A stretch of 64,000 nt of DNA, taken from a virus. Its lineage: Duplodnaviria > Heunggongvirae > Uroviricota > Caudoviricetes. Position 1 is the first letter of the stretch; the number at the start of each line of letters is the position of its first letter. Positions 1-64,000 of the stretch are shown piece after piece. Where the stretch lies: the IMG/VR virus record IMGVR_UViG_3300033074_000961; one strand, given 5' to 3'. A program made the position numbers and the translations under genes. The notes beneath the pieces are model-generated. The model made no database searches and was not told the origin of the DNA. It worked only from the letters and a program-made list of their open reading frames with translations.

Positions 1-1560
1 GCGACACCCGCCATACATACCCGAAGGTATTTATTCTCCCCATCTTTATGCATCAGCAATGAATGAGGAATGACAAACCCACCAGTGTATGAACTGGTTG
101 AATTGGCACAGATTTGCTTGGGCGGTGTACCATAGAGCAGACAATACACCAAGGCATGACCCAATTCGTGAACCGCAACCAAGTGCTTGTAGTCATCCGT
201 GATTTCGTTACGAATCTGGTCAAGGACGGTAGGAATATGAATCTCTACCTTCTCGCCCCCAATCTTCGCCCACATTTTGTTCACGTCCACGGTAGCATGA
301 CACTTATCCGTATCTGCCAAGAGACATTTGTAGATGAAGGTAGGCAATGCCGAGGACAGAATGTTGGTGATAGTTGAGAGCAATGGACGCACCCCTTGAG
401 TCGGGAACACACCATTGTCGTACATCACTTTGTACACCGAAGGGTCAAAGGTAATTGTGATACCATTGGTGGTTGCAATCAGGTCGCCAATTTGCTTGCA
501 CTTCCTGATGATAATGTCCATGTAATTCTCCCTACTGAGCGAAGGATACAGAATATGCGAGTTGCCGAAACGGGCAATCTGTTCGGGACGGAAGCGATGC
601 CTCAAGGCATACTTGATGTCAATGACAGTCAGCTTCTTACTCCGTTCGTGATAGTAATCTGCATCGGCATCTGCCTCGCCAACATCATTGGCAATGCGGT
701 ATGCTTCGTCAAGATTTCCCGAAACGATGATAAGCATTTTCTTGAAAGAATCTCCCTCATAGAGTGCTGGATTATTGGCGCACTGGTCATAGAGACTCAT
801 GATTTTCTCGTCGTCCCACTTCATGATTTCTTCCATTGAATCCTGAACCTTGAAGAGACGCTTGACACGGCGAGCGAGATACACGGGCGTCTGATACTTG
901 CGCTTGACAGTTACTTTCTTGTCTTCGGCAACCGGAGGGGCACTACCTTCTGGTGTAGCGGCGACAGTATCATCTTTCTTGTTGTTTTTGCTGTTCGCTT
1001 TCTCCGTTTCTTCCCAATCCTTGTAATACTTACTATAGAGCAATTGTTCAAGCAACTCGGTCTTGCGAGTCAAGTCTGCTTGGAACTTACCATCACTCAG
1101 CAACGTCCATACGTCTTGGTGGGCATTGTTGTTGGTATTGACAGTGCCATCCTCTGCCACAGTGCGAAACTTCTGAAACTCGTCGAGGAACAAAATACAA
1201 CTTTCCTCGGGAGCGATGGAGGACGAGTCCAAGCGGTTTTGAATCTTCTTACTGGAATCATTGTCACCCTGCATTTCAATCTCAAGAAAGCGGTCTTGCA
1301 TTTTCATGTAAGAAACCATCTTTCTGATCATATCGGTCTTACCAACACCCGTGAGACCCCACAGACATACGATGGTAGGACGAATCTGCAACTCAGGAAA
1401 GATATACCAAACCTTGATGTTAGTCATTAGTTGGTCAATGATGTTATCCAGACCAACGAAGTCTTGCTTGAGTTTTGAAGCAATAGAGGCAAGCTCACGC
1501 TCTTTCGTCGCAATGTGCTCTACCATCTTTGCACGGTCAATTACTTTGTTTTTGGTTTCC
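1..1560 (-). CDS. AAA+ P-loop ATPase fused to an HExxH (FtsH/M41-like) metallopeptidase-like domain; partial, C-terminus lies beyond the window start
   Basis: Not in the ORF track because it runs off the edge. Manual minus-strand translation gives an uninterrupted frame from ATG at 1560 (alternative ATG 1527) to position 1. Motifs: Walker A GLTGVGKTD, Walker B ILFLDEFQK, then VAVHELGHALVY (HExxH) near the window start. Confidence 0.5.
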
Positions 1561-1768
1561 ATATTTTTGCTACTTTTTGTCTCCATGCCTCTTCTTCTTT
1601 CTCCTTCGCTTTCTTTCGCAGATAAGCGGAGAGAGAACGTTGCATGGATGGGATATGTTTCTTTTTGTCTGCCCGTTTATTCTCTTCGGCGTGTGCTTCT
1701 GCCAGCTTAGCAATATCCAACTCTTCATCGTTGGACAATACTCGCTTGGCAGTCTTGGGGTCCATATT
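1541..1768 (-). CDS. small basic hypothetical protein (internal start of ORF 1541..1906)
   Basis: Lys/Glu-rich C-terminus. Start moved to MDPKT so that it abuts the stop of the upstream gene. Confidence 0.3.
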   Translation of the reverse strand, partial: NMDPKTAKRVLSNDEELDIAKLAEAHAEENKRADKKKHIPSMQRSLSAYLRKKAKEKEEEAWRQKVAKIWKPKTK

Positions 1769-2168
1769 ACACCACAGGTTTCCAATCGGCAGGTATCTTC
1801 GCAAGGCGGATGATGCCTTTGTGATACCCCCACGCCACAAGGCGTTTGGCATTCTTATCCCTATGGTCAGGACCAACGAATGTATCGGGAAATCCAAACT
1901 CGTCAAACTTCACTTGCCGCCAACGAGTCTCGGGGAAATGCCCATCTTTGGAGGCGGGGATTGTTTCATCAAAGTACGTGCCAGTGACCACAACCACTTC
2001 CTTATCCAATCGTACCACAATCCATATGCGGCAACCACTATTGGGCAGTTCATTCCAACTCTTCCAATCAATGCGAAGGATGGATGATTTGCCAACTGCC
2101 TTGAGGAAGTCGTTATTCGGCAGTTCTTTTCCGCTTAGTACTTTGCTTTTCTTTTTGCTTTTCGTCAT
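1767..2168 (-). CDS. hypothetical protein
   Basis: 133-aa ORF with protein-like composition, in the same orientation as its neighbours. Confidence 0.45.
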   Translation of the reverse strand: MTKSKKKSKVLSGKELPNNDFLKAVGKSSILRIDWKSWNELPNSGCRIWIVVRLDKEVVVVTGTYFDETIPASKDGHFPETRWRQVKFDEFGFPDTFVGPDHRDKNAKRLVAWGYHKGIIRLAKIPADWKPVV

Positions 2169-2565
2169 AACGTTCTTGTCCTCTGTCTCTTTTGGGTTTC
2201 ACAAGGAAAACTTCCGCTAACCCCATGCTATAAAAAGTACTCAAATCTGGTCTGCCCTCGGGGTCTTCCGCAGTAGTTTTGACCCAACCCGTTTCGGGAG
2301 AGAACTTGGAAAACAATCCCAATGCCATACACTCGGCAGCACCGGGCCACAGTCCAGTCCATCGGGCAAAGAATGGATCGTGCCTCATGTTGCCCTTTTC
2401 ATCTTTGCACCCACCACATCGAAGCACTTGCCCACCACACCAAGAGCAGTGCTCAACATCGCACCCGCCCATGTGGGTCTCACCCGGCTTCGCACCGCAA
2501 TCGTGGCAGTTAGTCAGTTTGTCGTGGTTCATGTTACTTGGATTGTTTGTCAAAGCTGGGTGCAA
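2113..2565 (-). CDS. Cys-rich (zinc-ribbon-like) hypothetical protein with basic tail
   Basis: CHDCG...CSWCGG...CGGC motifs and a K/R-rich C-terminus. Confidence 0.4.
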   Translation of the reverse strand: MHPALTNNPSNMNHDKLTNCHDCGAKPGETHMGGCDVEHCSWCGGQVLRCGGCKDEKGNMRHDPFFARWTGLWPGAAECMALGLFSKFSPETGWVKTTAEDPEGRPDLSTFYSMGLAEVFLVKPKRDRGQERYDEKQKEKQSTKRKRTAE

Positions 2566-2722
2566 GGAAAGAGAGGACCATTGGCCATGCCATCATAACC
2601 ACATAGAAAAAGAAAACAAGTCCAATCTTATCCGACCCTTTTATAGATGGTGCAACCAATCCACATACATAGGATGCGAGAATGATGCCAACAATCAAAT
2701 AGAGAGCAAAGAACGTTTCCAT
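2534..2722 (-). CDS. small membrane protein
   Basis: Hydrophobic TM segments. Internal start METFF chosen because the upstream prs gene ends at 2724. Confidence 0.35.
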   Translation of the reverse strand: METFFALYLIVGIILASYVCGLVAPSIKGSDKIGLVFFFYVVMMAWPMVLSFLAPSFDKQSK

Positions 2723-2723
2723 A

Positions 2724-3686
2724 TTATTTGAAGAGTTCTGTAATACTATTGTTGTTGTGGGTTCCGAGGATAGCTTTACCAAACACGTCGGCAACACTTA
2801 CCACCGTGATGTACTCGGGAGTTTTCTTCATCCAATGGATTTCATCTTCCACAATTGAATCGGAGCAGAAGAAACGGGTGAATGTTCCCTTGCCCCAAGC
2901 TTCATGCAATCGTCCCGCACCCAACTCCGTAAGACAACCATGAGTCACGGCGAGATAAACATCCTTTGCCCCATTGTTCTTGCAACAATTGGCGGCACTA
3001 ATGAGAGTACCAGCAGACTCGGTAAGGTCGTCCAATACGAGCACGTTCTTGCCCTTCACGTCGCCCACGAACTGACTGACTTCAACATCAGTATCATTTT
3101 TGCGCTTCTTAACGATGAAGGCGAAGTCCACTCCATCCTTTTCTGAGAATTCCACTGCCTTTTTGATGCCTCCTGTGTCGGGAGCAACCACTACATCAAT
3201 CGAATACTTTTTCAATGCAGCGGAGAGAGTTGGTTGAAAGTAAAGGTGGTCCAGAGGAAGGTTGGTGAATCCTTGTACTTGCTGTGCGTGAAGGTCCATC
3301 GTAATGACACGATTGATTCCCGCAGCGGCAATAATATCAAGAACTAGCTTGGCAGAGATGGGGACTCGGGGTTTGTCTTTGCGGTCTTGGCGTGAATACC
3401 CAAGGTAGGGAATAACCGCAGTAATTCTGTCGGCAGAGGCACGGCGAGCAGCATCCGCCATGATAAGCAACTGCATCAGGTTATCATTGGCAGGTTGAGA
3501 AACCGCTTGCATCAAGAAAACGTCGGCACCCCGCACGTTCTCTTTCAGTTGGCAGTACCATTCACCCGAAGGAAACTGGTGATGATAGATTGCACCCCGA
3601 TTGATTGCATCGTGGCGAGCGGTTACGGATTTGGCAAGACGTTCACTCGCCTTACCAGCAAAGAGTACGCAACGTCGGTCTTTCAT
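2724..3686 (-). CDS. prs: ribose-phosphate pyrophosphokinase (PRPP synthetase)-family enzyme; could instead be an ADP-ribose pyrophosphokinase-type paralog
   Basis: Prs motifs DLHAQQVQGFF and VVAPDTGG; the 320-aa length is typical. Confidence 0.8.
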   Translation of the reverse strand: MKDRRCVLFAGKASERLAKSVTARHDAINRGAIYHHQFPSGEWYCQLKENVRGADVFLMQAVSQPANDNLMQLLIMADAARRASADRITAVIPYLGYSRQDRKDKPRVPISAKLVLDIIAAAGINRVITMDLHAQQVQGFTNLPLDHLYFQPTLSAALKKYSIDVVVAPDTGGIKKAVEFSEKDGVDFAFIVKKRKNDTDVEVSQFVGDVKGKNVLVLDDLTESAGTLISAANCCKNNGAKDVYLAVTHGCLTELGAGRLHEAWGKGTFTRFFCSDSIVEDEIHWMKKTPEYITVVSVADVFGKAILGTHNNNSITELFK

Positions 3687-3724
3687 GGTAGGTCAGTATA
3701 ACACACCCAAGATAATTGTCAAGG

Positions 3725-4540
3725 TCATTGTGGAATACGAACTCTGTGGACAGAACCCGGTCTTGTTGCTGCCGGTGGAGTGTAAACTAATTCATCACTA
3801 TAGACAGATTCAAGACCATTCGTAATATAAGCAGTAGCTGCATAGTAGGTGGGAATTCCTACAATGATGTTTGATAAAGTTATCGTCAACATTGCCTTGG
3901 CATCTACAACATTAGTATAGTTTCTACTTGACGGTCCAGAGTACACTTTATATTGAATGAACATGTTAGTGGAACTTGGGCTGGCATCCCACGCCAAAGT
4001 AACCTTTGCGTAAGTATTGGTTGAAGGCGGGAGATTTGTTATTGCATTAGCATAGATACAATAATTGAAATCAACGTTGCCACTCTGCATTGTTAGAGTC
4101 GTGGGCCATTGTCCATATGTTCTTGGCGAGCTTTCCCAACGAGTCGAACCACCACTTGTATTACAATATATTGCCGCTCCCTGTGTGTCAGACCATGAGG
4201 CAAACCAATAATACTGTCCATTAGTAAGAGAAACATTTGTCGCCAATGGCAATGAATACCAACCCGAAGACGGATTGGATATTTCTGAACTTTGTTGCAT
4301 CAATTGTGACGGACCAGAAGAATTTCCTGCATAGATTGCGAATTTGTATCTACCTGAAATACCAACAACTCGGGCATTTAGAGTAGAAATAGTCATGTTG
4401 GATGACGCTTGGAAACGAGACACATTGATATAGTTGTTAATTGGGTCGGAAGTAGTTCCGTTGCTATTATTTCCGATGAATGCATTAGCATTAACCACAA
4501 GGGTTAATAGAAATGAAATTGTTATCAGTAATGTTTTCAT
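3725..4540 (-). CDS. secreted hypothetical protein (N-terminal signal peptide, Asn/Ser/Thr-rich)
   Basis: MKTLLITISFLLTLVVNANA signal peptide. Confidence 0.5.
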   Translation of the reverse strand: MKTLLITISFLLTLVVNANAFIGNNSNGTTSDPINNYINVSRFQASSNMTISTLNARVVGISGRYKFAIYAGNSSGPSQLMQQSSEISNPSSGWYSLPLATNVSLTNGQYYWFASWSDTQGAAIYCNTSGGSTRWESSPRTYGQWPTTLTMQSGNVDFNYCIYANAITNLPPSTNTYAKVTLAWDASPSSTNMFIQYKVYSGPSSRNYTNVVDAKAMLTITLSNIIVGIPTYYAATAYITNGLESVYSDELVYTPPAATRPGSVHRVRIPQ

Positions 4541-4545
4541 AATGT

Positions 4546-5184
4546 TTATTCTCCGTATTTCTCAATTCCTTCTTGTCCAAAGCGGTTGAACAGTTTGTCC
4601 AAGTATGCTTGGGTTTTGATTTTGCACATCCAGATACCGCCTCTATGGGCACCCGTCTTCAATGTGCCTTTGCATACCACGCCCTCAGTAACAGGGTACT
4701 TGCCTGCCCTTACATCAGCAATGAATTGGTCCGTGAGGTTGCCAGTATAAACAACCTTGGGAGATATGATTTTGTATTTCTCACTTAGATTAACAAACTC
4801 TTGGGGTGATAGGAACTTCCTATTCTTATGCCCCACCATGATGTCAAAGCATACGAGACGCTGGGTTGGGTCATTGGGTTCATGCCATCCCGCAAAGGAT
4901 TGGTCGCCAAAGAACTCAAGGAAGGCGATGACTTCACGCTCATTGGGAAATTCACCCTCAATCAAGTCCACGAGGGGATTCTCAAAATGCTCATAGAAGT
5001 ATGGAATAGCAGGAGCGAGGAACGGATGCCCTTTATCAAACATCTGTGTGCGACTTCCAAACAAATGGAAACCTTTCTTGTTCGTGTACTTCACACGAAT
5101 GTTGCTGCCATCAAGCTTATCAAAGGCAATCATTGACTCCCGAGGAGCCTTGCCGCTTGGCATTATGGATGGATATTCAATCAT
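4546..5184 (-). CDS. RNA-ligase-family nucleotidyltransferase (KxDG motif I)
   Basis: AFDKLDGSNIRV matches ligase motif I (KxDGxN). Short, nucleotidyltransferase domain only. Confidence 0.5.
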   Translation of the reverse strand: MIEYPSIMPSGKAPRESMIAFDKLDGSNIRVKYTNKKGFHLFGSRTQMFDKGHPFLAPAIPYFYEHFENPLVDLIEGEFPNEREVIAFLEFFGDQSFAGWHEPNDPTQRLVCFDIMVGHKNRKFLSPQEFVNLSEKYKIISPKVVYTGNLTDQFIADVRAGKYPVTEGVVCKGTLKTGAHRGGIWMCKIKTQAYLDKLFNRFGQEGIEKYGE

Positions 5185-5777
5185 ACAAATGCTAATCCGT
5201 TTGTGTATTGTGGGTCATTGTCTGCGAACCCAACGTGCCCACGGTCCTCAACGAGTGTGGGTTTGTCATTGTGCATCAAGTAATGCTTATAGGCACGGTC
5301 ATACATCACGATGTACACCGCAGCGGCAAGGTTGGTGCAATGCCGTGTGGGTATCTTTACAAATCTGTGGCAGTGACGACGCATCACTGGTGGTATGCTG
5401 CCATCCTCGGGACCAAAGACGTACACTGCATCCTCGGGATGTTCAAAGTCCATCAAGCATTCGGAGTTGTCCACCAACTCAATTGCTACTGGTGTAATAC
5501 CTTTACCAAAATGCTCAAAGGGATAGTCAAACTGACGCAATTCAACATCCTTATATCCCTTGAGACGTTCCTCTCTTGGAAGTCGTTGTCCTTCATCCAG
5601 ACGCACACGATTACCAGTCCACCACACTTGCTTGAAACCAAAGCACGATGCTGCCCGTTGTACCGCACCTACGTTGGCAGAGTACTTGGGATTACATAAA
5701 ATCACGGCAGGGACAATCCCCTCGGGTTTACTATTCTTTCCGTATATGGCAGCAGCATTCATATGTCGTAGGCACAC
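5181..5777 (-). CDS. SPOUT (SpoU/TrmH-family) RNA 2'-O-ribose methyltransferase
   Basis: VYVFGPEDGSIP plus HCTNLAAAVYIVMYDR (TrmH motifs 2 and 3); N-terminal NVGAVQRAASCFG. Overlaps the ligase gene by 4 nt. Confidence 0.6.
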   Translation of the reverse strand: MCLRHMNAAAIYGKNSKPEGIVPAVILCNPKYSANVGAVQRAASCFGFKQVWWTGNRVRLDEGQRLPREERLKGYKDVELRQFDYPFEHFGKGITPVAIELVDNSECLMDFEHPEDAVYVFGPEDGSIPPVMRRHCHRFVKIPTRHCTNLAAAVYIVMYDRAYKHYLMHNDKPTLVEDRGHVGFADNDPQYTNGLAFV

Positions 5778-5971
5778 TCACGGGTGCAATCAGGACAGCA
5801 GGTACAATGAGGGTCGGTATTACCAGACATCTCTTCCGAGTAAGGACAGGAATGTGGTTCGCTTGCGGGATTACGCTTGCACCTTTTGCAGAGGTCTTTT
5901 TCTTCTTTGACTTCGCTATCCATATTGTGCCAGTTCTTTTTCCAACAGTTCTTTGTATTCGTTGTGGTCAA
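5759..5971 (-). CDS. small Cys-rich hypothetical protein
   Basis: CKRCKRN...CTCCPDC pattern. Confidence 0.3.
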   Translation of the reverse strand: MTTTNTKNCWKKNWHNMDSEVKEEKDLCKRCKRNPASEPHSCPYSEEMSGNTDPHCTCCPDCTRECAYDI

Positions 5972-6152
5972 GCAGTGCTTTGACCGCTTCGTTCAAAGTA
6001 TCTGCCAACTTCTTGCGCTCGTCGTCATCGTGCAACCCAAGAGCAATCTTGGTGTTGTCCACTTCGACATCTACATCGCAATACTTGGCAAGGTTTCGGA
6101 CTGTAATTGTCATACGTAATGTCGCCATCCACCCTTGGAGTTTGGTTGCCAT
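5916..6152 (-). CDS. hypothetical protein
   Basis: Charged, helical 78-aa ORF. Confidence 0.3.
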   Translation of the reverse strand: MATKLQGWMATLRMTITVRNLAKYCDVDVEVDNTKIALGLHDDDERKKLADTLNEAVKALLDHNEYKELLEKELAQYG

Positions 6153-6307
6153 CCAAGTTCTGTAAGGCGAGCGGTTTTTTCTTCGTCGTACTTCGTTACA
6201 TCAAGTCCGGCGATGATGACATCGTGCTCGGCACTGATGATGGTTGCTGGTTCTACGGACTTCACTATCTGAAGTCCCTCAATGATTAAGTCTAAAGTTG
6301 AGTGCAT
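6110..6307 (-). CDS. hypothetical protein
   Basis: ORF in a run of same-strand genes. Confidence 0.25.
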   Translation of the reverse strand: MHSTLDLIIEGLQIVKSVEPATIISAEHDVIIAGLDVTKYDEEKTARLTELGWQPNSKGGWRHYV

Positions 6308-6311
6308 ATGT

Positions 6312-6647
6312 TTATCCTAACGCCCAATTACAAATCCCCATGAACTCTCGGGGTTTCTCGTCCTCGGGCAAAAATCGCCATTCTCGTTTTTCGGTATCCC
6401 ATGCCCACCACTGTTCAGAGTGGACCATTGGGTGAATACCGGGTTCAATGTATTCCATTACCACATAGTCATACAAACACTCTTCAATGTTGCCACGGTT
6501 CTCTTTGACCGCAGTGTACGCTTCATTGTAGGTCGGATAGAATCCGAAAGTGCGCTTGCGAGAAAGGTATCGTTTATGGACACCGTATTCTTTCGCTTGC
6601 TTTTCCAGCGTTTCTTTACCAATGATTGATGTTATGAACCACGGCAT
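6312..6647 (-). CDS. hypothetical protein
   Basis: 111-aa ORF. Confidence 0.4.
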   Translation of the reverse strand: MPWFITSIIGKETLEKQAKEYGVHKRYLSRKRTFGFYPTYNEAYTAVKENRGNIEECLYDYVVMEYIEPGIHPMVHSEQWWAWDTEKREWRFLPEDEKPREFMGICNWALG

Positions 6648-6931
6648 AGTTGTAAAATCAGTTTGTTGACAAAATCTTTTCTGTCCGCTTCATTCAAGTT
6701 ATCCGAGTATGGTATAATCTCAGGTGTGAATGAAAGCAGCAAGGTGCGAGTTATTTCTCTTGGGTCGCCACGCAATGCTGACATCGTAATCAAGGGTTTC
6801 CCTTGATACCACCACGTATCAGAATAAGTGCCCCACTTGCCAACCCAAGGTTTGTTTACAAAACCAAGTTCAGTTAGCAGTTCCGCCAACCTTTTCTTGC
6901 TTGTTTTTCTTTTTTGGTTTGCCATATTCAC
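6632..6931 (-). CDS. hypothetical protein
   Basis: 99-aa ORF. Confidence 0.35.
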   Translation of the reverse strand: MNMANQKRKTSKKRLAELLTELGFVNKPWVGKWGTYSDTWWYQGKPLITMSALRGDPREITRTLLLSFTPEIIPYSDNLNEADRKDFVNKLILQLCRGS

Positions 6932-7070
6932 AATCGGGACAAATGACTAGCGGCTCTCCGTGGTTATGAAGCTGCCAAGCGAGAATACGCCACTTGGCGT
7001 ACGAAATGTCTTTCGCATCACCGAATGACTGTTTCTCGCCGCACTCACAGCATTCCAGCTTCCAACTCAT
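6870..7070 (-). CDS. zinc-ribbon hypothetical protein
   Basis: CCECG...CPDCEYG. A σ70-like promoter lies immediately upstream. Confidence 0.35.
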   Translation of the reverse strand: MSWKLECCECGEKQSFGDAKDISYAKWRILAWQLHNHGEPLVICPDCEYGKPKKKNKQEKVGGTAN

Positions 7071-7077
7071 CGTTGCC

Positions 7078-7110
7078 AGATGATACCACGCTTCTACAAA
7101 AAGTCAAGCT
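7078..7110 (-). promoter_or_regulatory. σ70-like promoter (TTGACT-N16-TGnTATCAT) for gene 6870..7070; its -35 box is half of the palindrome AGTCAAGCTTGACT
   Basis: Read on minus strand: CTTGACTttttgtagaagcgTGgTATCATctggcaacgATG. Confidence 0.5.
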
Positions 7111-7138
7111 TGACTTGGAACTATTTATGGTGTATGAT
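7110..7138 (+). promoter_or_regulatory. σ70-like promoter (TTGACT-N17-TATGAT) firing divergently from the same palindrome; start codon lies about 7 nt after the -10 (leaderless)
   Basis: cTTGACTtggaactatttatggtgTATGATagcgacaATG. Confidence 0.45.
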
Positions 7139-7145
7139 AGCGACA

Positions 7146-7283
7146 ATGAAGAAATTGTGGGACAGAGTAAAGTGGATAGGTGAGTGCCTATTCGTCTGGT
7201 GTATATTGCTCCCCATAATGATAATCCTGATGCAATTGTGGAAAAAGGATTACGAAAAGATGACCGACAACCGCTATGATTGA
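7146..7283 (+). CDS. small membrane protein (probably leaderless; shortened from ORF 7080..7283)
   Basis: MKKLWDRVKWIGECLFVWCILLPIMIILMQLW hydrophobic helix. The ATG sits at the predicted transcription start. Confidence 0.35.
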   Translation: MKKLWDRVKWIGECLFVWCILLPIMIILMQLWKKDYEKMTDNRYD

Positions 7284-7572
7284 CCTGAATAAAGTTCGAA
7301 GCATCCGTGCCCTTGAAGGGATGAAGAAGGATTTGACCGAGTTCGCCACATTTGATCGAGCGATAATGGTACAGGTCTATGACGAACAATATGGTTGGGG
7401 CGAGGAAGATTACGAGGCAGACCTTGACCAAGTTAAGGAAATGCTTGAGAAGGTGGAGCGTCGTATCAATAGTCTTTCCAACTATTTGAATAAGCAAAAG
7501 GTTAAGGTGGATAAGAAGAAGCATGGACAATCTGGTGCATCGGAATCCCCAACCGCTTCACAATCTGCTTAA
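7276..7572 (+). CDS. hypothetical acidic coiled-coil protein
   Basis: Protein-like 98-aa ORF. The antisense ORF 7045..7530 is low-complexity. Confidence 0.4.
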   Translation: MIDLNKVRSIRALEGMKKDLTEFATFDRAIMVQVYDEQYGWGEEDYEADLDQVKEMLEKVERRINSLSNYLNKQKVKVDKKKHGQSGASESPTASQSA

Positions 7573-8215
7573 TGCTTCCGTCTTTCTTATCCTTAATCTC
7601 TTCGGGCACAGTACAACCAACATGGATTTCTCCATTGTTCAAGTCGTAGTGGAATGATTTATCGAAGATACCTTCTTTCCTCACACGATCCAGATACTTT
7701 CTGATTGTGTCTGCCGTGCCGCCTTCTTTCACTTCTGACCCCTTGCCGAAAGTACAGGCAAGGATGAAGTCCGACTTGGCAACGAGTGCATTACGAGCGA
7801 AGAACCCCCTTGCAACAGGAATCAACTCAGCACCTTCCGCCTTTGCTATTTGAATCTGTGTAAGGGAGTTGATGTTGGTAGCCTTTTGAAACTGCCGATG
7901 ATAATAATTGGCAGTACCCCCGGGATTCTTATGGGAATCTCTTACGCCACTATCATAGAAAGACCCACCTTCAAATTCGGCGGGGAGGAAGAGACGAAGA
8001 TGGGGCACTTTCTTATCAAGAAATAGTTTTACTGCTACGTGATCTGCCCACGCTGCCCCACCTGATACCAAGTGTGAAATAGGATAATTGCTCTCCGCAA
8101 ACTGGTCAACTAAACCAGATGCAACGATGCACATGGCTTCAAAGTGTTTCTTTGAAAGCTTCTTTGCATCATCATTGCGTCCAGCCGTACCAACGATTGC
8201 GAAGGTGATTTCCAT
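7502..8215 (-). CDS. SLOG/DprA-like Rossmann-fold protein
   Basis: AIVGTAGR, VSGGAAWADHVA, FFARNALVAKSDFILA resemble DprA/Smf/SLOG motifs. Internal start MEITF chosen to abut the upstream gene. Confidence 0.4.
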   Translation of the reverse strand: MEITFAIVGTAGRNDDAKKLSKKHFEAMCIVASGLVDQFAESNYPISHLVSGGAAWADHVAVKLFLDKKVPHLRLFLPAEFEGGSFYDSGVRDSHKNPGGTANYYHRQFQKATNINSLTQIQIAKAEGAELIPVARGFFARNALVAKSDFILACTFGKGSEVKEGGTADTIRKYLDRVRKEGIFDKSFHYDLNNGEIHVGCTVPEEIKDKKDGSIKQIVKRLGIPMHQIVHASSYPP

Positions 8216-8216
8216 T

Positions 8217-8630
8217 TTACATGAAGACGACTTTGAACACCCATGCGAACAATATGCAAACCCACGGAGAGAGTAGAGGCACGAGGACTTCTGTAACTCT
8301 ATCCGAGACGGTCTTGGTCTTGTCCGCTTCACTGTTCAACTTCACTGTATGGGAACTGGTTACGAAGCGAACGACCATTAAAATAGCAGCTGCCTGAACC
8401 CATGTCAGTGCTTTGAGTCCGAGAATGGGGACCACGAACCATCCCCACAGGACAGAGAGGGCATAACCATAAGCAAAAACTCCATAATCCCAACCGAGAG
8501 GGAGAAGGAGAATGAAACCGAGTATAGCAGCAAGTGCTACACCAACTGACAGATTTTCGTCTTTCATATTTTTGTGTTTATTGAGAGCGGCCATCCGCTT
8601 TGCTTCTTCTTCGAAAAGGGATGGCTTCAT
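8217..8630 (-). CDS. multi-pass membrane protein
   Basis: Several hydrophobic segments. Confidence 0.45.
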   Translation of the reverse strand: MKPSLFEEEAKRMAALNKHKNMKDENLSVGVALAAILGFILLLPLGWDYGVFAYGYALSVLWGWFVVPILGLKALTWVQAAAILMVVRFVTSSHTVKLNSEADKTKTVSDRVTEVLVPLLSPWVCILFAWVFKVVFM

Positions 8631-8632
8631 GA

Positions 8633-8914
8633 TTAGAACGAGACAAGGGTTGGAGCTTGACGAACCAAGCGGTTACGAGAGAATGCTTTGAACTGTCCAT
8701 CCTTGGTAGAATGTGGATTGTCCAATTCATTACCCTTGATGTAGTCTGCATCGGCAGAGGTTACACGAAGATAACGGACTTTCATCTTGCCCGTTTCGCT
8801 ATCGGGGTATTCGAATTCCACTACGGGATAGCGGGGTTCTGGTGATGGAGTTGTCGCCGCAGTGGGCGGTGCCGGTGATTGTGCTGGATTACTCATATTG
8901 GGGCAGTCTATCAT
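8633..8914 (-). CDS. hypothetical protein (Pro/Ala-rich N-terminus)
   Basis: 93-aa ORF. Confidence 0.35.
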   Translation of the reverse strand: MIDCPNMSNPAQSPAPPTAATTPSPEPRYPVVEFEYPDSETGKMKVRYLRVTSADADYIKGNELDNPHSTKDGQFKAFSRNRLVRQAPTLVSF

Positions 8915-9369
8915 GCCTTGGGCGATTTGTCAACTTCTTTCCATTCGCCTATGGCAATCAGTTCATTTTTGATAGCGGTCCAATCCGTCTCGGGTTCAAA
9001 CCCTGCACGGTCATCTAGGAGGACGCTGAAATAGAATTTTTTGTTGAAATCGCTCCGAGGCGTGTTCTTGGCGTGAGGATTGGAATTGATATAATCAAAA
9101 TGAATTCCTTCATCTTCCAACCAATTGTAAACTTCGAAGAGTCGAGCAATCGGAGTTGAAGTCCACAGAATGAGCATAATGTCTTTCCGCTTGCTCAACA
9201 TCTGGAGAACTTCCTTGGCATCGGGGTAGAACTTGTGCTCGTCGGTCTTATCATCAGACCCCTTGCCACTCGGGATGATAGTGCCGTGTAAATCAATACA
9301 GAAGTACACTTCAGGCCATCCCTTGACCTTCTTCATGTCAAATGTCTTTCTGATATTGAATAGGTTCAT
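8911..9369 (-). CDS. hypothetical protein, possibly HAD-like hydrolase fold
   Basis: FCIDLHGTII is only loosely similar to HAD motif I. Confidence 0.3.
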   Translation of the reverse strand: MNLFNIRKTFDMKKVKGWPEVYFCIDLHGTIIPSGKGSDDKTDEHKFYPDAKEVLQMLSKRKDIMLILWTSTPIARLFEVYNWLEDEGIHFDYINSNPHAKNTPRSDFNKKFYFSVLLDDRAGFEPETDWTAIKNELIAIGEWKEVDKSPKA

Positions 9370-9698
9370 CGTCGTTTCCTTCCGAGACGCATAAGATTGT
9401 GCATCTGCTTTTGTTCAAATATCTTTACCTGCAAGTGATGCCCTTCCTTAAACCTTTCGTCGGGAGCAGCAACCGCAGCACCGTCATAAGCAGCAAGCAC
9501 TTTCCTTACAGTATCTACCTTAATGGCGGCGAGTTGTTGAAGTTTGAACAACAAGGTCTCCGTTTGAGATTTATTCAACCCACGATGGACACAATGAAGG
9601 GCAATCCTGTGTTCAGGACTGCCCTTCTTTAGCAAATCCCCAGCCACGGCAGCAACTTCGTACTCCCGTTCTGTTAGGGGTTTGGCGTACTTATTCAC
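9366..9698 (-). CDS. hypothetical protein with possible C-terminal HTH (LTEREYEV)
   Basis: Weak similarity to LuxR / sigma region-4 HTH. Confidence 0.3.
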   Translation of the reverse strand: MNKYAKPLTEREYEVAAVAGDLLKKGSPEHRIALHCVHRGLNKSQTETLLFKLQQLAAIKVDTVRKVLAAYDGAAVAAPDERFKEGHHLQVKIFEQKQMHNLMRLGRKRR

Positions 9699-10470
9699 GG
9701 CGGAAGGTTGGGATTGGGGCCAACTTGTGCAGAGTGGCAGCGTGCCGAGTCGTGTAGATTTCCAGCACTTGCTTCTGCCGAGGGGTTAATCCTTCAAGCA
9801 GGACCGTGGAGTAGCACCCCTTGCCATCTTCCACCCACTTCATTGCCCATTCCAGTTCCTCGTACGATGCACCAATGGCATCTTCATCCGTGCGGGTGTC
9901 CGCCCACAGACCATCCGTAGGAACTGCCTCAGAGAGTTCTGGCAGCACGCCCAAGTCACGGCACATCTGCCGCACTTCGGTCTTGGTCAAGTCGGAGATA
10001 GGAGAAATGTCCACACCACCATCACCATACTTGGTGAAGAAACCGATACCAAAGTCTTCCACCTTATTGCCGGTGCCTACTACGAACGCACCCTTGCAGC
10101 ACGCCACTTGATAAAGAGCAATCATGCGAAGGCGACTCTTCGTATTGGCAAAGGCAAGGTCATTGTTGTAGTCAATGCGGACTTCTTCACGAAACGCTTC
10201 AAACGTAGTCGTAAGGTCAATCTTGTGGAAAACTACATTGTTGTAGTTATCCTGCAACCAGTCAATGTGCTTTTCACCACGACTGGTTTGGTCGCCCTTG
10301 GTTTGACATGGAAGAATGACGCAGTGGGTCGGGAGTCCCGTCATTGCACAGAGGGTGGACACCAATGCGGAATCAACACCACCCGATACGCCAATTACCC
10401 AACCTTTGGCACCATTCTTTTTTGCGTAGTTATTCAACCACGCCACGATTTCATTTGCTAGTTCTTTCAT
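9691..10470 (-). CDS. nadE: NH3-dependent NAD+ synthetase
   Basis: PP-loop GVSGGVDSALV; 259-aa length and overall NadE architecture. Confidence 0.85.
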   Translation of the reverse strand: MKELANEIVAWLNNYAKKNGAKGWVIGVSGGVDSALVSTLCAMTGLPTHCVILPCQTKGDQTSRGEKHIDWLQDNYNNVVFHKIDLTTTFEAFREEVRIDYNNDLAFANTKSRLRMIALYQVACCKGAFVVGTGNKVEDFGIGFFTKYGDGGVDISPISDLTKTEVRQMCRDLGVLPELSEAVPTDGLWADTRTDEDAIGASYEELEWAMKWVEDGKGCYSTVLLEGLTPRQKQVLEIYTTRHAATLHKLAPIPTFRRE

Positions 10471-10471
10471 A

Positions 10472-10681
10472 TTAGAAACACTCCGTCTTTTTTGTTACAC
10501 CGAATTTCTTCATTGTTCTCTTCATGTCCGCAACCGCATCCCGCTTACGTTTGAAGGGAAGTCGGTTGGTAATCCACGCATCAGCAAACATACCGGGACC
10601 AAACCAAATGGGACATGCCCATTCCCATTGCCTATCAAGGCGACGGTTGAGGGTTCTGCGATAGGAGACAATCTCTTTCAT
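10472..10681 (-). CDS. hypothetical small protein
   Basis: 69-aa ORF between nadE and pncB. Confidence 0.3.
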   Translation of the reverse strand: MKEIVSYRRTLNRRLDRQWEWACPIWFGPGMFADAWITNRLPFKRKRDAVADMKRTMKKFGVTKKTECF

Positions 10682-11874
10682 GCTCCAATCTCCTGTAATG
10701 CCCGTTGAATTGCAGCGGCATCGCCTGTGTGCTTGCCAGCGTCATCCGAGAGCTTGACCACGGGAATCATACCTTGCCCGAAGTCAGCAGCAGTCAGTTT
10801 GATAACCATATTCAGCGGTTTGACTCCAACATCGTTAGTGAAGTTCGTTCCGATACCACCAACCGGCTGAGCAACTTTGCGATACTTATGGTCAATCGCC
10901 ACATAGTTGTAGTTTTTGCCAGCCATCACTTGGTCCTTCGGGGCAACCCCGAGACTGTCACTGAACACGAGACGCTTACCAATGGGATTGATACGCATAC
11001 GAGCGTAGAACGGCAGTACCTTATTGTCTGCCCAATCATAGGGTACACCCGAGTCTTGCCGCAGTCCATCGTACAGGTGAGCATCGTACTTCTCAAACTG
11101 ACGAAGGAAAAAGTCGGTCGTGAAAGTATCACTAAGAGATACACCAACATCACCCTCAAAGTGCTCTGCCCACACTTTGCGCCACATTTTGTCTGCCATG
11201 CGAACACCGTACAGTGCCGACATTGCCATAATGCATTCGTGGGCGTATGTGCCATGAGGGGTCACACCATACTTGAAAGCGAAATAGGGATTGCTCGTGC
11301 CGAGGAATCCATTAAGCATACGCATCTGTTTAACGACGGCTTCTTGAATCCTCTTGGCGAAACGACGGCGAGTGCCGAAGTCAATCCAGTGGCATCCCTC
11401 AGTCTGTAGGAGCACGCCTTTGTTCTCAATCCGTTGTTCCCACTCAGCATCGGGTTCTTGTCCCGTCATAATGAAATACAACTCGGAAATGATTGCCATG
11501 AGTTTGACTTCCCAGTAAATCGTGCGATACCACGGACCACGGATTTTGATACGAAGGTCTCCACCCTCTTGGGTAATGGTCACTTCATTGGGATTCATCT
11601 GATACCCATACAACCATTCAACATAGGTCGGGCGCATGTAAGGAATCTTCTTGAGCCAATCTGCCTCAAGATTGGTTAGACCAATGTGAGACAGCAAGTT
11701 GATTTGATGCTGTAGGTTTTCGGCAAACCCCTCGGGAAACTGAGTTTTGCCCCGGTTGAAGAAGGTGTACTCCACAATGGCACGGGGAAACATATGGAAG
11801 ACCACAGACCCCATGTTAATCTTGTAGAGGTCATCGTCCAACATGCTTGTGATAATCGGGCCTTTCACGTTCAT
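10678..11874 (-). CDS. pncB: nicotinate phosphoribosyltransferase
   Basis: DLYKINM N-terminus and GTSNPYFAFKYG region typical of PncB; 398 aa. Confidence 0.8.
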   Translation of the reverse strand: MNVKGPIITSMLDDDLYKINMGSVVFHMFPRAIVEYTFFNRGKTQFPEGFAENLQHQINLLSHIGLTNLEADWLKKIPYMRPTYVEWLYGYQMNPNEVTITQEGGDLRIKIRGPWYRTIYWEVKLMAIISELYFIMTGQEPDAEWEQRIENKGVLLQTEGCHWIDFGTRRRFAKRIQEAVVKQMRMLNGFLGTSNPYFAFKYGVTPHGTYAHECIMAMSALYGVRMADKMWRKVWAEHFEGDVGVSLSDTFTTDFFLRQFEKYDAHLYDGLRQDSGVPYDWADNKVLPFYARMRINPIGKRLVFSDSLGVAPKDQVMAGKNYNYVAIDHKYRKVAQPVGGIGTNFTNDVGVKPLNMVIKLTAADFGQGMIPVVKLSDDAGKHTGDAAAIQRALQEIGA

Positions 11875-11877
11875 GGT

Positions 11878-11912
11878 GTTATCCTATCACAGTGGTATAA
11901 AAAGTCAAGCTC
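11878..11912 (-). promoter_or_regulatory. σ70-like promoter (TTGACT-N16-TGnTAGGAT) upstream of pncB
   Basis: CTTGACTttttataccactgTGaTAGGATaacaccATG on the minus strand. Confidence 0.4.
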
Positions 11913-12204
11913 CCAATCCAAGAATCTCTCTAAGTCTCTTGGAAGGAGGGTTGTTCAACTTCCGGCGTTGGTCTCCCCACCACCGATTCTTTCTGAACCA
12001 CTTGGCAATGTCTCGCTTTACCAAGGGTCTGCCTAAACGATGTTCAAAGCATCCAATGCAAATGATAGCGGTGGCATTCTCACGCATTACGAATTTCCAC
12101 AATCCATTATTGACATAAAAATCTTCTCCCCGTCTCCACGGGTGACACCCACAGTCAACACAAGGCCAGTGACGCTTGTTATCGTTATGTAGTCTGGAAA
12201 TCAT
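11905..12204 (-). CDS. Cys-rich hypothetical protein
   Basis: CVDCGCHPW...CIGCFEH. Overlaps the downstream start by 4 nt. Confidence 0.35.
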   Translation of the reverse strand: MISRLHNDNKRHWPCVDCGCHPWRRGEDFYVNNGLWKFVMRENATAIICIGCFEHRLGRPLVKRDIAKWFRKNRWWGDQRRKLNNPPSKRLREILGLGA

Positions 12205-13925
12205 TTGCGTTTGATTTGATGAAAGCTGTTGCCATTGATAAAGAAAATGCCATCGCTGGTTGAGAACAACTTCATAGTGCTATCAAATGGAGGATTCTGC
12301 AACGTTTCAACCTGAGTGGCAGTGGCGAACAATTCCAATTCGTCGGGACTCGCCAGCAAAGCACACATACCATTCTCCATCACTGTGAAGTTGATAGTAT
12401 CATATGCCACGTCATCCACTTTGCGAACATCGCACGAGTTGTATGCCTTGTTGAAAATGATAATGAAGCGATCATATTGACCCTTCTTTTCACCGAGGAC
12501 CACAACTACATTCCGTTCTGCCTTGGCACCGACAATACGATACCCGTCCAACTGTGGGACGTGCTTGCTGAAACACGCACCTTGTTTGTATGGCAAGGTC
12601 AGATACATCTTGCCGAGCAAGTCCTGTACCACACAACCATCGTACATCTTGGAAGTAGTAACCGAGACGTTGGCAATTTCAATAGCACGACGAACCATTT
12701 TGTTGCCGAATGCCGTGAAGGAGTTCTCCATCAACTTACCGTGGGCAATGGTATAGATGCTGTTGTTCCTTGCGAACATTTCATTGCTCGTTGCCGTGCC
12801 AATAGGTTCACTAGCAGTAAGAGTCTTGAAGACTATCTTATTGCTATTGTCTTGTTGAGCAGTAATGAGAGTGCCATCCGATGCCGAGCAGAGAGTAATC
12901 TTCTTGGCATTATGCGTACCAATCTCTTTCTTGTTGGCATAGATATGGGTCTTAGTTGCCACGTAGTAGATGCCCAAGATTTGTTGAATTGCCAAGATAG
13001 GATTGGTATAGGCAGCGATTTCACTGACACCAATCTTATCCGTGCCTTGGATAGTGATAACTTGAGTGGGCACAAGCAAGGGCACACTACTATCTGCCAG
13101 CGGTGGAACACCACGCTCACCATTCAAGAACACTCGTTTGAACCAATCCAAGTGACGGCCCGGGATGACTTTGAAATCATTAACCGATGGAGGGACACGC
13201 ACTCCGCTATGGAATACGCTAATACCGTCGTCCATTTGCTTCGCCTTATCCTTGGGTTTGTAGTTGGGGTGAGTCCCACGATAAGGATGGATATTGGTAT
13301 AGAGCCAGAACGTCAGCACAGACCACGAGAACCAATCCGACTCAATGGTGGGATTGTAGTGCATAGTTCCACCCTTGTCAAAGGTAGTAACTTTCCTATC
13401 TCTCACCGAGTCCATAATAGCAGTTGCTCTGAACGATGGAGTGGAGTAACTATCCGTATCAATAAACCACGGCGTAAGATTGCTTCCCTTTTGTTCGGCA
13501 AGAATGTTCAACTCATTCAAGTCCACAATGAGACATTGAGCGGAGTGAACGTCGGCAACCACCTTCTGCATTTCTTTGACAAGGTGATTAACCATATGGA
13601 AGTCAATGTTGTTCGCATCCTTGAATGTGCGGGTGAAGAACTTCAAGAGCGGTTCAACGTTGTCCACGAAGCGGGTAGTGTACCCGAGCGGTTTGCCGTT
13701 CTTCGGGTCAAAGATGATTTCTTGTGGGATGACTACTTGGGGATTCTTAATCAATCCCAACTCCTGCATTTTCTTTGGCGGGAGCATCTTCTGGTCGGGG
13801 TCATGGTACAACTTATACGCCATGCCACTTTGGACATAGATTGCCGCTTCACCGCCAGCTGCCAAGTAGTTCTTGTCAGTAATGGTGATTACGCCACTGT
13901 TGCCTATTTTGACTTTCTGGTTCAT
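12201..13925 (-). CDS. protein-kinase-like (ePK/RIO/Kdo-like fold) protein with C-terminal extension
   Basis: Gly-rich loop AAGGEAAIYV, lysine in AYKLY, catalytic-loop-like IVDLNELNIL, FIDTDS (DFG-like). Confidence 0.5.
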   Translation of the reverse strand: MNQKVKIGNSGVITITDKNYLAAGGEAAIYVQSGMAYKLYHDPDQKMLPPKKMQELGLIKNPQVVIPQEIIFDPKNGKPLGYTTRFVDNVEPLLKFFTRTFKDANNIDFHMVNHLVKEMQKVVADVHSAQCLIVDLNELNILAEQKGSNLTPWFIDTDSYSTPSFRATAIMDSVRDRKVTTFDKGGTMHYNPTIESDWFSWSVLTFWLYTNIHPYRGTHPNYKPKDKAKQMDDGISVFHSGVRVPPSVNDFKVIPGRHLDWFKRVFLNGERGVPPLADSSVPLLVPTQVITIQGTDKIGVSEIAAYTNPILAIQQILGIYYVATKTHIYANKKEIGTHNAKKITLCSASDGTLITAQQDNSNKIVFKTLTASEPIGTATSNEMFARNNSIYTIAHGKLMENSFTAFGNKMVRRAIEIANVSVTTSKMYDGCVVQDLLGKMYLTLPYKQGACFSKHVPQLDGYRIVGAKAERNVVVVLGEKKGQYDRFIIIFNKAYNSCDVRKVDDVAYDTINFTVMENGMCALLASPDELELFATATQVETLQNPPFDSTMKLFSTSDGIFFINGNSFHQIKRK

Positions 13926-14701
13926 ACCACAATTGCCGCTACGGAAATATCGTCGGAATGCTTAATGCCTTCCTTCTCACATTTCCTTTTGAATGCCGCA
14001 AGACGACGGAGAACGAATTCGCCCTCGGTTGTCTTGTATCCCGTGAACTCGTCAACGAGGCTAGTCCATAGGATAGGTTCATTATCTGCACGACGAAAAC
14101 TATTGATACCATCCGAAATAACTGCAATGATGTCTCCCGGCTCCACGGTCGCATCAAAACTATATGGTTCAAGTGGCTTGGTGTTGACTTGAACAGTCTT
14201 GCCGAGGATAGTCACGGCGACTTCCTTCTTATTATCCTCTATGTTCTCGTAGGCTTGTCGCCTTAGAGGGTCAAGTTGATAAGCAAGGTAGTCAGGTGCT
14301 CCGCTAGTAAGATGGATATGGATACTATTGACGCCTAGTTTGGTTCTATGAACCAAGACACCATCACCATACATACGAGCAGTCAGTTTACCTTCCTTCA
14401 CCCACGCCACAAGCAACGTCGCATCCAATGCTTGAGAATGGAGATAAGGGAAGACATCAAATACTCGTTGGGCATTGTGGATAACATCCTGCCCCCACAG
14501 TTTGGCATCACTTTCCAATCCCAAACGAATCTGTCTCTTGGCAGACATGGCAAGACAACGAGCACCGAAGTCCACGTCGGGAGAAGCGGAGCATCCATCA
14601 CATACTACTGCATATGTCTTGCCTGCGATTTCCCCTGTGAGAGCATAGTCCTCACATACAATGTGGTCTTTGCCGATTTGATATGTACTGTTGGCGTTCA
14701 T
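13922..14701 (-). CDS. PP2C-family Ser/Thr protein phosphatase
   Basis: AVVCDGCSAS, VISDGI, DDISV metal-binding motifs. ATGA overlap with the kinase gene. Confidence 0.65.
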   Translation of the reverse strand: MNANSTYQIGKDHIVCEDYALTGEIAGKTYAVVCDGCSASPDVDFGARCLAMSAKRQIRLGLESDAKLWGQDVIHNAQRVFDVFPYLHSQALDATLLVAWVKEGKLTARMYGDGVLVHRTKLGVNSIHIHLTSGAPDYLAYQLDPLRRQAYENIEDNKKEVAVTILGKTVQVNTKPLEPYSFDATVEPGDIIAVISDGINSFRRADNEPILWTSLVDEFTGYKTTEGEFVLRRLAAFKRKCEKEGIKHSDDISVAAIVV

Positions 14702-15069
14702 TTAGATAAATCAATTTCGTTCAGTAGGTTGATGCTTCGGATGGTTGTGCCACAAATATGACACTTATCGGCGGGTCCACATTGAGCAGAACATATTCCA
14801 AGATGCCCCGTTGTAGAAACCATACCATGATTGCCCCACGTTGAGCGGTTGGTCCATTCTTCAAGGAGAGCATACATCTCGTCAAATCGCTTTTGTTTAA
14901 GCGTATTCGCCTCTCTTGCCTCTTTCAAATCAAGAGCAATCCGAAGGATACCCATTTCATTGATAGGGCCAGAACGAAGTTCACCTTCATTCTCTATCAA
15001 TTCTTCAAGCAGATTTTGTGGAACTCGCATTTTTCGTAATTTGTTGAATGATGTGCGACGTGGAATCAA
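14698..15069 (-). CDS. hypothetical protein
   Basis: 123-aa ORF with C-terminal Cys cluster. Confidence 0.35.
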   Translation of the reverse strand: MIPRRTSFNKLRKMRVPQNLLEELIENEGELRSGPINEMGILRIALDLKEAREANTLKQKRFDEMYALLEEWTNRSTWGNHGMVSTTGHLGICSAQCGPADKCHICGTTIRSINLLNEIDLSK

Positions 15070-15490
15070 ACTGCATCACGTCGGGGACAATGACTACTTC
15101 CGCTTTGTTCGGGTTCACCACGTCTTCGGGTTTGAAATTCGTATTCTTAAAGAGCACTGTGGGATGGAAGGAATTACAAGCAATCTCCCAATCATTCAAG
15201 CTGCCCATGATGAATGTTATGTCAACGCATTCCAACGCATTAACAATCATTACTCGTTGATGCTCCGATATGACTGGTCTATTCGGACCTTTGACCTTGC
15301 GTATAAAGTCATCGCAGTCCACGCCCACAATGAGGACATCACACATACGCTTGCATTTCTGCAAGTAAGCAAGGTGTAGTGAGTGGAATAAGTCAAAGCA
15401 TCCCGAAGTCAAACCAATGACGGGACTCTTCCCGAAGTAGTGGAATGAGATAAGGTCTTTGTCTCGTGTGCTGCGAATATCTATCAACAT
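15005..15490 (-). CDS. cytidylyltransferase-like nucleotidyltransferase (HxGH family)
   Basis: LTSGCFDLFHSLHLAYL matches GxFDxxHxGH of RfaE-II / TagD / NMNAT-type enzymes. Confidence 0.5.
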   Translation of the reverse strand: MLIDIRSTRDKDLISFHYFGKSPVIGLTSGCFDLFHSLHLAYLQKCKRMCDVLIVGVDCDDFIRKVKGPNRPVISEHQRVMIVNALECVDITFIMGSLNDWEIACNSFHPTVLFKNTNFKPEDVVNPNKAEVVIVPDVMQFDSTSHIIQQITKNASSTKSA

Positions 15491-15491
15491 A

Positions 15492-15746
15492 TTAGTCCTT
15501 CGGGTGTTCTCCGAATTGGAGAAAGTAGCTCAATCTCCACGAGTAGGCACAGGTGAATTCGTGTCGCCCATCCTCGGTCGTTCCCAAAACGAAAGCATTG
15601 TAATTTCTGTCCACACACCACTTGATGCATCGGTCAAAATCCCACAGGATAGGAAATGTAAAGATTTTGTTGGTCTTCGCATATCCATCATCTTCTTCCA
15701 TCGGGTCTGGACGCTCTTGAACTTCACTTTCAACGATGGCAGTCAT
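15492..15746 (-). CDS. hypothetical protein
   Basis: 84-aa ORF. Confidence 0.3.
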   Translation of the reverse strand: MTAIVESEVQERPDPMEEDDGYAKTNKIFTFPILWDFDRCIKWCVDRNYNAFVLGTTEDGRHEFTCAYSWRLSYFLQFGEHPKD

Positions 15747-16308
15747 AGTTGCTTATTGTTTTGCACATTTTAAGAAATTGGTCTTGAGGCATATCCCATT
15801 TCATGTTATTGACAATTGAGTGTACCCATTGCACATTTCCTTTAATGTATCCTTTGGACGAATCTATTCTATCCAACGATGCTGTTCCTTGTACCCGTCC
15901 ATGATTAGCACCAAATACAAGCGGGAGACCCGAAAGAGCACACTTCCTATTCTGTTTGATGAACAAATCCCATATCTCGTGGATGGTTAACTCGAATATG
16001 ATTTTCCGTGCCTTGGCATTGTACGAAATAGATTTGAAAAACCTACTGGAAATCTCTTTGTGACCTTTCCAACTCTTATGTGTTTCTCCGTAGGTGTAAT
16101 GAGAACATCCGCATGATTGGGTATGCCCACTTTTCAAATGAACTGCTTGTACTCTCTTTTTATTCCCACAATCGCAGTGACACTGCCATTGGGTTTGTCC
16201 GTTGATGCTTGGTAATCTATGTAAAACTACCAGTTTGCCAAATCGTTTATTTGTTAAATCAATAAGTTTCATATTATTCATCCCTATGTAGGTTGTTATA
16301 CCATACAT
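15730..16308 (-). mobile_element. free-standing HNH homing endonuclease (paralog of 36363..36950)
   Basis: CHCDCG Zn finger plus ASLDRIDSSKGYIKGNVQWV HNH motif. Shares long near-identical peptides with ORF 36363..36950. Confidence 0.65.
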
Positions 16309-16332
16309 AGGGATAAATATGATTCAAGTCCA

Positions 16333-17082
16333 CTAAAACTTGAAGTTATTGAGTGGAACGCTAGATTTTCCGCTTCCAAGGGCCGTGCTCGTTGAGCTAA
16401 TTGATTGACTCACAAAATCTGCGAGTTTAGCAATTTTGCCCGGGGTCGCTCGACCTATCGAAATGTACTGATCAAAACCACCATCGTCCTTGACGGTCTG
16501 GAGATAGGTATTCAAACTAATGTCGTCCTGAGTCACACCCACCAAAATCAGGAGGATGCTCTCAAGGTTCTCGGAGCGGCGAACTGCCTGCAACGATTTC
16601 TTGACTTGTGCGGGGTCCATGATGGCACCACAGTTGTTCTCACCGTCAGTAACGGCGACCACAATGGCGTTCACCAAGAAGTCCTGACTCGTCAATTGCT
16701 TGCCATAAGTGCCCGTGGCTTGGAGGGCTTCGTCCACTGCCTCAAAGAGAGCAGTGCTACCACCGAGTTGGAGAATGTTGTCATAATCCTTCTCGTTGAT
16801 AGTGGAGAGAAGCTTGAACCCGTGCAATTCAGTCAACCTATTGGCGAACTGAGTGAGACGGAGCATGAGGTTGTCACGCCGAGGCGACTTGTCACATGCC
16901 TTGAAGATGGTCTTCAATGCCTGTTCCAGTTGCACAGCGTAACCCTCGACGGAGCTGCTGGCATCCATCACGATGGTTGCCAGAGTGTACTCAGCGGCAC
17001 CGAGATCGTTAATCTTAGTGGCACTGAATTTGTATCCCGAACCTGCGTTCAGGTTTTCAAGGTTTTTGCTAAGTAAGCTCAT
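16333..17082 (-). CDS. von Willebrand factor A (vWA) domain protein
   Basis: MIDAS motif VMDASSSVEG; LGGSTAL. Confidence 0.6.
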   Translation of the reverse strand: MSLLSKNLENLNAGSGYKFSATKINDLGAAEYTLATIVMDASSSVEGYAVQLEQALKTIFKACDKSPRRDNLMLRLTQFANRLTELHGFKLLSTINEKDYDNILQLGGSTALFEAVDEALQATGTYGKQLTSQDFLVNAIVVAVTDGENNCGAIMDPAQVKKSLQAVRRSENLESILLILVGVTQDDISLNTYLQTVKDDGGFDQYISIGRATPGKIAKLADFVSQSISSTSTALGSGKSSVPLNNFKF

Positions 17083-17118
17083 AACTTGATATTCTGTTAT
17101 TGGTTGATGTTGATAGAA

Positions 17119-17997
17119 TTACCAGTCAGTCGTGCGAGTGACCTTCATTCCCTTGCCAACCATTTCCTTCACGAAGTCCTGACCGAGCTTCTCAAACGTA
17201 CCCACGTTCGAGGACGTGTCTTCCAGAAGGGTGAACTTCTGAACTTGGTCAACGCCGAAGTTGGCGGCAATGTCACGGATGGTGTTCGCAACGCAGTGCG
17301 ACAATGCTTCACCCGTAATGAGGATTTCATCTGCCTCAGTAAGTGTATCAATGAGGGCAGTGTTGAGACCCGTGCTTGGGTCTTGGTCGTCCGGCACGTC
17401 AGCCATCACGCCCGAGTAGTGTTCCGTAAACAAATTGGAACCCTTGGCGACGAAGTTGACTCGTTGGAAGTCCGCTTCCCACTCATACAGAGCGGCGGCG
17501 ACAGACGGCACGATGGAGTGACCCCACGTACCAATGAGACAGTGCGGCGGCCAAATCACCAACACGTAGCGACCATTCTTCTTCAAGGTCTCCACGTAAT
17601 TGAGGGCACGGCCCTGCCACTTCGGATTGTAGGCACGCCACGTTCCATTCTTCACGTCATCCTCAGTAATGAGGGTGAAGGGATTGGGACGCTCGCCCTT
17701 GGAATTGACCCAGAAGGCGGGGTGAGCAATGTGTACCAACTGGTGAGAATCCAGTGTGCAGTGAATTTGCTCAATGCGTTTCTTGTTCTTGACGATGAAT
17801 TTCGCCAAGCGATCCATGTCCGCATCAGCACCAGCAACTACCAGTGCGCCTTTCTCGTGCCCGAAGCGTGCAGTTTTGGCGTCTGCCCCGGGAGCCAGCG
17901 GAATGCAAAAATCATTCTGCGGATCGATTGTTATTAGATGTACGTTTTTTGTTGCCATAACTATGTGTCTTTCTTGTTTGTTTTCAGTCCCCGACAC
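17119..17997 (-). CDS. pncA: nicotinamidase (isochorismatase family)
   Basis: LITIDPQNDFC signature of PncA-type hydrolases; catalytic Cys region HCL. Confidence 0.65.
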   Translation of the reverse strand: MSGTENKQERHIVMATKNVHLITIDPQNDFCIPLAPGADAKTARFGHEKGALVVAGADADMDRLAKFIVKNKKRIEQIHCTLDSHQLVHIAHPAFWVNSKGERPNPFTLITEDDVKNGTWRAYNPKWQGRALNYVETLKKNGRYVLVIWPPHCLIGTWGHSIVPSVAAALYEWEADFQRVNFVAKGSNLFTEHYSGVMADVPDDQDPSTGLNTALIDTLTEADEILITGEALSHCVANTIRDIAANFGVDQVQKFTLLEDTSSNVGTFEKLGQDFVKEMVGKGMKVTRTTDW

Positions 17998-18014
17998 GGG
18001 ACTAAAGTGTTTGT

Positions 18015-18944
18015 TTACGGTAAGCGTAGTATCTCATTGTTGAAGTAATCGTTCAACATATGGAGCAGCGGACGATGGTTTTCCGAAACCTCCGCTTCGC
18101 TTAATTCTGCAAAGTTTTTCCAAGTGACATACTCAATGTCATCTGCCGCCTTGGGTGTACCGCCATTGTATTTCAATACGAAAAGGGCGGTCATAATCTT
18201 GTCTTGCTCCGAGCGGTAACGCCAATCATTAACGAAAGTGCTACCAACATACTTCGGTTCAATCACGTCAAGTCCCGTCTCTTCTTTGACTTCACGGATA
18301 GCTGCCTCTTCCATGCTCTTATCTTGAGCGGGGTCTGTGAACCCACCGGGGAAGCAGAGGGTAGAACGATTGGGTTTACGAGCAAGTAGAAGGCGTTTGT
18401 TATCGTAATCAATCACCGCCATGTCCACTGTCAACTTGAACGATGGGAATTGATTTTGGACTGCGTAAACAATACCTTCACGAAAGTCTTGGGTGGGTTT
18501 GGCCTTGATGCCGATGCGTCGGCGAATTTCACTCGCCGAAATGAATTTGCTAGGCACAAGTTCAATGGTGGGAAACCCACCCTTGTAGGAATTGATGAAA
18601 CTATCCCGACTGCCATACATGACCGCTTTCAATTTGGGTCCGATGGTCTGCGAAATGAGCTTGTCAAGGTTCTTGCTCCAAAGGTCGTTGTCGCCAACGT
18701 CATTCAGATAGAGAACTTCAACATCCCGATACTTTTCCTCAACCATTGCCTTGCGGATGCCGAAGTCAAACGGGTTGTTGGCAGTACACTTGAGCGGGGA
18801 TAGACCGAGAACGATGATTACTCGGGGATGGGCGTTGCGGACAATCTCGATGATTTCTTGATGTCCCTCGTGGAGGAATGGCGATTGGAATCTCGCCACA
18901 ATAACGCCAACGTCTGCATTTTGTTCAGTCACTTTCATAGTCAC
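18015..18944 (-). CDS. nadM: bifunctional NMN/NaMN adenylyltransferase – Nudix (ADP-ribose pyrophosphatase) NadM-type
   Basis: N-terminal ARFQSPFLHEGH (HxGH NMNAT motif as in NadM). C-terminal Nudix box REVKEETGL. Confidence 0.75.
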   Translation of the reverse strand: MTMKVTEQNADVGVIVARFQSPFLHEGHQEIIEIVRNAHPRVIIVLGLSPLKCTANNPFDFGIRKAMVEEKYRDVEVLYLNDVGDNDLWSKNLDKLISQTIGPKLKAVMYGSRDSFINSYKGGFPTIELVPSKFISASEIRRRIGIKAKPTQDFREGIVYAVQNQFPSFKLTVDMAVIDYDNKRLLLARKPNRSTLCFPGGFTDPAQDKSMEEAAIREVKEETGLDVIEPKYVGSTFVNDWRYRSEQDKIMTALFVLKYNGGTPKAADDIEYVTWKNFAELSEAEVSENHRPLLHMLNDYFNNEILRLP

Positions 18945-19065
18945 CTTATCTTGTATCTCGGTGTTGCTACACCCGCAAAGAACCTAATCCTTAATCTTGG
19001 TTCAATGCGAACAACAATACATAGTATTGATTGTGAAGAAAGTGTAACATAGACACTTTTTATTG

Positions 19066-19296
19066 TCAAGTTCTTTCTGCAACTTCTTCAAGTTGCTCTG
19101 CCGTAAGGGGTTTCCATCCTTCGATTTTTCCAGTGTCGTTGTCAATGGTGAGGCGAACATAGTCACCACCACCAATGCCAAGGTTGCGAGGCACTTCCCC
19201 ATTATATTCAAGTTCTGTCTCAAGGACTTTCATCCCGAAGCAGTCACTACACTTTGCCACGATTCGTATTTTCATATCAGTTTGTTTGTAGGGCAA
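19066..19296 (-). CDS. hypothetical protein
   Basis: 76-aa ORF. Confidence 0.3.
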   Translation of the reverse strand: MPYKQTDMKIRIVAKCSDCFGMKVLETELEYNGEVPRNLGIGGGDYVRLTIDNDTGKIEGWKPLTAEQLEEVAERT

Positions 19297-19942
19297 CGAG
19301 GCGGTCCAAACCTATGGCAACCTCGAAAACGATACCGTGCTCCCAATCACTACGCACCGAGCACCCCGCCACTTCCAACCCATTCAACTCCCAATCAAGG
19401 GTCTTGCTGGAATAGTGTGGTAATTCTTTTGCTTCAACAATTGTGCCGCCATAGCGTCCCGTCAATGCTGCCAATGCTTCCTCAAGGTACGGAGCTTTTG
19501 TGCCGAGCGAAGTAAAGAGCTGAAACTCCATCTGGTAAAATTGAATTAAACGCAGCTGCGATGCCCTCATGGTGTCGGCACACTTCTCGTCACGGAAGCT
19601 ACACCCGACTTGCCACATGCAGAAAGGTAGATATTTCTTCATTAGTGCCTTGTCGGGGAACTTCTGATCGAAGGATTCGTACGTGCCCACGGTTGTCTCA
19701 GGACGAAGAAAAAGGTTGCGCTCGCTCTTGACTTCAAGCAACTCAAACCCTGTAGCAATGTGAGAAGCAAGACGCTCCCGAGGGACAAGTATTGGCGTCT
19801 CACAACGCTCCATCTTGACGGCGGGATTTAGATTGCGCCAAGTGTCAATAAGCAGAGCGGGAATCTCCCGAATCAAAGACTCACGGCGAGTGATTTCAAA
19901 CTCCGACCAACTGACAGTAGCGTTTGTGAAAATAGGTTTCAT
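19277..19942 (-). CDS. class IIa aminoacyl-tRNA-synthetase-like catalytic core (HisRS/HisZ-like), no anticodon-binding domain
   Basis: Motif 1-like FLRPETT, motif 2 CSFRDE...QFYQMEF, motif 3 AIGLDRLVAL. Confidence 0.5.
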   Translation of the reverse strand: MKPIFTNATVSWSEFEITRRESLIREIPALLIDTWRNLNPAVKMERCETPILVPRERLASHIATGFELLEVKSERNLFLRPETTVGTYESFDQKFPDKALMKKYLPFCMWQVGCSFRDEKCADTMRASQLRLIQFYQMEFQLFTSLGTKAPYLEEALAALTGRYGGTIVEAKELPHYSSKTLDWELNGLEVAGCSVRSDWEHGIVFEVAIGLDRLVALQTN

Positions 19943-20247
19943 TATTTCCTACCAAGCAGTCGCATGGGAATGCGCCAGTACATCATTGCGAACCACACGA
20001 GCACAGTCAACACTGAAGAAAGCAAGTGGAGTCCATCTGTGGCGGCAATGGGGAAGGATAAAGGTTTGCCAGTGAAGAAGAGGATGGACACAATAAAGAG
20101 TACTTTGGTCACACCAAAGAGAAGAAATGAGGCGAAGAACCACCCCAAGAATCCACCGAGGCCGTCAACGGGTTTCCACGTCCCATGTTTCCGCATACAG
20201 AATGCCAGCGTGAACATGAACACAACGATAAAAAACATGTCTTGCAT
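19942..20247 (-). CDS. membrane protein
   Basis: Three hydrophobic helices. A σ70-like promoter lies upstream. Confidence 0.45.
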   Translation of the reverse strand: MQDMFFIVVFMFTLAFCMRKHGTWKPVDGLGGFLGWFFASFLLFGVTKVLFIVSILFFTGKPLSFPIAATDGLHLLSSVLTVLVWFAMMYWRIPMRLLGRK

Positions 20248-20253
20248 AGTGCG

Positions 20254-20288
20254 ATACTTTACTTCATGTGGTATAAAAAGTCAAGGGG
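20254..20288 (-). promoter_or_regulatory. σ70-like promoter (TTGACT-N17-TAAAGT) with a short leader
   Basis: CTTGACTttttataccacatgaagTAAAGTatcgcactATG. Shares the 18-mer GTGGTATAAAAAGTCAAG with the pncB promoter. Confidence 0.4.
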
Positions 20289-20655
20289 AAAGTATGACGG
20301 GTTGCATTTCTTCCCTAAGTAGGTCGGAAGGAGCAATGTAGCAGAGACCTATTTTGTAGTCCGCATATGCCACTGTTCGCTTCTGGAGGTAAAGTTTGAC
20401 GTTGGCACTGTCAAAACTACGATATTCAAGGTAGAACACTACATTATTGGTCTGTCGGTATGCTTCCGCAACAGGGATAAAGAAGTGTTTCCATTGAATA
20501 TGCTTTTGTTGAAATTCCACATAGGGTCCACGCTTACCAATCACTACACGGGTATATCCTGTAGCGAGCAACAGACCTGTAGCACTGTAGAACTTCAAGT
20601 CATCACTGCCCGAGTCCACATTGATTAACAAACTATTGCGTATTCGTTGACTCAT
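20281..20655 (-). CDS. hypothetical protein (internal start of ORF 20281..20760)
   Basis: Protein-like. Start trimmed to MSQRIRN to reduce overlap with the PRTase gene. Confidence 0.35.
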   Translation of the reverse strand: MSQRIRNSLLINVDSGSDDLKFYSATGLLLATGYTRVVIGKRGPYVEFQQKHIQWKHFFIPVAEAYRQTNNVVFYLEYRSFDSANVKLYLQKRTVAYADYKIGLCYIAPSDLLREEMQPVILSP

Positions 20656-21097
20656 CTTTTTCCCAAGGGTACACAATCCATTGGTCTTTATGTTTTGTTT
20701 CAACAAAGAAGTCGGGTTTGCAGTCAGGACTACTTTCGGGACACCAGTGGAGGGCAGCAACCCACATATTATCCGTGCGGACTACTTGCTTCAAGAACTT
20801 GATAGTTTTCCCACTGTCCACAATGTCATCCACCACGAGGAAAGGAACACCATCAAACATTTGTGCGAAGTGATACCACCGTTGGTCTCCTATAGCAGGA
20901 GCATTTCCATCACGAAAGGATATGTTGACAGAAGTGTGTTGTTTATTCAAAGCATAGGATAACCATCGAGAAAGCGGAAGTCCACCACGCTCAATGCCTA
21001 CAACCCATTGGAAGCGATTTTGAATCTTACCTAATTGAGCACAAAGATTTTGTGCCATCCGAGAGAAGTCTTCGTTGGTAAGGTATAACTTAGTCAT
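20633..21097 (-). CDS. gpt: type I purine phosphoribosyltransferase, xanthine-guanine PRTase (Gpt)-like
   Basis: IERGGLPL, PRPP-binding FLVVDDIVDSGKT, C-terminal QWIVYPWEKD resemble Gpt. Confidence 0.6.
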   Translation of the reverse strand: MTKLYLTNEDFSRMAQNLCAQLGKIQNRFQWVVGIERGGLPLSRWLSYALNKQHTSVNISFRDGNAPAIGDQRWYHFAQMFDGVPFLVVDDIVDSGKTIKFLKQVVRTDNMWVAALHWCPESSPDCKPDFFVETKHKDQWIVYPWEKDESTNTQ

Positions 21098-21504
21098 GAG
21101 AGTGTTGTAACAATATCTTTTGCTAACTGCAATAATTCATCTTCTGAGAACATTGCTTTAGCGAGGTTGGCATGATAATCAACAAAGCGAAGGTTAGAAA
21201 TATCATTAGTCCCACCACGACTTTTGGGAACAGAATGATCAATAGATATGTTTTTTCTAGTAAGGCGTCGTCCAGTCAAAGGACAAATCAATTGTTGCCG
21301 TTTGGCAATTTTCCATAAATCCCATGCCCCAATGCCTATACTGTACTTTCGCCGAAGGATTTCAGATAGATATTTGAAATACCTCTTTTGCTTGTGGCGT
21401 TTAGCTTTGCGACGAATTCGGGCAATATACTTAGGAGTATGCTTAATGCGATGATACTTTCGCCTTGCTTTTGCTCTCCGCTTGTCAATTTCTTCCTGAG
21501 ACAT
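21094..21504 (-). mobile_element. free-standing HNH endonuclease
   Basis: CPLTGRRL...IDHSVPKSRGGTNDISNLRFVDYHAN. Confidence 0.65.
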
Positions 21505-21508
21505 AAAA

Positions 21509-21542
21509 ATTGGACGGCAGACCCACCCGAATAGGTCTGCCG
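21509..21542 (-). terminator. rho-independent terminator (12-bp stem) followed by AATTTTTAT on the minus strand
   Basis: ggacggcagacc/ggtctgccgtcc hairpin downstream of gene 21605..22771. Confidence 0.5.
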
Positions 21543-21604
21543 TCCGTTATTAGGGCATCGGGAACGCTAGGAACGATGCCCCTTCTTCTTTTGGGAGAAG
21601 ATGT

Positions 21605-22771
21605 TTACAAAAGTTCTTTTTCAAAGTATCCATTGACGTACCCTTCAATGTACTTAGCGTGAGCGGGACTGTCTGCCCCTTGCACGTCTCCCGCAAGGAA
21701 ACGAGCAGAGTTCAAACGGTCCTTGTCATAGATACCCGCTTGCATTCCTTCGAGATACTTTTCCTCGTTGTCATCATCGTCGGAAAGGACACCGGCATCT
21801 TGTGCTGCCTGCACCAGTTCATTTGAATTTGGTGAAAGCGAATCTGCCAGTGCAACACCACCAATCACGGCGGGATCACCATTAGGCGCATCAAGACCGG
21901 GAGTCTCCATCGCACGGCATTGTTCACAATCACACCCACAGTTGGGACAGTCAGTACCGCCACAAGTGCAAGAGTTGTCAGTATCAAACTCGGGGTCTCG
22001 GGGTTCAAATTCCGAAGTATAAGTATCAGGCATCGGTCCAGTATATTCACCAATTACCCGATATTTGCAGCAACGAAGTTTCTGGCATGAGCAGTCGGAA
22101 GGCACAGAAACCACGTCGGCGGGGTCAATTTCCACTAGAATCACACGCTCGCCCCAACCACGGGCATAGGCGAGAGAACCAGCGTGCAACCCGAAGGAGC
22201 ATCCATTGCGGAAGTCGTCATCGCACGAGGACCGTTCGATTTCGATAGTTTTCCCGATTTCATTCAAGATATGTCCCTCGGAGTCCGTGACACCTTGAAG
22301 CACCACAGTCTTGGTGTTACCCATCACCGAGTAGAAAGACGAGCGGACACCTTTGTAGGCAATAATCATACCCTCGGGAGTCAGGGGCATGTTTTTGTGC
22401 TCAAGAAAGTTGTACAATTCGTTGATGGCTCGAGCGGAAGGATTCTTCAACTTACGTGCCATGTAATTGGCAATCGGCCTGAAGGGGAGACCATCACGCA
22501 AGAAAGCAAGCACCCGATCCGAATCAACCCCGTGCATCGGACGACCAGCATACGTGACACCTGTAGAATTCACGGAGAGCAACCCCACCGTGTAGTCTTC
22601 CATGACTGCCTTGAGAGAGATAAGGGAGCGAAGCACTGCTTCGTTTCCCGCTTTGAATGCATCCACAATCTCCGTCCACTTGGGATGGTCATTGCGAGCA
22701 GTGAGAATTTCGGAACCACCATTCAATACGAGGGTGAGCGTTCCATTCGTCAAAGACATTGCTGTAATCAT
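21605..22771 (-). CDS. hypothetical protein with Cys-rich segment; possible rIIB-like partner of rIIA (by position only)
   Basis: 388 aa, immediately downstream of the rIIA-like gene. Confidence 0.3.
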   Translation of the reverse strand: MITAMSLTNGTLTLVLNGGSEILTARNDHPKWTEIVDAFKAGNEAVLRSLISLKAVMEDYTVGLLSVNSTGVTYAGRPMHGVDSDRVLAFLRDGLPFRPIANYMARKLKNPSARAINELYNFLEHKNMPLTPEGMIIAYKGVRSSFYSVMGNTKTVVLQGVTDSEGHILNEIGKTIEIERSSCDDDFRNGCSFGLHAGSLAYARGWGERVILVEIDPADVVSVPSDCSCQKLRCCKYRVIGEYTGPMPDTYTSEFEPRDPEFDTDNSCTCGGTDCPNCGCDCEQCRAMETPGLDAPNGDPAVIGGVALADSLSPNSNELVQAAQDAGVLSDDDDNEEKYLEGMQAGIYDKDRLNSARFLAGDVQGADSPAHAKYIEGYVNGYFEKELL

Positions 22772-22802
22772 AGTCGTATCTTACTTGGTTTTGGTGTTTT
22801 TG

Positions 22803-23024
22803 TCAAATACTTTCTTCGGTTTCGGGAGGGAAGTTGTCTTGAATGACTGTCTTGTGGACTCTACTCACACAAGAAGGTGGGAAGAAACCGCCATTCCGAT
22901 TGATGAAAATGACACCATACTTGTCCACCATTTTTCGGTCGTGTCCGATAGTGTTGTCCTGATGCCCAAGGTAAGACCAATAAGTGCATCCACTCGTGTT
23001 TGTAATGAGCAAGTATGTTTCCAT
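22803..23024 (-). CDS. hypothetical protein
   Basis: 73-aa ORF. Confidence 0.3.
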   Translation of the reverse strand: METYLLITNTSGCTYWSYLGHQDNTIGHDRKMVDKYGVIFINRNGGFFPPSCVSRVHKTVIQDNFPPETEESI

Positions 23025-23056
23025 AGTGCGTTATTATACTTTGTTTCGGGTTATTG

Positions 23057-25480
23057 TCAAGCGGCAACTTCGGACTCTTCAACTTTCTCTTCCACAACGG
23101 GTTGTGGAGGAGCTGGCGGGGTCATGTCCCGAGTCAAGTCAATGAACAAGTCCATTGCGTTGACATACTTGGCGACTTTCGCCGCTTCTTCAGGCTTGGC
23201 ATAGTAATCGTTTTCCAAGTTGCTGAAATTGATATAAGGATACATGGCTTTGGCATCTTCCGTAACTTTCTCAAAGTCAATCGTGCCCACAGTCTCACCC
23301 TTAACCTTATCCCAGTAGTGCAGCTCCTTGAGGGCATTCACCAGCTTGAGATAGTTGTCATAATTTTTGTCGCTTCCCGTAGCGATAAGTTTCAACATGA
23401 GACTGTTCTTGTCCATGATTTGTGGAATAAGCAAATCTGCCCACGCCTTTTCAACTACCGTGCTACCATTGAATGCTTCGGCATCCACGAGAGAAGAAAC
23501 ATTCGTGATACCGGGAAGTGCTTCTTCAATGACAGACCAAACGTTGGTCCAATCGCCACAAGAAACCGCTTCCTTGAACCATTTCGCTTCACTGGTTTGC
23601 TTGCCCACGATGTACACCCGAGGCACGTCCAGACCAAGTTCATCCACCAGAACCTTGATGGCTTCGGCAACTTCGTCAGCATCCCGATGCCAGCCATTGC
23701 TCAACTTAACCGTAACACTCGGGTCTTCGGAAGTGTGCCAGCGACGACGGCGACGAGCACGAGTAACTTCACCAATCTCCACGAAGTAAGCACCCTCTTC
23801 GATTTCACGAATGGGCACTTCCATTTCTTCAACGGAGACTTCACCATCAAAATCCATATAACGGAGCGTGCGAGTACCCCCGCCACCGCCACCGTAGGAA
23901 CGAGACACTTTGTTGACATTATTCCACGTTTTCGCAGCGGGAAGGATTTCAGATAGAATCAACACGGGCACAGTATCAAAATGATACTCTGCGAAGAAAG
24001 CATCCCGCACAGTCTGGTTGACGAAGTTGAGGACATGCACCGTGCGAATCTTGGAACCATCCTGAAGAATGAGATACCTAGCGGCAACGGACTGTCCATA
24101 CTTCGCACCAGTATCATTGATGATAACAGCAACTTGATGGGAAGCAACGATGCGGTTGGCACTTTCAGAAGTGCAACGATTCATCTTCGCCCGTTTCTTC
24201 TTCTTGCGATACGTCACCATCACGGGGATAGACGGATTGTGCTTGTGCTTCTGAATGCCGGGGAAGTTAGTGACATCATTATCAAAACGATTGATGCCAT
24301 TAAATCCAGCGTCGTCAATCACAATATCGTTCCACTTGAATGACCCACGGAAGTTGATCTCGATGGACGTGAGATTGCCATCCAAAACCTTAATGCGCTC
24401 AATCGTGTCGGCATCCTCGCCTTTTTCCAGCTCAAGCATACCCGTGCCGAAAAGGGAGTTGTAAATCATTTTCGCTTCCCACACGGTCTTGGCATCGGCG
24501 AACTTCGCTTGGAAGGACTCCTGAATCTTAGCGAAGATGCTTTCAATGCGGTCCATGAGTGCCTTGATAGTGAAGTCGGTGTACTCAAGGGACTCCCGAG
24601 AGTCAACGAACTGAACTTCACCCATCTTGAAGAACAAGGTCACGTCATTGTTCTGGAGAAGGTCAAAGAGACAACGCTTTTGAGCAGTCAGAGACATGCG
24701 CTTGCTAAGGACGTTCCAATCAATACGGTAAGGAACACCGCCCATGAATGCCACGCCCACGGCAGAACCTTCCGAGCGAGGGCGAACGTTCCAACCCTCG
24801 CCTTGCAACGTCGGCGGGGTATTGCGGAATTTCATCATACGATTGAAATGGCTGTCTTCCAAGCGATTGATGGTAGGGAGGACTTCCCAATACTTAAAGT
24901 AATCGGCAGCCTCTTGATGGAAAGTCCACAGAGAAGATTGCTTCACGGGGATGCAGACTTCAATGCCAGAGGGTTCATCCGAAGGAGTGCGGGACAATTC
25001 ATAGACCGTGTGAAGTTTGGTGGAGTCGCCCTTGACACAGTTGTAAACAGCCTTCTCACCATTCACCCAAGACGTAACCGTGAAAGAATCGGCATGAGCA
25101 AATCCTGCCTTGCACCCGTAACCGAGTACGCCGTTCTCGGCAGCAGAGTTGCGCTTGGTGGACAATCCCATGACGCAATAGATGCCACGGATTTGGTCCT
25201 TGGTCAGTCCAGAACCGAAGTCACGGACTTTGAAGGTGAAATCTTCCATCGTCGGGAGAGTAACGATGACTTCGGAAGTTGGTTTGCCAGCGACAATGTG
25301 AGCATCGTTGGCGTTGTTGGAGTATTCACGGACAGATGCCAGCTCTTTGCGAGTGTACATCTTATCCGAGAGGGATTGCATGATACGGGCCTTGGTGTCA
25401 TCCGTAAAGTCGAAGTTTCCAACCACTTCAACCCCCATACCTTGCGTTTCAATCGTTTGCGGCGTTTCGTTCGGAATCAT
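23057..25480 (-). CDS. rIIA: rIIA-like protein with N-terminal GHKL (Bergerat-fold) ATPase domain
   Basis: N-box SNNANDAH, G1 VRDFGSGL, G2 LGYGCKAGF; 807 aa. The pattern matches my recollection of T4 rIIA (ITNMIDAH / CRDFGPG / FGLGSKSPF). Confidence 0.55.
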   Translation of the reverse strand: MIPNETPQTIETQGMGVEVVGNFDFTDDTKARIMQSLSDKMYTRKELASVREYSNNANDAHIVAGKPTSEVIVTLPTMEDFTFKVRDFGSGLTKDQIRGIYCVMGLSTKRNSAAENGVLGYGCKAGFAHADSFTVTSWVNGEKAVYNCVKGDSTKLHTVYELSRTPSDEPSGIEVCIPVKQSSLWTFHQEAADYFKYWEVLPTINRLEDSHFNRMMKFRNTPPTLQGEGWNVRPRSEGSAVGVAFMGGVPYRIDWNVLSKRMSLTAQKRCLFDLLQNNDVTLFFKMGEVQFVDSRESLEYTDFTIKALMDRIESIFAKIQESFQAKFADAKTVWEAKMIYNSLFGTGMLELEKGEDADTIERIKVLDGNLTSIEINFRGSFKWNDIVIDDAGFNGINRFDNDVTNFPGIQKHKHNPSIPVMVTYRKKKKRAKMNRCTSESANRIVASHQVAVIINDTGAKYGQSVAARYLILQDGSKIRTVHVLNFVNQTVRDAFFAEYHFDTVPVLILSEILPAAKTWNNVNKVSRSYGGGGGGTRTLRYMDFDGEVSVEEMEVPIREIEEGAYFVEIGEVTRARRRRRWHTSEDPSVTVKLSNGWHRDADEVAEAIKVLVDELGLDVPRVYIVGKQTSEAKWFKEAVSCGDWTNVWSVIEEALPGITNVSSLVDAEAFNGSTVVEKAWADLLIPQIMDKNSLMLKLIATGSDKNYDNYLKLVNALKELHYWDKVKGETVGTIDFEKVTEDAKAMYPYINFSNLENDYYAKPEEAAKVAKYVNAMDLFIDLTRDMTPPAPPQPVVEEKVEESEVAA

Positions 25481-25542
25481 AGCGTTTTGTTTTTGTCGTG
25501 TTGTTATGACTGATTTCGGGTCAGTCGTTTCTTATTACGCTA

Positions 25543-25574
25543 CAACTATAGCATACCCATTGAGGATGTCAACA
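25543..25574 (-). promoter_or_regulatory. σ70-like promoter (TTGACA-N16-TATAGT) with upstream A/T tract, ahead of the rIIA-like gene
   Basis: ctttttttattttcgctgTTGACAtcctcaatgggtatgcTATAGT on the minus strand. Confidence 0.45.
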
Positions 25575-25606
25575 GCGAAAATAAAAAAAGTTTCGGGCGA
25601 TGTATG

Positions 25607-26188
25607 TCATTGTTTATCAACGACATCCAATCTTTCGGCATCGTCCATTCTGGCAGAAATACCATCGCAAAGATGGAGCAACCAAGCAACTCGGGTCTTC
25701 GGTGCTACAGGACTTCCTGCCTCACGTCTTCCGTGATGGGCGAGAATAGCATGAAGAACCCGATCATGATACCTTTCATTGACATCAGGATACTTACTCA
25801 CGCAATCATGCCAGATGATACATGAACGGGGGAGATGGTGGATAAGCCTTCGGTGCTCGGCAGGTTTCCACACCTTCAACTCCCCTTGAAGCTCCATTGT
25901 ATAATCAAACATTTTACCCGTGTCGTGGAATAGTGCTGCCAGATAAAATTCAATTGGGTCAACCTTGTCGCAGAGATTGAGTAAAGGAATTGCCCATAGT
26001 CCCAACTCAATGATTTCGGTGGTATGGCGTAACAATCCACCCTCTTCATAGTGATGAAGCATTTTGTTATGACTACCCGCCCAATACTCAAATTGAGGAT
26101 ATTGAGATAGCAATTCGTTGAAGACTAGTTCTACGTTATGCTGTCTTGCCCGGGCACGGAGCAGTTCTATTCTTGGGACTTGGTTCAT
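25607..26188 (-). CDS. HD-domain phosphohydrolase
   Basis: H...HDTGK...HH...D arrangement: LRHTTEI, ALFHDTGK, AILAHHG, LHLCD. Confidence 0.6.
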   Translation of the reverse strand: MNQVPRIELLRARARQHNVELVFNELLSQYPQFEYWAGSHNKMLHHYEEGGLLRHTTEIIELGLWAIPLLNLCDKVDPIEFYLAALFHDTGKMFDYTMELQGELKVWKPAEHRRLIHHLPRSCIIWHDCVSKYPDVNERYHDRVLHAILAHHGRREAGSPVAPKTRVAWLLHLCDGISARMDDAERLDVVDKQ

Positions 26189-26634
26189 GATAGATATTTC
26201 AAGGCAAAGTAGTTGATGACTAAGTGGAGGAAATTGTCATGGACGATGTACAACCATGCCGAAATAAAGAACAGGCGTGGTTTGTAATACAAATCAGTTG
26301 ACCCATCGCCCGAGGTTGCCTTCGTGGTATTGAAGGGGCTGTCATCATAATATCCCGTGGTGTCGCACTTGGCATATTCGGGATAGATAAACTTCGGATT
26401 CAAGTGACCACGCAACCAGATGAAACGCTTGAGTGGAGTATGGAAGCGGTCAAGTAGGAAGTGCGTTGCTCCAATCACGAGCAGTGCTTTCCAACTAGTA
26501 GTAAGTAGCAAAAAACAGGCAGTGTAAATGAGAACATGCACTAAACATGGAATAGTGCGTTTAGACTTGTTCAATGCCATCCAGTCGGATTGCAGAACAT
26601 AATCACCCATTAGATGAACGAGGAGCTGCTCCAT
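26185..26634 (-). CDS. membrane protein
   Basis: Hydrophobic helices. Confidence 0.4.
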   Translation of the reverse strand: MEQLLVHLMGDYVLQSDWMALNKSKRTIPCLVHVLIYTACFLLLTTSWKALLVIGATHFLLDRFHTPLKRFIWLRGHLNPKFIYPEYAKCDTTGYYDDSPFNTTKATSGDGSTDLYYKPRLFFISAWLYIVHDNFLHLVINYFALKYLS

Positions 26635-27196
26635 TTAACATACTTATCTTACATTGAGTGTTTTCCAGAACTTCACCGCCGCACTCAAAGGTTCCGGTGA
26701 TGAAGACATCATTGATACCTTTCAACGATAACGAGTCTATACTACGAAAATACCCCACGTTTGTCAAGGAAAGATTACCCGTCATTTGGGAGAAGACCCA
26801 TTCATTCTCAAAGGTCTTCTTATAGACTGCCTTTGGACCAGTGAAGAACATGGTCTTGGTATGGTGTCGGTGATTAACTCCCGGCGAGAATAGTTCCTTG
26901 ACCTTTTCTATTTTAGAATCATACTCTTGCTGCTTCTTTTCTGCTTTGATGTTTCCAAGGTAATAGTCAACATATTCCATTGAAGCATAGAGAACGTCGT
27001 CGCCCAATCCTTGTCCGTCCATTTCGGTAAGGTAGTCATTGGGAACTACAAGAATAGGAATACGAAAAGGTTCTCGGGAGACGAGACGGCAATCCCGTGT
27101 TCTTAGAGTCGGTGATGCCAAGCACTCGGGATATTCAAAGACTTGTTCAATCTTTCCGCTTCTCGGGTCTTTCAATAGAAACAGTTTGAGTAACAT
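26603..27196 (-). CDS. hypothetical protein
   Basis: 197-aa ORF. Confidence 0.4.
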   Translation of the reverse strand: MLLKLFLLKDPRSGKIEQVFEYPECLASPTLRTRDCRLVSREPFRIPILVVPNDYLTEMDGQGLGDDVLYASMEYVDYYLGNIKAEKKQQEYDSKIEKVKELFSPGVNHRHHTKTMFFTGPKAVYKKTFENEWVFSQMTGNLSLTNVGYFRSIDSLSLKGINDVFITGTFECGGEVLENTQCKISMLNGAAPRSSNG

Positions 27197-27437
27197 TTTT
27201 TGGTGGGTAATTCACTACAAGATTAACTTGTTCACTTGCCTTTTGATGGTCTATGATTTTTTGTACTAAGTCTTGAAGTTCTTTATGAATACGCTCGGGA
27301 CTATTCCATAAGGGGTCTCCGCTACATGGACAACGACACTTACTGCCGCCAAAATGACCGGGAGGGGCGGGATGCCCTAATTCGCAGTTTCCATGATTAC
27401 CGTTTTCGCACGCCTGACAGTAGTAGAGGTAAACCAT
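27147..27437 (-). CDS. hypothetical Cys/His-rich protein
   Basis: CQACENGNHGNC...CRCPC. Confidence 0.35.
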   Translation of the reverse strand: MVYLYYCQACENGNHGNCELGHPAPPGHFGGSKCRCPCSGDPLWNSPERIHKELQDLVQKIIDHQKASEQVNLVVNYPPKNVTQTVSIERPEKRKD

Positions 27438-27438
27438 A

Positions 27439-27891
27439 TCAGTCGTAGTTACAGATGGTTAGCTCTATTGGACAATCACCGAAAAGATCACCGATTATTG
27501 CCCTAACTATGTCCCAAGACCCACCGCCAAGGCGACAACCCATGTTCTTGGGCAGTCCGAGACGTTGGACGTTTGCTTGTAGGGCGTGCTCTCTGACTAA
27601 TTCGAGACCCGTATAGAGTGCTTCATAGTTAGTATTGCGCTTCCATCCCCCAAAGTTGAACTGACCATAGACATTGTAGATATATTTATCATCATGTGCC
27701 TTTACCACAGACATCTTACCAAGGCGAGATACATCACCTTTTCGTCCATGTTGAAGGTCTGCCTTATACGCTTCGGGATACTTGGCACGAATGGCAGCGG
27801 CAATGCCAGCTCCCATTGTGTGAAAGCAGTTGCATTGGTGCCCGAACCCGTCAAGCGGGTGTTCTAATAAGTTGGCATCTACTTCAATAAT
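27439..27891 (-). CDS. macrodomain protein (ADP-ribose binding/processing)
   Basis: DGFGHQCNCFHTMGAGIAAAIRAKYPEAY matches the macrodomain nucleotide-binding loop. Internal start MIIEV chosen. Confidence 0.6.
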   Translation of the reverse strand: MIEVDANLLEHPLDGFGHQCNCFHTMGAGIAAAIRAKYPEAYKADLQHGRKGDVSRLGKMSVVKAHDDKYIYNVYGQFNFGGWKRNTNYEALYTGLELVREHALQANVQRLGLPKNMGCRLGGGSWDIVRAIIGDLFGDCPIELTICNYD

Positions 27892-28094
27892 CATTGCTTT
27901 ACGAGTGATTTGTACGTGCCAGCGGGACATCCGCCACAATCCACCTTGCCACAACCGAGGCAACGTTCTTCATTGACAACCTTATACTTTTTTCCATTGG
28001 GGTTGCACTTACCACAGGCATAAGGTATGTCGTCAATGATAATGAAGCGAAAGTTTTCGCAGCACGGGCATTCAGATTTCTTCTTAGTCGCCAT
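27891..28094 (-). CDS. Cys-rich small protein
   Basis: CPCCEN...CGKC...CLGCGKVDCGGC. Confidence 0.35.
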   Translation of the reverse strand: MATKKKSECPCCENFRFIIIDDIPYACGKCNPNGKKYKVVNEERCLGCGKVDCGGCPAGTYKSLVKQ

Positions 28095-28416
28095 CTGGTT
28101 TCTTGCTCACTTCTATGGGAGGGACTTCAAATCCTTCGCACCGACCTTCGGTGTTTATCTTACATCGGCTGGGAACCATACACTTCTCACCATGATTGTA
28201 TCTACATCCTGTCGCTTTACAATCAATATCTTCCCAATCCCGAGAGACGGGAAACCCATAGGGGCGACGTTCCCTTGGCATCAGACCAAGAACTTGTGGT
28301 CCATCCAGAAAAGCACGTTGCTTGTCCAAGTCTTCCATTAACCTTTCCGAAACTGTCTTACCACAGATGCAGCATCCACCACCATCACTATCATATTCAC
28401 AGGTATGGTCACTCAT
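28084..28416 (-). CDS. Cys-rich hypothetical protein
   Basis: CCICGKT, CRYNHGEKC. Start trimmed to MSDHT to avoid overlap with mazG. Confidence 0.35.
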   Translation of the reverse strand: MSDHTCEYDSDGGGCCICGKTVSERLMEDLDKQRAFLDGPQVLGLMPRERRPYGFPVSRDWEDIDCKATGCRYNHGEKCMVPSRCKINTEGRCEGFEVPPIEVSKKPDGD

Positions 28417-28417
28417 A

Positions 28418-28741
28418 TCACAGATGATATTTACTGCCCCAACGCTTCGAGACAATGTTGAACTTTTCAATGAGTGCCGCTTCCATATCAATATCCAGTT
28501 GGTCTGATAGGAGACTGAGGTACGTCAGAATGTCAGCAATTTCATGTGCCATCTTCTTCTTTGGAATCTTGTCACCCCGAGAGAGCTTCTTGAGATAGTT
28601 GCACAATTCGCCCACTTCACCCGCCAGCGCACCACCCCATGACAGAGGTATCCAAGTGTGCGAGTGCTTAATGTCGGCACGGGCACGGGCAGTGTTTATC
28701 TTGTGAAACTTGCAGAACGTCAATGCTTTCTTCTTTTTCAT
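28418..28741 (-). CDS. MazG-like nucleotide pyrophosphohydrolase
   Basis: EVGELCNYLKK...EIADILTYLSLLSDQLDIDMEAALIEKFNIVSKRW. Confidence 0.65.
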   Translation of the reverse strand: MKKKKALTFCKFHKINTARARADIKHSHTWIPLSWGGALAGEVGELCNYLKKLSRGDKIPKKKMAHEIADILTYLSLLSDQLDIDMEAALIEKFNIVSKRWGSKYHL

Positions 28742-29172
28742 ACTTTATCCCATTTGAATGCTGTTCGGGGCACCTTGAAGAATAGTTCACCACTCTTCAC
28801 GAACTTGTTTGGACTTTCCTTCAACGTATCTTCGGTTAGATGCTTCCGCAGCTCTTTACCGCTTATCATCCCGATACGAGTGAAGTCTCGGGAGAGAATA
28901 ACATAGCAAACGCTATTCTCCACGAAGAACTTTGCCTTCCTTTCGGGGACATTCACTTCCGCAAACGGAAACTCGTCAGAGTCCCAAACCAATCGGTGCT
29001 CCACTTCTACCTTGAGTGTACCATCTTCGGAGATTAAGTCAACCCCAAACTTGTTGGGGTTGTCGTCCAATGGCATCTTATTTTTGGCAAAGTACTCTTT
29101 GACCACCTTCCGTGACTTCGGATCATTCCGTTGATGAAGGGACTTGCTGAACTGTTTGTATTCACCCTTCAT
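28738..29172 (-). CDS. hypothetical protein
   Basis: 144-aa ORF. Confidence 0.4.
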   Translation of the reverse strand: MKGEYKQFSKSLHQRNDPKSRKVVKEYFAKNKMPLDDNPNKFGVDLISEDGTLKVEVEHRLVWDSDEFPFAEVNVPERKAKFFVENSVCYVILSRDFTRIGMISGKELRKHLTEDTLKESPNKFVKSGELFFKVPRTAFKWDKV

Positions 29173-30332
29173 TTCTTTAACGATTTATGATATGCTAACA
29201 AACCCAAAACCTTTTGAACGATCTTGGACATGCCTTCAGGAGTGCCATCAAACACTTCGTAGCACTCACCAGCATCATCCAAAGTATCCAGAATCATATT
29301 GTCTAGTGCTTTAGCTTCATCAAATCCGTGAATACGACCTTTGGGGTTGAATTTCTTCACCCTTTTAATAAAAGCATTGTAGGTCCACATTTTGCGATGT
29401 TCTTCATAGACCAGTTGCTTCAATGTTTCTCGCTTCTCTCCATCATAGACCACCGAGAGCAATAGCGGACTGTCAGTAATGACAACTTCCACTTGCCCCA
29501 AGAGACGGAAGATACGATGATGCTGCTTGCCGAAGATGTACACTTGGTTCTGGAAGGTGCGATGACGTTCTTCCCAAGTAAGGTCTTTGGCGTACTCAGC
29601 AGCGAGTTCGCAGTTAATACCACGACTCTTTAGTTCAAAGAATAGACCAGCTGCCGTGGTGCTCTTACCTGCTCCCGGTCCTGCGAACAAATTGACCACG
29701 AGAGTTTGTTTACGTGCTTCTTTTTCAAATGTCTCAACGACAGAGCGCACTTCCAAATCATCTTTGCGGCGTTGTTCCTCAATGGTTTCTTCAATTAACT
29801 CATTGAGTTCGGCGGCGTCCTGTTGGTCAAACAAGTCTTCAATCATGGCATCCAACCCACCATTGTCACCCCTCTTCTCTTCCTTATCCAATTTCTCAAG
29901 ATAAGCACGCTCGCTTTCTTCTTCACGTAAGCGACGTTCTCGGTCATCCAAAGCATTGGCCACGTTGCGCTTTGCACAAGCACATGAATGCTTGAATTCA
30001 AAATCATCCGAATGTTGTTTTACAAGGTCTTCCTCAACTTTCGCCGAAAAGAAATCCTCATACAATTCGTTGAGCGTCGGTTCTTTATTCAATCCAAGTC
30101 GTTCTCTTACCGTTTCTTTTGAACGGGGTTGAAATGTTTCTTCATCATTGAAGAAAGCATCAAATGCTTTAGATAGTTCACTTCGTTGTTGCATAGATTT
30201 TGGACAGTCGCAAGTTATTCTGTGTGCTGCATAATGTACCTTCCCACAGTAGGGACATCTCCACATTGGGTCTCCGCACGGCATACAGTTATTTCTTTCT
30301 CTTTTTGGTAGAAGTCTTTTTGTTCTTCTCAT
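29169..30332 (-). CDS. P-loop NTPase/kinase-domain protein with N-terminal zinc ribbon and acidic coiled coil
   Basis: Walker A NLFAGPGAGKSTTA in the C-terminal half. N-terminal CxxC...CPYCG. Confidence 0.5.
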   Translation of the reverse strand: MRRTKRLLPKRERNNCMPCGDPMWRCPYCGKVHYAAHRITCDCPKSMQQRSELSKAFDAFFNDEETFQPRSKETVRERLGLNKEPTLNELYEDFFSAKVEEDLVKQHSDDFEFKHSCACAKRNVANALDDRERRLREEESERAYLEKLDKEEKRGDNGGLDAMIEDLFDQQDAAELNELIEETIEEQRRKDDLEVRSVVETFEKEARKQTLVVNLFAGPGAGKSTTAAGLFFELKSRGINCELAAEYAKDLTWEERHRTFQNQVYIFGKQHHRIFRLLGQVEVVITDSPLLLSVVYDGEKRETLKQLVYEEHRKMWTYNAFIKRVKKFNPKGRIHGFDEAKALDNMILDTLDDAGECYEVFDGTPEGMSKIVQKVLGLLAYHKSLKK

Positions 30333-30897
30333 ATGGAGGAATCAAGTCGGAGGGTGTAAGAGGTTCATCTATTCCCTTCCAAGCACGCTTGGGGTTCTTC
30401 CGACTCTGTTTGACCTTCTCCATAAGTGTAATCATCTTCTTGTCGGTCTTGATGTTTTTCTTGTACTCGTCGGCACAGAAAATACAAAGAGATTGAATCC
30501 ATCCCTTATCGGTGCGACCAACGAATTGGTCAAATTGACCACAGTTTTCGCAAATGTAATGAGATTGGTATTCGGCAAAGGAAATAGCATTTCTGATATA
30601 ATCATCCCCACCTTCGTAATAGATACGGAGTGCGCCAAACTTCTCTTTTATTTGGTGAAAGACAACTTGAGGCACTTCGTCTTGTTCCACGCCAAGTTTT
30701 TTCCACTTCGCCGCTTGGTCAATGTGGTATTGAATAGCGTCACAAAGAGTATTCAGCAAGAAGAACCAACCATCGCCACAGGAGCATCCCCATGCCATAC
30801 AGGTCTTCTTCGGATCGCCATACATATCCCGAAAGAGTTTCGGGTATGTCTTCACTAAATGTTTTTCTAAAAGGGCATTCATATTATTTACGAGCAT
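30289..30897 (-). CDS. Cys-rich hypothetical protein
   Basis: CSCGDGW...CENCGQF...CIFCADEY. Confidence 0.4.
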   Translation of the reverse strand: MLVNNMNALLEKHLVKTYPKLFRDMYGDPKKTCMAWGCSCGDGWFFLLNTLCDAIQYHIDQAAKWKKLGVEQDEVPQVVFHQIKEKFGALRIYYEGGDDYIRNAISFAEYQSHYICENCGQFDQFVGRTDKGWIQSLCIFCADEYKKNIKTDKKMITLMEKVKQSRKNPKRAWKGIDEPLTPSDLIPPYEKNKKTSTKKRKK

Positions 30898-31228
30898 TCA
30901 TGGGATAACACTTCAAACAAGGAATGACTTCAATGCTGTTCGCTTTGAATCCAATATATCCTCGCCCGTAGCATTTCTTACAATTTGCCTTGGGAGCAAA
31001 TGGTACTTTGAGTTGCGTCTCCTTCTTCACGTCTTTGCCCGTCTTCTCGTCCTTTTCATACTTGACGACTGTGATGGTCTGAGGTCCACGCTTTGGAGCG
31101 GGAAGTCCCGTTACATCTTCAACAAGTACATACTCTGACGGAGGGGGTGCTTGTTGTTTTGGTGCTTGGGGAGTATAAACCAGTGGTGCTGGCGTTGCCG
31201 ATGCTTCTTGTTGTTTCACGTCTTCCAT
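30884..31228 (-). CDS. Pro/Ala-rich protein with C-terminal zinc ribbon
   Basis: CKKCYGRGY...CLKCYP. Confidence 0.4.
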   Translation of the reverse strand: MEDVKQQEASATPAPLVYTPQAPKQQAPPPSEYVLVEDVTGLPAPKRGPQTITVVKYEKDEKTGKDVKKETQLKVPFAPKANCKKCYGRGYIGFKANSIEVIPCLKCYPMNARK

Positions 31229-31316
31229 ATGTCTAAGTAGTACGAGGAAATGAAAATCCCTCAGTGTAGTGGTATTCTACACCGAGGGATTGAAACAGTC
31301 AACTTATTATAACCAC

Positions 31317-32492
31317 TTACTTCGTGGCTGGAGTGGGAGTATTGACGATAGGAGCACCCGTCAAAGTATCAAGACCCTTCACGTAGTTGTCCGTGAGAAT
31401 GTTGACCTTCATATCGGCGGGGAGATACCCCTTGATGCCACTAATGCCCGTTCCGAGACTCTTGGCAACTTCTACCTTCACCCAATTTTCAGAACCGGGA
31501 ACGGCATATGCCTTGAGCAAGAGTTCTTGAGAGGCGGCGGTTGCTTTACCCATAGCGATAACACCTTCGGCCTCGGCAATTTTCTGCAACTTTTGACCTT
31601 CACCCTTTAGCTCCGCTTGCTTTTTCTCTGCTTCGGCAGCAATGGTGACTTGTTCGGCAGAAGCCTTAGCGGCGATAACAACCTTCTCGTTTTCTGCTTG
31701 AGCGTTAATGACCATAATCTTGGCATCACGCTCGGCACCCACGACTTGAGTATTCAAATCGGCTTGTGCCTTTGCCTTGGCAACCAATGCTTCGGCAGTA
31801 GCAGCTTTCTCTTCCTCAACAGCACGTAGTTGCTTTTGCGTAGCAATCTGCTTTGCCTTGATTTCTTCAATGTACTTCGGGTCAAGTTCAATATGCTCAA
31901 TCACGAAGTTTTCTACAATGACACCACGCTCGGCGAGTTCATCGGTTTCTCTCTGGTCTTTGCCTGAGAGAGCGTCTTGAATTTCAGCTTGTAATTTGAC
32001 AAGACCATCACCAGAATAAGCATCAATAGCTTTCATCTTGGTTGCCTTGTCCTTGACGACACGCATGACCACAGGACGGATAATCTTGTCTTCCACGTCC
32101 TGACGAACGGTTTTGTGAATCATGACCAACTTGACGGGATCGAGACGCCAACGAAGATTCAAGGAGATTTTCATATCCTGTCCTTCTTGAGACTGGACGA
32201 GATAAGCATCACGATCACGCCCGACACCTTTTTCACCACCACCTTCGGTCTTGTCATTCATTACAAACACCTGCGAAGCAGCGTCGTACTTATAGACAGT
32301 TTGAGACCAACCCGGGAAGAGGAAATATGTCTTGGGTTGCATGACGGTTTCTTCAACACCACTCGCCCATGTTTCCTTAATGCCGAGTTGATTACCCTCA
32401 ATAGTAACCACCTTGAAGGTCAGGAGGGTAACGACCAAGGCGATGAGCAACACGATGCCGCTCACGATTAACTTGACTGGACTCTTATTCAT
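31317..32492 (-). CDS. SPFH/band-7 (HflK/C-, stomatin-like) membrane protein
   Basis: N-terminal TM LIVSGIVLLIALVVTLL, band-7 core, long Ala/Glu/Lys coiled-coil. The ORF may extend to 32669. Confidence 0.55.
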   Translation of the reverse strand: MNKSPVKLIVSGIVLLIALVVTLLTFKVVTIEGNQLGIKETWASGVEETVMQPKTYFLFPGWSQTVYKYDAASQVFVMNDKTEGGGEKGVGRDRDAYLVQSQEGQDMKISLNLRWRLDPVKLVMIHKTVRQDVEDKIIRPVVMRVVKDKATKMKAIDAYSGDGLVKLQAEIQDALSGKDQRETDELAERGVIVENFVIEHIELDPKYIEEIKAKQIATQKQLRAVEEEKAATAEALVAKAKAQADLNTQVVGAERDAKIMVINAQAENEKVVIAAKASAEQVTIAAEAEKKQAELKGEGQKLQKIAEAEGVIAMGKATAASQELLLKAYAVPGSENWVKVEVAKSLGTGISGIKGYLPADMKVNILTDNYVKGLDTLTGAPIVNTPTPATK

Positions 32493-32562
32493 ACTTGTTT
32501 GTGTGTTTGTTTGCTTACTGTTGATTTGTTTACCGAAATCTTCTGTTGGATATAGCTCAGTG

Positions 32563-32802
32563 CTATTCCGACTTCGGGGTTTTCTTGGACTTGGCATTTG
32601 TTTGCGTTGTTTTGGTTGGTTGTTCTGTTGATGGTTTGCTGCGAATAAATGATACCGTCCAATAAGCAAACCAACAAACGCCTATAGCTGATACCATATA
32701 CCACACGTTTCGGAGAGGGCGAATGCCTTCACCAACGGCGATGAAGAGCAATAACCAGATGACTCCCAAAATACAAAGGATTGCGAATTTTTTGTCTTTC
32801 AT
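32563..32802 (-). CDS. small membrane protein
   Basis: Two hydrophobic helices. Internal start MKDKK. Confidence 0.35.
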   Translation of the reverse strand: MKDKKFAILCILGVIWLLLFIAVGEGIRPLRNVWYMVSAIGVCWFAYWTVSFIRSKPSTEQPTKTTQTNAKSKKTPKSE

Positions 32803-32809
32803 AACTTGA

Positions 32810-33502
32810 TTATTGTTGACCGGGACTTGATGGGATATGGTGTCTGTCAACCGCCACAAACTGCTTCTTATTCATGATAGCAGTAATCTCGGCGAGAGAC
32901 AGAGGCTTCTTGTGTCCATCCCAACCACAGTCAAGAATCTTGCCGTGAGTGTTTGCATCGGCAGTGGACGGAGGATACCCATAATGAGAATGCCCGCAGA
33001 GCATCCAAGCTCCGTGCGACATCTCATTCCACACGCCAATAGGATAATGACACAAAATTGTGTACTGACCATTCAAGACAGCTTCCACGTAATGACCGAG
33101 AAAAGTCATATTCTTATACTTGAATGGATAGACCTCGGGCGGGAAAGGTCCGTGGTTGTTCGCCAAGACTCCCCGAACGAGCGTCTGATATACCTTCTTC
33201 TCGTGGGGGTTGTTGTGGTTGCCCCAGAGAGCAAAGATGTTCTGACACTGGAAAAGGTCCATTTGTGCATCAAATTGTTCCTTGGTAGTATTCAGACACC
33301 AATCCCCGAGGAAGATAAGAATGTCCGAAGGACGAACAATACTGTTCGTCACGTCAACAATCTGCTTAGTCATATCCTGTGCCGATTCATATCCCCGCAT
33401 CTTCCAAATGGGGACTGGCCAAGACTTCGGGTCGTGATTCAGATGAAAATCCGAACTCACGTAAATCTTTTGACTATCCGTTTCTCTTAGATTCATTAAC
33501 AT
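32810..33502 (-). CDS. calcineurin-like metallophosphoesterase
   Basis: DFHLNHD, GDW, GNHN, GHSH motifs. Confidence 0.6.
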   Translation of the reverse strand: MLMNLRETDSQKIYVSSDFHLNHDPKSWPVPIWKMRGYESAQDMTKQIVDVTNSIVRPSDILIFLGDWCLNTTKEQFDAQMDLFQCQNIFALWGNHNNPHEKKVYQTLVRGVLANNHGPFPPEVYPFKYKNMTFLGHYVEAVLNGQYTILCHYPIGVWNEMSHGAWMLCGHSHYGYPPSTADANTHGKILDCGWDGHKKPLSLAEITAIMNKKQFVAVDRHHIPSSPGQQ

Positions 33503-33503
33503 A

Positions 33504-34136
33504 CTAGCGTTTTCCTAATGCGATAAACTGCTTGAAGACGGCAGCAGTTGTCTTTGTGTCCACACTTGCATCGTGCAAGTCGCCGTCAATCGGGATATTG
33601 AAATACTTTGCCAGTGCTCCTACGCTTCCATCCGTGTCCATCGGCATCTTACCACAAGCACGAAGGAATTGGAGCACAACACTGGTATCCAGATAGTGAT
33701 AGGTACAGAACTGTTCCCATGACCCCGTTGAAATGAGGTACTTCAGAACGAATTCAATGTCACCCTTCACACCATGCCCAACGGGGGTTACACGATGAAC
33801 CTTGCCGTGAGTCTGGAGGAAATTAAACAACAAAGGCTTTGCCTGCTTGTAGGGGATGGCAATCTTGTCGTGCTCGGCAAGATTGATTTTGTTTACAGAC
33901 ATGCCTTGCCCACTCACGATGTAATCTCCATCGTCAGGCTTCACTGCCAGCGACAATTCCCCAAGGGGATTCATGTCGGCGTCAGTAACGAGGAAATAGG
34001 CAGTGAGAAGGGAATACTTCAAGTCCCTTCCACCCATTTCACAGTCAAGATGGAGGTATTTCATCATGTTGCCGCACATTATACGACAAGCACGCCAGAA
34101 GTCAAGCCCTTTTGATAAAGCGGTCAATTTTCGCAC
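33504..34136 (-). CDS. DEDDh 3'-5' exonuclease (DnaQ/RNase T/oligoribonuclease-like)
   Basis: Exo I YLHLDCEMGG; Exo III HDASVDT. The true start may be an internal Met. Confidence 0.55.
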   Translation of the reverse strand: MRKLTALSKGLDFWRACRIMCGNMMKYLHLDCEMGGRDLKYSLLTAYFLVTDADMNPLGELSLAVKPDDGDYIVSGQGMSVNKINLAEHDKIAIPYKQAKPLLFNFLQTHGKVHRVTPVGHGVKGDIEFVLKYLISTGSWEQFCTYHYLDTSVVLQFLRACGKMPMDTDGSVGALAKYFNIPIDGDLHDASVDTKTTAAVFKQFIALGKR

Positions 34137-34581
34137 GTTTCCACCATCTCAAGACTCTCCCCGAAGCAGGAGCATGACCACTTGAAGCTGCCTCTTCCAC
34201 AACATGATCCACCTTCAATCCCTTTTCTACTTCACCGAGGCGCAACCGCCCTACCAGTATAAAGTCGGTGGGTTTGTGTAACCATCCCTCTTCTGTGACA
34301 TTGGAATCAAACACTTTCTTGGGAGGGTCTGCTATGACTTTATCTTTGGTCCGATAGATTCGTAAACGAGCATCAAGATTGTATGGGATAGCGGTAATAC
34401 ATTGCTCTATTGAGGGAGAGACACAAATTCTATTACCATCTGGTTCATCACCGCCACGATTGAATCCATCTTCACGGGGTACAAGATGCACCCACTTATA
34501 GTTCAGGGTAGTGGATACGTGATACCAATACCGAGGGTAGGTATAAATAGATCTCTTACGAGACCGTCTCCTTGCTGCCAT
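34102..34581 (-). CDS. hypothetical basic protein
   Basis: 159-aa ORF. Confidence 0.35.
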   Translation of the reverse strand: MAARRRSRKRSIYTYPRYWYHVSTTLNYKWVHLVPREDGFNRGGDEPDGNRICVSPSIEQCITAIPYNLDARLRIYRTKDKVIADPPKKVFDSNVTEEGWLHKPTDFILVGRLRLGEVEKGLKVDHVVEEAASSGHAPASGRVLRWWKRAKIDRFIKRA

Positions 34582-34592
34582 ACTACGTTTTC

Positions 34593-35051
34593 TTAGGGGT
34601 GAAGCGGTAAGTCGCCCACCAGCATTTCTCTATCGGGACTATCATCAGCGATGAATAAGTACCCGCAAGTGAGTTCGTTTCTGAACAGAACCCACCGACC
34701 ATCTTCGTTTATGATTGCATCTGCCGTAAACGTGCGGCGGTCAATTAACTGAGCAATTTCTTCGTGGAGGGAATAACCATACTCAGGATCATATACTAAT
34801 CCCGCAGGCCATCCCTTCTTCAATGCTGCCTTGATAACTTCTGCCAGTTGAATTTTGTTGGCAGACAGACAAATCGTTGTACCAAATCCCTTGGCATCAT
34901 GTTGCCATTCTTTCACCCGAGGATGCTTGGGATACTCGAAAGTGAACTGGTTCGCCGCATGTGCGGCGTGTGCCATACCCTTACCGGGATTCAGCGAGGG
35001 CAAGTCATTACGCATCAAAATGTATAGGCGATGATTGGAACGTTTCTTCAT
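34593..35051 (-). CDS. peptidyl-tRNA hydrolase PTH2-family protein
   Basis: LYILMRNDLPSLNPGKGMAHAAHAA parallels the PTH2 VVRxDLxMxxGKxAAQxxHAA motif. Confidence 0.5.
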   Translation of the reverse strand: MKKRSNHRLYILMRNDLPSLNPGKGMAHAAHAANQFTFEYPKHPRVKEWQHDAKGFGTTICLSANKIQLAEVIKAALKKGWPAGLVYDPEYGYSLHEEIAQLIDRRTFTADAIINEDGRWVLFRNELTCGYLFIADDSPDREMLVGDLPLHP

Positions 35052-35230
35052 TCTGAGTCCTCTTCCTCAATCACCTTTTTCTTTCGGGGTGAGTGATTAT
35101 GGTAATGCTTGTGGATATTGATAATCCCTTTCCAAGGCCAATCACCAATCCAAAAGCTTGCAAAGGCGATGATACCTACAATGGATACTACTGCCGAGGG
35201 CCATGAGACTATTTCAGCTAACATAATCAT
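35048..35230 (-). CDS. small membrane protein
   Basis: Single TM helix. Confidence 0.3.
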   Translation of the reverse strand: MIMLAEIVSWPSAVVSIVGIIAFASFWIGDWPWKGIINIHKHYHNHSPRKKKVIEEEDSE

Positions 35231-36366
35231 TTCTTTCCTTGGAAGCAGTTGTCGGGGTCAATGTTGGCGTAGTTCGGAGTCCCAAGACCCGTCAAACCAT
35301 TGTAGCAGAAAGTTACTTCCTGACCAACCCATTTGTCAGTGTTCTTCAAAATCTCACGACGAGTCTCTTGCGAACCCTTAAATGTTGCATTGAATGTCTT
35401 ACCCTTCCACTTGATTTCGGCAGTGGCAGCGAGTCCGCTTGCATTCCCCGTACCTTCAAAGATGGTGAGAATGATACCTTCACTGTCATCAGTGGGCTTC
35501 ACCTTGAGAAGGTTGTATGAACGTTTGTGCTCGTAAGGAGCATTGCAGTTGCGAATGATAGAACCTTCATATCCATCCTTCACGTCTTCATCATAGATGG
35601 CGTACACATCATCCAATGTAGTCGCAAGACGATACGGCACCCACACTACGTACGGAACCTTATGCAACAGTTCTTTGAGTGCCTTGCGGCGTTCGAGATT
35701 GCCCGTTTGGGCAGTGATGCCTTCAAACCCATAACCATCGTACACATAAAGGCGCACGATTTGCTCTGAGCGGCGAAGCAACTCAGGAGTAATCTTGGAC
35801 TGCTTGGTGGTCCGCAGAATGGACATGAGTTCATTCAACTTAAACCGAAGGTCGTGGTTATATCCCTCACCATCCAAAAGGAGATTGGGATACTTATCAA
35901 ATAGGGGTTCAATTGCTTCCCAAATGTGGGGAATGGATGCATATTGCTCGCCCTTACGGGTAAAGAGTCCCCGTGCTTCTCCCACAACACGCCCACCGTT
36001 GTACTTCTTATCAACCATACAAGGTAGTTGAACCTTATCGGCATGGTCACGAAGCTTGTGGGCAAGCATCGGTTCAATGAACCGAGCGGTCTTGTCAATA
36101 TCCTTGATGTCTTCCCAATACCCTTCCCGCTTGATTTTCTTCTTCCACTTGGAATCTGCTTCCAACTGAGCCTGTTGCTCGTCAGTCGTCTCGTTTGCCT
36201 GACCTTTGTTCTTACCAGTACAAACAGACCACTTGGACGTTATCATATTGGGACTTCCCATTTTACCAACGATGGTTCGGTACTTGTTACCCTTAACCTC
36301 AATGCGCCATTCTTGGACAGATCCATCGCTATTGCGAGAGTAAAGTTCTGGATATTGGAGTATCAT
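35227..36366 (-). CDS. ATP-dependent DNA ligase
   Basis: EPMLAHK, motif I KKYNGGR (Asn in place of the usual Asp), motif III LLLDGEGY, motif IV EGSIIRN, motif V LLKVK. Confidence 0.6.
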   Translation of the reverse strand: MILQYPELYSRNSDGSVQEWRIEVKGNKYRTIVGKMGSPNMITSKWSVCTGKNKGQANETTDEQQAQLEADSKWKKKIKREGYWEDIKDIDKTARFIEPMLAHKLRDHADKVQLPCMVDKKYNGGRVVGEARGLFTRKGEQYASIPHIWEAIEPLFDKYPNLLLDGEGYNHDLRFKLNELMSILRTTKQSKITPELLRRSEQIVRLYVYDGYGFEGITAQTGNLERRKALKELLHKVPYVVWVPYRLATTLDDVYAIYDEDVKDGYEGSIIRNCNAPYEHKRSYNLLKVKPTDDSEGIILTIFEGTGNASGLAATAEIKWKGKTFNATFKGSQETRREILKNTDKWVGQEVTFCYNGLTGLGTPNYANIDPDNCFQGKK

Positions 36367-36950
36367 AGATTTCGATGTTTGACCACCATCTTACACGTTC
36401 TCAGGAAATTGTCAAGACTCAAATTCCACTTGATTGTATTGACCTTTTTATCTACCCAATGAACATTGCCCTCAACATAACCCTTATTAGGGTCTATGCG
36501 ATCAAGTGATGCTGTTCCATCAGAATAGTCACTTCTGGTCTTGAAAAATAGGGGGAGTCCTGTCAAAGTGCATTTGCGGTCTTGTTTTATGAAGATGTCC
36601 CATACGTAAGAAGTGGAGATGGAAAATTCTATACCTCTTTTCTTGGCATTCCGTTTGAGAGTTTCCCAATACTTTCCGCTTATATCTTCATATCCTTTCC
36701 AGCAAGAATTTGATTTCCCCCGACGATATTGACCGCATCCGCAGGAAGATATTTTACCCCCCACTAAATGCTTGGCAGCGACACTTTTTTCATTTCCACA
36801 ATCACACTTACATCTCCAGTACACTCGGTTACGAGTAATGTCAATGTCAATTGGAGTAAGTATTCCAAATCTTTGTCCACGAAGATCGTGACAACGCCTA
36901 TTATTGAGTCCTTTTGTAAGATTCATACTAATAAGTATTGTCGCTCGCAA
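36363..36950 (-). mobile_element. free-standing HNH homing endonuclease (paralog of 15730..16308)
   Basis: CKCDCG, ASLDRIDPNKGYVEGNVHWV. VWDIFIKQDRKCTLTGLPL is shared with its paralog. Confidence 0.65.
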
Positions 36951-36980
36951 TAAAAGTCCATTATTTTGGAAAGAAAATCA

Positions 36981-37532
36981 TCATAATGGACTGACTATCC
37001 CCCCCCGTTTGTCAAGAACTTCTTTCTTTTCTGTAAATCCTTGAAGGGCAGTAGAATCGGTAGCTGCAAAGAAACCGGGAAGACGTTGTTTTTCCTCGGT
37101 GTTACCCTCTCGGCGCATATCCCAAATACTGTCTATGAATTTTAGGTATTCTTCTTCTTCGTTGTAGCAAACGAATACGGATGCGTAAGAATTGACAACA
37201 TCATGCTCTACCCATATCCACAATGCTGCTTCAAAATGAAGCGTTGGAGAAATTTGATAAATTACACGCTGAATACCATCTTCTGGTTTTACAGGGCAGT
37301 TGTAAGTTACGCAATGTTCTTTATATTTTTCCAACAACTTCTCTGGGTCCACGGCAAAAGCAGTACGGAGAAGTTTAACCTTTTCCATCGTTCTTAACCA
37401 CTTACCCGAGGGTAAAAATGAGAACTCTCGGAGGTATCCATCAAAAGAGGCACATGGATGGCGATGAACTAGAAGCGGAAGAATCTTATCCCGCCAGTAT
37501 TCATGAACTTTATTGCAGTGGTTATAATTCAT
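36981..37532 (-). CDS. hypothetical protein
   Basis: 183-aa ORF. Confidence 0.4.
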   Translation of the reverse strand: MNYNHCNKVHEYWRDKILPLLVHRHPCASFDGYLREFSFLPSGKWLRTMEKVKLLRTAFAVDPEKLLEKYKEHCVTYNCPVKPEDGIQRVIYQISPTLHFEAALWIWVEHDVVNSYASVFVCYNEEEEYLKFIDSIWDMRREGNTEEKQRLPGFFAATDSTALQGFTEKKEVLDKRGGIVSPL

Positions 37533-37707
37533 TTTTGTATAAGTCGAAAATGTCGTTTAGCTTCGAGAGGAAGGTCGTCATATATTGACAACAACATCTC
37601 GTCGGTCTTCAATTCGGTAGGAAGTGTCCCATAAGTAAAGACTTTGAGTACGAGAGCCAGCTCGTAAATGGTAATATCGGGTTGTGGTGAATATACAAGT
37701 TTCTTTT

Positions 37708-39006
37708 TCATACTGCAATAGGTGCTTTGATAGCGGGGTGAGACTTATAGTCCACCAATTGTATGTCCTCAAACTTGAAATCCATCAGATTGCGGACATT
37801 GGGGTTGATGACTAACTTGGGCAGAATCTTGGGCGTTCTGCTTAGTTGTTCCTTGACTTGTTCCAAATGATTCTCATAGATATGCAAGTCTCCATAGGTA
37901 TGAGTGAATACTCCCGGCACCATATTGACACAATGAGCGATCAATGCAGTCAGTAGGCAATAGGACGTGATATTGAAAGGTACACCGAGGAAGGTGTCAC
38001 AACTGCGTTGGTAGAGCAAGCAATTAAGCCTTCGGCGAGGAACACCTACATTATCCAAATTCTTATGTTGATCTTCTTCCGTTTTACCGAGGTATTTGGG
38101 GAGCAATCCATACTTGCCATTATGATACACTTCGATTCTTTCTGCTATTGACAGAACTTCGGTATGAAAATGAAACATACAATGACATGGAGGTAGAGCA
38201 CAATGGTCAACCCAATAAGGATGCCAAGCACTAACAATTATGCGACGGTCATCGGGATTGGTCTTGAGCTTATCTACAACTTTCTTGAGTTGGTCCACTG
38301 TTCCATATTGGGTAGAGTCTAGTGGGTTATCGGCATTTCGTGGGACATAATAAGGAAATGCTCTCCACATTCCACCATAAGTTCCTTCCCCAAGTTCGCC
38401 CCACTTCTCAGCAAACTTGGCGTCGGTCTTAATGCGGTGAATGAATTCCGCCTGTGTATATTGCTCTGGTTCTGGACCGTGATGATGTTTGGTAAAGTCG
38501 GTAGTGCGTGTTCTTTCCTTGTTATACCAATCAACATATCGTTTATACGCCCATTCATCCCAGATATGAACGTCATTGTCCACAAGGTATTTGATGTTAG
38601 TATCCCCACGGATGAACCACAGCAATTCATGGACGATTGCTTTGAAGAAAATCTTCTTGGTAGTAAGAATAGGGAAGGCATCAAGGTCAATGTCGAACTT
38701 CGCTTGTGCTCCAAAGACCCCAATGGTATCAACCCCTGTACGATTCTTCTTACGTTTCCCTTCACGGAGAATAAGATTCAACAAATCATTGTATTCCGAA
38801 TCTACATGATTGTAAAATTGAATGACTTCTTCACAGGGAAGACATGGATGAACTTCTAGTCCACAGTTTGAACAGAGTTCTCTATCAATCTCTTCCTTTA
38901 CAACTTTGGGTAGAGATTCTTCAACACCCAGCTTTTGTGCAAGAGTCTTGAGCATCGCTTTTTCGTCGTTGGTTAATTCACTCATTTCCAGTACTTGGTT
39001 ATCCAA
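37708..39006 (-). CDS. thyA: thymidylate synthase family enzyme (ThyA / dNMP hydroxymethylase-type) with ~100-aa N-terminal Cys-containing extension
   Basis: FKAIVHELLWFIRGDTN, IVSAWHP, LPPCH active-site motif. N-terminal CSNCG...CLPCEE. Confidence 0.7.
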   Translation of the reverse strand: MDNQVLEMSELTNDEKAMLKTLAQKLGVEESLPKVVKEEIDRELCSNCGLEVHPCLPCEEVIQFYNHVDSEYNDLLNLILREGKRKKNRTGVDTIGVFGAQAKFDIDLDAFPILTTKKIFFKAIVHELLWFIRGDTNIKYLVDNDVHIWDEWAYKRYVDWYNKERTRTTDFTKHHHGPEPEQYTQAEFIHRIKTDAKFAEKWGELGEGTYGGMWRAFPYYVPRNADNPLDSTQYGTVDQLKKVVDKLKTNPDDRRIIVSAWHPYWVDHCALPPCHCMFHFHTEVLSIAERIEVYHNGKYGLLPKYLGKTEEDQHKNLDNVGVPRRRLNCLLYQRSCDTFLGVPFNITSYCLLTALIAHCVNMVPGVFTHTYGDLHIYENHLEQVKEQLSRTPKILPKLVINPNVRNLMDFKFEDIQLVDYKSHPAIKAPIAV

Positions 39007-39455
39007 AAATCCTTCTCTTCCCTAATCGTTTCTGATTTGGGAAACAAATGTTCAAACTCGGGCATGTAAGTATCACCTTCATAGTCACCGAGCACATTCG
39101 TTACATAAAGCTCGCTACATCGAGGAAGCATTGTTGTGTAAGTCTTTGCCCCACCAACAACCCATACCCGAGGCCACGGCACAGTAAGATGCCTTAAATC
39201 ATCGGGACTTACATACCGCCATTTTTCCGATGGCTGTAGTGCTCGTAAATTAGGGTTATTGGTCAAGATGTATGTGAACCTATTGGGAAGTGCTCCTACT
39301 TTCTGAAAGGTAGTCAATCCCATAATTAGGTATCCACCGAGAGTAGGGTCCGTGGTCATCTTTTTGAACCACTTCATGTCTTCGGAGATATGCCAAGGTA
39401 TTTCACCCTTGTATCCGATGACTCTATTTCCAGACATTGCTACGATTGCTTTCAT
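38982..39455 (-). CDS. folA: dihydrofolate reductase
   Basis: IVAMSGNRVIGYKGEIPW, IMGLTTF, WVVGGAKTY. Immediately upstream of thyA, as in T4 frd-td. Confidence 0.75.
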   Translation of the reverse strand: MKAIVAMSGNRVIGYKGEIPWHISEDMKWFKKMTTDPTLGGYLIMGLTTFQKVGALPNRFTYILTNNPNLRALQPSEKWRYVSPDDLRHLTVPWPRVWVVGGAKTYTTMLPRCSELYVTNVLGDYEGDTYMPEFEHLFPKSETIREEKDFWITKYWK

Positions 39456-39790
39456 GAATAGATGGTAGGAAAATCAGTTTTCAACTTGTTGTACGCTTCC
39501 CTATCATTCCATAGGATAGCATTTGATGCCATTGTTGCATAAGGTTCTACACAATTAGCACACACAAATTCAAGGAATGCCAGTTCCTTCTTGCCAAACT
39601 TGGTCTTATCCTCAATTTGAACATAATTCAGCAAAGCATCTACGATGAGCTTGGCGTCATATTTGTCCTTGGCACGAGCAATGATTTCCTCTTGCCCCTC
39701 TGGTCCTTTCCACACGGCAACTTCTTTACCATTCCATCCTTCTTCAATGAAACACCAATAGTGGTCGTTGCCGTATTTTGTTGCACTCAT
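39452..39790 (-). CDS. hypothetical protein
   Basis: 112-aa ORF. Confidence 0.35.
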   Translation of the reverse strand: MSATKYGNDHYWCFIEEGWNGKEVAVWKGPEGQEEIIARAKDKYDAKLIVDALLNYVQIEDKTKFGKKELAFLEFVCANCVEPYATMASNAILWNDREAYNKLKTDFPTIYS

Positions 39791-39832
39791 ATAACGTAGT
39801 ATCGCAGATCGTCCCGCAGTTGTCCACTTATT

Positions 39833-40243
39833 TTAAGTTTTACCGAAAGCCTTTTGTTGTTCTTCCCCGCCGTTTGGAACAAGTGGATAGAACTTACCCT
39901 TTTCAAGAGTGATGGTTTGGTCTCTATGAAAGGTCACACCAAGCTGCCCATCTTTCTTTACTATCTGTACATCCAGAATACCAAGACTCAAGATGGCAGA
40001 CCATATTTGATGGTACACGGGGTCAATGGGTGGGAACGGCGGCGAGTAGGGAATTGCTGTGAATACGGGAGTATCGCCGATTGGTTTGTTTAATACTTCC
40101 ATCCACTTCTTCATTAGATCGGGGTCGGGTTTTGAAAACTCTTCCATAGCTTCCCGGTGCCGCTTCTCTTCCTCGGGAGTTAACTCAACAGGCGGATACT
40201 TATCACTTTCCGTCCACGGGCCGTAATGGGGTAGTTTCTTCAT
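39833..40243 (-). CDS. hypothetical protein
   Basis: 136-aa ORF. Confidence 0.35.
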   Translation of the reverse strand: MKKLPHYGPWTESDKYPPVELTPEEEKRHREAMEEFSKPDPDLMKKWMEVLNKPIGDTPVFTAIPYSPPFPPIDPVYHQIWSAILSLGILDVQIVKKDGQLGVTFHRDQTITLEKGKFYPLVPNGGEEQQKAFGKT

Positions 40244-40577
40244 AAGGGATTAGTTTATAGTCATAGTCTTCTATGATATGGGGAGTTTCCCACGAAGACC
40301 ATTCATTACAGGTGACAACTTCATAGATACCATCTTTGCACTCATCAAGGTTGATGATGTTTTTGACTACTTCATCAGCACCAGCATTATGACAATCTTC
40401 ATAGAGAAGATTATATCCTTGGCATTTGCGCCGAAGATAACGGAGGGTTTTCTTGATATGTATTCCACTCCCGTCGTGCCATACCGAAGTTGTAAGTCGG
40501 ACAACACACTTGGGCGGGGGTTCTTTATACTTGGCAACCAAGTCATCAAAGGTTAGTGCTGTGATTTCTTTGCTCAT
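40203..40577 (-). CDS. hypothetical protein
   Basis: 124-aa ORF. Confidence 0.35.
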   Translation of the reverse strand: MSKEITALTFDDLVAKYKEPPPKCVVRLTTSVWHDGSGIHIKKTLRYLRRKCQGYNLLYEDCHNAGADEVVKNIINLDECKDGIYEVVTCNEWSSWETPHIIEDYDYKLIPYEETTPLRPVDGK

Positions 40578-41176
40578 CGGGCAACTACTTTGATGAAGTA
40601 GGTTAGTTCAATCTTCTCACCCACCGTAGAGGATACATCCTTGATAAGTTGACCTATCGTAACCGTATCCTCACGGACAAAGGGTTGATTGAGCAGACAT
40701 ATCTGGTTCACTCGCTTCTGAATTTTTCCTTGAATGATCTTGTCCCGCACCGGAGCAGGTTTGCCCTCCGTCTCACGGATGTATTCACTTGCCCACTTCA
40801 AGCGAACATCCTCTGGAATGGACTCCATAGAGATGTACTCGGGAGCAACAGGAGCAGAGACAATATGCATACAGATATTTTTTGCCAATGTAATGAAGGC
40901 ATCACTCTTGGCAACGAAGTCGGTCTGACATGCAAGCACAATCATTGCGCCAACACGGTTGTTGTGGACGTAAGAGTACACAATCTTGGTGTTGGCAGTG
41001 CGATTCGCCATCTCATTGGCATCTGCTTGCTTCTCGGCAATCAGAATCTTGACCGCTTCCGCCTCATCACCATTCGCTCGTTGAAGAGCTTCGTTGATCT
41101 TATTGATAGGTGAAAAGGTGATAGCACGGATATGCTTTACCTTCTCCACATTGGTCATTGTCTTTTCAACATTCAT
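40574..41176 (-). CDS. tsf: translation elongation factor Ts (EF-Ts)-like protein, short form
   Basis: N-terminal UBA-like VKHIRAITFSPINKINEALQ...AEAVKILIAE, core LACQTDFVAKSDAF (compare EF-Ts CETDFVA+N..F), C-terminal LLNQPFVREDTVTIGQLIKD. Confidence 0.55.
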   Translation of the reverse strand: MNVEKTMTNVEKVKHIRAITFSPINKINEALQRANGDEAEAVKILIAEKQADANEMANRTANTKIVYSYVHNNRVGAMIVLACQTDFVAKSDAFITLAKNICMHIVSAPVAPEYISMESIPEDVRLKWASEYIRETEGKPAPVRDKIIQGKIQKRVNQICLLNQPFVREDTVTIGQLIKDVSSTVGEKIELTYFIKVVAR

Positions 41177-41436
41177 TGTTCAAGTCCTTTCCATAACTCG
41201 GGGTCGGGATGGAGTTCCATACACTTTTTCATGAAATCACCCCGAGAGGGTATCTTGCTCTTACCGGGAAAACTCGCCGTGGCGTATGCCAAGAGAACAT
41301 CTAATGGATGTTCTTTGACATGATGCTGTAGATAGGCATAGAAACCATTTAAGGTTTCCCAATTGCCTTTCGTCATTTCTCCATCTATGAAATCATAAAT
41401 GGAATCAAGCACCGCATCACTTACGTCCTGCATCAT
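41173..41436 (-). CDS. hypothetical protein
   Basis: Internal start MMQDV of ORF 41173..41646. Confidence 0.3.
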   Translation of the reverse strand: MMQDVSDAVLDSIYDFIDGEMTKGNWETLNGFYAYLQHHVKEHPLDVLLAYATASFPGKSKIPSRGDFMKKCMELHPDPELWKGLEQ

Positions 41437-41713
41437 CTGATTTTGTTCCTTTGCCGAAGACTTGTTCAAACAAACCACTCTTACCAAAGACTTCCTCGAA
41501 CACGCTTTCGTATTCTCTGTACAATCCTTGATTGATTGGTTTAGTGAACCGCAACCCTTGTTTGCACGTTGGGCATGGCAGAGTAAAGATGGGTGCATTG
41601 GTGGGATAATCTCCCTTTTCCATTTCAAACTGACAACCACATACACGGCAAGAGAATTTCTTACCCAACCACCAGAACTCTGGTTCTAATTTGCCTTCTT
41701 TCAGTATTTTCAT
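41417..41713 (-). CDS. zinc-ribbon hypothetical protein
   Basis: CRVCGCQF...CPTCKQ. Confidence 0.3.
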   Translation of the reverse strand: MKILKEGKLEPEFWWLGKKFSCRVCGCQFEMEKGDYPTNAPIFTLPCPTCKQGLRFTKPINQGLYREYESVFEEVFGKSGLFEQVFGKGTKSDDAGRK

Positions 41714-41864
41714 TTTGTAAACTTTCCCCACAGGAATCCAACAGCAACAAATCCAACGAGTATAATGGCAAGGTGCATTGCTTTCACTCCTACCCAAGCT
41801 ATCGCCAATCCCTTCACTAAAATAACGAGAAGGAAAATAATTGCTATGACTCCTACAACTTTGT

Positions 41865-42656
41865 TCATTTTGGATATTCAGGTATCATTGCAAGGATTTT
41901 ATCCTTATCTTCGGTAAACTTCCACGCACCCTTGGAAACCCATCTAGTGCGCTCAACGGTGTTGTCTTGAATTTGAGCTTCAAAACTCTCTTTCACAATG
42001 AGACGCCCGTTCTTCTCACCATCGGTGTAATCCGTGGCCCAGTTCTTACCCGCTTGGTGAATCATCTCATGCTTGTCCGAAGTGGACTTGCCGTGAAGCT
42101 CCTTGTGCGAGTACAGGGATTGAGCAACCATTGAGACAGAGTTGCGAGCACAATCTTGATTACGCCAGATGAAGTAGTTCATCACTTCAACTCTGTCAGG
42201 AATGGTGAATACACGGGCATCAAAGAATGCCAGATGCTTTCGCATCCTCGCTTCTTTCAAATCCATTGGCAGTGTTTGAGTAATCTTAAACGCTCTCTCA
42301 AGCCGACATTGATTGAATTCCGCAGTCATGATAGATGCCGCCACAGAACACATTTTCTGTAGGTTGCCGTCAAACCATGCACAAGTACCAATGTCAACGA
42401 AGTCGGTCAAAAGTACACTGATCTCGTCAGATTGGGTATAGGCGAAGACCGCCCCCTGAAGTTCTGGGAGCATCGCAATGATTGCGGCGTCAATGTCCTC
42501 AAAGAGTCCTTTGTCAAAAGGTTTCTCAAGTCCTCGGGTGTACGTATGAAATGCCTTACCATCCAGACGGATGATTGTGTAAGTGCGTCTTGGCAGTAAG
42601 AACCGAGTACGGTCCTCATACTGCCCCTTCATTCTGTCGCCAAGTGCGTCTTGCAT
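41865..42656 (-). CDS. Thg1-like protein (tRNA-His guanylyltransferase / 3'-5' nucleotide polymerase family)
   Basis: RLDGKAFHTYTRGLEKPFD, AYTQSDEISVLL, FFDARVFTIP, NYFIWRNQDCARNSVSM follow the Thg1 family motif pattern. Confidence 0.6.
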   Translation of the reverse strand: MQDALGDRMKGQYEDRTRFLLPRRTYTIIRLDGKAFHTYTRGLEKPFDKGLFEDIDAAIIAMLPELQGAVFAYTQSDEISVLLTDFVDIGTCAWFDGNLQKMCSVAASIMTAEFNQCRLERAFKITQTLPMDLKEARMRKHLAFFDARVFTIPDRVEVMNYFIWRNQDCARNSVSMVAQSLYSHKELHGKSTSDKHEMIHQAGKNWATDYTDGEKNGRLIVKESFEAQIQDNTVERTRWVSKGAWKFTEDKDKILAMIPEYPK

Positions 42657-42659
42657 AAG

Positions 42660-43127
42660 TTATGAGAAGTGTTCGAACTGGAAGGTTGTCTCGGGACCAG
42701 TGCGCCAGACAACATCGCTGCCCTGATTGTCATAGAGAGCACCACCCGACCAACCTGTATTCAAGTTCAAATTGTCCTTGAAGATGTTGGGAAGAACGTT
42801 CCAACTCCAATTTACACTGACATCGGTTGACCCTGCAAATGTGGGTTCCCAATACAAACTCTGAGCGAGAGTAATCCACACTTCGGGACGCTTCTCAAAT
42901 GGATTGGTTCCAATAGAGAAGTCCAGACCGAAATAGGACTCCCCGTTGAGAGATTCACCACCACCGCCAAGGGTCAGTTCCCAACTGCCATATTCATTCT
43001 CCGCAGCGGGAGCATTGGTCAGTGATAGAGACGGAGCCGTAATGGCGTTAGTGCTGATGTTTGTCTGAGCGTTAACACTGAAGGTCAGTGCGACGAGCAG
43101 AATGAGTGATACAATGTACTTTTTCAT
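42660..43127 (-). CDS. signal-peptide protein, probable outer-membrane β-barrel
   Basis: MKKYIVSLILLVALTFSVNA signal peptide, alternating Gly/aromatic β-strand pattern, ends ...FQFEHFS. Confidence 0.4.
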   Translation of the reverse strand: MKKYIVSLILLVALTFSVNAQTNISTNAITAPSLSLTNAPAAENEYGSWELTLGGGGESLNGESYFGLDFSIGTNPFEKRPEVWITLAQSLYWEPTFAGSTDVSVNWSWNVLPNIFKDNLNLNTGWSGGALYDNQGSDVVWRTGPETTFQFEHFS

Positions 43128-43396
43128 ATGATTGTTTTCTGTATGTGTGTTTTGGTTGGGTGAGACAATTAGTCCGAGTTCATGGGAACGACGCAAGAGA
43201 AGAGAATCATCTTGGTCAATGAATATGTTTGTTGCCATAAATTAGAATCCCCACTCGTCTCGGAGTGCTTTCTTATCTGCCTTGCGCTTCTCACGGACTT
43301 CCTTGCGACGTTTCTTCGCTGCCCCACGGCGTTGCTGTGGGGTCATATAGCGAGTATCAATACGCTCGGCATGTCTTTCTTTGAGGACGTAGGGTC

Positions 43397-43696
43397 TCAT
43401 ACTACATTATACTTTCTCCACCATTCCAAGTCTTCACAGAAAAAGGCATGATACCCACAATGCTCCGTCCAAATAAGAAGCATCTCGTGCCCATCCACCT
43501 TTTGCTTCCTCAAATTTGCATTTTGGAATAAAAAGTGTGACCTATCACCGTGACACACTTCAACCACATAGTTAAACATATCACAGCGAAGGGTCGGACG
43601 CCTTGCTTCAAGGATTTCCTGTGCTTTCTTGATGACGGGATGCATTACGATTTGATGACGTAGGTATTCAGGAACAGCTTCCGTTTGACAATCCAA
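43397..43696 (-). CDS. hypothetical protein
   Basis: 99-aa ORF. Confidence 0.3.
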   Translation of the reverse strand: MDCQTEAVPEYLRHQIVMHPVIKKAQEILEARRPTLRCDMFNYVVEVCHGDRSHFLFQNANLRKQKVDGHEMLLIWTEHCGYHAFFCEDLEWWRKYNVV

Positions 43697-44160
43697 ATGT
43701 CGGTAAGGTCAGTCTGGTTTTGACAAATAAAGTCGCCTTCTTCGCCAGCCTGAACATTCTTCTCCGTGCCAACGGTAGCACCCCACTGCCCGATAATGGT
43801 AAACGAATTGCGGTTGTGTCCATCGGGCGTCGTCATGTCGTGCGTAACTTCAACGCAGTTTACAGCATTGTCGGGCAACGGTTCACAATCCATCCAGCCA
43901 TCTTTGTCAATGCTTTTGACAACGTACTTTTGAAGGAGTTTCTTGGGCATCTGCTGCCAAGCATCGCCTGCTTCGCCGACACAGATAACCACGCCATCGC
44001 CGAGGGGTTCATGCCCTTCCAACGTATCCACGAGGAACTTGCTAGTAACGGTACGGTCAACCAAAAGACTGACCAATGGCTTTGCTTTAATGGGGCGAGT
44101 CTTACTGGCAATTCGCCAATTCGTTATTTTTGTAGTATCAATTCTCATACGCTTCTCCAC
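43645..44160 (-). CDS. hypothetical protein
   Basis: 171-aa ORF. Confidence 0.4.
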   Translation of the reverse strand: MEKRMRIDTTKITNWRIASKTRPIKAKPLVSLLVDRTVTSKFLVDTLEGHEPLGDGVVICVGEAGDAWQQMPKKLLQKYVVKSIDKDGWMDCEPLPDNAVNCVEVTHDMTTPDGHNRNSFTIIGQWGATVGTEKNVQAGEEGDFICQNQTDLTDIWIVKRKLFLNTYVIKS

Positions 44161-45179
44161 CTTCCACCATAGAACAATGCTTTGAGAATGGACATGCCCT
44201 TCGGGTCACGCTTTCCCATGCCGTGTAACGGATCTGGTGCTGCTGTTACGACTTTTGGGTTATAGGATTCTCTGAACGCTTGAAATACATTCACTGCCCT
44301 GTTAAGCAAATCACCCTTGAGACAGAGTTCATCGCACAGCATGAAGTTCTTGTATCCAATATCAGCCAACCACGCCAATTCGTGAAAGTCAGCACACGAA
44401 GGAACGGGGTCGGTAATCACTGACAATAGTATCCGAGAGCCTACTATAGCTTCGGGGTCTTTGTCAACAATCATTTTCACTGCTGCTAAAATCTCGTGGG
44501 GTCTGTCAACTTCGACATACAAATCACCACGGGCGGCAACCAAGTTGCGATTAGGTTTCTTTTTGTATTCGTTTGCCACGTACGCCAACCCCGCCTTGTT
44601 CTCTATCTTTAAGTTGACAATGGCATCATCCCCTACCATTTCAACGAATTGATCTACGTCCCTCTGTGATTCAACGTAGGACAGAAACCAATGCTTAAAT
44701 CCAGCTGCCTTGACTTTCTCAATCTTTTCCAGCTCAACTGGTACAAATTGAGGACCACTAACAACCAGACTTTCATCACGGATATGAAGGGATTCCCCTT
44801 CCTTCACCATATACTTGGGACCACCTAAAAACTTGAGACGGAAACCACCTTCACAAACTTCGTGAAGAAGGGCGACATCCGCCCCTGCCTTGAAAAGAAC
44901 AGGGGTCGGAGTATCAACCTGAATCGGATGGTTAATCCGTATGTCCAAATACTCGTCATTCGGAATGAATTCCGTAACTCGGAGCTGACGCCCCTTAATG
45001 TCGTAATAGAGGGGCACATCAATACGCATATTCTTAATCCTTTCAAGCTCTTCGTCCAACTCAACCATGCTCATCATGGCACTATTCAGACGAATACTTG
45101 AAATGCGGTCATCTGTGGCGAAAGGCGCAAAGTGCGGAAAGCTTGGCCAAAGAGTGACTGACAGATTAAGGTTATTCAT
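44145..45179 (-). CDS. pyruvate-kinase-like / HpcH-type TIM-barrel protein
   Basis: LVAARGDLYVEVD resembles the PK active-site motif MVARGDLGVE. 344 aa, barrel only. Confidence 0.35.
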   Translation of the reverse strand: MNNLNLSVTLWPSFPHFAPFATDDRISSIRLNSAMMSMVELDEELERIKNMRIDVPLYYDIKGRQLRVTEFIPNDEYLDIRINHPIQVDTPTPVLFKAGADVALLHEVCEGGFRLKFLGGPKYMVKEGESLHIRDESLVVSGPQFVPVELEKIEKVKAAGFKHWFLSYVESQRDVDQFVEMVGDDAIVNLKIENKAGLAYVANEYKKKPNRNLVAARGDLYVEVDRPHEILAAVKMIVDKDPEAIVGSRILLSVITDPVPSCADFHELAWLADIGYKNFMLCDELCLKGDLLNRAVNVFQAFRESYNPKVVTAAPDPLHGMGKRDPKGMSILKALFYGGRWRSV

Positions 45180-45184
45180 ATTGA

Positions 45185-46180
45185 TTAGATTAAGGGTTTC
45201 ATCGTCTTACCGCTCCCGTCACCAATCTTCTTGACGGACTTGCGGAGGACAGACTTCCCACCACCCAACTTGGCACGGGTCGTTTCTGACGTTTTGTGAA
45301 TCGTTGCGAGCGACTTGTAAACGGTCTTGACCTGATCGGCAGATTGACGGTCTTCAATTTCGTGCTCAAAGTAAGCGATGCGATTCGCTTCCTTGGCAAG
45401 AATGCCGAAGATAACGTCCACCACACGCCCAGCCTCGGGAAGGTTGGCAATATGGTCATCACCGAGCAGTTCTGCCCAATGCTTCGTAATGCGACGGTCC
45501 TCTTCACTCAACGTATTCCCCGAAGAAGACCCATAGGGCTTACGAATGAGATAGACGGAGAACTTTTCCTTGAGTTTCTTGAACACCTGAGCGGTGGACA
45601 AGGATTTCTCCAACTTAATCCCGAGCAGCTGTTCGGCATGGTCGGGAGAAATGCTATCGTAGCATTGTTCGTCACCGATGAAAATCATAACGGGTTTGAC
45701 CGCCTTGGGGATTTCCATCTTCTCGGCAGCGAATAAAGCAGCGAGTTCATAGGTTTCTGTGGTTTGCCCACCACCACCACCTTCAATTACCAACTCCTTG
45801 AGTCGGTCCTTGAGTTCGAGACCCTTGGCGAAAGGACGCACTTGCAACGGGTACTTCTCGTTACAATAAGCATCACCAATTGCCATGAAGCAGATTTCGG
45901 CATCTTCACCCATGTACTCCTTCAACTCGTTTTCGAGATAAGGGAGTTTGGAGAAGATTGTGGCAGGCCAATCACCCATGCTGCCAGTCTCGTCAACGAC
46001 AATCACCAGTGGAGCAGAACTGTCGGTCTTGACGTTTTCGGCAATGAGGTCTTTGGTTCCCTTGCCAGCGGATACGGCAGCAGAATAACTGCGACCAACG
46101 TAAGCATCATAAGTGCGACGAGCACTTGCAAAATCGTGTCCTTTCCAGACACCGGGACTATAATCACCTGATTCAGACAT
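45185..46180 (-). CDS. vWA domain protein
   Basis: MIDAS VVDETGSMGD; IFIGDEQ. Confidence 0.55.
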   Translation of the reverse strand: MSESGDYSPGVWKGHDFASARRTYDAYVGRSYSAAVSAGKGTKDLIAENVKTDSSAPLVIVVDETGSMGDWPATIFSKLPYLENELKEYMGEDAEICFMAIGDAYCNEKYPLQVRPFAKGLELKDRLKELVIEGGGGGQTTETYELAALFAAEKMEIPKAVKPVMIFIGDEQCYDSISPDHAEQLLGIKLEKSLSTAQVFKKLKEKFSVYLIRKPYGSSSGNTLSEEDRRITKHWAELLGDDHIANLPEAGRVVDVIFGILAKEANRIAYFEHEIEDRQSADQVKTVYKSLATIHKTSETTRAKLGGGKSVLRKSVKKIGDGSGKTMKPLI

Positions 46181-46185
46181 ATGTT

Positions 46186-47193
46186 TTACTTTCCAGCGAT
46201 GGGTTTCATGCCCGAACGATGGCGTCCGAACACCTTTTTACGCAACTCCACAATTGTATCACAAAGGTCTTCCTTGCCATACTGCGGACGGGAGTTCACG
46301 TCTCGTGCAATCAATCGCTTAATGAATGCACACATTTCTTCGGGTACATCTTTAGGCACCATCTTACGCTCAACGTATTCTGGACCACCCGATAAAGCAT
46401 AAATCATCGTCATTCCAAGACTGTAATAGTCAGACTCGGGAATGAGGGGTTTGCCAGCTATTTCTTCGGGAGGGGCAAAGTAAGGAGTGAACCCCTTTGC
46501 TTCGGCAGAACCCGTGGGTTTCACCATTGACAAACCGAAGTCCACCAGAACTGCCATGTGCCTATCCTCTTGCACGATGATATTCTGGGGTTTCAAATCG
46601 CCATGCACCACGCCATGACGATGAATGTAATTAAGAGCATTGAGGATTCTTTCAGTAATCCACGCAACGGTTTCTGGTTCCATTGCTCCTACTCGTTTCA
46701 CTTCTTTCTCAAGAGTGAGACCGGGAATGTAGCTCATGACGAGCAGTACCCGTCCATCTTCCAACTTATACAAATCCCTCATGGCGGGGAGAGCGTAGTG
46801 TCTCAAATCCCACAACACTCGGCACTCTTGAACAAGCATATCCACATCATCCAAAGAGACGTTAGAGCAGTCTTTGATACAGACCAATTCTTTGAGAATG
46901 GAATGCTCTGCTTTGTAGGTGCGACCAAACCCGCCTTCGGCAATAACAGATTGAACTTTGTAAGGTCCAATTATCTTGGTAGTGCCTTCGATACGTTCAC
47001 GGTCAAAATCACGACGCTTACGGGGGTCGGTAAGAATGTCATGTGCTTCGTTGAGGGAACGGGCATGAGACCCCACAGTGGCATGGTCTAAATCAGGATG
47101 ATGTTCCTTCATTAGTGCCCGATATGCCGCCTCAATCACTGAGGGACTTGCTTTCGGGTGGACTTGGAGGACTTGATACCAGTCGTTTTTCAT
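46186..47193 (-). CDS. J-domain (DnaJ) – Ser/Thr protein kinase fusion
   Basis: N-terminus DWYQVLQV...MKEHHPD (J domain with HPD). Kinase HRHGVVHGDLKPQNII, DFG, APE-like PPE. Confidence 0.65.
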   Translation of the reverse strand: MKNDWYQVLQVHPKASPSVIEAAYRALMKEHHPDLDHATVGSHARSLNEAHDILTDPRKRRDFDRERIEGTTKIIGPYKVQSVIAEGGFGRTYKAEHSILKELVCIKDCSNVSLDDVDMLVQECRVLWDLRHYALPAMRDLYKLEDGRVLLVMSYIPGLTLEKEVKRVGAMEPETVAWITERILNALNYIHRHGVVHGDLKPQNIIVQEDRHMAVLVDFGLSMVKPTGSAEAKGFTPYFAPPEEIAGKPLIPESDYYSLGMTMIYALSGGPEYVERKMVPKDVPEEMCAFIKRLIARDVNSRPQYGKEDLCDTIVELRKKVFGRHRSGMKPIAGK

Positions 47194-47225
47194 TGTGGCG
47201 ACATATTATACCACAACCAGCGTTT
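47193..47225 (-). promoter_or_regulatory. consensus σ70 promoter (TTGACA-N15-TGgTATAAT), short leader to the J-kinase operon
   Basis: CGCTTGACAaaacgctggttgTGgTATAATatgtcgccacaATG on the minus strand. Confidence 0.5.
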
Positions 47226-47380
47226 TGTCAAGCGGATATTTTTAATCGCCTCGTTGATCGGCATCTCGGGCAGTTAGCCAACCCACATTCCATTCACCAC
47301 GAGCATCTTCATCAGGATAATCGGGGCAATCTTTTTGAGGCACACCATCAAAATACGCTTTGAATCCAGCATCCCACGCT

Positions 47381-47617
47381 TCAAGTTTTTCTTTGTCTGT
47401 CATAAGTTTCAAATGTTATACCAAATCCCTCCGACTCAAATTGAGGAGGAGTAAGATGTCGAATTACTGTGGCAGCACAAGCAGTATCTTGTTTCAATTC
47501 ACAAATGACTTCGCCGTGATACATCATGAAGAATTCAGATGCGTTTTCAGCACGGACTCTTCCACCATTATTCAGGTGTTGTAATGCTTCACTCGGCGTC
47601 ATCTTCATTTCCTTCAA
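47381..47617 (-). CDS. hypothetical protein
   Basis: 78-aa ORF. Confidence 0.3.
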   Translation of the reverse strand: MKEMKMTPSEALQHLNNGGRVRAENASEFFMMYHGEVICELKQDTACAATVIRHLTPPQFESEGFGITFETYDRQRKT

Positions 47618-47870
47618 TCAAGTCAGTCAGTTGTTTCGTTGGTTTAATGTATCCTTCCGGTGGTGCCAATTCTCCTTTTTCAACCATTCGCTGCATTTCG
47701 GTTAGTCCACCAGCAATAATGCAACCTTTATCCCCAAGCGGGAGCATCCCCAAAAACACAAGGGGTTCGAGTTGACGTTTTCCATCTCGGGAAACCGAGA
47801 CGAAAACTTCCATGTCATCCAAATCCGAAGACTGGTACAATGTTGACTCCTTCAGCTGTTTGAGTGTCAT
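47589..47870 (-). CDS. hypothetical protein
   Basis: 93-aa ORF. Confidence 0.35.
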   Translation of the reverse strand: MTLKQLKESTLYQSSDLDDMEVFVSVSRDGKRQLEPLVFLGMLPLGDKGCIIAGGLTEMQRMVEKGELAPPEGYIKPTKQLTDLIEGNEDDAE

Positions 47871-47874
47871 ATTC

Positions 47875-48690
47875 TTATCCTTTCATAGGATTGGGATTAG
47901 CACCACATTCTGGACAAGCCTTCGTCGGCATACCATCACTGGCATCCATTGGTCCCATCGGAGATGCTTCACCCATTGCCCACAATCCATATCCCCAACA
48001 AGTCGTACACTTCTTTGTCTGTGGCGGTTTGATAGGTGTATTCAATTGATTAGCAATATCTACAATCTGTTTGGATACACAATCGGGGATAACAATCTTG
48101 TATCCGCCCTTCTTTTTAGGAGGAAGTTCAATACACTTACCTTCTTTGATTTCCTTCATTGCCTCTTTGAGTTTACCCTTGATTTCTTCGGCATGGTCAT
48201 CACACTTCTTTTCAGTCCATCCATAAAAAGTCAACTCCCACAAAATCTCAGCAACAACCTTTTCCATAGAATACTTGGCGTCATTGATGATGGGCGTGTC
48301 AATGATTTTGCTCCACGAAGTAAACCCCATTGCAAAAGTCTTGTTGTGTTTATTGAGATTGCAATTGTAGTACTTACCCTTCTTGGGGAATTTATTTCCA
48401 CCCCAAGGTTTTGCACCTTTGGGAGGGGCAACATAGCGAGGGTTTAAGAAACAGACATCAGCGTACTTATGTTTATCAAACCAATCTTCTGCCTCATGTA
48501 CCAAAATGGACATGGAGTACTTGCGTGTACGAGGCTTTTCAAGAAGTTCCTTTACGACAGACGTATAGGCATCTACCGTTTGTTGCAACGTCGGTGCCTT
48601 AGACTTGGGTTCGATTTCACTGTCCTTTTTATTGATTAGACGATAGACCTCATCAAGGTCAACTGACATAAGTGCTTGTCGTAGAGTCAT
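47875..48690 (-). CDS. hypothetical protein with C-terminal Cys cluster
   Basis: 271 aa; CTTCWGYG...CPECG. Confidence 0.45.
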   Translation of the reverse strand: MTLRQALMSVDLDEVYRLINKKDSEIEPKSKAPTLQQTVDAYTSVVKELLEKPRTRKYSMSILVHEAEDWFDKHKYADVCFLNPRYVAPPKGAKPWGGNKFPKKGKYYNCNLNKHNKTFAMGFTSWSKIIDTPIINDAKYSMEKVVAEILWELTFYGWTEKKCDDHAEEIKGKLKEAMKEIKEGKCIELPPKKKGGYKIVIPDCVSKQIVDIANQLNTPIKPPQTKKCTTCWGYGLWAMGEASPMGPMDASDGMPTKACPECGANPNPMKG

Positions 48691-48705
48691 ATCCTTATTT
48701 GATGG

Positions 48706-48912
48706 TTATTTGATTTCTGGTGCAATCTTGGTGTACGTGAACAACACATTTTGTGGCATCATGTGAGCATGGTCTTGTTTGACCTGATTCTCAAACTTCA
48801 ATTGGGCCTCTGCCCGATTGATACCGTTCACCAAGTAAGAAACGTCTTTTTCAAAAGGTGCGGAGATACCCGCAACCTTCGCACTAACTCTGGCTTCAAT
48901 TAGAAATAGCAT
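48706..48912 (-). CDS. small hypothetical protein (leaderless candidate)
   Basis: ATG lies 5 nt after a TATAAT box. Confidence 0.35.
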   Translation of the reverse strand: MLFLIEARVSAKVAGISAPFEKDVSYLVNGINRAEAQLKFENQVKQDHAHMMPQNVLFTYTKIAPEIK

Positions 48913-48915
48913 ACT

Positions 48916-48947
48916 GTATTATACTCCTTTGTTGGGAAAAGTCAAGC
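48916..48947 (-). promoter_or_regulatory. σ70 promoter (TTGACT-N16-TATAAT), leaderless
   Basis: aagCTTGACTtttcccaacaaaggagTATAATacagtATG on the minus strand. Confidence 0.5.
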
Positions 48948-49283
48948 TTCCCCTCGTTGTTGTTTCATCAGAGGAATTAAATCCTCAAAAGTTTTTCGGA
49001 TGACCCGATACCGATAGCAAACCAAGTTCTTGGTATGCGTTTTAATGATAGGGTCAAGTTTGGTCTTATCCACTCGTTGAAGTGTGAAGTCTCGGAGCAG
49101 TTCCATACAGGTGCAAACTGTCTCGGGGTCTTTCGCTCCAGTGATAGTAATCAACTTGCGAGAATAACTACCCAAAAGGCGGGAGACTCGTCTGCTTGCC
49201 CAAGGTTTACCTTCAAGAAGTTGTTCGAGTTTTTCGCTTGCCTTTGTTTTTCCGAATGTGAATTTCATGATTGTTTCTTCCAA
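48942..49283 (-). CDS. hypothetical protein
   Basis: 113-aa ORF. Confidence 0.4.
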   Translation of the reverse strand: MEETIMKFTFGKTKASEKLEQLLEGKPWASRRVSRLLGSYSRKLITITGAKDPETVCTCMELLRDFTLQRVDKTKLDPIIKTHTKNLVCYRYRVIRKTFEDLIPLMKQQRGEA

Positions 49284-49645
49284 TGTCTTATGAATTTCTC
49301 TGCCAGTATCTTGTCTCGTCGTGGTTCTCCATTGAGATCGTTAATCAAACATTCAAGAATGATACCGCTAACGTCGTCTGCATGATTCACTCCATAGGTT
49401 GTGAGGAACCACATGCATAGAATACTATCCTTATCCCATAAAGACCATTCATTACGAAGATACATGCCGAGAGAAAAGTGAAGTTGCGTAGAAAGCATCT
49501 TCTTGATTTCTTCCTTTTCTGCGTCAGAAAGTGCCTCCTTGAGCAGGACGAGTGCTTCCTCAAGATTGACGGGAACCTTATCTTGGTTCAGATTCATATG
49601 GTATTTCGTAAGGATACGGAAAGAAATCCGCATCGTAATTATCAA
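49265..49645 (-). CDS. hypothetical protein
   Basis: 126-aa ORF. Confidence 0.35.
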   Translation of the reverse strand: MIITMRISFRILTKYHMNLNQDKVPVNLEEALVLLKEALSDAEKEEIKKMLSTQLHFSLGMYLRNEWSLWDKDSILCMWFLTTYGVNHADDVSGIILECLINDLNGEPRRDKILAEKFIRHWKKQS

Positions 49646-50324
49646 AGGGGAATTGAAAGTTGTGTCTCAGTTTATGTTTCCGCATGGGTGTCACCAACTG
49701 ATACTTTTCTCCCTCGCCCCGTTCGAGTACCAATATCTCACAGTTCTTAGGATTACCCCACGATTCAAATTCTTCCACCGAGCAATGAAACCATCGCATA
49801 ATGAATAGGCGCATGGTCATTCCATGAGTGACAATCACACAATTGCGAGGAAAGTCTTTCTTCTGAAAGTCCCGATGCATTGTATTCATGAAGTCGCTTA
49901 CACGGTCAAATACATCCGCACAGGATTCACCACCATCACGAAAACGATAGTAAAAGTGTCCGTAGCTATCCCGATATTCCTCAACCTTCTCCTTGTATCC
50001 TTCCCGAGATTCCATATTCTGTCCCCACTCTTGCTCACGAAGGCGAGGGTCTTCGTAATAACGATACAAATCTGGGTCTGGAATAGGGAATGATTTGCGG
50101 ATACCGGCATAGGTCTGACGAGTACGCCAGAAGGGAGAAACGTAGAACTGAATGGACTCGTGTGGTTGAATGTAAGTCTTGAGAGACAATCCTGCACTTT
50201 CTGCTTGCTGTTCGCCCAAGGGAGTAAGTTGAAGAGCGTAGTCGGGGGTTGTAGCGTATGCTTCTTTGTCGGCATTACCCACAGACTGTCCGTGCCGGAC
50301 GAGGAATATCTTATCGGGTTTCAT
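49578..50324 (-). CDS. histidine-phosphatase superfamily (phosphoglycerate-mutase-like) protein
   Basis: LVRHGQSVGN (RHG motif); HG later in sequence. Confidence 0.55.
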   Translation of the reverse strand: MKPDKIFLVRHGQSVGNADKEAYATTPDYALQLTPLGEQQAESAGLSLKTYIQPHESIQFYVSPFWRTRQTYAGIRKSFPIPDPDLYRYYEDPRLREQEWGQNMESREGYKEKVEEYRDSYGHFYYRFRDGGESCADVFDRVSDFMNTMHRDFQKKDFPRNCVIVTHGMTMRLFIMRWFHCSVEEFESWGNPKNCEILVLERGEGEKYQLVTPMRKHKLRHNFQFPFDNYDADFFPYPYEIPYESEPR

Positions 50325-50628
50325 TATCCAAATAGTTGACTATCGTTTGTAAGTGGCATCGGAGTGACTTACATTTTGGATTGCCGCAATGTGGTTCGCA
50401 CCGACACCAGCAACCAAGTTTCTTTCCTTTTAACGCTAACACTTTAGCATGAAATTCGGGATCACGCAACTTTTTATAGAAGTGCTCCGCAAATTTTTCA
50501 CATGCTTCATCCCGAGTGATACCGAGGCGATTGTGGTCGAAGGGATTACCAAATGGAGAACCACGCCCACAATAAACTTCCGCCTTGTGATGGCGAAGGT
50601 TTACTATGGACGTGGTTTTCTCACTCAC
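50311..50628 (-). CDS. small Cys/His-rich protein (GNPF...CWC...CH; DUF4326-like)
   Basis: YCGRGSPFGNPF...GCWCRCEPHCG. Confidence 0.35.
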   Translation of the reverse strand: MSEKTTSIVNLRHHKAEVYCGRGSPFGNPFDHNRLGITRDEACEKFAEHFYKKLRDPEFHAKVLALKGKKLGCWCRCEPHCGNPKCKSLRCHLQTIVNYLDNETR

Positions 50629-50920
50629 GTTGTTCTGATGCCTTACGCCGTCACCTTGCGAATCTGGATGCGGGACTTCAAGATGTAATTCTTGAGCCAG
50701 CTCACATCACCACGCAAAGGTTGACGGTTCAGACTGTAATTGGTGAAGGAAAGACCCGCATAGGGACCAGTCCAACGACCATTGGAACGATAGAACAAAC
50801 CGAACCGAGGTTTCGTTGATTTTGCCATAACTGTGTTTCTGTTGCGCCCCAACTATAGGGGCAGTTGTAGTTTCAGCGAGTAGATTACCACACTTTTAGA
50901 TTGTTGTCAAGTACGAAAAA

Positions 50921-50945
50921 ACCCCGCCCGAAGGCGGGGTCTGAA
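50921..50945 (-). terminator. rho-independent terminator
   Basis: accccgccttcgggcggggTTTTTT on the minus strand, directly after the stop of gene 50958..52514. Confidence 0.65.
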
Positions 50946-50957
50946 TTCGTATGGTTA

Positions 50958-52514
50958 TTACACCACAACACGGTCGTAACGAGGATTGTTCACCGTCTCG
51001 TAAACGATGTCCATAGGACTGAAGCTCTTCGCTGAGAGCAGCGACTTCAAGATGCTTGGTGAGCATCCCGAGACAAGGGCAGTGCCATTGTCGTCCGCAC
51101 GGATTGGGAAGTTATCGTTGCGGGAGGCAACGTTCCACCACACGATGCGAGGCAGCGTGTATCCATGCTTCTCGTACTTCTCACGGATGACTTGGAAGTT
51201 GGTCTTGCTGTTGCAACCCGAGGCTGCATCAAACTCCATGTCGGAGACCACATAGAGAACGCTTGGCATATCCTTTGCCGCAACACGGTTCTGCACCGCA
51301 GTACGGAGGATAAGGTCAAACGCAGACTGGAGATTCGTGGACTGAGCCCAGTTGGACTTGTCCATGTTATCCCACTTCTCAAGCAAGGTTTGTCCAACCA
51401 ACTTTTGGAAGGTTGGCGAGCTGGAGAAGTTCATCCAGAAGTCCTTGAAAGGACCAACGTTACGCTCTGCGAAGTAAATCGCAAGCGAGACCGACACGAG
51501 AATTGGCAGCATGTCATGGGTGAACATGGAGCCAGACACGTCGGCAATAACAATACCATAGTGCTCGTTACCTTCCAGCCAGTTTGGCATGGACTTCCAT
51601 TGCAGGTCTGCCTGCTTTGCGCTCATGGCGTCTGGACGACCATGCATGACGATGGAACGCAGGATTTCGTATGGGAATACGGCACCGGCATTCATCTTCT
51701 TCTCGCCCTTCTCAACGGACTTGAGATAGGCAGCGTAACGCTCCTGATCGTGCTTACCGAACGCCTTGCGGTAGTTCAGCGAAGCCTTGGAAGGAACGTG
51801 CTCGAAGTCAATCTTGGCCCAGTCGCCAGCGCACATCTTGACTTCAAGTACATCAATGTGCTTACGCAGCGCAGAGAGAATCTTGCGGTAACGCTTTGGA
51901 GTCAGTTCAAGAGCCTCACGGGTCTTGCGAGCAAGACGACGGGACTCCGCAGAACTGGTGTTCTCGGACTTGAGCCACTTGGCAAGCAGCGAGACGGACT
52001 CGCCCTTCTTCATGTTCTTGAGGTCTGCCTTCAACTGGGTAGCGAAAAGGGCATAGACTTCCGACTCAAGTGGGGTTCCCACGAGAGCATAGAGGTCATC
52101 ATAGCGTCCGAAGAACGCCACGTTCTCAAGGTTCTTGCGAGCAACGTCGGTGTAGTTCTGGGCGAGCCAGTTCACCAACGTACGGAAGGTCTTACGCTCT
52201 CCCTGTCCCTCACGTACGTCACGGAGGTAGAACAGAATCTTGGTAGCCAAGAGACGGTCCTGTGCAAATGCACGGGAGAAAAGATTGATTACGTCCTGCT
52301 CGGCACGAGAGCGGATTGCTCCACCAGCACCGAAGAAGTCGAGGACATAGTTGAGCGTGCTCTTGTTGGTCAGAGCACCCTTCTCGGTATAACCGAGATT
52401 TCCCTGATTCTGCATAGCAGACAGGAATGGGTTCTGTGAGAGCACAGTGGTTTGAGGCACAAACTGAGTTGAGCGGGTCTTACGAGTCACGTTCTTCATA
52501 ACGGTTCCTTTCAT
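50958..52514 (-). CDS. TROVE-like N-terminal domain + C-terminal vWA protein (Ro60/Rsr-like or DUF2828-type)
   Basis: C-terminal MIDAS IVIADVSGSM. N-terminal GYTEKGALTNKST...LDFF and REGQGERKTFRTLVNWL resemble TROVE motifs. Confidence 0.45.
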   Translation of the reverse strand: MKGTVMKNVTRKTRSTQFVPQTTVLSQNPFLSAMQNQGNLGYTEKGALTNKSTLNYVLDFFGAGGAIRSRAEQDVINLFSRAFAQDRLLATKILFYLRDVREGQGERKTFRTLVNWLAQNYTDVARKNLENVAFFGRYDDLYALVGTPLESEVYALFATQLKADLKNMKKGESVSLLAKWLKSENTSSAESRRLARKTREALELTPKRYRKILSALRKHIDVLEVKMCAGDWAKIDFEHVPSKASLNYRKAFGKHDQERYAAYLKSVEKGEKKMNAGAVFPYEILRSIVMHGRPDAMSAKQADLQWKSMPNWLEGNEHYGIVIADVSGSMFTHDMLPILVSVSLAIYFAERNVGPFKDFWMNFSSSPTFQKLVGQTLLEKWDNMDKSNWAQSTNLQSAFDLILRTAVQNRVAAKDMPSVLYVVSDMEFDAASGCNSKTNFQVIREKYEKHGYTLPRIVWWNVASRNDNFPIRADDNGTALVSGCSPSILKSLLSAKSFSPMDIVYETVNNPRYDRVVV

Positions 52515-53599
52515 ATACTTTCTGTTGTTCGGGTTTGTTCAAGATACATACGTGTTATCACGAGATAGCTGTTCGTATCTTCAACGAAAATACTACTAGA
52601 TGCAGCCCTTGACGTTGGCAACCTGCATTAAGCGTTCCTGCTGTACGCATCTAAAATTGGGCTAGGTCCAGACGTTTACTGTTCGTCCTCAGAGCACTAT
52701 GAGATTTCTCCTAACTGAATAGGTGGAGTATGCCAGTATCTCCGTTCTTTTTTCATGGTTAGATGAATTTAGTTTTGTTGCTGTACGGACCTAAATTGAT
52801 TGTAGCGTTGGTATCGGCATTTACCTTACCGAAAGTCCCTTTTTCACGGACTAACACTACGAAATTCAAAGAACAATCTACAAATTCAAGGGGTTTCAGT
52901 AAAGAAACCCCAAACAAGATGTCAGGATTTACCGTTGTCTCGGTGGCGTGTTTACGTCTGCCCTTGACGAGTGCTCCGAAAACTAACTCTCTATCGGGCA
53001 CTACTCCGAGGTCTTTTGGGACCGGGAACCACCCCGTAGTCTTGTCAACCGTTGACTGGACGGTTTGCTGCAAAGTCAATTGGTTACACAGTGCAGCCGC
53101 TTGTTCTCTTTTTTCTTTTATTTATGTCTTGCTGTGACGACATCTTAATTCAGCAAACCACTCGGTCTGCCGAAAGTTTGAAAGAACAACGAGATGCCTT
53201 TGCTTTTTCAATAGCGTATGCTGTACGCATCTCAAATCATTGTGGCGAGAAGTATATCACACTCGCCGAAATTGTCAAGCCCTACTTCAAACTTTTTTCA
53301 ACAGAGTTTGTTTTGGGTCCAAGTAGGTAATGGCGTCATCCAATTCAAGTTGAGCGTCCACGACCTTACTGGCAAACAACGCATTGTGATTCTTTCCGCT
53401 ATTCAGGCGCAAAGCATCACCCATCAAACGGTCTGCTTCGAGCAGGAGCGAATGAATCTTACGAGCACGTTGTTTATCGTTCATTGTGGAGCAAACAATA
53501 CCACAATACTGTGAACTTGTCAAGAGGGATTTTAGCGTTCTCTCTTATTGGGAGACTTCGGGTCTCTGAGGATAAGTATATGCCAAAAACCAAAAACGA

Positions 53600-54385
53600 T
53601 TATTTTTTCGTTTTTCTTTGAGAGTATGGTTTGTCCACATTATGCAAGTTCTGTTCTGCACACACCCGCTCGACATCATTCGAAATTGATTGAAGTCTCT
53701 GCTTTGCTAATTCGACATAAGTATCGTTAACTTCAATGCCCACGTAGTTATGGTCCATTGCTGCCGCAGCAACAAGAGTGGTGCCGATACCGCAGTAAGG
53801 GTCAAGCACGTTCAATCCTCTGCGTTCATCGGCAATGCTGTAAATACAACGCACTGGTAATTCAATAGGAAATGGTGCGGGATGTTCCTTGAATCCACTC
53901 TCGGGGCGGATACGCCAAATGGAAGTCATCTTGGCATGTCTGCTTTCCAGTTCATCACCTTTGGTCAATCCCTTTTGCATCCAATAGATTCTTTCTTCAA
54001 CTTGCCAGAATCTCCATCCTCTTACGTTGCCAGCAATGATTCTATCCCAAATGAGTTCTTGGCGAATGCCCCACATGGTTTTGTTCAACCAATCCAACGG
54101 ATGAATCATCTTACCATCTTGCCAACGGAGTTTGTGGTTGTAGAAGATATGCCCTCCCGGCTTGGTGACTCTCCACAACTGGTCCAACACTTGCACTTGC
54201 TGCTTCTGATACTCTTCTTCGGGCATGTTATCAGAGTGAACACCATATTCAACTTTGCCCACCAACTCCCCCGATACTTTCTGCTTATTGTATGGCGGCG
54301 AGGTAACGGTGATGTCAAAAAAGTCATCCTCAAACTGCCGCAGTACAGTAACAGCATCCCCAACGTAAATCTTGTTGTTATCCAT
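53600..54385 (-). CDS. DNA methyltransferase, β-class amino-MTase (SPPY motif IV before FxGxG motif I); N4-C or N6-A
   Basis: VTSPPY then DPYCGIGTT. Confidence 0.65.
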   Translation of the reverse strand: MDNNKIYVGDAVTVLRQFEDDFFDITVTSPPYNKQKVSGELVGKVEYGVHSDNMPEEEYQKQQVQVLDQLWRVTKPGGHIFYNHKLRWQDGKMIHPLDWLNKTMWGIRQELIWDRIIAGNVRGWRFWQVEERIYWMQKGLTKGDELESRHAKMTSIWRIRPESGFKEHPAPFPIELPVRCIYSIADERRGLNVLDPYCGIGTTLVAAAAMDHNYVGIEVNDTYVELAKQRLQSISNDVERVCAEQNLHNVDKPYSQRKTKK

Positions 54386-54454
54386 TATGACCCAAATTTT
54401 ATACTACAATGAGGCAAACGTCAACTTATAATAAGTTGACCTATCATATGTTAT

Positions 54455-55276
54455 GTGGCATACTCGTGGGCGATGATACAATTGTTCAACGAGGACTTCC
54501 TCAAGGCAGATTTTACTTCCATCCCACCAATCAATTTGGTGGTAACGTCCCCGCCGTACAATGTAGGCATTGAATATGACAAGCATGACGACACAATGAC
54601 CTATGAGGAATATCTTGTTTGGTGCAAAAAGTGGATTGCTAAGCTTTATTCATTGATGGCGGATGACAGTCGTATCTGCATAAACATTCCATTCTCCATT
54701 ACACCGATTCACTTGAATAAAGTCAAGGGTGCCGAGGACATCAACTACCCCGTATCAGCAGACTACACCGAAATCTGTCAGGAAGTAGGATTCAAATACT
54801 ATCGTAATGTCATATGGCAGAAGTTAGGAAGCAATAAGACGTGTTGGGGAAGTTGGCGGTCTGCCCGTGCTCCTTTCATCATTGACCCCAACGAGTGTAT
54901 CCTTATCTTTTACAAGGGGAATTGGAAGCGAAAAGAAAAGGGCAAGTCCACCATTCGTGGTCGTGAATTCATGACTTATGTAAAGAATCTGTGGCACATG
55001 CATCCCGAGACACAATCCAAGCATCCCGCAGCCTTTCCGTTGGAACTACCGAATAGGTGTATCAAACTTCTATCCTATGAAGGAGACCTTGTGTGTGACC
55101 CATTCTTAGGGTCTGGCACAACAGGCGATGCCGCAGTCAGATTGAAGAGAAGTTTTGTAGGTGTGGAGAAGAGCGAAGAGTATTTCAAAATGGCAAAAGA
55201 AAGGATTGATACAGCAGAAATTCAAACTTCTTTGATTGCATCAATCATGCCAGATGGTGACGAAGATGATGATTGA
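54455..55276 (+). CDS. DNA methyltransferase, β-class amino-MTase (second SPPY enzyme)
   Basis: VTSPPYNVG then CDPFLGSGTT. Confidence 0.65.
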   Translation: MAYSWAMIQLFNEDFLKADFTSIPPINLVVTSPPYNVGIEYDKHDDTMTYEEYLVWCKKWIAKLYSLMADDSRICINIPFSITPIHLNKVKGAEDINYPVSADYTEICQEVGFKYYRNVIWQKLGSNKTCWGSWRSARAPFIIDPNECILIFYKGNWKRKEKGKSTIRGREFMTYVKNLWHMHPETQSKHPAAFPLELPNRCIKLLSYEGDLVCDPFLGSGTTGDAAVRLKRSFVGVEKSEEYFKMAKERIDTAEIQTSLIASIMPDGDEDDD

Positions 55277-56336
55277 ACCAAATCTGTTCTACGAGAAAGG
55301 ACTGATTCATGCCAGAGGACACCACGATCCTGTCGGAAAGTGTTTGACCTTGTTGGCAGGTTCGCAGGGCGTTGTTTGCTCTAATCCACGAAGCGTTTTC
55401 TTCGGATGTCCCGAAATTCAAAAGGAATACGAACGAAATATCCTCAACAGTACGGCGAGTGCTGGTAATGATACTCAGTACTATCTTCAAAAAGACGTAA
55501 AGTGTTATGCCACTGATAACCGAGATGAACTTGATGTTGCGGCATCTCTTATTGCGGGTGCATTGATGAAGGGCGATACGTTGTGGAGAAATAAGGACGG
55601 AATGAGTATGAGGCAAATTCGTTCTACTCTACTCATCGAAGCTCCTGTTGAAAATTCAGATGAAGATATTCAACGATTCAATGCCGCAGCAACTCGGGCA
55701 TTTAACATACTTTCGGCAGACCGAGATGGAATGATTGACATTTTATCGAAGGCATGGCACTTCAAACAAATTCTTGGCACTAAGAACGAAGACCGATTCA
55801 TTATTCCCCGACAAGTGGACCACGGGATTGCTAAACTTTTCAACCTTCTCTGTGAAGAGGAAGAAGCATATGACCTTTCCATCCCTACAGATGGATATAC
55901 AATTTCTGACAAGATGGCAAACGACCTGTTCCACCAAAGCACGAGTAAAAAAGTCAGAAGTGGTATCATCAAGGACAATCTTCAAATGTCCAATACTCGT
56001 TCAGGTCAATCCAGCAACAATCACCAACGTCCACGGTTCGATTGCTTGCTTGCCATGCAGTACATCCCCTATTTGGTATGTGGAATTGTGCCCTACCACA
56101 AAATTGTATCACATTTCCGTCATACCGATGGGGGATGGGTATTGAAGAGAGTTCCCATAGACCATTTCCAATACATTCTCTCTCCCACCGAAACAATTCC
56201 TCCCCAAGACATCTCCCCCGACGATAAAGCGGAGATGGAAAACTTTGCACAACTAGTTAAGGGAGAGTTTTTTCCGAAACTCCTTGACAAACGACCAAAA
56301 AAAGCGGATACTACGCCGCAAATTGAAGTATGGTGA
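55263..56336 (+). CDS. hypothetical protein between methyltransferase genes
   Basis: 366-aa ORF. Start trimmed to the Met past the upstream stop. Confidence 0.4.
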   Translation, partial: KMMIEPNLFYEKGLIHARGHHDPVGKCLTLLAGSQGVVCSNPRSVFFGCPEIQKEYERNILNSTASAGNDTQYYLQKDVKCYATDNRDELDVAASLIAGALMKGDTLWRNKDGMSMRQIRSTLLIEAPVENSDEDIQRFNAAATRAFNILSADRDGMIDILSKAWHFKQILGTKNEDRFIIPRQVDHGIAKLFNLLCEEEEAYDLSIPTDGYTISDKMANDLFHQSTSKKVRSGIIKDNLQMSNTRSGQSSNNHQRPRFDCLLAMQYIPYLVCGIVPYHKIVSHFRHTDGGWVLKRVPIDHFQYILSPTETIPPQDISPDDKAEMENFAQLVKGEFFPKLLDKRPKKADTTPQIEVW

Positions 56337-57274
56337 AACCGAAGACGAAACTTACTCCTGTCCGCTACCCCGGCGGCAAGTCCAACGCTTTGAAGTTCTT
56401 GGACAAGCACCTACTGCGTTCATTTTCCACCTACCGTGAACCATTCTTTGGTGGTGGGTCTGTCGGTCTCTACCTGATGCAGTTCAACAAGGATGCAGTC
56501 TATTGGGTCAACGACTTGTTCTATCCCGTGTACTGTTTCTGGAAGGTTCTCTACGAGCGTCCCGATGAAATGGTGAAGTATCTCCTTGCTCGTCATGAGA
56601 CGTATTCCAAACCGCAAAGCGGGATTGCTGGACAAGACATAAAGGTAAAAGGAGTGCCTACCAAGGCTGCCGAAGCTGCTCGGGCACTACATGCATTCTG
56701 CCGCCAGCAAATTCAAATCAATATCGAACAGAAGGACGAGTTTCATACCGCTTGCCATTGGTATATCCTCAACAAGACTTCATACTCAGGTATGGCAATG
56801 ATTGGTTCATATGCGCCTCTTGCATGGGACCAGAACTTCACCATCAATTGCATCAACAATCTTCCCAAGACCACCGCACTTATGCGGAGCGTAAAGGAAG
56901 TTCGCATTACCAATTTGGATTATGCCGACATGCTGAAACCCGATGGCGACCACGACGAGAATACGTTTGTATTTCTCGACCCGCCCTACAAAATCCCCCA
57001 CAGTCTCTACGGGGATGGTGGAGACATGCATGAAGGATTTGACCATCGCCGTTTCTATGAGGAAGTCATCAAGTGTCCAACTCGCTGGTTGATTACCTAT
57101 AACAAAGACCCTGAAATTGACGCATGGTTCTTAGGATACCATAAACTCCCGTGGGAACTTCAGTACACCATGAAGGCGGCAAAGCGTGAGGGGCAAGAAG
57201 GGTCTGCCAAAACTGGCAAATCAGGTAAGAAGGGACGAGAGTTATTGATAGCAAACTATCCGCTTACAGCCTGA
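56330..57274 (+). CDS. dam: Dam-type (α-class, D12) DNA N6-adenine methyltransferase
   Basis: YPGGK, EPFFGGGSV (motif I), FLDPPY (motif IV). Confidence 0.7.
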   Translation: MVKPKTKLTPVRYPGGKSNALKFLDKHLLRSFSTYREPFFGGGSVGLYLMQFNKDAVYWVNDLFYPVYCFWKVLYERPDEMVKYLLARHETYSKPQSGIAGQDIKVKGVPTKAAEAARALHAFCRQQIQINIEQKDEFHTACHWYILNKTSYSGMAMIGSYAPLAWDQNFTINCINNLPKTTALMRSVKEVRITNLDYADMLKPDGDHDENTFVFLDPPYKIPHSLYGDGGDMHEGFDHRRFYEEVIKCPTRWLITYNKDPEIDAWFLGYHKLPWELQYTMKAAKREGQEGSAKTGKSGKKGRELLIANYPLTA

Positions 57275-58304
57275 GATAGTTTTTCCACACAATCCGTGCT
57301 TCATAATTCCAATCGTCCAACCCCCAGTTGTTGACGTAGTGTAGATTTATTTTTTTACCAATCCACGCCAACCATAGATGATTAACGATATTGTCAAGGT
57401 GCGTCGTCTTCGCCCTGTACAGAGGGTTCAACCACGGAATTTCGCTAGACCCAATAATAGGTACTTTCAAATGAACAAAGTCGGCAGCGACAATGTTGAA
57501 TGTTTCTGAAAATGATACCTGTAGTCCAAGGTCCATTCCACGAATAATCTTCAAGAACTCGTGGTGAAGCACCCACTCATGCGTCACCAGTTCGTGCTTT
57601 GTTCCTTGAAACAATGCTTGAATATTTTTGAAAGCATTGTCTCCATTCTGTTCTAGGCGAGAATGATTAACATGAAAATGTAAAGTCTTATTCAACTCGT
57701 TGGCGAATGCCATTGCTGCCATTGCTTGAATAAGTTGGTTCTTCATTGGGCGAACCGCACCGAAGCATCCAATTTCAAGAACATTTGGGTCTTTATCTTT
57801 CGGAGTCTTATGTTCAAACTCGATTGCCGACTTGTGTGGTTGATAGATGTTGGGCGAGTAAATAGTACGAATACCAAGTGATGCTCGTAAATCTTCACAC
57901 ATTCTCAGGGCATTTGGAGAAATGTGAAATTTTGGATACCTTTTTTGCAGTTCATCATACTTCTTAATCCATTCAATTGCCATTCCCTCGTTGGCGATGA
58001 AAGGAGTATTGCTATGCAATCTTACATGCCATTCAACTTTGGGATGTAATGGAATAAGTACATCGAATTTCTCTGGAACAACCCACAGTGCTTCAATAAA
58101 GACATGGGTGGGTTTATATCGGTGTACTTCACGATCAATAAAGTTGTTATCAACTACTTCTACCAGCTTTGCCTCTGCTCCCATACTCTCCAAGGCATTG
58201 CACAAGAAGCGACAGGAATTGAGAAGTCCATAAGATGCCCCATAGCGTGCTGGACGCTGTTTGCATATAAAAAGGACTCTCGGCTTGTTTTTCGCAGTAT
58301 TCAT
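57264..58304 (-). CDS. GT-B fold glycosyltransferase (GT4-like)
   Basis: EIGCFGAVRPMKNQLIQA (GRLxxxKG-like region) and ETFNIVAADFVHLKVPIIGS (E-x7-E region). Confidence 0.45.
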   Translation of the reverse strand: MNTAKNKPRVLFICKQRPARYGASYGLLNSCRFLCNALESMGAEAKLVEVVDNNFIDREVHRYKPTHVFIEALWVVPEKFDVLIPLHPKVEWHVRLHSNTPFIANEGMAIEWIKKYDELQKRYPKFHISPNALRMCEDLRASLGIRTIYSPNIYQPHKSAIEFEHKTPKDKDPNVLEIGCFGAVRPMKNQLIQAMAAMAFANELNKTLHFHVNHSRLEQNGDNAFKNIQALFQGTKHELVTHEWVLHHEFLKIIRGMDLGLQVSFSETFNIVAADFVHLKVPIIGSSEIPWLNPLYRAKTTHLDNIVNHLWLAWIGKKINLHYVNNWGLDDWNYEARIVWKNYLRL

Positions 58305-58379
58305 CTCAGAGATAAATATGAAAAAATAGCAAGAGAAGTCGGGAAAACCGACACTCCGAAAAAAAATTTCATAAAGGAC

Positions 58380-58408
58380 TTGACAAACCCCAAGTACTCT
58401 GTTATATT
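58380..58408 (+). promoter_or_regulatory. σ70 promoter TTGACA-N17-TATATT
   Basis: acTTGACAaaccccaagtactctgtTATATTtg, 25 nt upstream of the ATG at 58434. Confidence 0.45.
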
Positions 58409-58433
58409 TGCCACCGAAATTGAAAAAACGTCT

Positions 58434-58877
58434 ATGACTCTATCTCAAGCACTCAAAAAGAAGAACCGCCTCGCCGGTGAACTCGTCCGCAACCAGCAAA
58501 TCCTTCAGCGTGAGAACGCCCGTCGCTCTGACAGCGTTTCCAAGGTTGACCGAGTGGCGGTCTGGAACAGAATCCTTCAACTTTCCGAAGAACTCGGCGA
58601 GCTGAAGGGGAAAATCACCACTGCCAACGTGGGTATCTACCCCGCTCTGGAACGAATGGCAGAACTCAAGGCAAGAATTGCCTACGTGAACGGTCTGCCC
58701 AAGCGTGAGGGGGAAGAAATCTCCTTCGTGGGTCGTGACCAAGAAAAGTTGGTCTATACGTGGGAGTCCCACATTAACCAAAGTGCCGCCGACGCAATGG
58801 TTGCAGAAATCCAGAAGCAGATTGACACTCTGCAAGACCAAGTGGACGCATATAATGCGACCACGCAGGTTGTGTAA
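58434..58877 (+). CDS. coiled-coil hypothetical protein
   Basis: Internal start of ORF 58104..58877, placed past the divergent GT gene. Confidence 0.4.
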   Translation: MTLSQALKKKNRLAGELVRNQQILQRENARRSDSVSKVDRVAVWNRILQLSEELGELKGKITTANVGIYPALERMAELKARIAYVNGLPKREGEEISFVGRDQEKLVYTWESHINQSAADAMVAEIQKQIDTLQDQVDAYNATTQVV

Positions 58878-59377
58878 ACAATTTGAGGGCAGCTCGTGGA
58901 AGTGAAATCGTCGTAATGATGGGCGATACTTGGAGGGCGCAAGCCCTTCTATGCCTTACGAGAAAGAGAAAGATGCCCCACTTTATGTTCGATTCATGGG
59001 TGGGTTCAAAACTAAATTCTCAAGGTCTCAACAGTCAACCCGCAAGCCTCAAGAGTCAAACCTCTTTTTGCTTCATCGGGAAAACGAGAGTAATGGAAGC
59101 GAGCTGACCCTCTCCCCTTATGGCAACAAAGTACTCACACATACCCCGCCAATGTCGCCGACATGGGTTTCAAAGACCCCATGCCAAGACAAAATGCTAC
59201 TTTTGTTACCAACGCAGTTTCCTTGGCGATTACAACAATAGTACCAAAATCCGTCCCGAGGAATATCTACTTCATCAAATCTTCGGGGGTGGTCGCTTCA
59301 TCGTATCCCGTAAACGCAAAGAACGTAGGCGTCCGCTCCCTCCCCATCACCCCAAATACAAGGGGCCAAAATTTCCC

Positions 59378-59409
59378 TCTTGACTTTTTTTAATCGTGTG
59401 GTAAGATGT
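59378..59409 (+). promoter_or_regulatory. σ70 promoter (TTGACT-N16-TGgTAAGAT), 9 nt before the ATG
   Basis: ctcTTGACTtttttTAATcgtgTGgTAAGATgtcagcaatATG. Confidence 0.45.
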
Positions 59410-59416
59410 CAGCAAT

Positions 59417-59620
59417 ATGGCAGAACCAACACGTAAAAGTTACTCGCTTCGCCAAGCAATCAATGCTTTCGCAGGCGTAGATACCGAGCAATCCATCCGC
59501 AACGACACTTGTACCATGTGTCGGAAACCCGCACTTGCCTTCAAAGATGAACTAAGCAAGAAAGAGTTCACCATCAGCGGCATGTGCCAAGAGTGCCAAG
59601 ACAAAGTTTTTGGCTCTTGA
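59417..59620 (+). CDS. small zinc-ribbon protein
   Basis: CTMCRK...CQECQD. Confidence 0.4.
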   Translation: MAEPTRKSYSLRQAINAFAGVDTEQSIRNDTCTMCRKPALAFKDELSKKEFTISGMCQECQDKVFGS

Positions 59621-59655
59621 CAACTGACGATAAAACGCTAAACTCAAGCACAATT

Positions 59656-60918
59656 ATGGCAACTCTAATCAAAGAAGTAAAGCTGATCATGACCGAGGTT
59701 GGCACCAACAACAACAAGTGGTGGACCGGACAGCTTTTTGACGATGGCACAGTCAAAGCGACTTGGGGACGTGTCGGATACTCTGGTGACTCGGGTGAAT
59801 GGCAGGGTGGACAATCGTATTTGGATAAGAAAGTCAAGGAGAAGATCAAGAAGGGTTATACTGAGTTGAAGACTGTTGGTAACGCTGGTATTGCGCCGTC
59901 CAGTTCTGCTCCCGTTCGCAATGCAGACCTTCACCAGATTGCCAAAACTCAACTTATCAAATCTTCCAACCCGACGCTGGAACGTTTGATTAAGCGTTTC
60001 GTTGAAGCAAACGTCCACAAGATTACTCGTGACACGCAAATCACCTACAATTCATCAACGGGTTTGTTTGCCACGCCTCTCGGTATTGTCACGATGGAAG
60101 GTTTGACCGATGCTCGTGACTTGCTCGCCAAACTTGCTCCTATCGTTCGTGGTCGTCGCTTCGGGTCCGAAGCAGATGCTCTTTTGAGTAAGTATCTTCG
60201 TCTCATTCCTCAACATTTGGGTATGGGGCGATTCTCTTGCCAGTCGGTTATCCCCGACGACAATGCTTTGCAGAAGCAGAGCGACTTGATTGACTCTTTG
60301 GAGTCGTCCTATCAAGCAATGTCCACGCAACCGGCTCAAGCGGGTCAACCCGTCAAGAAGCAGGAAACCGTGTTCCAAGTGGACTTGGACGTACTCACCG
60401 ACCAATCCGAGCGCAATCGTTTGGAACGTTATTTTGAAACGTCCAAGAAACGTATGCACGGGTATGACAACGTGCGAGTGAAGGAAATCTTCGCCGTCAA
60501 TGTCCACGATATGACTCGTGGGTTTGAAAACAGCACCACTCCCATTAAAGAAGTGTTCCACGGCACTTCCCAAGCAAACTGCCTCTCCATTCTCAAGAGT
60601 GGACTCAAGGTGTCGCCTCCGTCCACTGCTGCCATCGCTGGCAAGATGTTCGGCAACGGCATCTATGGCGCAATCAACTCCACCAAGAGCCTTGGTTATA
60701 CTTTCAACCGTTGGGGTCAAGGTGGAGTGGGCGATGCGGGATGGCTCTTCATCTGTCAGTTCGCAATGGGCAAGATTTACGAGACTCGGCACAGCTGCTC
60801 TCCGCAACGGGGTTACGACTCTGTATGGGCGAAGGCTGGCGGCAGTCTGGCGAATGATGAATTGATCGTCTATCGCAATACCCAAGTCAAAATCACTCAC
60901 CTTTTGGAGTGCAAATAA
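59656..60918 (+). CDS. WGR domain – PARP-like catalytic domain ADP-ribosyltransferase
   Basis: N-terminus ATWGRVGYSG (WGR). C-terminus VFHGTSQANCLSILKSGLKV...GKMFGNGIYGA...NDELIVY parallels the PARP1 H-G-S / Y / E catalytic core (LLWHGSR...GYMFGKGIYFA...YNEYIVYD). Confidence 0.65.
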   Translation: MATLIKEVKLIMTEVGTNNNKWWTGQLFDDGTVKATWGRVGYSGDSGEWQGGQSYLDKKVKEKIKKGYTELKTVGNAGIAPSSSAPVRNADLHQIAKTQLIKSSNPTLERLIKRFVEANVHKITRDTQITYNSSTGLFATPLGIVTMEGLTDARDLLAKLAPIVRGRRFGSEADALLSKYLRLIPQHLGMGRFSCQSVIPDDNALQKQSDLIDSLESSYQAMSTQPAQAGQPVKKQETVFQVDLDVLTDQSERNRLERYFETSKKRMHGYDNVRVKEIFAVNVHDMTRGFENSTTPIKEVFHGTSQANCLSILKSGLKVSPPSTAAIAGKMFGNGIYGAINSTKSLGYTFNRWGQGGVGDAGWLFICQFAMGKIYETRHSCSPQRGYDSVWAKAGGSLANDELIVYRNTQVKITHLLECK

Positions 60919-60919
60919 T

Positions 60920-61189
60920 ATGCCAGAACGAACCCAAGAAAAAGCATTTCCATTCACCTACGATGGATGGGACGAAGCGGGTGGAGACTATGGTGATGTC
61001 CAGTTCTACAAAGTGGAATTCACCGAGGACTTCGGACCCATCAAGAAGGGTAGCAAGTTTGATTGCGTGGTGGTCTATCACTGCGAAGGCAAACTCGTTG
61101 CTTGTATTAACGGACCATTTGATGAAATACAAGGGTTCGCTCCGCAAGTAGGCGAGATTGTTGTACCATTCAAGGTCATCCCTGCATAA
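60920..61189 (+). CDS. hypothetical protein
   Basis: 89-aa ORF. ATGA-type coupling to the PARP gene. Confidence 0.4.
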   Translation: MPERTQEKAFPFTYDGWDEAGGDYGDVQFYKVEFTEDFGPIKKGSKFDCVVVYHCEGKLVACINGPFDEIQGFAPQVGEIVVPFKVIPA

Positions 61190-61193
61190 GCAT

Positions 61194-61598
61194 ATGGGAC
61201 GTTGCATAATTCAACTTGATGGTAAGCTAATGCATTGGACTTCGGTTAGTGATGGTCCGTGCTCTCTCTTGCTCACCGAAGAACAGTTTCGCCGCTATTG
61301 GCGAGAAGAGTTTGGTCGTGACCGATGGCCTGAACTTGCCGAGCTTCTTCTGACCGTCAAGGCGAAGGGTACTACTGCCCGAGGATATACGGTTGACGAC
61401 ATTATTAAAGAAAACCGTGCTGGTGAAAAGGGTAAGAAACTCACCAAGGCACAAATCATTGAAGCATACACTCCCACCGATGCCGAATTTGAAGAATGGT
61501 GTAAGAACCGAGACAAATTCGCCGAAGACCAGTACAAGGAATGGGAGGAAGTGTGGACAGAAAGATTCTCCCCGAAGAAAGAGAAAAAAGGGAGTTGA
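61194..61598 (+). CDS. hypothetical charged protein
   Basis: Internal start MGRCIIQ of ORF 61158..61598. Confidence 0.35.
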   Translation: MGRCIIQLDGKLMHWTSVSDGPCSLLLTEEQFRRYWREEFGRDRWPELAELLLTVKAKGTTARGYTVDDIIKENRAGEKGKKLTKAQIIEAYTPTDAEFEEWCKNRDKFAEDQYKEWEEVWTERFSPKKEKKGS

Positions 61599-61677
61599 CA
61601 TTTTCCACGGGTGATGTATAATAACCCCGTAACGTTGGAAAACAACAAACGACAACAACAAAATCAAATAGAACCAT

Positions 61678-62298
61678 ATGTGCAATCAAGCAAATGTTCC
61701 GTCCGTAACGCTCCAGACCGCCGTGCTCATGCAGGTGAAGGAGTTTGCCCAAAACTCTCAGCCGTTCAGCGTCCATGATGTGACCCGCAACCTTCGGATG
61801 AAGACCTCCCAAGGGGAGATCGAGATTCCCGAAGTGGAAGTGCAGGGTGCGTCTTTCCGTTTTGACATCCCCCACGTCAAGGTGAAGGGCATCTTTGACG
61901 AACTGTGGCGTACTGGTGTCTTTGACCCCGTGTTGACCCTCAACCGTACCTTCAACGGCACGTATTTTGAGTACACCCCGTCTCTCGTCGCTGGTGCTGC
62001 TCCTTCTGTGACCGTTACCGCTCCCCCCGTGACTCCGACTCAGACCGTGAGTACGCCGTCTGCCTCCCCGACTTCCGGTCCCGTGTCCGACTCGGTAGTT
62101 CAGAGCCGCATCCAGACCTATCTGGACAACTGCCAGTCCCGTAACTTCCGCCCGACCCTCAAACAGGTTCAGTCTGCCATCAAGCGTGACGTGAGCACTG
62201 GTTGGTCCTGTGAAAAGATTCAGGACTACATCGAAGGTCTCGGTTACTCCGTGGTTGCCGACCCCGATTACGTGTCTGCCTCACAAGTGGCACTGTAA
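61678..62298 (+). CDS. hypothetical protein with Pro/Thr/Val-rich linker
   Basis: 206-aa ORF. Confidence 0.45.
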   Translation: MCNQANVPSVTLQTAVLMQVKEFAQNSQPFSVHDVTRNLRMKTSQGEIEIPEVEVQGASFRFDIPHVKVKGIFDELWRTGVFDPVLTLNRTFNGTYFEYTPSLVAGAAPSVTVTAPPVTPTQTVSTPSASPTSGPVSDSVVQSRIQTYLDNCQSRNFRPTLKQVQSAIKRDVSTGWSCEKIQDYIEGLGYSVVADPDYVSASQVAL

Positions 62299-62477
62299 TG
62301 CCCGACTTGCCCGACATTGTGGTTCATCTTCCGGCAGAGCATTTCGATGCTCTGTCGGAAGTTATCTTTTCGGGACTTCAACGGGCAAACATTGACCCTA
62401 AGACCCGCAACGAGCTTCGGGATTGGTGGACCGCCGAAAAGGAATTCATAGAAGACGAAATAAAGGGACAAGCGTGA
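62298..62477 (+). CDS. small hypothetical protein (59 aa, below the ORF-track cutoff)
   Basis: Manual translation MPDLPDIVVHLPAEHFDALSEVIFSGLQRANIDPKTRNELRDWWTAEKEFIEDEIKGQA. TAATG and GTGA couplings on either side. Confidence 0.3.
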   Translation: MPDLPDIVVHLPAEHFDALSEVIFSGLQRANIDPKTRNELRDWWTAEKEFIEDEIKGQA

Positions 62478-63415
62478 GCGAGATTGTTATTGTAATGGGA
62501 TTCCCCGCCTCGGGGAAGAGTACGACGGTTGACCAATTTGTTAAACAAGGGTACACCCGCTTCAATCGTGATGCTGCTGGCGGCACAATGGAAGGTTTAC
62601 ATAATGCCGTTGACCAATACCTTCAGAAGTGCAACGACAATGTAGTACTTGATAATCTTTATCCTTCGGTGGAAAGTCGCAAGGCAATCATCGCCATCGC
62701 CAAGAAGCACAAGGCAACCATTCGGTGTGCCATGATGGGTACAAGCATGGAAGATTCTATGCTGAATGCCTGTCTCCGCATGATGCAGAAGCATGGATGT
62801 ATCCCCGACCCCAAAGATTTTGGACGAGTGGCAGACCCTAACACCTTCCCCGTAGCAGTTATCTACAAGTATCGGAAAGAGTTTCAACAACCGACCACAA
62901 AGGAGGGATTCGGTTCTGTCCAAGTAGTGCCGTTTGTTCGCACTTGGGGACCAGATTACATCAACAAAGCCATCCTTGTGGACTATGATGGCACTCTCCG
63001 ACTCAGCACGGGTAAACAGAAGTTCCCTATTCTTAAAGGGGATATAAAGATGATGCCGGGAAGGAAGGAAGTCCTACAACGGTACAAGGACCAAGGGTAT
63101 CTTATTTTGGGCGTAAGTAATCAATCAGGTGTCGCCAAGGGGCAGATTACCTTCGCTGAGTGCAAGCAACGATTTGTTGATACCAATGAAATGCTTGGGA
63201 AGGGTATCGTGGACGAATTCTCGTTCTGCCCTCACAAAGTCCCACCCATTTCATGCTACTGCCGCAAACCCAATGTTGGAATAAGTGCTTTTTACATTTA
63301 TCAACACAAGCTTCGACCTTCGGAATGTATCATGGTTGGCGATATGGGGAGCGATAAAACATTCGCTCATAGAAGTGGGTTTAAGTTTGTTCATGCCGAC
63401 GAATTTTTCAAATAA
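62474..63415 (+). CDS. pnk: polynucleotide 5'-kinase / 3'-phosphatase (T4 Pnk-like)
   Basis: N-terminal P-loop IVIVMGFPASGKST, C-terminal HAD phosphatase ILVDYDGTL ... GDMGSDK. GTG start 62474 preferred (P-loop near the N-terminus as in T4 Pnk). The ORF track gives ATG 62423. Confidence 0.65.
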   Translation: MSEIVIVMGFPASGKSTTVDQFVKQGYTRFNRDAAGGTMEGLHNAVDQYLQKCNDNVVLDNLYPSVESRKAIIAIAKKHKATIRCAMMGTSMEDSMLNACLRMMQKHGCIPDPKDFGRVADPNTFPVAVIYKYRKEFQQPTTKEGFGSVQVVPFVRTWGPDYINKAILVDYDGTLRLSTGKQKFPILKGDIKMMPGRKEVLQRYKDQGYLILGVSNQSGVAKGQITFAECKQRFVDTNEMLGKGIVDEFSFCPHKVPPISCYCRKPNVGISAFYIYQHKLRPSECIMVGDMGSDKTFAHRSGFKFVHADEFFK

Positions 63416-63424
63416 GTATGCTGT

Positions 63425-63970
63425 TTGGTCGAAATCCAATCTATTTATTGGAATACGGCAAAATATCATATGAAACGATGTAATAGATGTTTAGTTGAGA
63501 AGGAGGACTCGCAGTTTGAAGTTGGGCAAAATAAGTGTATTCCCTGTCATACTAAACGACGTGATTACTATCTCGAAAATCGTTCACAAGAAATCGCCCG
63601 AGCAAAAAAACACGCTAATAAAGATAGAAATCATACAAATGAACTAAAGCGAAAAAATTTGCGAAAAAATCCTGTCAGTTACATTTTATGGAGAACTAAA
63701 TCAAAATGTAAGAAAGAAAGCATTCCATTTGATTTAACTCATGCTGATATTATTGTTCCGTCTCATTGTCCAATTCTCGGAATTCCATTGATTATAGGAG
63801 ACACCAATTCACAAGATGGTTCTCCATCAATAGATCGCAAAGATCCCAAACTTGGATATGTAAGAGGAAACATTCAAATCATTTCTCATAAAGCAAATAC
63901 AATCAAGAGCGATGCTACAATCTTAGAAATTGAGAAAGTTTGGAGATATATGAAACAAATGCTCGGGTAG
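63425..63970 (+). mobile_element. free-standing HNH endonuclease
   Basis: CNRC...CIPCH zinc finger plus PSIDRKDPKLGYVRGNIQIISHKAN. Confidence 0.6.
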
Positions 63971-64000
63971 CTGAATTGGATACAGCAACAGATTTCTAAT

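Follow-up and report, generated by a model that had tools for sequence, protein, structure and literature searches.

The window, by which we mean the whole 64-kb stretch of DNA that was analysed, comes from a jumbo phage whose genome measures 224 kb or more. Over 6.9 kb it is 99.98% identical to a contig of 223,629 bp (L007), and its relatives in IMG/VR reach sizes of up to 485 kb. The initial annotation had proposed that five ORFs of the window together encode a complete route from nicotinamide and ADP-ribose (ADPR) to NAD+. All five ORFs were present at the coordinates it gave, on the minus strand, but two starts had to be moved: that of the nicotinamidase gene probably lies at 17958 and that of the NadM–Nudix gene at 18938. 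The genes considered here are the following:

18015..18938, minus strand: NadM–Nudix (307 aa)
17119..17958, minus strand: predicted long-form nicotinamidase (PncA-like), first gene of a four-gene cassette (279 aa)
16333..17082, minus strand: VWA-domain protein (249 aa)
13922..14701, minus strand: PP2C-type protein phosphatase (259 aa)
12201..13925, minus strand: protein kinase with a C-terminal β-propeller (574 aa)
10678..11874, minus strand: nicotinate phosphoribosyltransferase PncB (398 aa)
10472..10681, minus strand: ORF between PncB and NadE (69 aa)
9691..10470, minus strand: single-domain ammonia-type NAD synthetase NadE (259 aa)
2724..3686, minus strand: class I ribose-phosphate pyrophosphokinase Prs (320 aa)
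27439..27963, minus strand: Macro-domain protein (DarG-like), outside the region initially annotated

The five-gene module is not compact. Its members are scattered across 16 kb of a tight, co-directional array, with about 20 other ORFs interspersed. From 18938 to about 8633 the packing is operon-like, with neighbouring genes overlapping by 4–8 nt or separated by gaps of at most 56 nt; the overlapping pairs are PP2C/kinase (4 nt), kinase/orf99, PncB/orf69 and NadE/orf110. The 69-aa ORF overlaps the stop of PncB by 4 nt, and its own end lies 1 nt ahead of the NadE start. A search for a family match to this ORF found none, and the same ORF follows PncB in the Logan contig L001. Prs lies 6 kb from NadE, beyond unrelated genes (RNA ligase, SpoU methylase), and just upstream of it, at 3722–3695, there is a σ70-like promoter match, which is weak evidence. 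The window also encodes EF-Ts, Thg1 and ThyA, and an XPRT-like PRTase at 20633–21097.

We then examined the identity of each enzyme. Prs, PncB and NadE were assigned by curated NCBIfam cut-offs, all of which were passed. PncB scored 391.7 bits against NF003704 (cut-off 379) and 348 against TIGR01514 (cut-off 269.55); both its NAPRTase_N and NAPRTase domains are present, and its top PDB match is the NaPRTase 2im5 (246 bits). NadE scored 165.5 bits against TIGR00552 (cut-off 63.65), 163 against NAD_synthase and 257 against phrog_11189. It is a single-domain protein, with no CN_hydrolase domain in the Pfam profile search. Prs scored 324.5 bits against NF002320 (cut-off 297) and matched class I bacterial Prs and human PRPS structures over its full length at about 205–215 bits. 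Its initial assignment thus stood, as this is a canonical full-length class I enzyme. In the relative L004, Prs follows PncB at a distance of 1.2 kb; in the window it could equally supply the XPRT-like PRTase or general nucleotide synthesis.

The other two enzymes were identified by motifs and structure matches. The most likely start of PncA is the ATG at 17958, because its homologues are about 270 aa long and the gene call in L007 is 279 aa. The protein scored only 21.6 bits against Pfam Isochorismatase, under the gathering cut-off of 27. Nevertheless, every PDB sequence match is a nicotinamidase (29iv, yeast Pnc1 2h0r and M. tuberculosis PncA 3pl1), and 60 relatives with identities of 37–71% share, without exception, both the catalytic triad (D12/K172/C222) and the metal site (D70/H72/H139). 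An AF2 model (pLDDT 95.7) gave nicotinamidases as its top 11 Foldseek matches in the PDB, with target-normalised TM scores of 0.75–0.81. We therefore predict a long-form (about 270 aa) nicotinamidase, some 80 aa longer than the solved PncAs. With the Asp-Lys-Cys triad intact, the reading as PncA and not as a generic isochorismatase was borne out, and with it the family assignments of all five ORFs.

NadM–Nudix, to which the database protein P0121 is identical, is divergent. Its NUDIX score of 54 bits is above the cut-off, while CTP_transf_like reached 18.8 where 21 is required, and scores for the bifunctional NCBIfam equivalogs were about 65 against about 400. Yet its best PDB matches, 2qjo and 2qjt, span both domains and are the two solved NadM–Nudix (bifunctional NMNAT/Nudix) enzymes, and both sets of catalytic motifs are retained: HxGH (H23, H26) and ISxSxIR (S134, R139) are kept in 37 homologues, as are R215/E219/E220 of the Nudix box REx2EE. 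Read from the sequence, this box has a 2-residue insertion ahead of its REVKEETG core and a non-canonical first half, and the ADPR-binding motif of 2qjo/2qjt (DxPxRSxRGR) is kept only in part. The NadM domain may be specific for NaMN and the Nudix domain for ADPR. As a candidate for another adenylyltransferase, the sole other ORF with a cytidylyltransferase fold in the window is RfaE-II-like; no NadD is present there.

Between PncA and PncB lie the VWA protein, the PP2C phosphatase and the kinase–β-propeller protein. The first scored 31.1 bits against Pfam VWA and has an intact MIDAS (D40-x-S-x-S44, T110 and D146 at least 90% conserved in 63 homologues). The second scored 35.4 bits against PP2C_2, with the metal-binding aspartates D18, D35, D113, D197 and D250/D251 at least 90% conserved in 71 homologues. 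The third had no confident match in Pfam or PADLOC. Its AF2 model (pLDDT 83.7) shows a kinase fold (residues 1–270) and an all-β domain (298–574), its Foldseek matches include LRRK2 kinase-WD40, BamB and IRAK4, and all 42 homologues retain residues K38, E55, D135, N140 and D156. Judged by these residues, all three proteins look catalytically competent.

Globally, these genes are rare in deposited phages: among 50,697 phage records, PncB homologues occur in 13, the long-form PncA in 4, and both in 2, which points to a joint occurrence beyond chance. In 80 IMG/VR loci around PncA, VWA was found in 74 (adjoining PncA), PP2C in 72 and the kinase in 70. The four cassette families (about 63–74 each) are the only ones conserved across these loci, and their order PncA>VWA>PP2C>KIN is retained and survives circular permutation. 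By comparison, within 10 kb on either side of PncA, PncB was found in about 18–22 of the loci, which makes it the next most frequent neighbour; NadE (both types) was found in 16, NadM–Nudix in 11 and Prs in 6. The cassette is common to huge phages and some bacterial chromosomes. In complete Capsulimonadaceae chromosomes, PncA, VWA, PP2C, kinase and PncB are contiguous, flanked by LeuA/LeuB on one side and a sugar kinase/MFS transporter on the other, suggesting that PncA and PncB are functionally linked. The claim that the five enzymes belong together therefore held in part. The set does recur, in L004 and L006 (NadM–Nudix, PncA, PncB and Prs with a Gln-dependent NadE) and as four of the five in LR756500.1 (PncB, NadM–Nudix, PncA and NadE), but the conserved partners of PncA are the VWA–PP2C–kinase trio.

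From the gene identities, conserved catalytic residues, synteny and distribution described above, a plausible pathway can be drawn. The long-form nicotinamidase would deamidate nicotinamide to nicotinate, which PncB would convert with PRPP to NaMN in an ATP-coupled reaction. The NadM domain would adenylate NaMN to NaAD, and NadE would form NAD+ from NaAD and ammonia. In parallel, the Nudix domain would cleave ADPR to AMP and ribose-5-phosphate, from which Prs would make PRPP. Nicotinamide and ADPR, into which immune NADases split NAD+, could in this way both be recycled at the cost of ATP. The older cassette, often followed by PncB, may be the core of the island, and its trio may, as a phosphorylation switch, either gate the salvage step or report on it.

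The surroundings bear on what the island is for. The Macro protein scored 35.3 bits against Pfam Macro (cut-off 22), 55.8 against NCBIfam DarG and 62 against PADLOC DarG, the DarG matches covering the macro domain only; it is an accessory ADPR-handling gene of the island, with a predicted DarG-like ADP-ribosyl hydrolase domain. In the relative L002, which has PncA, PncB and NadE together with Macro, NADAR and Apyc1, the Macro gene lies just upstream of PncA. Counter-defence genes thus occur nearby in the window (Macro/DarG-like), in L007 (Acb3), in L002 (Apyc1 and NADAR) and in L004 (PARP). We consider it rather probable that this jumbo phage carries a nicotinamide-salvage island whose role is NAD+ upkeep during infection, including against NAD+-depleting defences, although the anti-defence part of that role is what we infer and not what we observed.

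A less probable but serious alternative is general auxiliary metabolism, in which the island boosts or complements host NAD+ for a large, slowly replicating phage, for example in hosts without nicotinamide salvage, and defences were not the selective agent. Li et al. 2024 (PMC11662467) favoured such a metabolic role: they described phage and host NAD pathways as complementary and proposed an NAD+ boost for propagation. The bacterial PncA–VWA–PP2C–kinase–PncB cluster sits among housekeeping genes, suggesting a cellular life outside conflict, and genes of metabolism and translation are numerous elsewhere in the window (EF-Ts, Thg1, ThyA, PRTase, Prs). On the other hand, its DNA ligase is ATP-dependent, which leaves this phage without one of the classic NAD+ sinks, and around the island, here as well as in relatives, the ADPR and anti-defence genes listed above are enriched. 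The two readings are not mutually exclusive, and both can hold.

Beside the role of the island, the order of its last two steps needed to be separated. In the Francisella-type order, NadE acts as an NMN synthetase (NaMN to NMN) and NadM then converts NMN to NAD+, with the same net chemistry and no NaAD. Several observations point that way: the best PDB match of NadE is 3fiu from Francisella tularensis (115 bits, against 94 for the B. subtilis NAD synthetase), the Francisella NadE homologue is an NMN synthetase where NadM replaces NadD (De Ingeniis 2012, in a passage citing Sorci 2009), the window likewise has NadM–Nudix and no NadD, and NMN is the usual preferred substrate of NadM. However, 3fiu is nearer to the NadE of P. 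horikoshii, C. jejuni and H. pylori (153, 138 and 119 bits) than to that of the phage, suggesting membership of a 'short NadE' group and no specific affinity to Francisella. The short NadE of M. jannaschii, also partnered by NadM, is a true NAD synthetase without NMN synthetase activity (De Ingeniis 2012). Moreover, the NadE slot is functionally constrained: in L007 a 668-aa Gln-dependent gene (CN_hydrolase+NAD_synthase) replaces the ammonia-type NadE, and this two-domain form, found in the same slot in sister phages, is classed as NAD synthetase, which favours a genuine step from NaAD to NAD. The order NadM to NadE is therefore likely, and the Francisella-type order improbable.

We regard as similarly improbable a reading in which the PncA-like gene is part of an independent cassette of four genes for signalling or conflict, of the TerY-P kind, and does not serve bulk salvage of nicotinamide, for example as an amidase that destroys or senses a nicotinamide-like signal, with the NAD genes mere frequent neighbours in one subclade. 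Only the cassette families are conserved across the IMG/VR loci, in canonical order; most loci of below 60% identity have the cassette with no NAD gene within 10 kb; triads of the TerY-P type are known as stand-alone defence or signalling modules; and PncA has its extra residues relative to solved PncAs. Tied more tightly to the trio than to the NAD enzymes, PncA may serve the cassette and not a linear pathway. By contrast, all nicotinamidase catalytic and metal residues are invariant, and the structure search gave nicotinamidases as fold matches. PncB, which would use up the nicotinate, ranks next in frequency among the neighbours, and in complete bacterial chromosomes its gene comes immediately after that of the kinase. 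The PADLOC TerY-P models match none of the three trio proteins. Finally, that the region is mis-binned or chimeric bacterial DNA is hardly credible: Prs, PncB and NadE do have cellular-like scores and the long-form PncA occurs on more than 600 bacterial or MAG stretches, but the same strand carries rIIA and rIIB at a distance of 3 kb, all 64 kb are densely packed small genes, mostly orphan, with phage hallmarks and with no tRNA, rRNA or cellular housekeeping flanks found, and the nearest relatives come from IMG/VR contigs and from the huge phages of Al-Shayeb, which together with the near-identical 224-kb contig upholds the initial view of a phage-encoded island.

Compared with known systems, such an NAD+-rebuilding island has close relatives. 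In a purely in silico study, Li et al. 2024 (Microbiome 12:268; PMC11662467) reported 174 'NAD-jumbo phages' in which a salvage or Preiss–Handler pathway is complete, with pncB-nadD-nadE clusters among the examples, and also mentioned phage pncA. The initial claim of an unpublished deamidated phage route was thus overstated. These phages resemble ours in being jumbo phages with clustered NAD genes, pncB and nadE among them, likewise predicted in silico. Their exemplar is pncB–nadD–nadE, whereas NadM–Nudix takes the place of NadD here, and the added PncA and Prs would close the loop from nicotinamide and ADPR. NADase defences are overcome by NAD rebuilding through NARP1, NARP2 and NARP3, and for NARP2 this was demonstrated against Thoeris, DSR and similar systems. 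NARP2 and the KVP40 NadV–NatV pathway (Osterman et al. 2024; Lee et al. 2017) share with the island NadM–Nudix, PRPP-dependent phosphoribosyl transfer and NAD+ formation from nicotinamide; NARP2 uses Nampt in two steps via NMN, whereas the route predicted here is deamidated, with four steps via PncA, PncB and NadE. NARP1 (Adps and Namat) likewise recycles both NADase products with a Prs-fold enzyme, but Adps pyrophosphorylates ADPR directly, whereas here Prs is a canonical class I enzyme and ADPR would need prior cleavage by the Nudix domain. No Nampt/NadV or Namat was found in the 64-kb window of this genome of at least 224 kb, so the window is neither NARP1 nor NARP2, and the gene set is, as initially proposed, distinct from the published amidated modules. 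Over the sequence covered, 64 kb here and two stretches of LR756500.1, both the window and the region around NadM–Nudix and PncB in LR756500.1 provide counter-examples to Iyer et al.

The predicted chemistry is that of the bacterial four-step salvage PncA–PncB–NadD–NadE, with NadM variants in Acinetobacter, archaea and Francisella. NadM can pair with a classical NAD synthetase, and NadM in place of NadD beside a NadE-family amidating enzyme has precedent. The island differs in being virus-encoded, in its long-form PncA and in its interleaved signalling genes. Phage Preiss–Handler pathways are therefore known, whereas the embedded PncA–VWA–PP2C–kinase cassette appears to be without an earlier description, and Li et al. 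2024 make no mention of the trio that separates PncA from PncB. Its nearest counterpart is the TerY-P triad of VWA, PP2C and Ser/Thr kinase (Anantharaman et al. 2012), reported as a defence system by Gao et al. 2020 according to the summary in PMC11090510. The two share the three-protein architecture, and the phage trio keeps its MIDAS, PP2C metal site and kinase catalytic residues. The TerY-P kinase, however, carries a zinc ribbon or an OB fold, whereas that of the trio is fused to a β-propeller, and the trio, found in phages and bacteria, is coupled to a nicotinamidase and, in many cases, also to PncB.

The window is phage DNA. It is a dense row of small, largely orphan genes; rIIA and rIIB lie 3 kb from the region under study on the same strand, and among deposited sequences the huge phages of Al-Shayeb et al. 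(462–735 kb) are the nearest. Across 6.9 kb, the window is 99.98% identical to a 223,629-bp Logan contig from a near-identical sister phage (L007). Taken as a proxy, L007 exceeds the 200-kb size of NAD-jumbo phages; the window's own contig on record measures 94,639 bp. Megablast of the 16-kb region against deposited phages gave no match, and a scan of the window found no tRNA. The genes at issue are the following.

Genes of the NAD island and of the cassette in the window
2724–3686 (minus strand): Prs, predicted to make PRPP
9691–10470 (minus strand): NadE, predicted NAD synthetase
10472–10681: orf69, a 69-aa ORF between PncB and NadE
10678–11874 (minus strand): PncB, predicted nicotinate phosphoribosyltransferase (NaPRTase)
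12201–13925: 574-aa kinase–β-propeller protein
13922–14701: PP2C
16333–17082: VWA
17119–17958 (minus strand): PncA, predicted long-form nicotinamidase
18015–18938 (minus strand): NadM–Nudix, predicted bifunctional enzyme

The five enzyme ORFs are present at the coordinates of the initial annotation, all on the minus strand; PncA probably starts at the ATG at 17958 and NadM–Nudix at the ATG at 18938. We assign PncA to a divergent long-form nicotinamidase subfamily, with nicotinamide hydrolysis as its predicted activity, because its significant PDB sequence matches are nicotinamidases only, its triad and metal columns are invariant, and a confident AlphaFold model has nicotinamidase fold matches. 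The Asp–Lys–Cys triad (D12/K172/C222) is the same in all 60 cluster representatives (37–71% identity), and PDB sequence alignments place it on the IDxQNDF, KG and xxCV motifs of 29iv, 2h0r and 3pl1. Also invariant across these 60 relatives are D70, H72 and H139, which we take to be the metal-binding positions on the strength of established PncA structures and alignments to solved nicotinamidases; the invariant columns are exactly the triad plus this site. Such an Asp/His/His site (DxH … WPxHC) tells nicotinamidases from other isochorismatase-fold hydrolases. In a Foldseek search of the PDB with the AF2 model (pLDDT 95.7, pTM 0.92), the top 11 matches were all nicotinamidases (best 2wta, E=2e-15; TM 0.75–0.81 normalised to target). 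The protein is ~80 residues longer than solved nicotinamidases, reaches 21.6 bits against Pfam PF00857 (Isochorismatase; cut-off 27) over residues 211–246 alone, and has no NCBIfam or PHROG match. Despite this sub-threshold family score, the intact triad and the fold matches bear out the nicotinamidase call of the initial annotation.

Three genes lie between PncA and PncB, encoding VWA, PP2C and the 574-aa protein. The last matches no database family; its AlphaFold model places a β-propeller C-terminal to a protein-kinase domain, and its kinase residues K38, E55, D135, N140 and D156 are invariant. In VWA the MIDAS motif, and in PP2C the aspartates that bind metal, reach at least 90% conservation. 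The window encodes a second phage kinase, unrelated to this one, at 46186–47193 (minus strand): a DnaJ domain fused to a Ser/Thr protein kinase, matching PADLOC PD-T4-6 and mad6 at 1e-39 to 1e-40. We then surveyed the genes within 10 kb of PncA at 80 IMG/VR loci with the long form (45–83% identity; contigs up to 485 kb).

Neighbours of long-form PncA at IMG/VR loci
VWA: 74/80
PP2C: 72/80
Kinase–β-propeller: 70/80
PncB: 22/80
NadM–Nudix: 11/80
NadE (ammonia-type): 9/80
NadE (glutamine-dependent): 7/80
Prs: 6/80
NadV: 0/80

When all 2,321 ORFs of these loci were clustered without bias, the four cassette families (PncA and the trio) were the only conserved ones. Their canonical order is PncA>VWA>PP2C>kinase on a single strand, and circular permutations still hold all four. 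At loci with PncA at least 60% identical, the window's subclade, PncB is found at 9/12 and NadM–Nudix at 10/12; the tie of PncA to NAD salvage is strong only within this subclade. The cassette also occurs in the three Al-Shayeb huge phages. The initial annotation had proposed a module of five NAD enzymes; all five families hold, but the VWA, PP2C and kinase genes were overlooked, although they are the commonest neighbours of PncA (70–74 of the 80 loci). Our literature search found no paper joining a nicotinamidase to VWA/PP2C in phages.

The genes of the window's island are tightly packed and co-directional, with overlaps of 4 nt each for PP2C/kinase, kinase/orf99 and PncB/orf69 and of 8 nt for NadE/orf110. 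Minus-strand σ70-like promoter matches with an extended -10 TG (19069–19041, 11908–11881 and 3722–3695) occupy the short intergenic gaps that immediately precede NadM–Nudix, PncB and Prs, which is weak evidence; the promoter/terminator scan gave 34 σ70-like sites vs 24.3±4.2, a mild excess for the region as a whole. Compared with L007, identity falls to 75–86% over PP2C–kinase–PncB while the neighbouring genes are 99.98% identical, which points to mosaic recombination within the island.

The cassette is also a unit with a cellular life. Scanning 185,579 species-representative genomes gave more than 600 stretches with long-form PncA, and PncA–VWA–PP2C–kinase–PncB is contiguous in three complete Capsulimonadaceae chromosomes. 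Genes for LeuA, LeuB, a serpin, a histidine kinase, an FGGY sugar kinase and an MFS transporter flank the cluster in one chromosome; this is a cellular setting rather than a prophage. Two of the chromosomes have flanks in common; the third shares only the cassette. The direct adjacency of PncB in bacterial chromosomes supports the prediction that PncA makes nicotinate for PncB.

For PncB, NadE and Prs, profile searches gave scores above curated NCBIfam cut-offs, in agreement with the initial calls. PncB passed two of them (TIGR01514, 348 bits vs 269.55; NF003704, 391.7 vs 379), has the two-domain Pfam architecture NAPRTase_N + NAPRTase, and aligns over its whole length with the NaPRTase structure 2im5 (246 bits); the only identical PncB in a look-up was on a 1.7-kb Logan contig. 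Prs scores 324.5 bits against NF002320 (cut-off 297), has the Pribosyltran_N, Pribosyltran and Pribosyl_synth domains, and matches bacterial and human class I PRPS over its full length at ~205–215 bits. NadE (259 aa) scores 165.5 bits against TIGR00552 (cut-off 63.65) and holds PF02540 only, without a glutaminase (CN_hydrolase) domain, and is thus ammonia-type by domain content.

In NadM–Nudix, only NUDIX scores well (54 bits), and the best score against the bifunctional NCBIfam equivalogs (PRK05379 series) is 65.2 bits, below the cut-off of 397. The closest solved relatives, 2qjo and 2qjt, are both NadM–Nudix proteins and align over both domains. The HxGH (H23, H26), ISxSxIR (S134, R139) and REx2EE Nudix-core (R215, E219, E220) residues are conserved in 37 NadM–Nudix homologues (49–87% identity), and the Nudix box departs by two residues from the canonical G-x5-E-x7-R spacing. 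The bifunctional protein of the initial annotation is thus recovered as an N-terminal HIGH-type nucleotidyltransferase fused to a C-terminal Nudix domain, with both motif sets kept and both activities predicted from sequence. Archaeal NadM accepts NMN and NaMN alike, and in Acinetobacter NadM is partnered with a classical NADS (De Ingeniis 2012), which gives a precedent for NadM replacing NadD.

Among 50,697 deposited phage records, PncB occurs in 13, long-form PncA in 4 and both in two, and this rarity argues that their co-occurrence here is not chance. The 267–268-kb contigs of which L004 and L006 are parts hold NadM–Nudix, PncA, PncB and Prs, with a two-domain glutamine-dependent NadE within 20 kb. 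A further relative's contig, L002, has PncA, PncB and NadE, and the deposited huge phage LR756500.1 has 4/5 of the salvage genes (PncB, NadM–Nudix, PncA and NadE).

On paper, this gene set is sufficient for two linked branches. One would be a four-step deamidated route from nicotinamide through nicotinate, NaMN and NaAD to NAD+. In the other, the Nudix domain and Prs would convert ADPR to ribose-5-phosphate and then PRPP, so that the ribose of ADPR would be fed back as PRPP. The VWA–PP2C–kinase trio may gate, or report on, nicotinamide salvage. The PRPP-consuming NARP2 route, which combines Nampt (NadV) with NadM–Nudix, is argued to be costly when always on (Osterman et al.); we speculate that a regulated salvage route would make sense for this reason. 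A bolder reading, which we consider unlikely, makes the cassette, often with PncB, an undescribed phosphorylation-gated salvage switch of bacteria and huge phages, whose trio would sense NAD+ breakdown through nicotinamide, ADPR or a derived signal and activate the costly deamidated route only when needed. If true, the phage would have a regulated means of countering NADase immunity, and a TerY-P-like triad would for the first time have an assigned output.

NAD+ depletion is among the commonest bacterial anti-phage strategies. A counter-defence reading of the island is supported by genes in its neighbourhood and by the proven logic of NARP1–3. These genes are a Macro-domain protein in the window, like the DarG macro domain (27439–27963, minus strand); Acb3 in L007 (90–821); NADAR (13547–14029) and an Apyc1-like metallo-β-lactamase (19888–20667, between PncB and NadE) in L002; and a PARP-domain protein in L004 (20694–20813). 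Relatives place other conflict genes in the same island, which acts as a hotspot for anti-defence and NAD/ADPR genes. Li et al. proposed a purely metabolic role, which is possible and is compatible with counter-defence. Ligase demand does not explain the NAD island, since the window's DNA ligase (35227–36366, minus strand) is ATP-dependent (PF01068) and not NAD-dependent.

Several further genes of the window are recorded here. An RNA repair/translation set at 4546–5777, 40574–41176 and 41865–42656 (all minus strand) and 62423–63415 (plus strand) comprises an RNA ligase, a SpoU-type methylase, a Thg1-like tRNA-His guanylyltransferase, a polynucleotide kinase/phosphatase and an EF-Ts homologue, and suggests counter-measures against tRNA-targeting defences. 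Directly upstream of NadM–Nudix are a fragment-sized protein of 221 aa that resembles the core of class II glycyl-tRNA synthetase (19277–19942, minus strand) and a small XPRT-like phosphoribosyltransferase (20633–21097, minus strand), the latter a potential second consumer of Prs-made PRPP. Three DNA methyltransferase genes stand in a row at 53600–57274: one encodes a D12-class N6-adenine methylase, and the other two, which lie on opposite strands, belong to the N6_N4_Mtase family. A 366-aa ORF separates them. At 37708–39006 (minus strand), the family match of a 432-aa thymidylate-synthase-family protein starts at residue 65 and is broken into stretches, which may reflect an extension, an insertion or a related pyrimidine-modifying enzyme.

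Exactly where the window has orf69 and the 259-aa NadE, L007 has a 668-aa CN_hydrolase+NAD_synthase gene, with flanking genes 86–100% identical; the slot is preserved and the enzyme type alone is exchanged. Of the internal evidence, this exchange argues most strongly that the amidation step is real. In coordinates, 9691–10681 of the window corresponds to 18353–20915 of L007, which holds a 184-aa ORF and the 668-aa glutamine-dependent NadE. The glutamine-dependent replacement in sister phages favours NaAD as the likely NadE substrate. The order known from Francisella would instead make NadE an NMN synthetase, with NadM acting after it. Francisella 3fiu is indeed the top PDB match of the phage NadE; yet the reciprocal comparison puts three other short NadEs nearer to 3fiu than the phage protein, so that the phage enzyme carries no specific Francisella signal, and we regard this order as improbable.

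Other candidates were rejected. An Adps in place of Prs was rejected on the strength of the curated Prs scores and the PRPS matches. A hidden NadD was sought in the ORF at 15005–15490 (minus strand), which has a cytidylyltransferase fold; it most resembles domain II of RfaE/HldE (heptose-1-phosphate adenylyltransferase) or TagD and was rejected as an NaMN adenylyltransferase. This ORF sits within the cassette, with VWA on one side and PP2C on the other, and is conserved in L004 and L007.

The three proven phage rebuilding routes, NARP1 (Adps+Namat), NARP2 and NARP3 (PnuC+NadR-like), all work without deamidated intermediates. Whereas NARP1 relies on the Adps and Namat pair, the sole NAPRTase-family gene found in the window is an equivalog-level PncB, and no Namat-like gene is among the scanned ORFs. 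For NARP2, tblastn of K64-1 NadV against the window gave nothing better than E=3.7, and for NARP3 no PnuC or NadR match was found in the window. A NadR-like enzyme is not supported: the 387-aa protein at 29169–30332 (minus strand) matches AAA_28, a NadR-kinase-like P-loop family, at only 23.4 bits (cut-off 27) and has no PDB relative. It forms a conserved pair with a 144-aa ORF (28738–29172, minus strand) upstream of the Macro gene, and the order AAA_28–144 aa–Macro also precedes PncA in L002. The 64-kb window yielded no Nampt, Namat, NadD, NadR or PnuC, and on this basis the island is neither NARP1, NARP2 nor NARP3. Every NadM phage was reported to have NadV (Iyer et al. 2022); as far as 64 kb shows, the predicted gene content of the window phage runs against this generalisation.

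The NAD-jumbo phages of Li et al. (2024) encode at least one complete NAD+ synthesis pathway, and the window likewise holds the full gene set. Complete Preiss–Handler pathways in jumbo phages have already been published, in silico only (Li et al. 2024; PMC11662467). The initial annotation had presented the deamidated route as a distinct phage solution; a wholly unrecognised route is an overstatement, and its NadM–Nudix version and the inclusion of PncA and Prs are new. Relative to Li et al. and NARP1–3, the novelty lies in a NadM–Nudix-based route without NadD or Nampt, in PncA and Prs, which would close the loop from both NADase products, in the interchangeable NadE types and, above all, in the nicotinamidase–VWA–PP2C–kinase cassette common to phages and bacteria. 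If a phage ran a PncA–PncB–NadM–NadE route and recycled through Nudix and Prs, this would add to the three proven NAD+ solutions a fourth with a chemistry of its own. Nicotinate-based intermediates are reported to be chemically more stable (Sharma et al. 2022), and we infer that a deamidated route would be indifferent to host NMN deamidase.

The trio has the architecture of the TerY-P triad, namely neighbouring VWA (TerY-like), PP2C and Ser/Thr kinase genes, and this architecture is conserved. It differs in that none of its three proteins matches a PADLOC family at E≤0.001, and in that TerY-P kinases are fused to a zinc ribbon or OB fold whereas the window kinase is fused to a β-propeller. The tight gene linkage of PncA to the VWA–PP2C–kinase trio in ~90% of viral loci, and in bacterial chromosomes too, would give a TerY-P-like module a concrete metabolic output, and suggests NAD salvage under the control of a switch.

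Follow-up and report, generated by a model that had tools for sequence, protein, structure and literature searches.

Two genes, encoding an RNA methylase and a small RNA ligase, lie close to one end of the 64,000-nucleotide stretch of uncultured phage DNA analysed here (the window), with the methylase upstream of the ligase on the same strand (Table 1). Direct reading of the sequence confirmed the arrangement proposed in the initial annotation, namely a ligase ORF (4546..5184) that overlaps a SpoU ORF (5181..5777) by 4 nt: stop and start share an ATGA, and the letters at the junction are ...TTT GTA TGA / ATG ATT GAA.... The open frame of the methylase reaches a GTG at 5777 (198 aa), and its real start is likely the ATG at 5762, since this is identical to the start of the metagenome gene call P0121 and fits the N-termini of the homologues. 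Overlaps of 4 nt were the commonest type of junction in the window (19 of 82 same-strand junctions, 23%), so the one between methylase and ligase carries little information; it probably reflects compaction of the phage genome, not an obligate partnership. A possible Cys-rich ORF of 54 aa, whose stop overlaps the methylase ATG by 4 nt, is absent from the gene calls of the metagenome annotation. The single homologue detected, which contains an in-frame stop and shares 52% identity, immediately precedes the methylase on another contig, L159. Megablast of the locus against GenBank phages returned no match.

Table 1 Features of the methylase/ligase locus and of the repair genes in the window and on the near-identical contig.
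Feature	Position	Strand	Basis or detail
Possible 54-aa Cys-rich small ORF (CxxC...CxCCxxC)	5759..5923	-	Sequence; weak evidence
SpoU/TrmH-class SAM-dependent RNA 2'-O-ribose methyltransferase	5181..5762	-	193 aa, ATG at 5762
ATGA stop/start overlap, methylase/ligase	5181..5184	-	Sequence read directly, 4 nt
ATP-dependent RNA ligase, nucleotidyltransferase domain only	4546..5184	-	212 aa, Rnl2/REL1/Rnl5-like clade
Separate DNA ligase	35227..36366		PF01068
Thg1-like protein, 3'-5' nucleotidyltransferase repairing tRNA 5' ends	41865..42656	-	PF04446 4.7e-27; PDB 4kgk 3.8e-46
Polynucleotide 5'-kinase/3'-phosphatase, T4-like domain order	62474..63415	+	PF13671, PF08645, TIGR01663, TIGR01662
T4 Rnl1-type ligase	L050:19038-20132 (near-identical contig)		PF09511; T4 Rnl1 match 1.4e-5

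The ligase matched PF09414 (RNA_ligase) over residues 19-173 (2.2e-10, 41.4 bits against a Pfam gathering cut-off of 27) and PHROG 548 (RNA ligase), and 596 clusters of homologues with conserved motifs were detected in metagenomes. Alignments of 28-30 homologues revealed as invariant K23 and D25 of motif I (KLDGSN), R45, E90 of motif III, F113-D114 of motif IIIa, K172 of motif IV (EGVVCK) and both K188 and K190 of motif V. The catalytic motifs were invariant among homologues of 60-90% identity and were kept down to 37% identity, in agreement with the KxDG RNA ligase proposed at first. Searches of the PDB with the single sequence and with a profile (phmmer, hmmsearch) gave no meaningful match to any chain, the lone sequence match, a picornavirus polyprotein (0.016), being spurious. 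Comparison of folds identified a ligase fold with high confidence, with T4 Rnl2, trypanosome REL1 and Naegleria Rnl5 as the best matches (14-20% identity) and with Rnl3 (12.7), chains deposited as DNA ligases (12.3 or below), Rnl1 (12.1) and capping enzymes (8.2 or below) ranked lower. This ranking and the separate DNA ligase encoded in the window ruled out that the 212-aa protein is itself a DNA ligase or a capping enzyme.

The nucleotidyltransferase (NTase) domain of the ligase was closest to those of Rnl2 and REL1, which places the core of the protein in the Rnl2 family in Shuman's sense. The chain is composed of this core plus one C-terminal helix (residues 192-210) with a conserved KYGE end, and stops at residue 212. 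It differs from T4 Rnl2 and REL1 in lacking the signature C-terminal domain of Rnl2, and from the Rnl5 enzymes of Naegleria and Deinococcus (NgrRnl and DraRnl) in lacking their defining N-terminal domain; without either accessory domain it is not strictly an Rnl2 or an Rnl5, though it belongs to PF09414. It also falls outside the Rnl1 family, which is recognised by a PF09511 match and a tRNA-specific C-terminal domain. The accessory domains of Rnl2 and Rnl5 confer efficient adenylylation and 5'-phosphate nick sealing, and the isolated NTase domains of T4 Rnl2 and NgrRnl perform poorly in ligase adenylylation or in 5'-phosphate nick sealing (PMC4408790). Because isolated NTase domains perform so poorly, a ligase made of this domain only might need a partner in trans, possibly the adjacent methylase. 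The family extends from phages to planctomycete and cyanobacterial chromosomes, in which the genes have a host-like GC content; among GenBank phages, homologues were found in records of huge phages only, all with less than 40% identity.

The methylase matched the whole profile of PF00588 (SpoU_methylase; 2.6e-15, 57.2 bits against a cut-off of 29.7), and SpoU motifs 1-3 were invariant across 30 homologues. Its predicted structure is a single-domain SPOUT fold with a knotted SAM site at the C-terminus, a minimal catalytic domain with no extra domain, and the protein belongs to the SpoU/TrmH class of SPOUT methyltransferases, as had been proposed from the sequence (a TrmH/SpoU 2'-O-methyltransferase). 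The protein carries a basic insertion proper to its family (RLPREERxKGY) and a conserved N-terminal segment (GKNxKPxG). None of the NCBIfam equivalog cut-offs was attained, the scores being 17.8 bits versus 190.6 for TrmL and 35.6 versus 167.15 for TrmJ/YjtD, and the TrmL identity suggested by the JGI name was rejected on the basis of this NCBIfam score and of the fold ranking. The top fold match was AviRb, a SpoU rRNA methyltransferase by its PDB title, with RlmB (23S rRNA G2251 2'-O-methyltransferase) at rank 3 and the nosiheptide-resistance 23S rRNA methyltransferase at rank 10. Homologues formed 3220 clusters in metagenomes, about five times as many as those of the ligase, and were present in 154 IMG/VR contigs versus 2 of 50,697 GenBank phage records, while in BFVD just two SpoU folds matched, each from a giant virus. 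The methylase family hardly occurs outside large uncultured phages.

The window also encodes a kinase/phosphatase related to T4 Pnk, 57 kb from the ligase, which had been reported in the initial annotation and which was corroborated by profile and PDB matches. The Pnk-like ORF spans 62423..63415 and has a GTG at 62474 that shares letters with the stop codon of the ORF before it. A P-loop kinase (GFPASGKST) forms its N-terminus and a HAD phosphatase (VDYDGTL, the DxDGT motif) its C-terminal half, the composition of a T4-type kinase/phosphatase. Both parts scored well in profile searches (1.9e-23 for the kinase part of TIGR01663, 1.3e-18 for HAD-IIIA), and the PDB matches were to the mammalian PNKP kinase domain (1.8e-17) and to T4 Pnk (4.3e-4). 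A Logan contig of 223,629 bp matches positions 1..9368 of the window at 99.96% identity and departs from it further on. This near-identical contig carries an Rnl1-type ligase gene some 8.4 kb downstream from the small ligase, about 3.9 kb past the start of the window. A strategy going beyond the Pnk and Rnl1 pair of T4 had been suggested for this phage; the additional ligase and methylase are indeed present, but an Rnl1-type ligase is encoded on the near-identical contig as well and, given its position just past the window start, the small ligase is a second ligase and not necessarily the partner of Pnk. Other genes detected in the window code for Macro, NUDIX, HD, histidine-phosphatase, Band_7 and DUF2828/DUF7788 proteins, and three are related to NAD (PRPP synthetase, an NAPRTase-like gene and NAD synthase).

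We examined how often the two genes occur together in related genomes, counting in viral contigs the region of 10 kb on either side of each homologue. Of 49 IMG/VR ligase loci, 9 (six of them distinct) had a methylase homologue no more than 10 kb away, with tblastn and HMM searches in agreement. Among the best 80 metagenome ligase loci, 14 had a methylase upstream, and the gaps measured between the two genes in metagenomes were 42, 117, 160, 428, 483, 674, 694, 703, 823, 832, 981 and 1126 nt. No methylase was present in the 6 kb upstream of the ligase in L160 (76% ligase identity) or in L173 and L174 (68%), nor within 6 kb of any of 23 ligase homologues from cellular genomes or MAGs, which had no conserved neighbour either. 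These cellular loci include the complete chromosome of Limnoglobus roseus and cyanobacteria. Seen from the methylase, for which the best 80 of the 154 contigs were considered, a ligase was nearby in 11 loci, and these loci supply nine of the top 11 when the methylases are ranked by similarity to the query (ranks 1-8 and 11). Since all of them belong to one methylase clade, the association would amount to about one evolutionary event, and from these sequence comparisons it looks like the property of a single lineage.

Whenever both genes were found on one contig they were on the same strand and at most about 7 kb apart, with spacings from -4 nt to about 7 kb, and the methylase was upstream in all cases but L048, in which it lies downstream of a truncated ligase fragment. 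The order methylase then ligase was observed at about 17 distinct loci, including those of a 357-kb and a 595-kb phage, and in three further relatives (L161, L172 and L175) the two genes are immediate neighbours, 42-160 nt apart. Such consistent order and proximity exceed what random placement in genomes of 50-600 kb would give, and can be explained by shared descent. The genes lying between the two varied. One contig has a deoxyribosyltransferase-like gene and an 86-aa ORF there, the 357-kb phage has three small ORFs, and the 595-kb phage, in which the methylase is split, has AAA, ArdC-like and Macro genes spread over 7.3 kb. The position just before the ligase is taken by an IGPS-like gene in seven loci, by a deoxyribosyltransferase-like gene in six and by assorted small ORFs elsewhere, and these changing neighbours often themselves overlap the ligase by 4-8 nt. 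The initial annotation described the ligase as translationally coupled to the methylase; in other phages different genes, frequently overlapping, hold the position upstream of the ligase. A Pfam scan of the two neighbours on each side in 34 non-redundant ligase loci detected no recurring family, and no conserved partner of the ligase emerged from de novo clustering of neighbours, from that scan or from the identity of the gene directly upstream; the deoxyribosyltransferase-like and IGPS-like neighbours recur within sub-lineages only. An Rnl1-type ligase was near the small ligase in 10 of the 49 viral loci, about as frequently as the methylase. In these comparisons the pairing looks like block synteny (methylase, small ligase, Prs, Rnl1) within one lineage of jumbo phages, and the direct juxtaposition in the window looks like a compaction of that syntenic block.

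Gene structure, families, motifs, folds, genomic context and distribution, as observed here, point to a real but loosely linked pair in the RNA-repair arsenal of the phage. Both enzymes would be co-expressed from a tightly packed train of genes that appears to sit where an uncultured jumbo phage (its closest contig measures 223.6 kb) keeps genes for counter-defence and RNA repair. Judging from the sequences, the small ligase is probably an active nick sealer that complements the Rnl1-type ligase and acts after Pnk, with the methylase working independently on an internal ribose of tRNA or rRNA. The phage Pnk would convert breaks with 2',3'-cyclic-phosphate and 5'-OH ends into 3'-OH and 5'-phosphate ends, after which the small ligase would most likely seal those held in duplex or folded RNA, leaving breaks in anticodon loops to the Rnl1-type ligase. 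We infer this division of labour, and the substrates, from the types of enzyme involved, Rnl2 and Rnl5 types sealing duplex nicks and Rnl1 and Rnl4 types sealing breaks in loops (PMC4408790). The target of the methylase would be a single nucleotide inside a folded RNA, most likely a tRNA and less likely an rRNA, and the enzyme may in this way independently block toxins that cleave through the 2'-OH, a protective role that we also infer, or else tune translation. Ligase and methylase look like separate tools of one toolkit and not like a dedicated repair-and-immunise machine.

The two genes could also be entirely unconnected, with the methylase a stand-alone factor for vaccination or translation takeover that methylates intact host or phage tRNA (e.g. 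at positions 32 or 34) or rRNA, so as to pre-block ribotoxins or retune decoding, the ligase devoted to substrates other than tRNA, e.g. sealing nicks at RNA-DNA junctions in replication or repair, and their adjacency incidental. We consider this rather unlikely. The larger size of the methylase family and its occurrence mostly without a ligase would suit such independence, the weak TrmL and TrmJ signals, the JGI names and the rRNA methyltransferases at ranks 1, 3 and 10 of the fold matches would suit a methylase of intact RNA, and Rnl2 and Rnl5 enzymes do accept a DNA 5'-phosphate strand (PMC4408790). However, a search of the window and of the sampled flanks for candidate substrates of the methylase detected neither tRNA genes nor Rfam RNAs, the window already encodes a dedicated DNA ligase, and the repeated presence of the ligase in a block with Rnl1 points to RNA repair. 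That the 212-aa protein is no working ligase by itself, being either a remnant or an adenylyltransferase that acts on a different acceptor, is most improbable: it has no accessory domain and no sequence-level likeness to any solved ligase, but its motifs withstand divergence to the extent described above, the fold is that of a ligase with high confidence, and the family is maintained in phages and, at host-like GC content, in planctomycete and cyanobacterial chromosomes.

A closer link between the genes was implied by the initial annotation, which saw in them a couple of the Hen1/Pnkp kind. Pnk would then heal the ends of a broken tRNA, the methylase would modify the 2'-OH of the broken site, either ahead of sealing or right after it, and might supply the RNA binding of the ligase, and the ligase would close a junction that can no longer be cleaved. 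The ATGA overlap and shared orientation in the window, the direct adjacency in three relatives, the methylase-first order at about 17 distinct loci and the abundance of RNA-repair genes in the genome are compatible with such a system, as is a ligase devoid of the accessory domain on which steps 1-2 depend in Rnl2 and Rnl5 (PMC4408790). The distribution argues otherwise, for the majority of ligase loci have no methylase and vice versa, the genes between the two are unrelated and variable, the association is limited to one methylase clade, and 4-nt overlaps are generic in this genome; in addition, Pnk is distant and a canonical partner for it, Rnl1, exists. The enzymology argues in the same direction. 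SPOUT methylases act on internal nucleotides of folded RNAs and are not known to act on RNA 3' ends, and Hen1 has a fold different from SPOUT and a dedicated ligase-activating domain, whereas the methylase here has no extra domain. With a loose linkage in a single lineage, a methylase mostly missing from ligase loci and a SPOUT instead of a Rossmann fold, the parallel with Hen1/Pnkp found little comparative support, and we regard an analogue of that system as improbable. Quite improbable, too, is a two-protein machine formed by the methylase and the domain-less ligase that arose independently of Pnkp/Hen1 from unrelated folds, in which the SPOUT protein, as a dimer, would hold the broken tRNA and provide the ligase with substrate recognition in trans, and 2'-O-methylation of the nucleotide at the break would render the repaired RNA immune to host anticodon nucleases. 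Our preferred reading remains that of two tools used separately within one arsenal.

A growing number of bacterial defences that cut tRNA have been discovered, and the known phage counter-measures are repair (Pnk plus ligase) and replacement tRNAs. Our literature search on anti-defence by phage SPOUT or 2'-O-methyltransferases found nothing relevant. Neither family has been characterised, and both are all but missing from cultured phages. The methylase family is remarkable for its abundance almost exclusively in large uncultured phages and, if the enzyme shields the scissile ribose, it would represent a new type of anti-defence, a chemical immunisation of host RNA either pre-emptive or following repair. 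The ligase family is of interest as a natural NTase-only RNA ligase common to jumbo phages and to planctomycete and cyanobacterial genomes, close to the stand-alone NTase domain proposed as ancestral (PMC4408790); it could reveal how sealing proceeds without an accessory domain and might yield a compact tool enzyme. The present value of the locus is that of a cheap and testable hypothesis drawn from a loose, lineage-specific association, not that of a demonstrated system.

Among known systems, Pnkp/Hen1 resembles this phage in uniting end healing, ATP-dependent sealing and 2'-O-methylation in one genome, with methylase and ligase adjacent here. In Pnkp, however, kinase, phosphatase and ligase form one polypeptide, whereas the phage ligase is a stand-alone protein with Pnk encoded by a separate gene, and the Rossmann-fold Hen1 with its N-terminal ligase-activating domain has its counterpart here in a single-domain SPOUT protein. 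Unlike Pnkp/Hen1, the operon pairing of methylase and ligase is not conserved (9/49 viral loci, 14/80 of the best metagenome loci, 0/23 genome loci). The methylase shares the SPOUT fold and the three SpoU motifs with TrmH, TrmL, TrmJ, RlmB and AviRb, and its minimal size resembles TrmL and TrmH, but it is set apart from them by its characteristic insertion and N-terminal segment and by scores that attain no equivalog cut-off. Jumbo phages often combine several non-redundant RNA ligases (Rnl1, Rnl2-like) with Pnk-HAD, as in XacN1, cited for three Rnl2 paralogues (PMC7824862); we found that XacN1 carries a homologue of the small ligase. The phage described here has a similar arsenal, with Rnl1, Rnl2-like and Pnk-HAD enzymes beside NAD-salvage and Macro genes, and is unlike those described in that study in also having an RNA methylase, the text of PMC7824862 nowhere naming SPOUT, TrmH or RNA methyltransferase in such arsenals (a text match to 'SpoU' was part of 'Spounavirinae'). 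The likeness to the Pnk and Rnl1 pair of T4 lies in the domain order of Pnk and in the Rnl1-type ligase of the near-identical contig; the phage differs from T4 in having the ligase/methylase pair in addition to that pathway and in a Pnk kinase domain nearer to mammalian PNKP than to T4 Pnk. The locus resembles part of a T4-type healing-and-sealing toolkit to which an RNA methylase has been added, and is not a Pnkp/Hen1 system.

Upstream of the methylase and the small ligase, on the minus strand, the stop codon of an uncalled Cys-rich ORF of 54 aa overlaps the methylase start codon (ATGA), and the sole homologue that we found for this ORF lies immediately 5' of the methylase in locus L159, with an in-frame stop present. 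Downstream, between the small ligase and the PRPP synthetase gene (prs), a 271-aa ORF (orf271) encodes a signal peptide-like segment at its N-terminus and was without a match in Pfam or PHROG. No full-length homologue of orf271 was detected at the same position in related viral loci, where the only match was a short one of 45 aa in L003. A near-consensus sigma-70-like promoter was detected immediately 5' of prs, which suggests that prs is transcribed apart from the methylase-ligase-orf271 train, as a distinct transcription unit.

The methylase of a 595-kb uncultured phage is 63.5% identical to that of the window but is broken into two ORFs of 113-114 aa (L158:13923-14517; LR756511.1 about 152027-152501), owing to a frameshift or else to an error in assembly. 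Two related phages contain a second, distant SpoU-like ORF a few kb away from the main methylase (L017:4017-4673 and L048:3441-3980, with HMM E-values of 1.5e-7 and 4.3e-9, respectively). Planctomycete and cyanobacterial genomes (L149, L136-L157) also contain stand-alone homologues of the small ligase with 34-41% identity, in loci with a host-like GC content of 60-70%, and the NTase-only ligase family therefore reaches beyond phages.

Features located in the window, in the near-identical contig L050 and in a cellular genome
Feature	Location	Strand	Details
PRPP synthetase (Prs)	window 2724-3686	-
Sigma-70-like promoter	window 3695-3722	-	TTGACA-16-TATACT plus upstream TG; 11/12 matches
orf271	window 3725-4540	-	271 aa
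Cys-rich ORF	window 5759-5923	-	54 aa; CxxC...CxCCxxC
NAD synthase	window 9691-10470	-	259 aa
NAPRTase-like gene	window 10678-11874	-
PP2C phosphatase	window 13922-14701	-	separate gene
NUDIX protein	window 18015-18944	-
ORF with class II aminoacyl-tRNA synthetase core match	window 19277-19942	-	221 aa; PF00587 1.4e-5, under gathering score
Macro protein	window 27439-27963	-
Band_7/SPFH protein	window 31317-32669	-	450 aa
Thymidylate synthase ORF	window 37708-39006	-	432 aa
Thg1-like protein	window 41865-42656	-	PF04446 4.7e-27; PDB 4kgk 3.8e-46
DnaJ domain fused to eukaryote-type Ser/Thr protein kinase	window 46186-47193	-	PF00226 + PF00069 at 2.6e-35
DUF2828 + DUF7788 protein	window 50958-52514	-	518 aa
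T4 Rnl1-type RNA ligase	L050:19038-20132, ~3.9 kb past window position 1	- (of window)	364 aa; PF09511
Locus L149, with a small-ligase homologue	Limnoglobus roseus PX52 chromosome 4867639-4880262

The window also encodes an NAD-centred set composed of PRPP synthetase, NAD synthase and a NAPRTase-like gene, together with Macro and NUDIX proteins. Between window positions 9369 and 10778, the window departs from L050, with a glutaminase-fused NadE of 668 aa in L050 at the place of the shorter NAD synthase of the window, and the NAPRTase region past the divergence is only 86% identical. The interval appears to mark a hot spot of recombination between phages that are nearly identical.

Among the other genes, the DnaJ-kinase fusion and the PP2C phosphatase form a signalling pair uncommon in phage. 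The DUF2828/DUF7788 protein had no match in a PDB sequence search, and no Rfam RNA was found near its gene or that of the Band_7/SPFH protein. In the thymidylate synthase ORF, the Pfam domain begins after about 70 residues, and the 266-position ThyA profile is matched over 362 residues of the protein, suggesting an insertion or extension.

The weak synthetase core match of the 221-aa ORF could indicate a truncated aminoacyl-tRNA synthetase-like protein. Members of the Thg1-like family repair tRNA 5' ends by 3'-5' nucleotide addition, and the Thg1-like gene is thus an additional RNA-repair component. The Rnl1-type ligase, which matched T4 Rnl1 at 1.4e-5, is carried by L050, a contig 99.96% identical to window 1..9368, and the phage therefore has the canonical Pnk and Rnl1 pair besides the small ligase.

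Follow-up and report, generated by a model that had tools for sequence, protein, structure and literature searches.

A perfect palindrome between two divergent genes, such as the one found near position 7,100 of the DNA stretch analysed here (64,000 nucleotides of a Caudoviricetes virus, IMG/VR record IMGVR_UViG_3300033074_000961, hereafter "the window"), raises two questions. Is it a regulatory site in its own right, or simply what one obtains when two promoters of the same family are packed back to back, and what kind of messages would such promoters produce?

A first, sequence-only reading had described a 14-nt palindrome supplying the TTGACT -35 boxes of two divergent promoters with extended -10s. 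The 14-mer, AGTCAAGCTTGACT, is indeed present at 7102-7115, but the perfect symmetry includes one more base on either side, and the true palindrome is 16 nt long (AAGTCAAGCTTGACTT, 7101-7116; a single copy in the 64-kb window). It consists of two -35 hexamers on opposite strands, back to back and 2 bp apart, with GC between them. In the rightward promoter (matrix score 18.1, see below), TTGACT at 7110-7115 (+ strand) is followed, after a 17-nt spacer, by the -10 hexamer TATGAT at 7133-7138. In the leftward one (score 24.4), TTGACT at 7102-7107 (- strand, reading from 7107 to 7102) is followed by TTTTGT at the start of a 16-nt spacer and by TGG-TATCAT at 7080-7088. Both resemble promoters of the sigma-70/sigma-A type, with a -35 identical to TTGACA at five of six positions and a TAnnnT -10 within the usual 16-18 nt (TATCAT at 16, TATGAT at 17). 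The description of both -10s as extended holds for the leftward promoter, which has a canonical TGn, but not for the rightward one, in which GTG directly abuts the hexamer instead. Only 7 nt (AGCGACA) lie between the rightward -10 and the ATG at 7146, and 9 nt (CTGGCAACG) between the leftward -10 and the ATG at 7070; the promoter elements thus fill the entire region upstream of both ATGs, with no Shine-Dalgarno (SD) sequence and no room for one.

Are these two promoters isolated curiosities, or members of a family? The sequence-only reading had proposed that related promoters recur in the window, and their frequency is clearly above the background expected from base composition. The motif CTTGACTTTT is found five times exactly (0.39 expected) and 17 times with at most one mismatch (6.45 expected), and the two-hexamer pattern TTGACN-N16-18-TANNNT is found 35 times, against 7.4 +/- 2.7 expected from 200 second-order Markov simulations. 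If the latter must also be followed, 4-12 nt further on, by an ATG with which an ORF of 40 aa or more begins, 17 cases (about 15 of them distinct) are left, versus 0.29 expected by chance. A matrix trained exclusively on 32 promoters from related phages, and then run on the window, retrieves 19 sites with scores of at least 14 (1.0 expected) and 14 sites with scores of at least 18 (0 expected). All in all, the matrix table lists about 24 good promoters in the 64-kb window, and for 17 of them (about 70%) the ATG is located 5-11 nt past the -10, precisely the range first proposed; there, as had also been claimed, no SD precedes the start, the -10 being too close to the ATG for a leader or an SD. 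A minority of family promoters (at 25572 for rIIA, 36415 and 61595) have leaders of 20-65 nt.

The family is somewhat broader than first proposed. Four of the five relatives originally named are of the CTTGACTTTT type (with -35 boxes at 11908, 20284, 48945 and 59380), but the one that precedes 47193 reads CTTGACAAAAC; similarly, the proposed family motif CTTGACTTTTT does recur, but the family also takes in TTGACA promoters devoid of a T-tract. The 18-mer CTTGACTTTTTATACCAC said to be shared by the pncB promoter and the promoter of the gene starting at 20247 is exact in both (11892-11909 and 20268-20285), and is simply the -35 box plus the conserved T-rich start of the spacer. The latter, TTGACWTTTTATA, was not found in a literature search, and a string search of the literature for the promoter motif returned nothing relevant. 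In the family logo, an A-rich patch precedes the -35 by about 7-10 nt and a C directly abuts the hexamer; then come TTGAC[A/T], the T-rich spacer start, TGTGG (a TRTGn motif) and TAtaaT. Around the -35 hexamer, the consensus is cTTGACTt, with C before the hexamer in 31 of 47 promoters and T after it in 27 of 47.

The individual promoters illustrate how tightly they are joined to their genes. The pncB promoter (CTTGACTTTTTATACCAC..TAGGAT, 11881-11908, - strand), conserved in five relatives, places its -10 only 6 nt before the ATG (11874), the same distance as in the rIIB promoter (22778-22806, -). The distance is 8 nt for the promoter with the pncB-type 18-mer at 20256-20284 (-; gene start 20247) and for the prs promoter (3695-3722, -), whose orthologue in a 401-kb contig also has 8 nt. 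It is 5 nt for AGCTTGACTTTTC..TATAAT (48918-48945, -), and 9 nt for CTTGACTTTTTTT..TGG-TAAGAT (59380-59407, +), which has the best matrix score (31.1). The promoter that combines TTGACA with TGG-TATAAT (47205-47231, -; ATG 9-11 nt past the -10) serves a gene encoding a fusion of a DnaJ domain with a Ser/Thr kinase (46186-47193), a fusion which has in this way its own promoter of the leaderless type; a PP2C-like phosphatase is encoded at 13922-14701.

Some family members depart from this scheme. Two leadered promoters, those of rIIA (25480-25545, -) and of the gene at 61678 (61622-61678, +), are followed by A/C-rich, SD-free leaders (AACAACACGACAAAAACAAAACGCT and CAACAACAAAATCAAATAGAACCAT, respectively) which look like unstructured, SD-independent translation enhancers. 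Another promoter at 53251-53278 (-; score 24.5) is followed by ATGATTTGA, which is an ORF of only two codons, where a gene would be expected; its transcript may be non-coding or have a leader, or the site may represent a decayed gene start. Finally, a 15-nt-arm hairpin (AATCCCTCAGTGTAG / CTACACCGAGGGATT, followed by TTTTCATTT; 31255-31302, -), located just downstream of a gene for an SPFH-domain protein, is probably an intrinsic terminator, and the promoter-like match TTGACT..TAGAAT that overlaps it may therefore be coincidental.

The comparison with related phages adds much to this picture. We used seven IMG/VR loci, on contigs of at most 138 kb with 35-47% GC, in which a 237-aa protein encoded close to the site has 65-70% amino-acid identity, and a further relative, L033 (CACVFR010000001.1, GCA_902730405.1), an assembly contig of 401.5 kb with 51% GC. 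The same promoter type, abutting start codons, is common to all these eight uncultivated phage contigs (35-51% GC, up to 401 kb). The most common distance between -10 and ATG in the relatives is exactly 6 nt (14 of 32 promoters), with a spread of 5-11 nt in the window; a spacing of 6 nt would make the A of the ATG coincide with the canonical +1. In the pncB promoter, compared between six genomes, the -35, the spacer TTTTA and the TA..T of the -10 are invariant, although the flanks have diverged. The encoded proteins begin only 4-8 residues before a conserved PIITSxLDxDLYK motif, so that their N-termini are pinned to this motif, the start codon is fixed and no room is left for a leader.

The window itself belongs to this clade. 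In L033, Prs is 70% identical to that of the window, the order pncB-nadE-...-prs is kept, and both the promoter type and the divergent pair are present, which indicates that our phage is part of a clade whose members have very different genome sizes and GC contents (35-51%). Two candidates were set aside: L008, a relative at 33% identity that is without this promoter architecture, and LR756511, the source of the best phage match for pncB, which does not belong to the clade, since its pncB is an internal gene with an AAGGG site and without such a promoter. The contig of 78 kb that contains L005 and L006 (IMGVR_UViG_3300025162_000043) has ends that appear to share roughly 4.8 kb in inverted orientation, as judged from identical promoter-match positions up to about 4757 in the two loci; this reflects either an error of assembly or long terminal repeats in inverted orientation.

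The divergent pair is kept at the orthologous place, with the zinc-ribbon gene on one side and, on the other, the gene for a small MKK(L/F) membrane protein followed by p98. In the window, the rightward unit encodes a 45-aa hydrophobic protein (MKKLWDRV..., 7146-7283, +; ATG 7 nt past the -10), which has orthologues in L003, L005, L009 and L033, and then a 98-aa protein, p98 (7276-7572, +), whose ATG overlaps the upstream stop and which is conserved in six relatives. The leftward gene encodes a 66-aa zinc-ribbon-like protein of the CxxC...CxxC type with a basic tail (6870-7070, -; ATG 9 nt past the -10), with orthologues in six relatives whose alignments begin at residue 1-3. Neither PHROGs nor Pfam has a family for the genes flanking the palindrome. 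The arrangement is not identical in every relative, since L001 and L009 have an extra gene after one of the paired promoters. The gap between the two -35 hexamers also varies: 2 bp in the window, 8 in L009, 14 in L001, 21 in both L004 and L005, 23 in L033 and 25 in L007. The proposal of two divergent promoters of a recurrent family is thus strengthened, both by the excess of such promoters over chance and by the recurrence of the architecture at orthologous genes in eight diverged relatives.

Does the palindrome do anything by itself? It had been suggested that it doubles as a repressor or activator site, and the main alternative is that it is an operator, bound by a dimeric regulator of the phage or its host (the 66-aa zinc-ribbon protein, for example) that would repress or activate the two promoters together; this could coexist with the promoter reading. 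The dyad is perfect over 16 nt and spans both -35 boxes, and a small basic zinc-ribbon protein is encoded right beside it, although this protein matches no PHROG family. However, two copies of cTTGACTt, the family consensus, suffice to explain all 16 bases, the central GC giving each promoter its preferred C before the -35, so that the palindrome arises automatically when two such promoters are packed 2 bp apart, and no symmetric position is left beyond the promoter consensus. The focal 14-mer dyad has no copy in any of the relative loci, and in their paired promoters the symmetry never reaches more than 1-2 nt beyond the hexamers. Furthermore, no palindrome is formed at 11908 and 48945, where AGCTTGACTT half-sites also occur. 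Because the pair is conserved and the gap at the orthologous place varies from 2 to 25 bp, we think that the palindrome is a by-product of tight packing rather than a conserved operator; the regulatory role once suggested for it finds no echo in the relatives, and we consider it unlikely.

A further argument in favour of an operator comes from a second divergent pair, located between two DNA methylase genes (54396-54464; ATGs at 54385 on the - strand and 54473 on the + strand). There, the -35 boxes are 11 bp apart inside a palindrome, GTCAACTTAT-A-ATAAGTTGAC (54420-54440), whose symmetry reaches 4-5 nt beyond the hexamers. Unlike the dyad at 7101-7116, this one possibly is a real operator for that very reason, and it could be, for instance, the controller-protein box of a modification system. 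The methylase gene on the - strand occupies 53600-54385; the one on the + strand probably starts at the ATG 54473, and not at the GTG 54455.

If the focal site is a pair of promoters, what do the messages look like? The sequence-only reading had deduced leaderless or near-leaderless mRNAs from the closeness of the -10 to the ATG. This prediction gains from the conservation and the fixed N-termini described above, and from a signal at the start codon itself: a pyrimidine (C or T) immediately precedes the ATG in 19 of 19 promoters with a spacing of 5-6 nt (p = 2e-6), versus 15 of 28 with longer spacings. This fits the preference of start sites for a pyrimidine at -1 and a purine at +1, with +1 on the A of the ATG, and represents independent evidence, at the level of sequence, suggestive of true leaderless transcripts. 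All start codons of the family are ATG, and orthologues from the zinc-ribbon/small membrane protein/p98 region align from residue 1-3. The two focal promoters, with A and G before their ATGs and spacings of 7 and 9 nt, fall outside the exact 6-nt class, and for them leaders of 1-4 nt are therefore likely. How efficiently such near-leaderless messages are used depends on the host. Over their first 36 nt, the predicted leaderless messages are weakly folded (-3.1 kcal/mol versus -5.3 kcal/mol for internal windows of the same genes, p = 2e-7), which is consistent with leaderless initiation without being discriminating, since genes led by an SD typically have little 5' structure as well.

The remaining genes of the window do not seem to rely much on SD sequences either. 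SD-like tetramers (AGGA, GGAG or GAGG at -20 to -4) precede 13 of 60 ATG genes, compared with 5.8 +/- 2.3 at random positions. Both this scarcity and the favoured context of ATG genes in the window, with T at -1 in 35/60 and A at -3 in 31/60, are similar in L033, and such an unusual start-codon context may be a clue to the host. The SD-poor, A-rich start contexts had suggested promoters of the Bacteroidota type (-7 TAnnTTTG), a possibility that was rejected because only 28 are found, for 38.5 expected.

A sceptic could argue that the promoter-like sequences are not functional starts, the genes being read from longer upstream transcripts with SD-independent initiation or coupling, and the closeness of -10 and ATG having some other cause. 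Most internal genes of the window are also without SD, so that SD-independent internal initiation must exist, and some strong family promoters (25572, 36415, 61595) do have leaders of 20-65 nt. But the association of promoter, adjacent ATG and ORF (17 cases for 0.29 by chance) remains to be accounted for, both hexamers are conserved while the flanks diverge, and without a transcription start at the A it is difficult to account for either the 6-nt mode or the 19/19 pyrimidine rule. We regard this alternative as very improbable. As for a structural role of the palindrome (as a cruciform, as an intrinsic terminator of read-through transcription, or, given the AAGCTT within it, as a target for recombination or restriction), it is hardly credible: the - strand can form a hairpin, AAGTCA-AGCT-TGACTT followed by TTTTGT, but its stem has only 6 bp with two G-C pairs and is not called by a terminator scan, so that we reject the terminator and cruciform readings, the palindrome lies upstream of both predicted start sites and is not conserved in relatives, and Rfam finds nothing in the window.

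We thus favour, with good confidence, the idea that the site is a compact bidirectional promoter region for the housekeeping sigma factor, one of a clade-wide set, predicted to yield leaderless or near-leaderless messages. In this scenario, sigma-70/sigma-A type promoters (TTGACT, 16-17 nt, TAnnnT) placed back to back in an uncultivated large phage would be used by the host RNA polymerase, which would start about 7 nt past each -10, i.e. near 7073 for the leftward promoter and near 7145 for the rightward one, which puts the two starts about 72 bp from each other. Before the AUG, the rightward message would then have 0-1 nt and the leftward one about 2-4 nt, and both would be translated by direct binding of ribosomes to the 5'-proximal AUG, and not via a Shine-Dalgarno interaction. 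The pair would belong to about 24 strong promoters of the window, of a design common to a whole clade of related phages. Statistics and conservation support this promoter and leaderless interpretation well. The T-run of the leftward spacer reads AAAAA on the other strand (7097-7101), and would fall about where the A-rich upstream patch of the family lies for the rightward promoter. Interference between two polymerases is plausible, since upstream DNA would be shared. One of the two focal promoters could even be weak in practice, because two polymerases may not fit when the -35 boxes are 8 bp apart centre to centre.

Both mechanisms, housekeeping-sigma phage promoters and leaderless mRNAs, are already known, and it is instructive to confront our locus with known systems. 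The closest geometric analogue is the PR/PRM pair of lambda, in which promoters are likewise back to back on opposite strands with starts less than 100 bp apart (about 72 bp here, as predicted). The lambda start sites are 82 bp apart. However, PR/PRM is built round three CI/Cro operators, whereas no conserved operator is detectable here. In lambda, the cI mRNA made from PRM has the AUG at its very 5' end and undergoes leaderless translation (PMC10491246). It is one leaderless transcript, whereas both messages of our pair are predicted to be leaderless or nearly so, and our phage, which is large and apparently lytic, has dozens of such promoters, this arrangement being one among them.

In the Thermus phage phiYS40, middle and late transcripts are leaderless and made by the host RNA polymerase (PMC3594737). 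The resemblance is that phiYS40, too, is large, and that the bulk of the messages in entire temporal classes are devoid of a leader; protein and near-kin searches revealed no sequence relationship between the two. Sevostyanova et al. (2007) reportedly found that the promoters of these middle and late transcripts have no -35 and depend on an extended -10. In our phage, on the contrary, the -35 is near-perfect and the genes around the promoters are of early type.

Leaderless genes of bacteria are recognised by a Pribnow box that precedes the start codon by 6-8 nt (PMC6028130), and they are common in Actinobacteria and Deinococcus-Thermus (PMC6028130; PMC9031893). These bacteria form group C of GeneMarkS-2, in which the -10 lies 6-8 nt before the first gene of the operon (PMC6028130), in agreement with the mode of 6 nt in our relatives and of 6-10 nt in the window. 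Unlike in our phages, the remaining genes of group C use SD sequences; here the internal genes are SD-poor (13/60), with A at -3 and T at -1. Moreover, the -35 hexamer of our phages is far stronger than usual for actinobacterial promoters. The early promoters of T5, T4 and SPO1 are near-consensus and present in many copies spread through the early regions. Early promoters of these phages and the Gram-positive-type TRTGn "-16" motif offer a parallel to the near-consensus hexamers, the A-rich patch upstream of the -35 and the TGTGG before the -10 seen here, but their mRNAs have leaders and contain SD sequences.

To which organism do these promoters belong? The window is phage-like in its content: rIIA, rIIB, a PARP-like protein, ligase, thymidylate synthase and Thg1, and also the DnaJ-kinase fusion, PP2C, three DNA methylases and polynucleotide kinase. 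It encodes an NAD set (regions 2724-3686, 9691-11874, 17119-18944 and 59584-60918) composed of prs (ribose-phosphate pyrophosphokinase), nadE (NAD synthase), pncB (nicotinate phosphoribosyltransferase), an isochorismatase-like protein and a NUDIX/cytidylyltransferase-like (adenylyltransferase-like) protein, with a PARP-like/WGR protein alongside. The early timing proposed for the promoters is plausible, judging from the presence in the window of rIIA/rIIB and of genes for nucleotide and NAD metabolism. A near-identity search against isolated phages gave no match. Protein searches (with rIIA, a Ro-like protein, pncB and a 2900-aa concatenate of eight orphan proteins) gave at best 27-48% identity, with scattered phages and huge-phage assemblies, and revealed no cultured relative and no clue to the host. 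Bacterial genomes scanned with a profile of the 237-aa neighbour protein contain homologues with at most 45% identity (Microvirga and others), with no prophage or host among them, and a tRNA scan of the window found none.

What is new is the lineage and the extent of the phenomenon: most promoter-proximal genes are concerned, in a clade reaching huge-phage size and with SD-poor internal genes. The palindrome itself is without special significance, and the single locus is of moderate-to-low interest, the clade-wide style of expression being somewhat more interesting. In practice, gene callers that expect a ribosome-binding site will misplace starts in this clade, for which starts and the limits of operons can be placed exactly by combining the promoter matrix with the 6-nt rule. 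The pattern of signals (consensus -35/-10, TRTGn, leaderless first genes, SD-poor internal genes) is a usable clue for host assignment. The clade also offers a natural set of strong promoters for leaderless messages or messages with leaders of 1-4 nt, which could serve to test the effect of leader length on leaderless translation, and its divergent pairs, with graded gaps of 2-25 bp, could show how near to each other two polymerases can work on common upstream DNA.

Finally, one may tentatively go further and imagine that the whole clade (contigs of 78-401 kb, 35-51% GC) expresses nearly all its promoter-proximal genes as true leaderless mRNAs, made from consensus housekeeping-sigma promoters, and the rest without SD, i.e. 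a genome-wide SD-independent programme, an idea that is for the moment doubtful. If it were true, this programme could mark an unrecognised host group or a strategy of translation takeover similar to that of phiYS40, and the tightest pair, with -35 boxes 2 bp apart, could be a switch based on the mutually exclusive binding of two polymerases.

Follow-up and report, generated by a model that had tools for sequence, protein, structure and literature searches.

The window analysed here, a whole stretch of 64,000 nucleotides of Caudoviricetes DNA, encodes on its minus strand (19277-19942) a complete ORF of 221 aa plus stop that forms a stand-alone class IIa synthetase catalytic core, and this raises the question of which synthetase it descends from, which amino acid it would activate and to what acceptor that amino acid would be passed. 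We refer to the product, which has a predicted mass of about 25 kDa and, as argued below, derives from glycyl-tRNA synthetase (GlyRS), as mini-GlyRS. The ORF itself, first proposed in a sequence-only reading of this DNA, was confirmed: it begins with ATG, an AGGA Shine-Dalgarno sequence can be read at 19947-19950 (minus strand), 4 nt 5' of the start codon, and the start shares 1 nt with the stop of a preceding 101-aa ORF (TAATG) within a long series of same-strand genes. A 94.6-kb JGI metagenome contig encodes a 100% identical protein. In comparisons with six homologs at 62-87% amino acid identity, pS was 0.75-0.92, that is, saturated, and pN only 0.10-0.30, and because of these values we regard the ORF, as judged from its sequence, as a genuine gene on which purifying selection acts strongly. 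A near-identity DNA search of cultured phages with the mini-GlyRS region gave no match, and the phage lineage is therefore far from isolates.

The domain layout agrees with a class II catalytic fold, comprising an antiparallel beta-sheet core, motifs 1-3 and the arginines of motifs 2 and 3. Residues 1-40 (19823-19942, minus strand, as are all features of the gene) form a family-specific N-terminal segment, NATV.W.E.EI.RRE in family alignments, with an invariant R20; it stands in place of the GlyRS N-terminus that carries the YxG tRNA-recognition loop, and in hhalign the similarity to GlyRS begins only at residue 41. Residues 41-54 (19781-19822) constitute the class II motif 1 strand KMERCETPILVP, including P50, which aligns to MEIETPTLTP of GlyRS. 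The predicted structure places a helix at 14-38 followed by strands at 43-46 and 52-54 in this region, so that motif 1, by predicted structure and GlyRS alignment, consists of helix 14-38 and the strand ending E48-T-P50. The LRPE sequence, which the sequence-only reading had taken for motif 1, belongs instead to the RPE(T) amino-acid-binding loop between motifs 1 and 2: residues 79-84 (LRPETT, 19691-19708) align without gaps to 8t5n, 1ati and 2pme in HMM alignments, and the spacing from motif 1 to this loop is only about 24 residues. Motif 2 occupies residues 107-144 (19511-19624; family alignments, HMM alignment and model), with a loop (121-129) that is disordered in the predicted structure. 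It is followed by LPHYS at 174-178 (19409-19423), which alignments equate with the GlyRS lid motif [AS]HY[AS]; here Y177 is invariant and the motif reads P-H176-Y177-S178, with Pro in the first position versus the Ala/Ser of GlyRS. Residues 183-199 (19346-19396; D183, E190, S195, R197, D199) correspond to the GlyRS signature E..G...R.D, and motif 3 is EVAIGLDRLVA at 207-217 (19292-19324), aligned to LELSFGVDR of N. equitans GlyRS and to VEASFGLDR of P0264, a genuine 365-aa GlyRS in which the anticodon-binding domain is present and the insertion domain absent.

Several elements of the initial description thus hold. The assignment of motif 2 as SFRDE...QFYQMEFQ and of motif 3 as GLDRLV was correct, both being invariant in 37 close homologs, and the class II active-site arginines are kept, R117 in motif 2 and R214 in motif 3 being invariant. 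The proposal of a stand-alone class IIa core is borne out by the fold and by the presence of all three motifs, and the predicted lack of an anticodon-binding domain is evident from a chain that stops four residues past the motif 3 helix. PF03129, the HGTP anticodon-binding domain, finds no match in mini-GlyRS, whereas compact P0264 has one. The N-terminal YxG loop, the insertion domain with its A76-stacking Phe and the beta-hairpin of alpha2 GlyRS are absent as well.

A family profile was built from 82 members, 27-59% identical to the window protein, and in a PDB search with this profile all 14 alpha2 GlyRS sequences ranked first, with E-values of 7e-22 for M. tuberculosis GlyRS and 1e-16 for T. 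thermophilus GlyRS, compared with 4e-7 for ProRS, the next family. Comparison with genuine GlyRS by hhalign gave a probability of 99.6% over residues 41-217, and the top NCBIfam match was dimeric GlyRS both for the window protein and for eight diverse family members. By sequence profile and by structure, the closest relative is the alpha2-type GlyRS. The match stays below the equivalog cutoffs of the GlyRS models (NF003211, 44.4 bits versus a cutoff of 312; TIGR00389, 33.6 bits versus 243.3), as do the other family members, the shortfall being 5-20-fold. Because of these scores and the missing anticodon-binding domain, YxG loop and insertion domain, mini-GlyRS is not a canonical GlyRS; its sequence is GlyRS-like where the first half-reaction is concerned, yet it would fail canonical membership. 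Pfam scores it below threshold, and no family in the PHROGs and PADLOC libraries matches it; membership of a defence or anti-defence system was rejected on the lack of a PADLOC match. It also lies outside the HisZ, amino acid-to-carrier-protein ligase (aa:CP ligase), PoxA and BirA/LplA families, and a better structural match to BirA/LplA-type ligases than to synthetases, which would have spoken against a synthetase origin, was not found.

By sequence, the active site is intact. Invariant among the 82 members are R20, P106, Q111, R117, E119, F135, E139, Y177, D183, R197, D199, E207 and R214, and positions conserved in at least 90% include L79, R80, E82, T83, T84, S115, Q137, Q141, P175, E190, S195, G211 and D213. 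We assigned residue roles by HMM alignment to GlyRS, using published roles (PMC12208437 and PMC4938167) and reading alignments to PDB chain 8t5n_A with an offset, since its numbering is that of native M. tuberculosis GlyRS plus 13. Most of the mapped GlyRS contacts have an identical counterpart in mini-GlyRS. On the nucleotide side, R117 aligns with M. tuberculosis Arg197, which contacts the alpha-phosphate and the glycyl carbonyl in GlyRS, E119 with Glu199 (adenine N6), F135 with Phe212 (adenine stacking), E190 with Glu284 (ribose O3' and Mg2+) and R214 with Arg331 of motif 3, while Y177 is Tyr264 of the lid. Q137 is the counterpart of Gln214, a ribose and glycyl C=O contact that is typical of bacterial alpha2 GlyRS and is Met in human (PMC12208437).

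On the amino acid side, E82, E139 and E207 correspond to the M. tuberculosis triad Glu165, Glu216 and Glu324 (human E245, E296 and E522), which in GlyRS holds the glycine amino group (PMC12208437, PMC4938167). R197 is equivalent to Arg291 and human R410, which bridges the triad in GlyRS, and A209 takes the position of Ala326 and human S524, which blocks pro-S substituents and hence alanine (PMC12208437, PMC4938167). According to published work, glycine specificity is determined by the Glu triad together with Arg410 and a small side chain at position 524 (PMC4938167), and their counterparts E82, E139, E207, R197 and A209 are conserved. Two positions differ: Q141 takes the place of the buried, protonated Glu218, to which it is isosteric, and L132 stands at the position of Thr209 (Val in human). 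The human equivalences were obtained independently, from an ungapped alignment of profile positions 74-142 with residues 238-306 of human GlyRS. Going by these alignments, we read the mini-GlyRS pocket as the alpha2 GlyRS glycine pocket, and the protein very probably activates glycine to glycyl-adenylate, as both the residue mapping and the predicted structure indicate.

The family is large. A word-indexed search returned 215 homologs, of 209-256 aa among the matches listed, and an exhaustive profile search of 1.84 billion cluster representatives retrieved 449 proteins with E<=1e-3, of which 138 reached E<=1e-10. With few exceptions, the full-length matches measured 210-260 aa, and no full-length GlyRS appeared among the best 150. 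The gene was found in 20 phage records, all with genomes of 300-636 kb. They comprise Bertelyvirus phages of Caulobacter, phages of Brevundimonas, Sinorhizobium phage Phosso, Xanthomonas phage XbC2 and a pair of huge phages that are uncultured, and they are annotated in conflicting ways ("hypothetical", "aminoacyl-tRNA synthetase", "serine-tRNA synthetase", "RNA synthetase class II"); the RefSeq name is "aminoacyl--tRNA ligase-related protein". In IMG/VR, 139 stretches encode a homolog. Unexpectedly, so do 119 stretches of cellular genomes, often deep within megabase contigs and mostly from Rhizobium, Devosia, Phenylobacterium, Caulobacter and Mesorhizobium; a homolog is present in the culturable phage-host pair of Caulobacter phage CcrSC, where it is gp229c, and C. 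vibrioides CB15. Phage records contain almost no full-length alpha2 GlyRS, and none of the 20 phages with the mini-form has it. Five members (P0202, P0218, P0221, P0224 and P0237) carry a helical insert of 75-85 residues exactly at the site of the GlyRS insertion domain and, together with P0264, look like intermediate stages of domain loss. The fused domains of longer relatives were also considered as a clue to the acceptor and set aside, these relatives having only such helical inserts or being genuine compact GlyRSs. A survey of huge phages verified its synthetases by TIGRFAM HMMs, and because the scores of mini-GlyRS fall below such curated cutoffs, phage synthetase censuses that use them probably miss it.

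The genomic context was analysed by clustering the ORFs of about 88 viral loci all against all with BLAST and by Pfam checks of cluster representatives. No family-wide conserved neighbour emerged from these loci. The commonest neighbours were a calcineurin-like phosphoesterase (11 loci) and an NMNAT-Nudix protein (8 loci), followed by a NAMPT-sized cluster (7 loci, with a Pfam NAMPT/NAPRTase match in L006), an RnlA-type RNA ligase and a DUF2828/DUF7788 protein (6 loci each) and a PNKP-type phosphatase (4 loci). The flanking 76-aa and 101-aa ORFs were evaluated as partners or carriers and discarded, as they have no homologs even beside synthetases 79-87% identical and match nothing in Pfam or PADLOC.

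The context gives its clearest signal in the linkage of the gene to tRNA arrays. Once the viral loci had been dereplicated to 60, tRNA genes were present within 10 kb in 27, within 1 kb in 17 and within 150 nt in 8, whereas over half of the loci lack a tRNA gene in the 10-kb range; the 64-kb window itself contains no tRNA gene. Among the nearby tRNAs, tRNA-Gly is the commonest species (22 of 178), an enrichment of about two-fold that comes partly from related phages, and in three loci (L055, L076 and L082) the end of an upstream tRNA-Gly gene is separated from the mini-GlyRS start codon by 35-58 nt. These 22 genes have U73 in 21, G1:C72 in 21, C2:G71 in 20, G3:C70 in 17 and an encoded CCA in 21. 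Two further observations concern tRNA genes near the homologs. At L004, an ORF of 264 aa (201-995) matches only the AlaRS catalytic core (tRNA-synt_2c) and lies in the same tRNA array as the mini-GlyRS homolog, placing two truncated class II synthetases in one tRNA island. In addition, tRNAs with a CUA anticodon, of the amber-suppressor type and labelled "tRNA-Pyl" by ARAGORN, occur near the gene in L005 (12238-12312), L042 (12400-12475) and L087 (9533-9608), which hints at stop-codon recoding in these phages.

Bacterial homologs, by comparison, are solitary, with neighbours that vary by genus, and a tRNA gene lies nearby in just 6 of 80 bacterial loci. A conserved bacterial operon was rejected, the neighbours being housekeeping genes (murein transglycosylase, DD-carboxypeptidase, glutamate synthase, acyl-CoA dehydrogenase), and no theme common to the surroundings of the homolog across genera was found. 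On Rhizobium chromosomes (L107 and L125), the homolog occupies a syntenic position beside peptidoglycan enzymes and glutamate synthase, and on a Devosia plasmid (L168; NZ_CP104964.1, 13802-14557) it adjoins a HipA-HTH toxin-antitoxin pair.

In the window, as in CcrSC, L003 and L006, mini-GlyRS is flanked by NAD genes. The window holds a complete NAD salvage (Preiss-Handler) set at 2724-3686, 9691-10470, 10678-11874, 17119-17997, 18015-18944 and 20633-21097, all on the minus strand, whose members are PRPP synthetase, NadE, PncB, a PncA-like isochorismatase, a bifunctional NMNAT-Nudix protein and a small type-I phosphoribosyltransferase; the set is probably a counter to NAD-depleting host defence. 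A role of mini-GlyRS in NAD metabolism was dropped, given the conventional NadE, the complete set and the fact that the association is missing in most loci. Since the window carries the full salvage set including NadE, the best interpretation of the NAD neighbourhood is that these genes merely share a metabolic island with mini-GlyRS.

The explanation that we favour, at a probability of roughly 45% for the whole of it, is that mini-GlyRS is a GlyRS-derived core that makes Gly-AMP and then charges tRNA-Gly. Derived from the dimeric alpha2-type class IIa GlyRS, this free-standing minimal enzyme would bind ATP-Mg2+ and glycine in its GlyRS-type pocket, form Gly-AMP and, in a second step, hand the glycyl moiety to tRNA-Gly at its 3' CCA end. 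Because mini-GlyRS has no anticodon-binding domain, the tRNA would be recognised via its acceptor arm only (G1:C72, C2:G71, G3:C70 and U73), and because no dedicated partner gene exists, the protein would work by itself, probably forming a homodimer via motif 1. Such an enzyme would provide the phage and some Alphaproteobacteria with anticodon-blind, auxiliary glycine charging independent of the host GlyRS, which in most Proteobacteria is a heterotetrameric alpha2beta2 enzyme.

The assignment of tRNA as the acceptor is tentative, with somewhat less than an even chance, and the evidence points in both directions. The motif 2 loop, one of the tRNA-recognition loops of GlyRS (PMC12208437), aligns without gaps to GlyRS. 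The linkage of the gene to tRNA islands and the lack of any partner gene likewise favour tRNA. Against this, the insertion-domain Phe of mycobacterial GlyRS stacks on tRNA A76 (PMC12208437), and the A76-stacking and major-groove elements are lost from mini-GlyRS, in which three tRNA-contacting elements (anticodon-binding domain, YxG loop and insertion domain) are missing. The insertion domain is nevertheless dispensable, because P0264 is a natural GlyRS without one, and PylRS enzymes of about 270 aa, which lack an N-terminal domain, show that a class II core on its own can serve as a complete synthetase. To our knowledge, the stand-alone class II cores characterised so far have non-tRNA acceptors or are regulatory (AsnA, HisZ, PoxA/EpmA, aa:CP ligases), a precedent that counts against tRNA. 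The mostly tRNA-free surroundings of the bacterial homologs, and those of the window, weigh on the same side. In its strongest form, which we advance with more reserve than the general explanation, the family may be the smallest natural aminoacyl-tRNA synthetase, a homodimer of about 220 residues that charges tRNA-Gly by the acceptor arm alone and without a partner subunit. Jumbo phages would keep it in tRNA islands, making glycine charging host-independent or insensitive to anticodon-loop damage, and in Rhizobiales and Caulobacterales it would be retained as an additional GlyRS unrelated to the first.

The precedent of the other stand-alone cores leads directly to the main competing possibility, namely that Gly-AMP is made and the glycyl group is passed to a protein, to a carrier thiol, to a nucleotide or other metabolite, or to a nucleic-acid base. 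This is the logic of PoxA/EpmA acting on EF-P, of the aa:CP ligases acting on phosphopantetheine and of AsnA acting on ammonia, and by analogy with them such a transfer is a serious candidate, although on balance an unlikely one. Neither a carrier protein nor a transferase nor any other gene is conserved nearby in about 87 viral and 80 bacterial loci; the 76-aa ORF that overlaps the 3' end of mini-GlyRS has no homolog and no ACP features, longer family members have no fused acceptor domain, and the physical linkage observed is with tRNA arrays. Two specific acceptors can be addressed individually: the substrate of Mom is Gly-tRNA, not Gly-AMP, and a role in NAD amidation is unneeded where the window already encodes a conventional NadE.

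Readings that dispense with the transfer step altogether are improbable. Mini-GlyRS could be a sensor or regulator of glycine or ATP, in the manner of HisZ, or a producer of Gly-AMP- or ATP-derived dinucleotides such as Ap4A, which alpha2 GlyRS can form through direct ATP condensation. Conserved catalytic and glycine-binding residues are unexpected in a purely regulatory protein, however, glycine-independent synthesis of Ap4A would need neither the Glu triad nor R197 nor A209, and the neighbour associations are those of whole "metabolic islands" and are not family-wide. The least credible alternative, with a residual probability close to nil, is the one from which the analysis set out: the sequence-only reading had called the protein HisRS/HisZ-like and linked it to a histidine-related function through the Thg1-family gene of this phage. 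That gene does exist (41865-42656, minus strand; tRNA-His guanylyltransferase/3'-5' polymerase, Pfam E 5e-27), HisRS and HisZ have the class IIa fold in common with mini-GlyRS, and the hisS model gives a weak match (E 1.5e-4). The match, however, amounts to 20.9 bits versus a cutoff of 286.75 and covers the N-terminal half only, and GlyRS models and structures outrank HisRS at every level, so that the HisRS/HisZ-like label was wrong. The histidine-related function is effectively refuted by a pocket that is the GlyRS glycine pocket and by the position of Thg1, whose gene is 22 kb from mini-GlyRS and does not recur beside it in other loci.

Comparison with known systems sets charging of tRNA-Gly by a bare core in perspective. 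Bacterial-branch alpha2 GlyRS, such as that of M. tuberculosis and T. thermophilus, is homologous to mini-GlyRS from motif 1 through motif 3 and has in common with it the ligands of ATP, Mg2+ and glycine (Glu triad, bridging Arg, Ala326, Gln214), the E..G...R.D signature and a lid with HY[AS], but its chains in the PDB measure 442-693 aa compared with 221 aa, the N-terminal 40 residues of mini-GlyRS are new and Glu218 is replaced by Gln. The top Foldseek matches of mini-GlyRS are PylRS proteins without an N-terminal domain (M. alvus and ISO4-G1, about 275 aa), which are comparable in size, likewise amount to a bare class II catalytic domain and work as complete synthetases that do not read the anticodon; they differ in subclass and amino acid, have 16-20% identity, and PylRS retains additional tRNA-core-binding elements. 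HisZ is a paralog of HisRS and is regulatory, not catalytic, whereas mini-GlyRS has GlyRS ancestry and conserved catalytic residues. PoxA/EpmA (GenX), about 325 aa long and a paralog of class IIb LysRS, has beta-lysine and EF-P as its specific substrates.

The aa:CP ligases (Bll0957/Atu2573) are also truncated class II homologs without a tRNA-binding domain and also occur in Alphaproteobacteria, and they are reportedly encoded beside their carrier protein, according to the original work on them. They are of methanogen-type SerRS origin, zinc-dependent and about 300 aa long, whereas mini-GlyRS is of GlyRS ancestry, has no evident zinc site and no carrier gene nearby. A 2022 review of synthetase paralogs counts Bll0957 among the ligases that add glycine, and its entries under glycine are confined to yeast GlyRS2 and the SerRS-fold aa:CP ligases. 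The GlyCA urzymes of type-B GlyRS are also class II constructs that are very small and activate glycine, and they reportedly acylate tRNA-Gly weakly (PMC11602164). These come from the alpha-subunit of the alpha2beta2 type, which is unrelated to the ancestor of mini-GlyRS, and GlyCA is regarded by its authors as a probable database contaminant, being 99.75% identical to a Streptococcus gene, and not as a conserved natural family (PMC11602164). Our search of the literature on GlyRS-like paralogs, truncated phage synthetases and the RefSeq name found no GlyRS-derived stand-alone core.

Mini-GlyRS is thus notable among stand-alone class II cores for its very small size, intact site, GlyRS ancestry and broad occurrence among jumbo phages and Alphaproteobacteria. 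Time and again, truncated paralogs of synthetases have opened new biology, from EF-P modification to carrier-protein loading and regulation of the histidine pathway, and here is a family that is abundant, highly conserved and, by sequence, catalytically intact, yet missed by curated models. Should tRNA be what it charges, the family would represent a near-minimal synthetase of natural origin, with a bearing on models of early synthetase evolution and relevance to compact orthogonal charging systems, and it would show how giant phages seize glycine charging. If the acceptor is something else, it would reveal a new glycylation pathway common to phages and plant-associated bacteria.

Further features of the window and its relatives were recorded alongside. 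The DUF2828/DUF7788 protein, possibly a TROVE/Ro-like protein with a VWA domain, is encoded in the window at 50958-52514 (minus strand) and recurs near mini-GlyRS in L020, L022, L023, L025, L026 and L072. Genes for RNA ligase and PNKP-type phosphatase also recur there, joined in some loci by RtcB-like genes, and together these neighbours suggest an RNA-maintenance neighbourhood. An HNH endonuclease ORF (21094-21504, minus strand) overlaps the start of the phosphoribosyltransferase gene and may be a mobile homing-endonuclease insertion in the metabolic gene block. An rIIB-like gene (21605-22771, minus strand) neighbours a distant rIIA (23057-25480, minus strand), 55% of whose length aligns at 29% identity with a Salmonella phage rIIA. 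The thymidylate synthase at 37708-39006 (minus strand) is 432 aa long, and its residues 71-432 span a 266-position Pfam profile, leaving about 95 extra internal residues and a 70-residue N-terminal extension; an insertion or something resembling an intein could account for the extra residues. A divergent pair of N6/N4 DNA methyltransferase genes (53600-54385, minus strand, and 54455-55276, plus strand) marks the coding-strand switch. Finally, four uncharacterised phage proteins of 185-217 aa in BFVD (A0A2I7SAH4, A0A141HRQ2, A0A292GIB7 and K7QJG2, the last from Escherichia phage phAPEC8) have a class-II-synthetase-like fold with only 14-15% identity to mini-GlyRS, and may represent further mini synthetase-like families.
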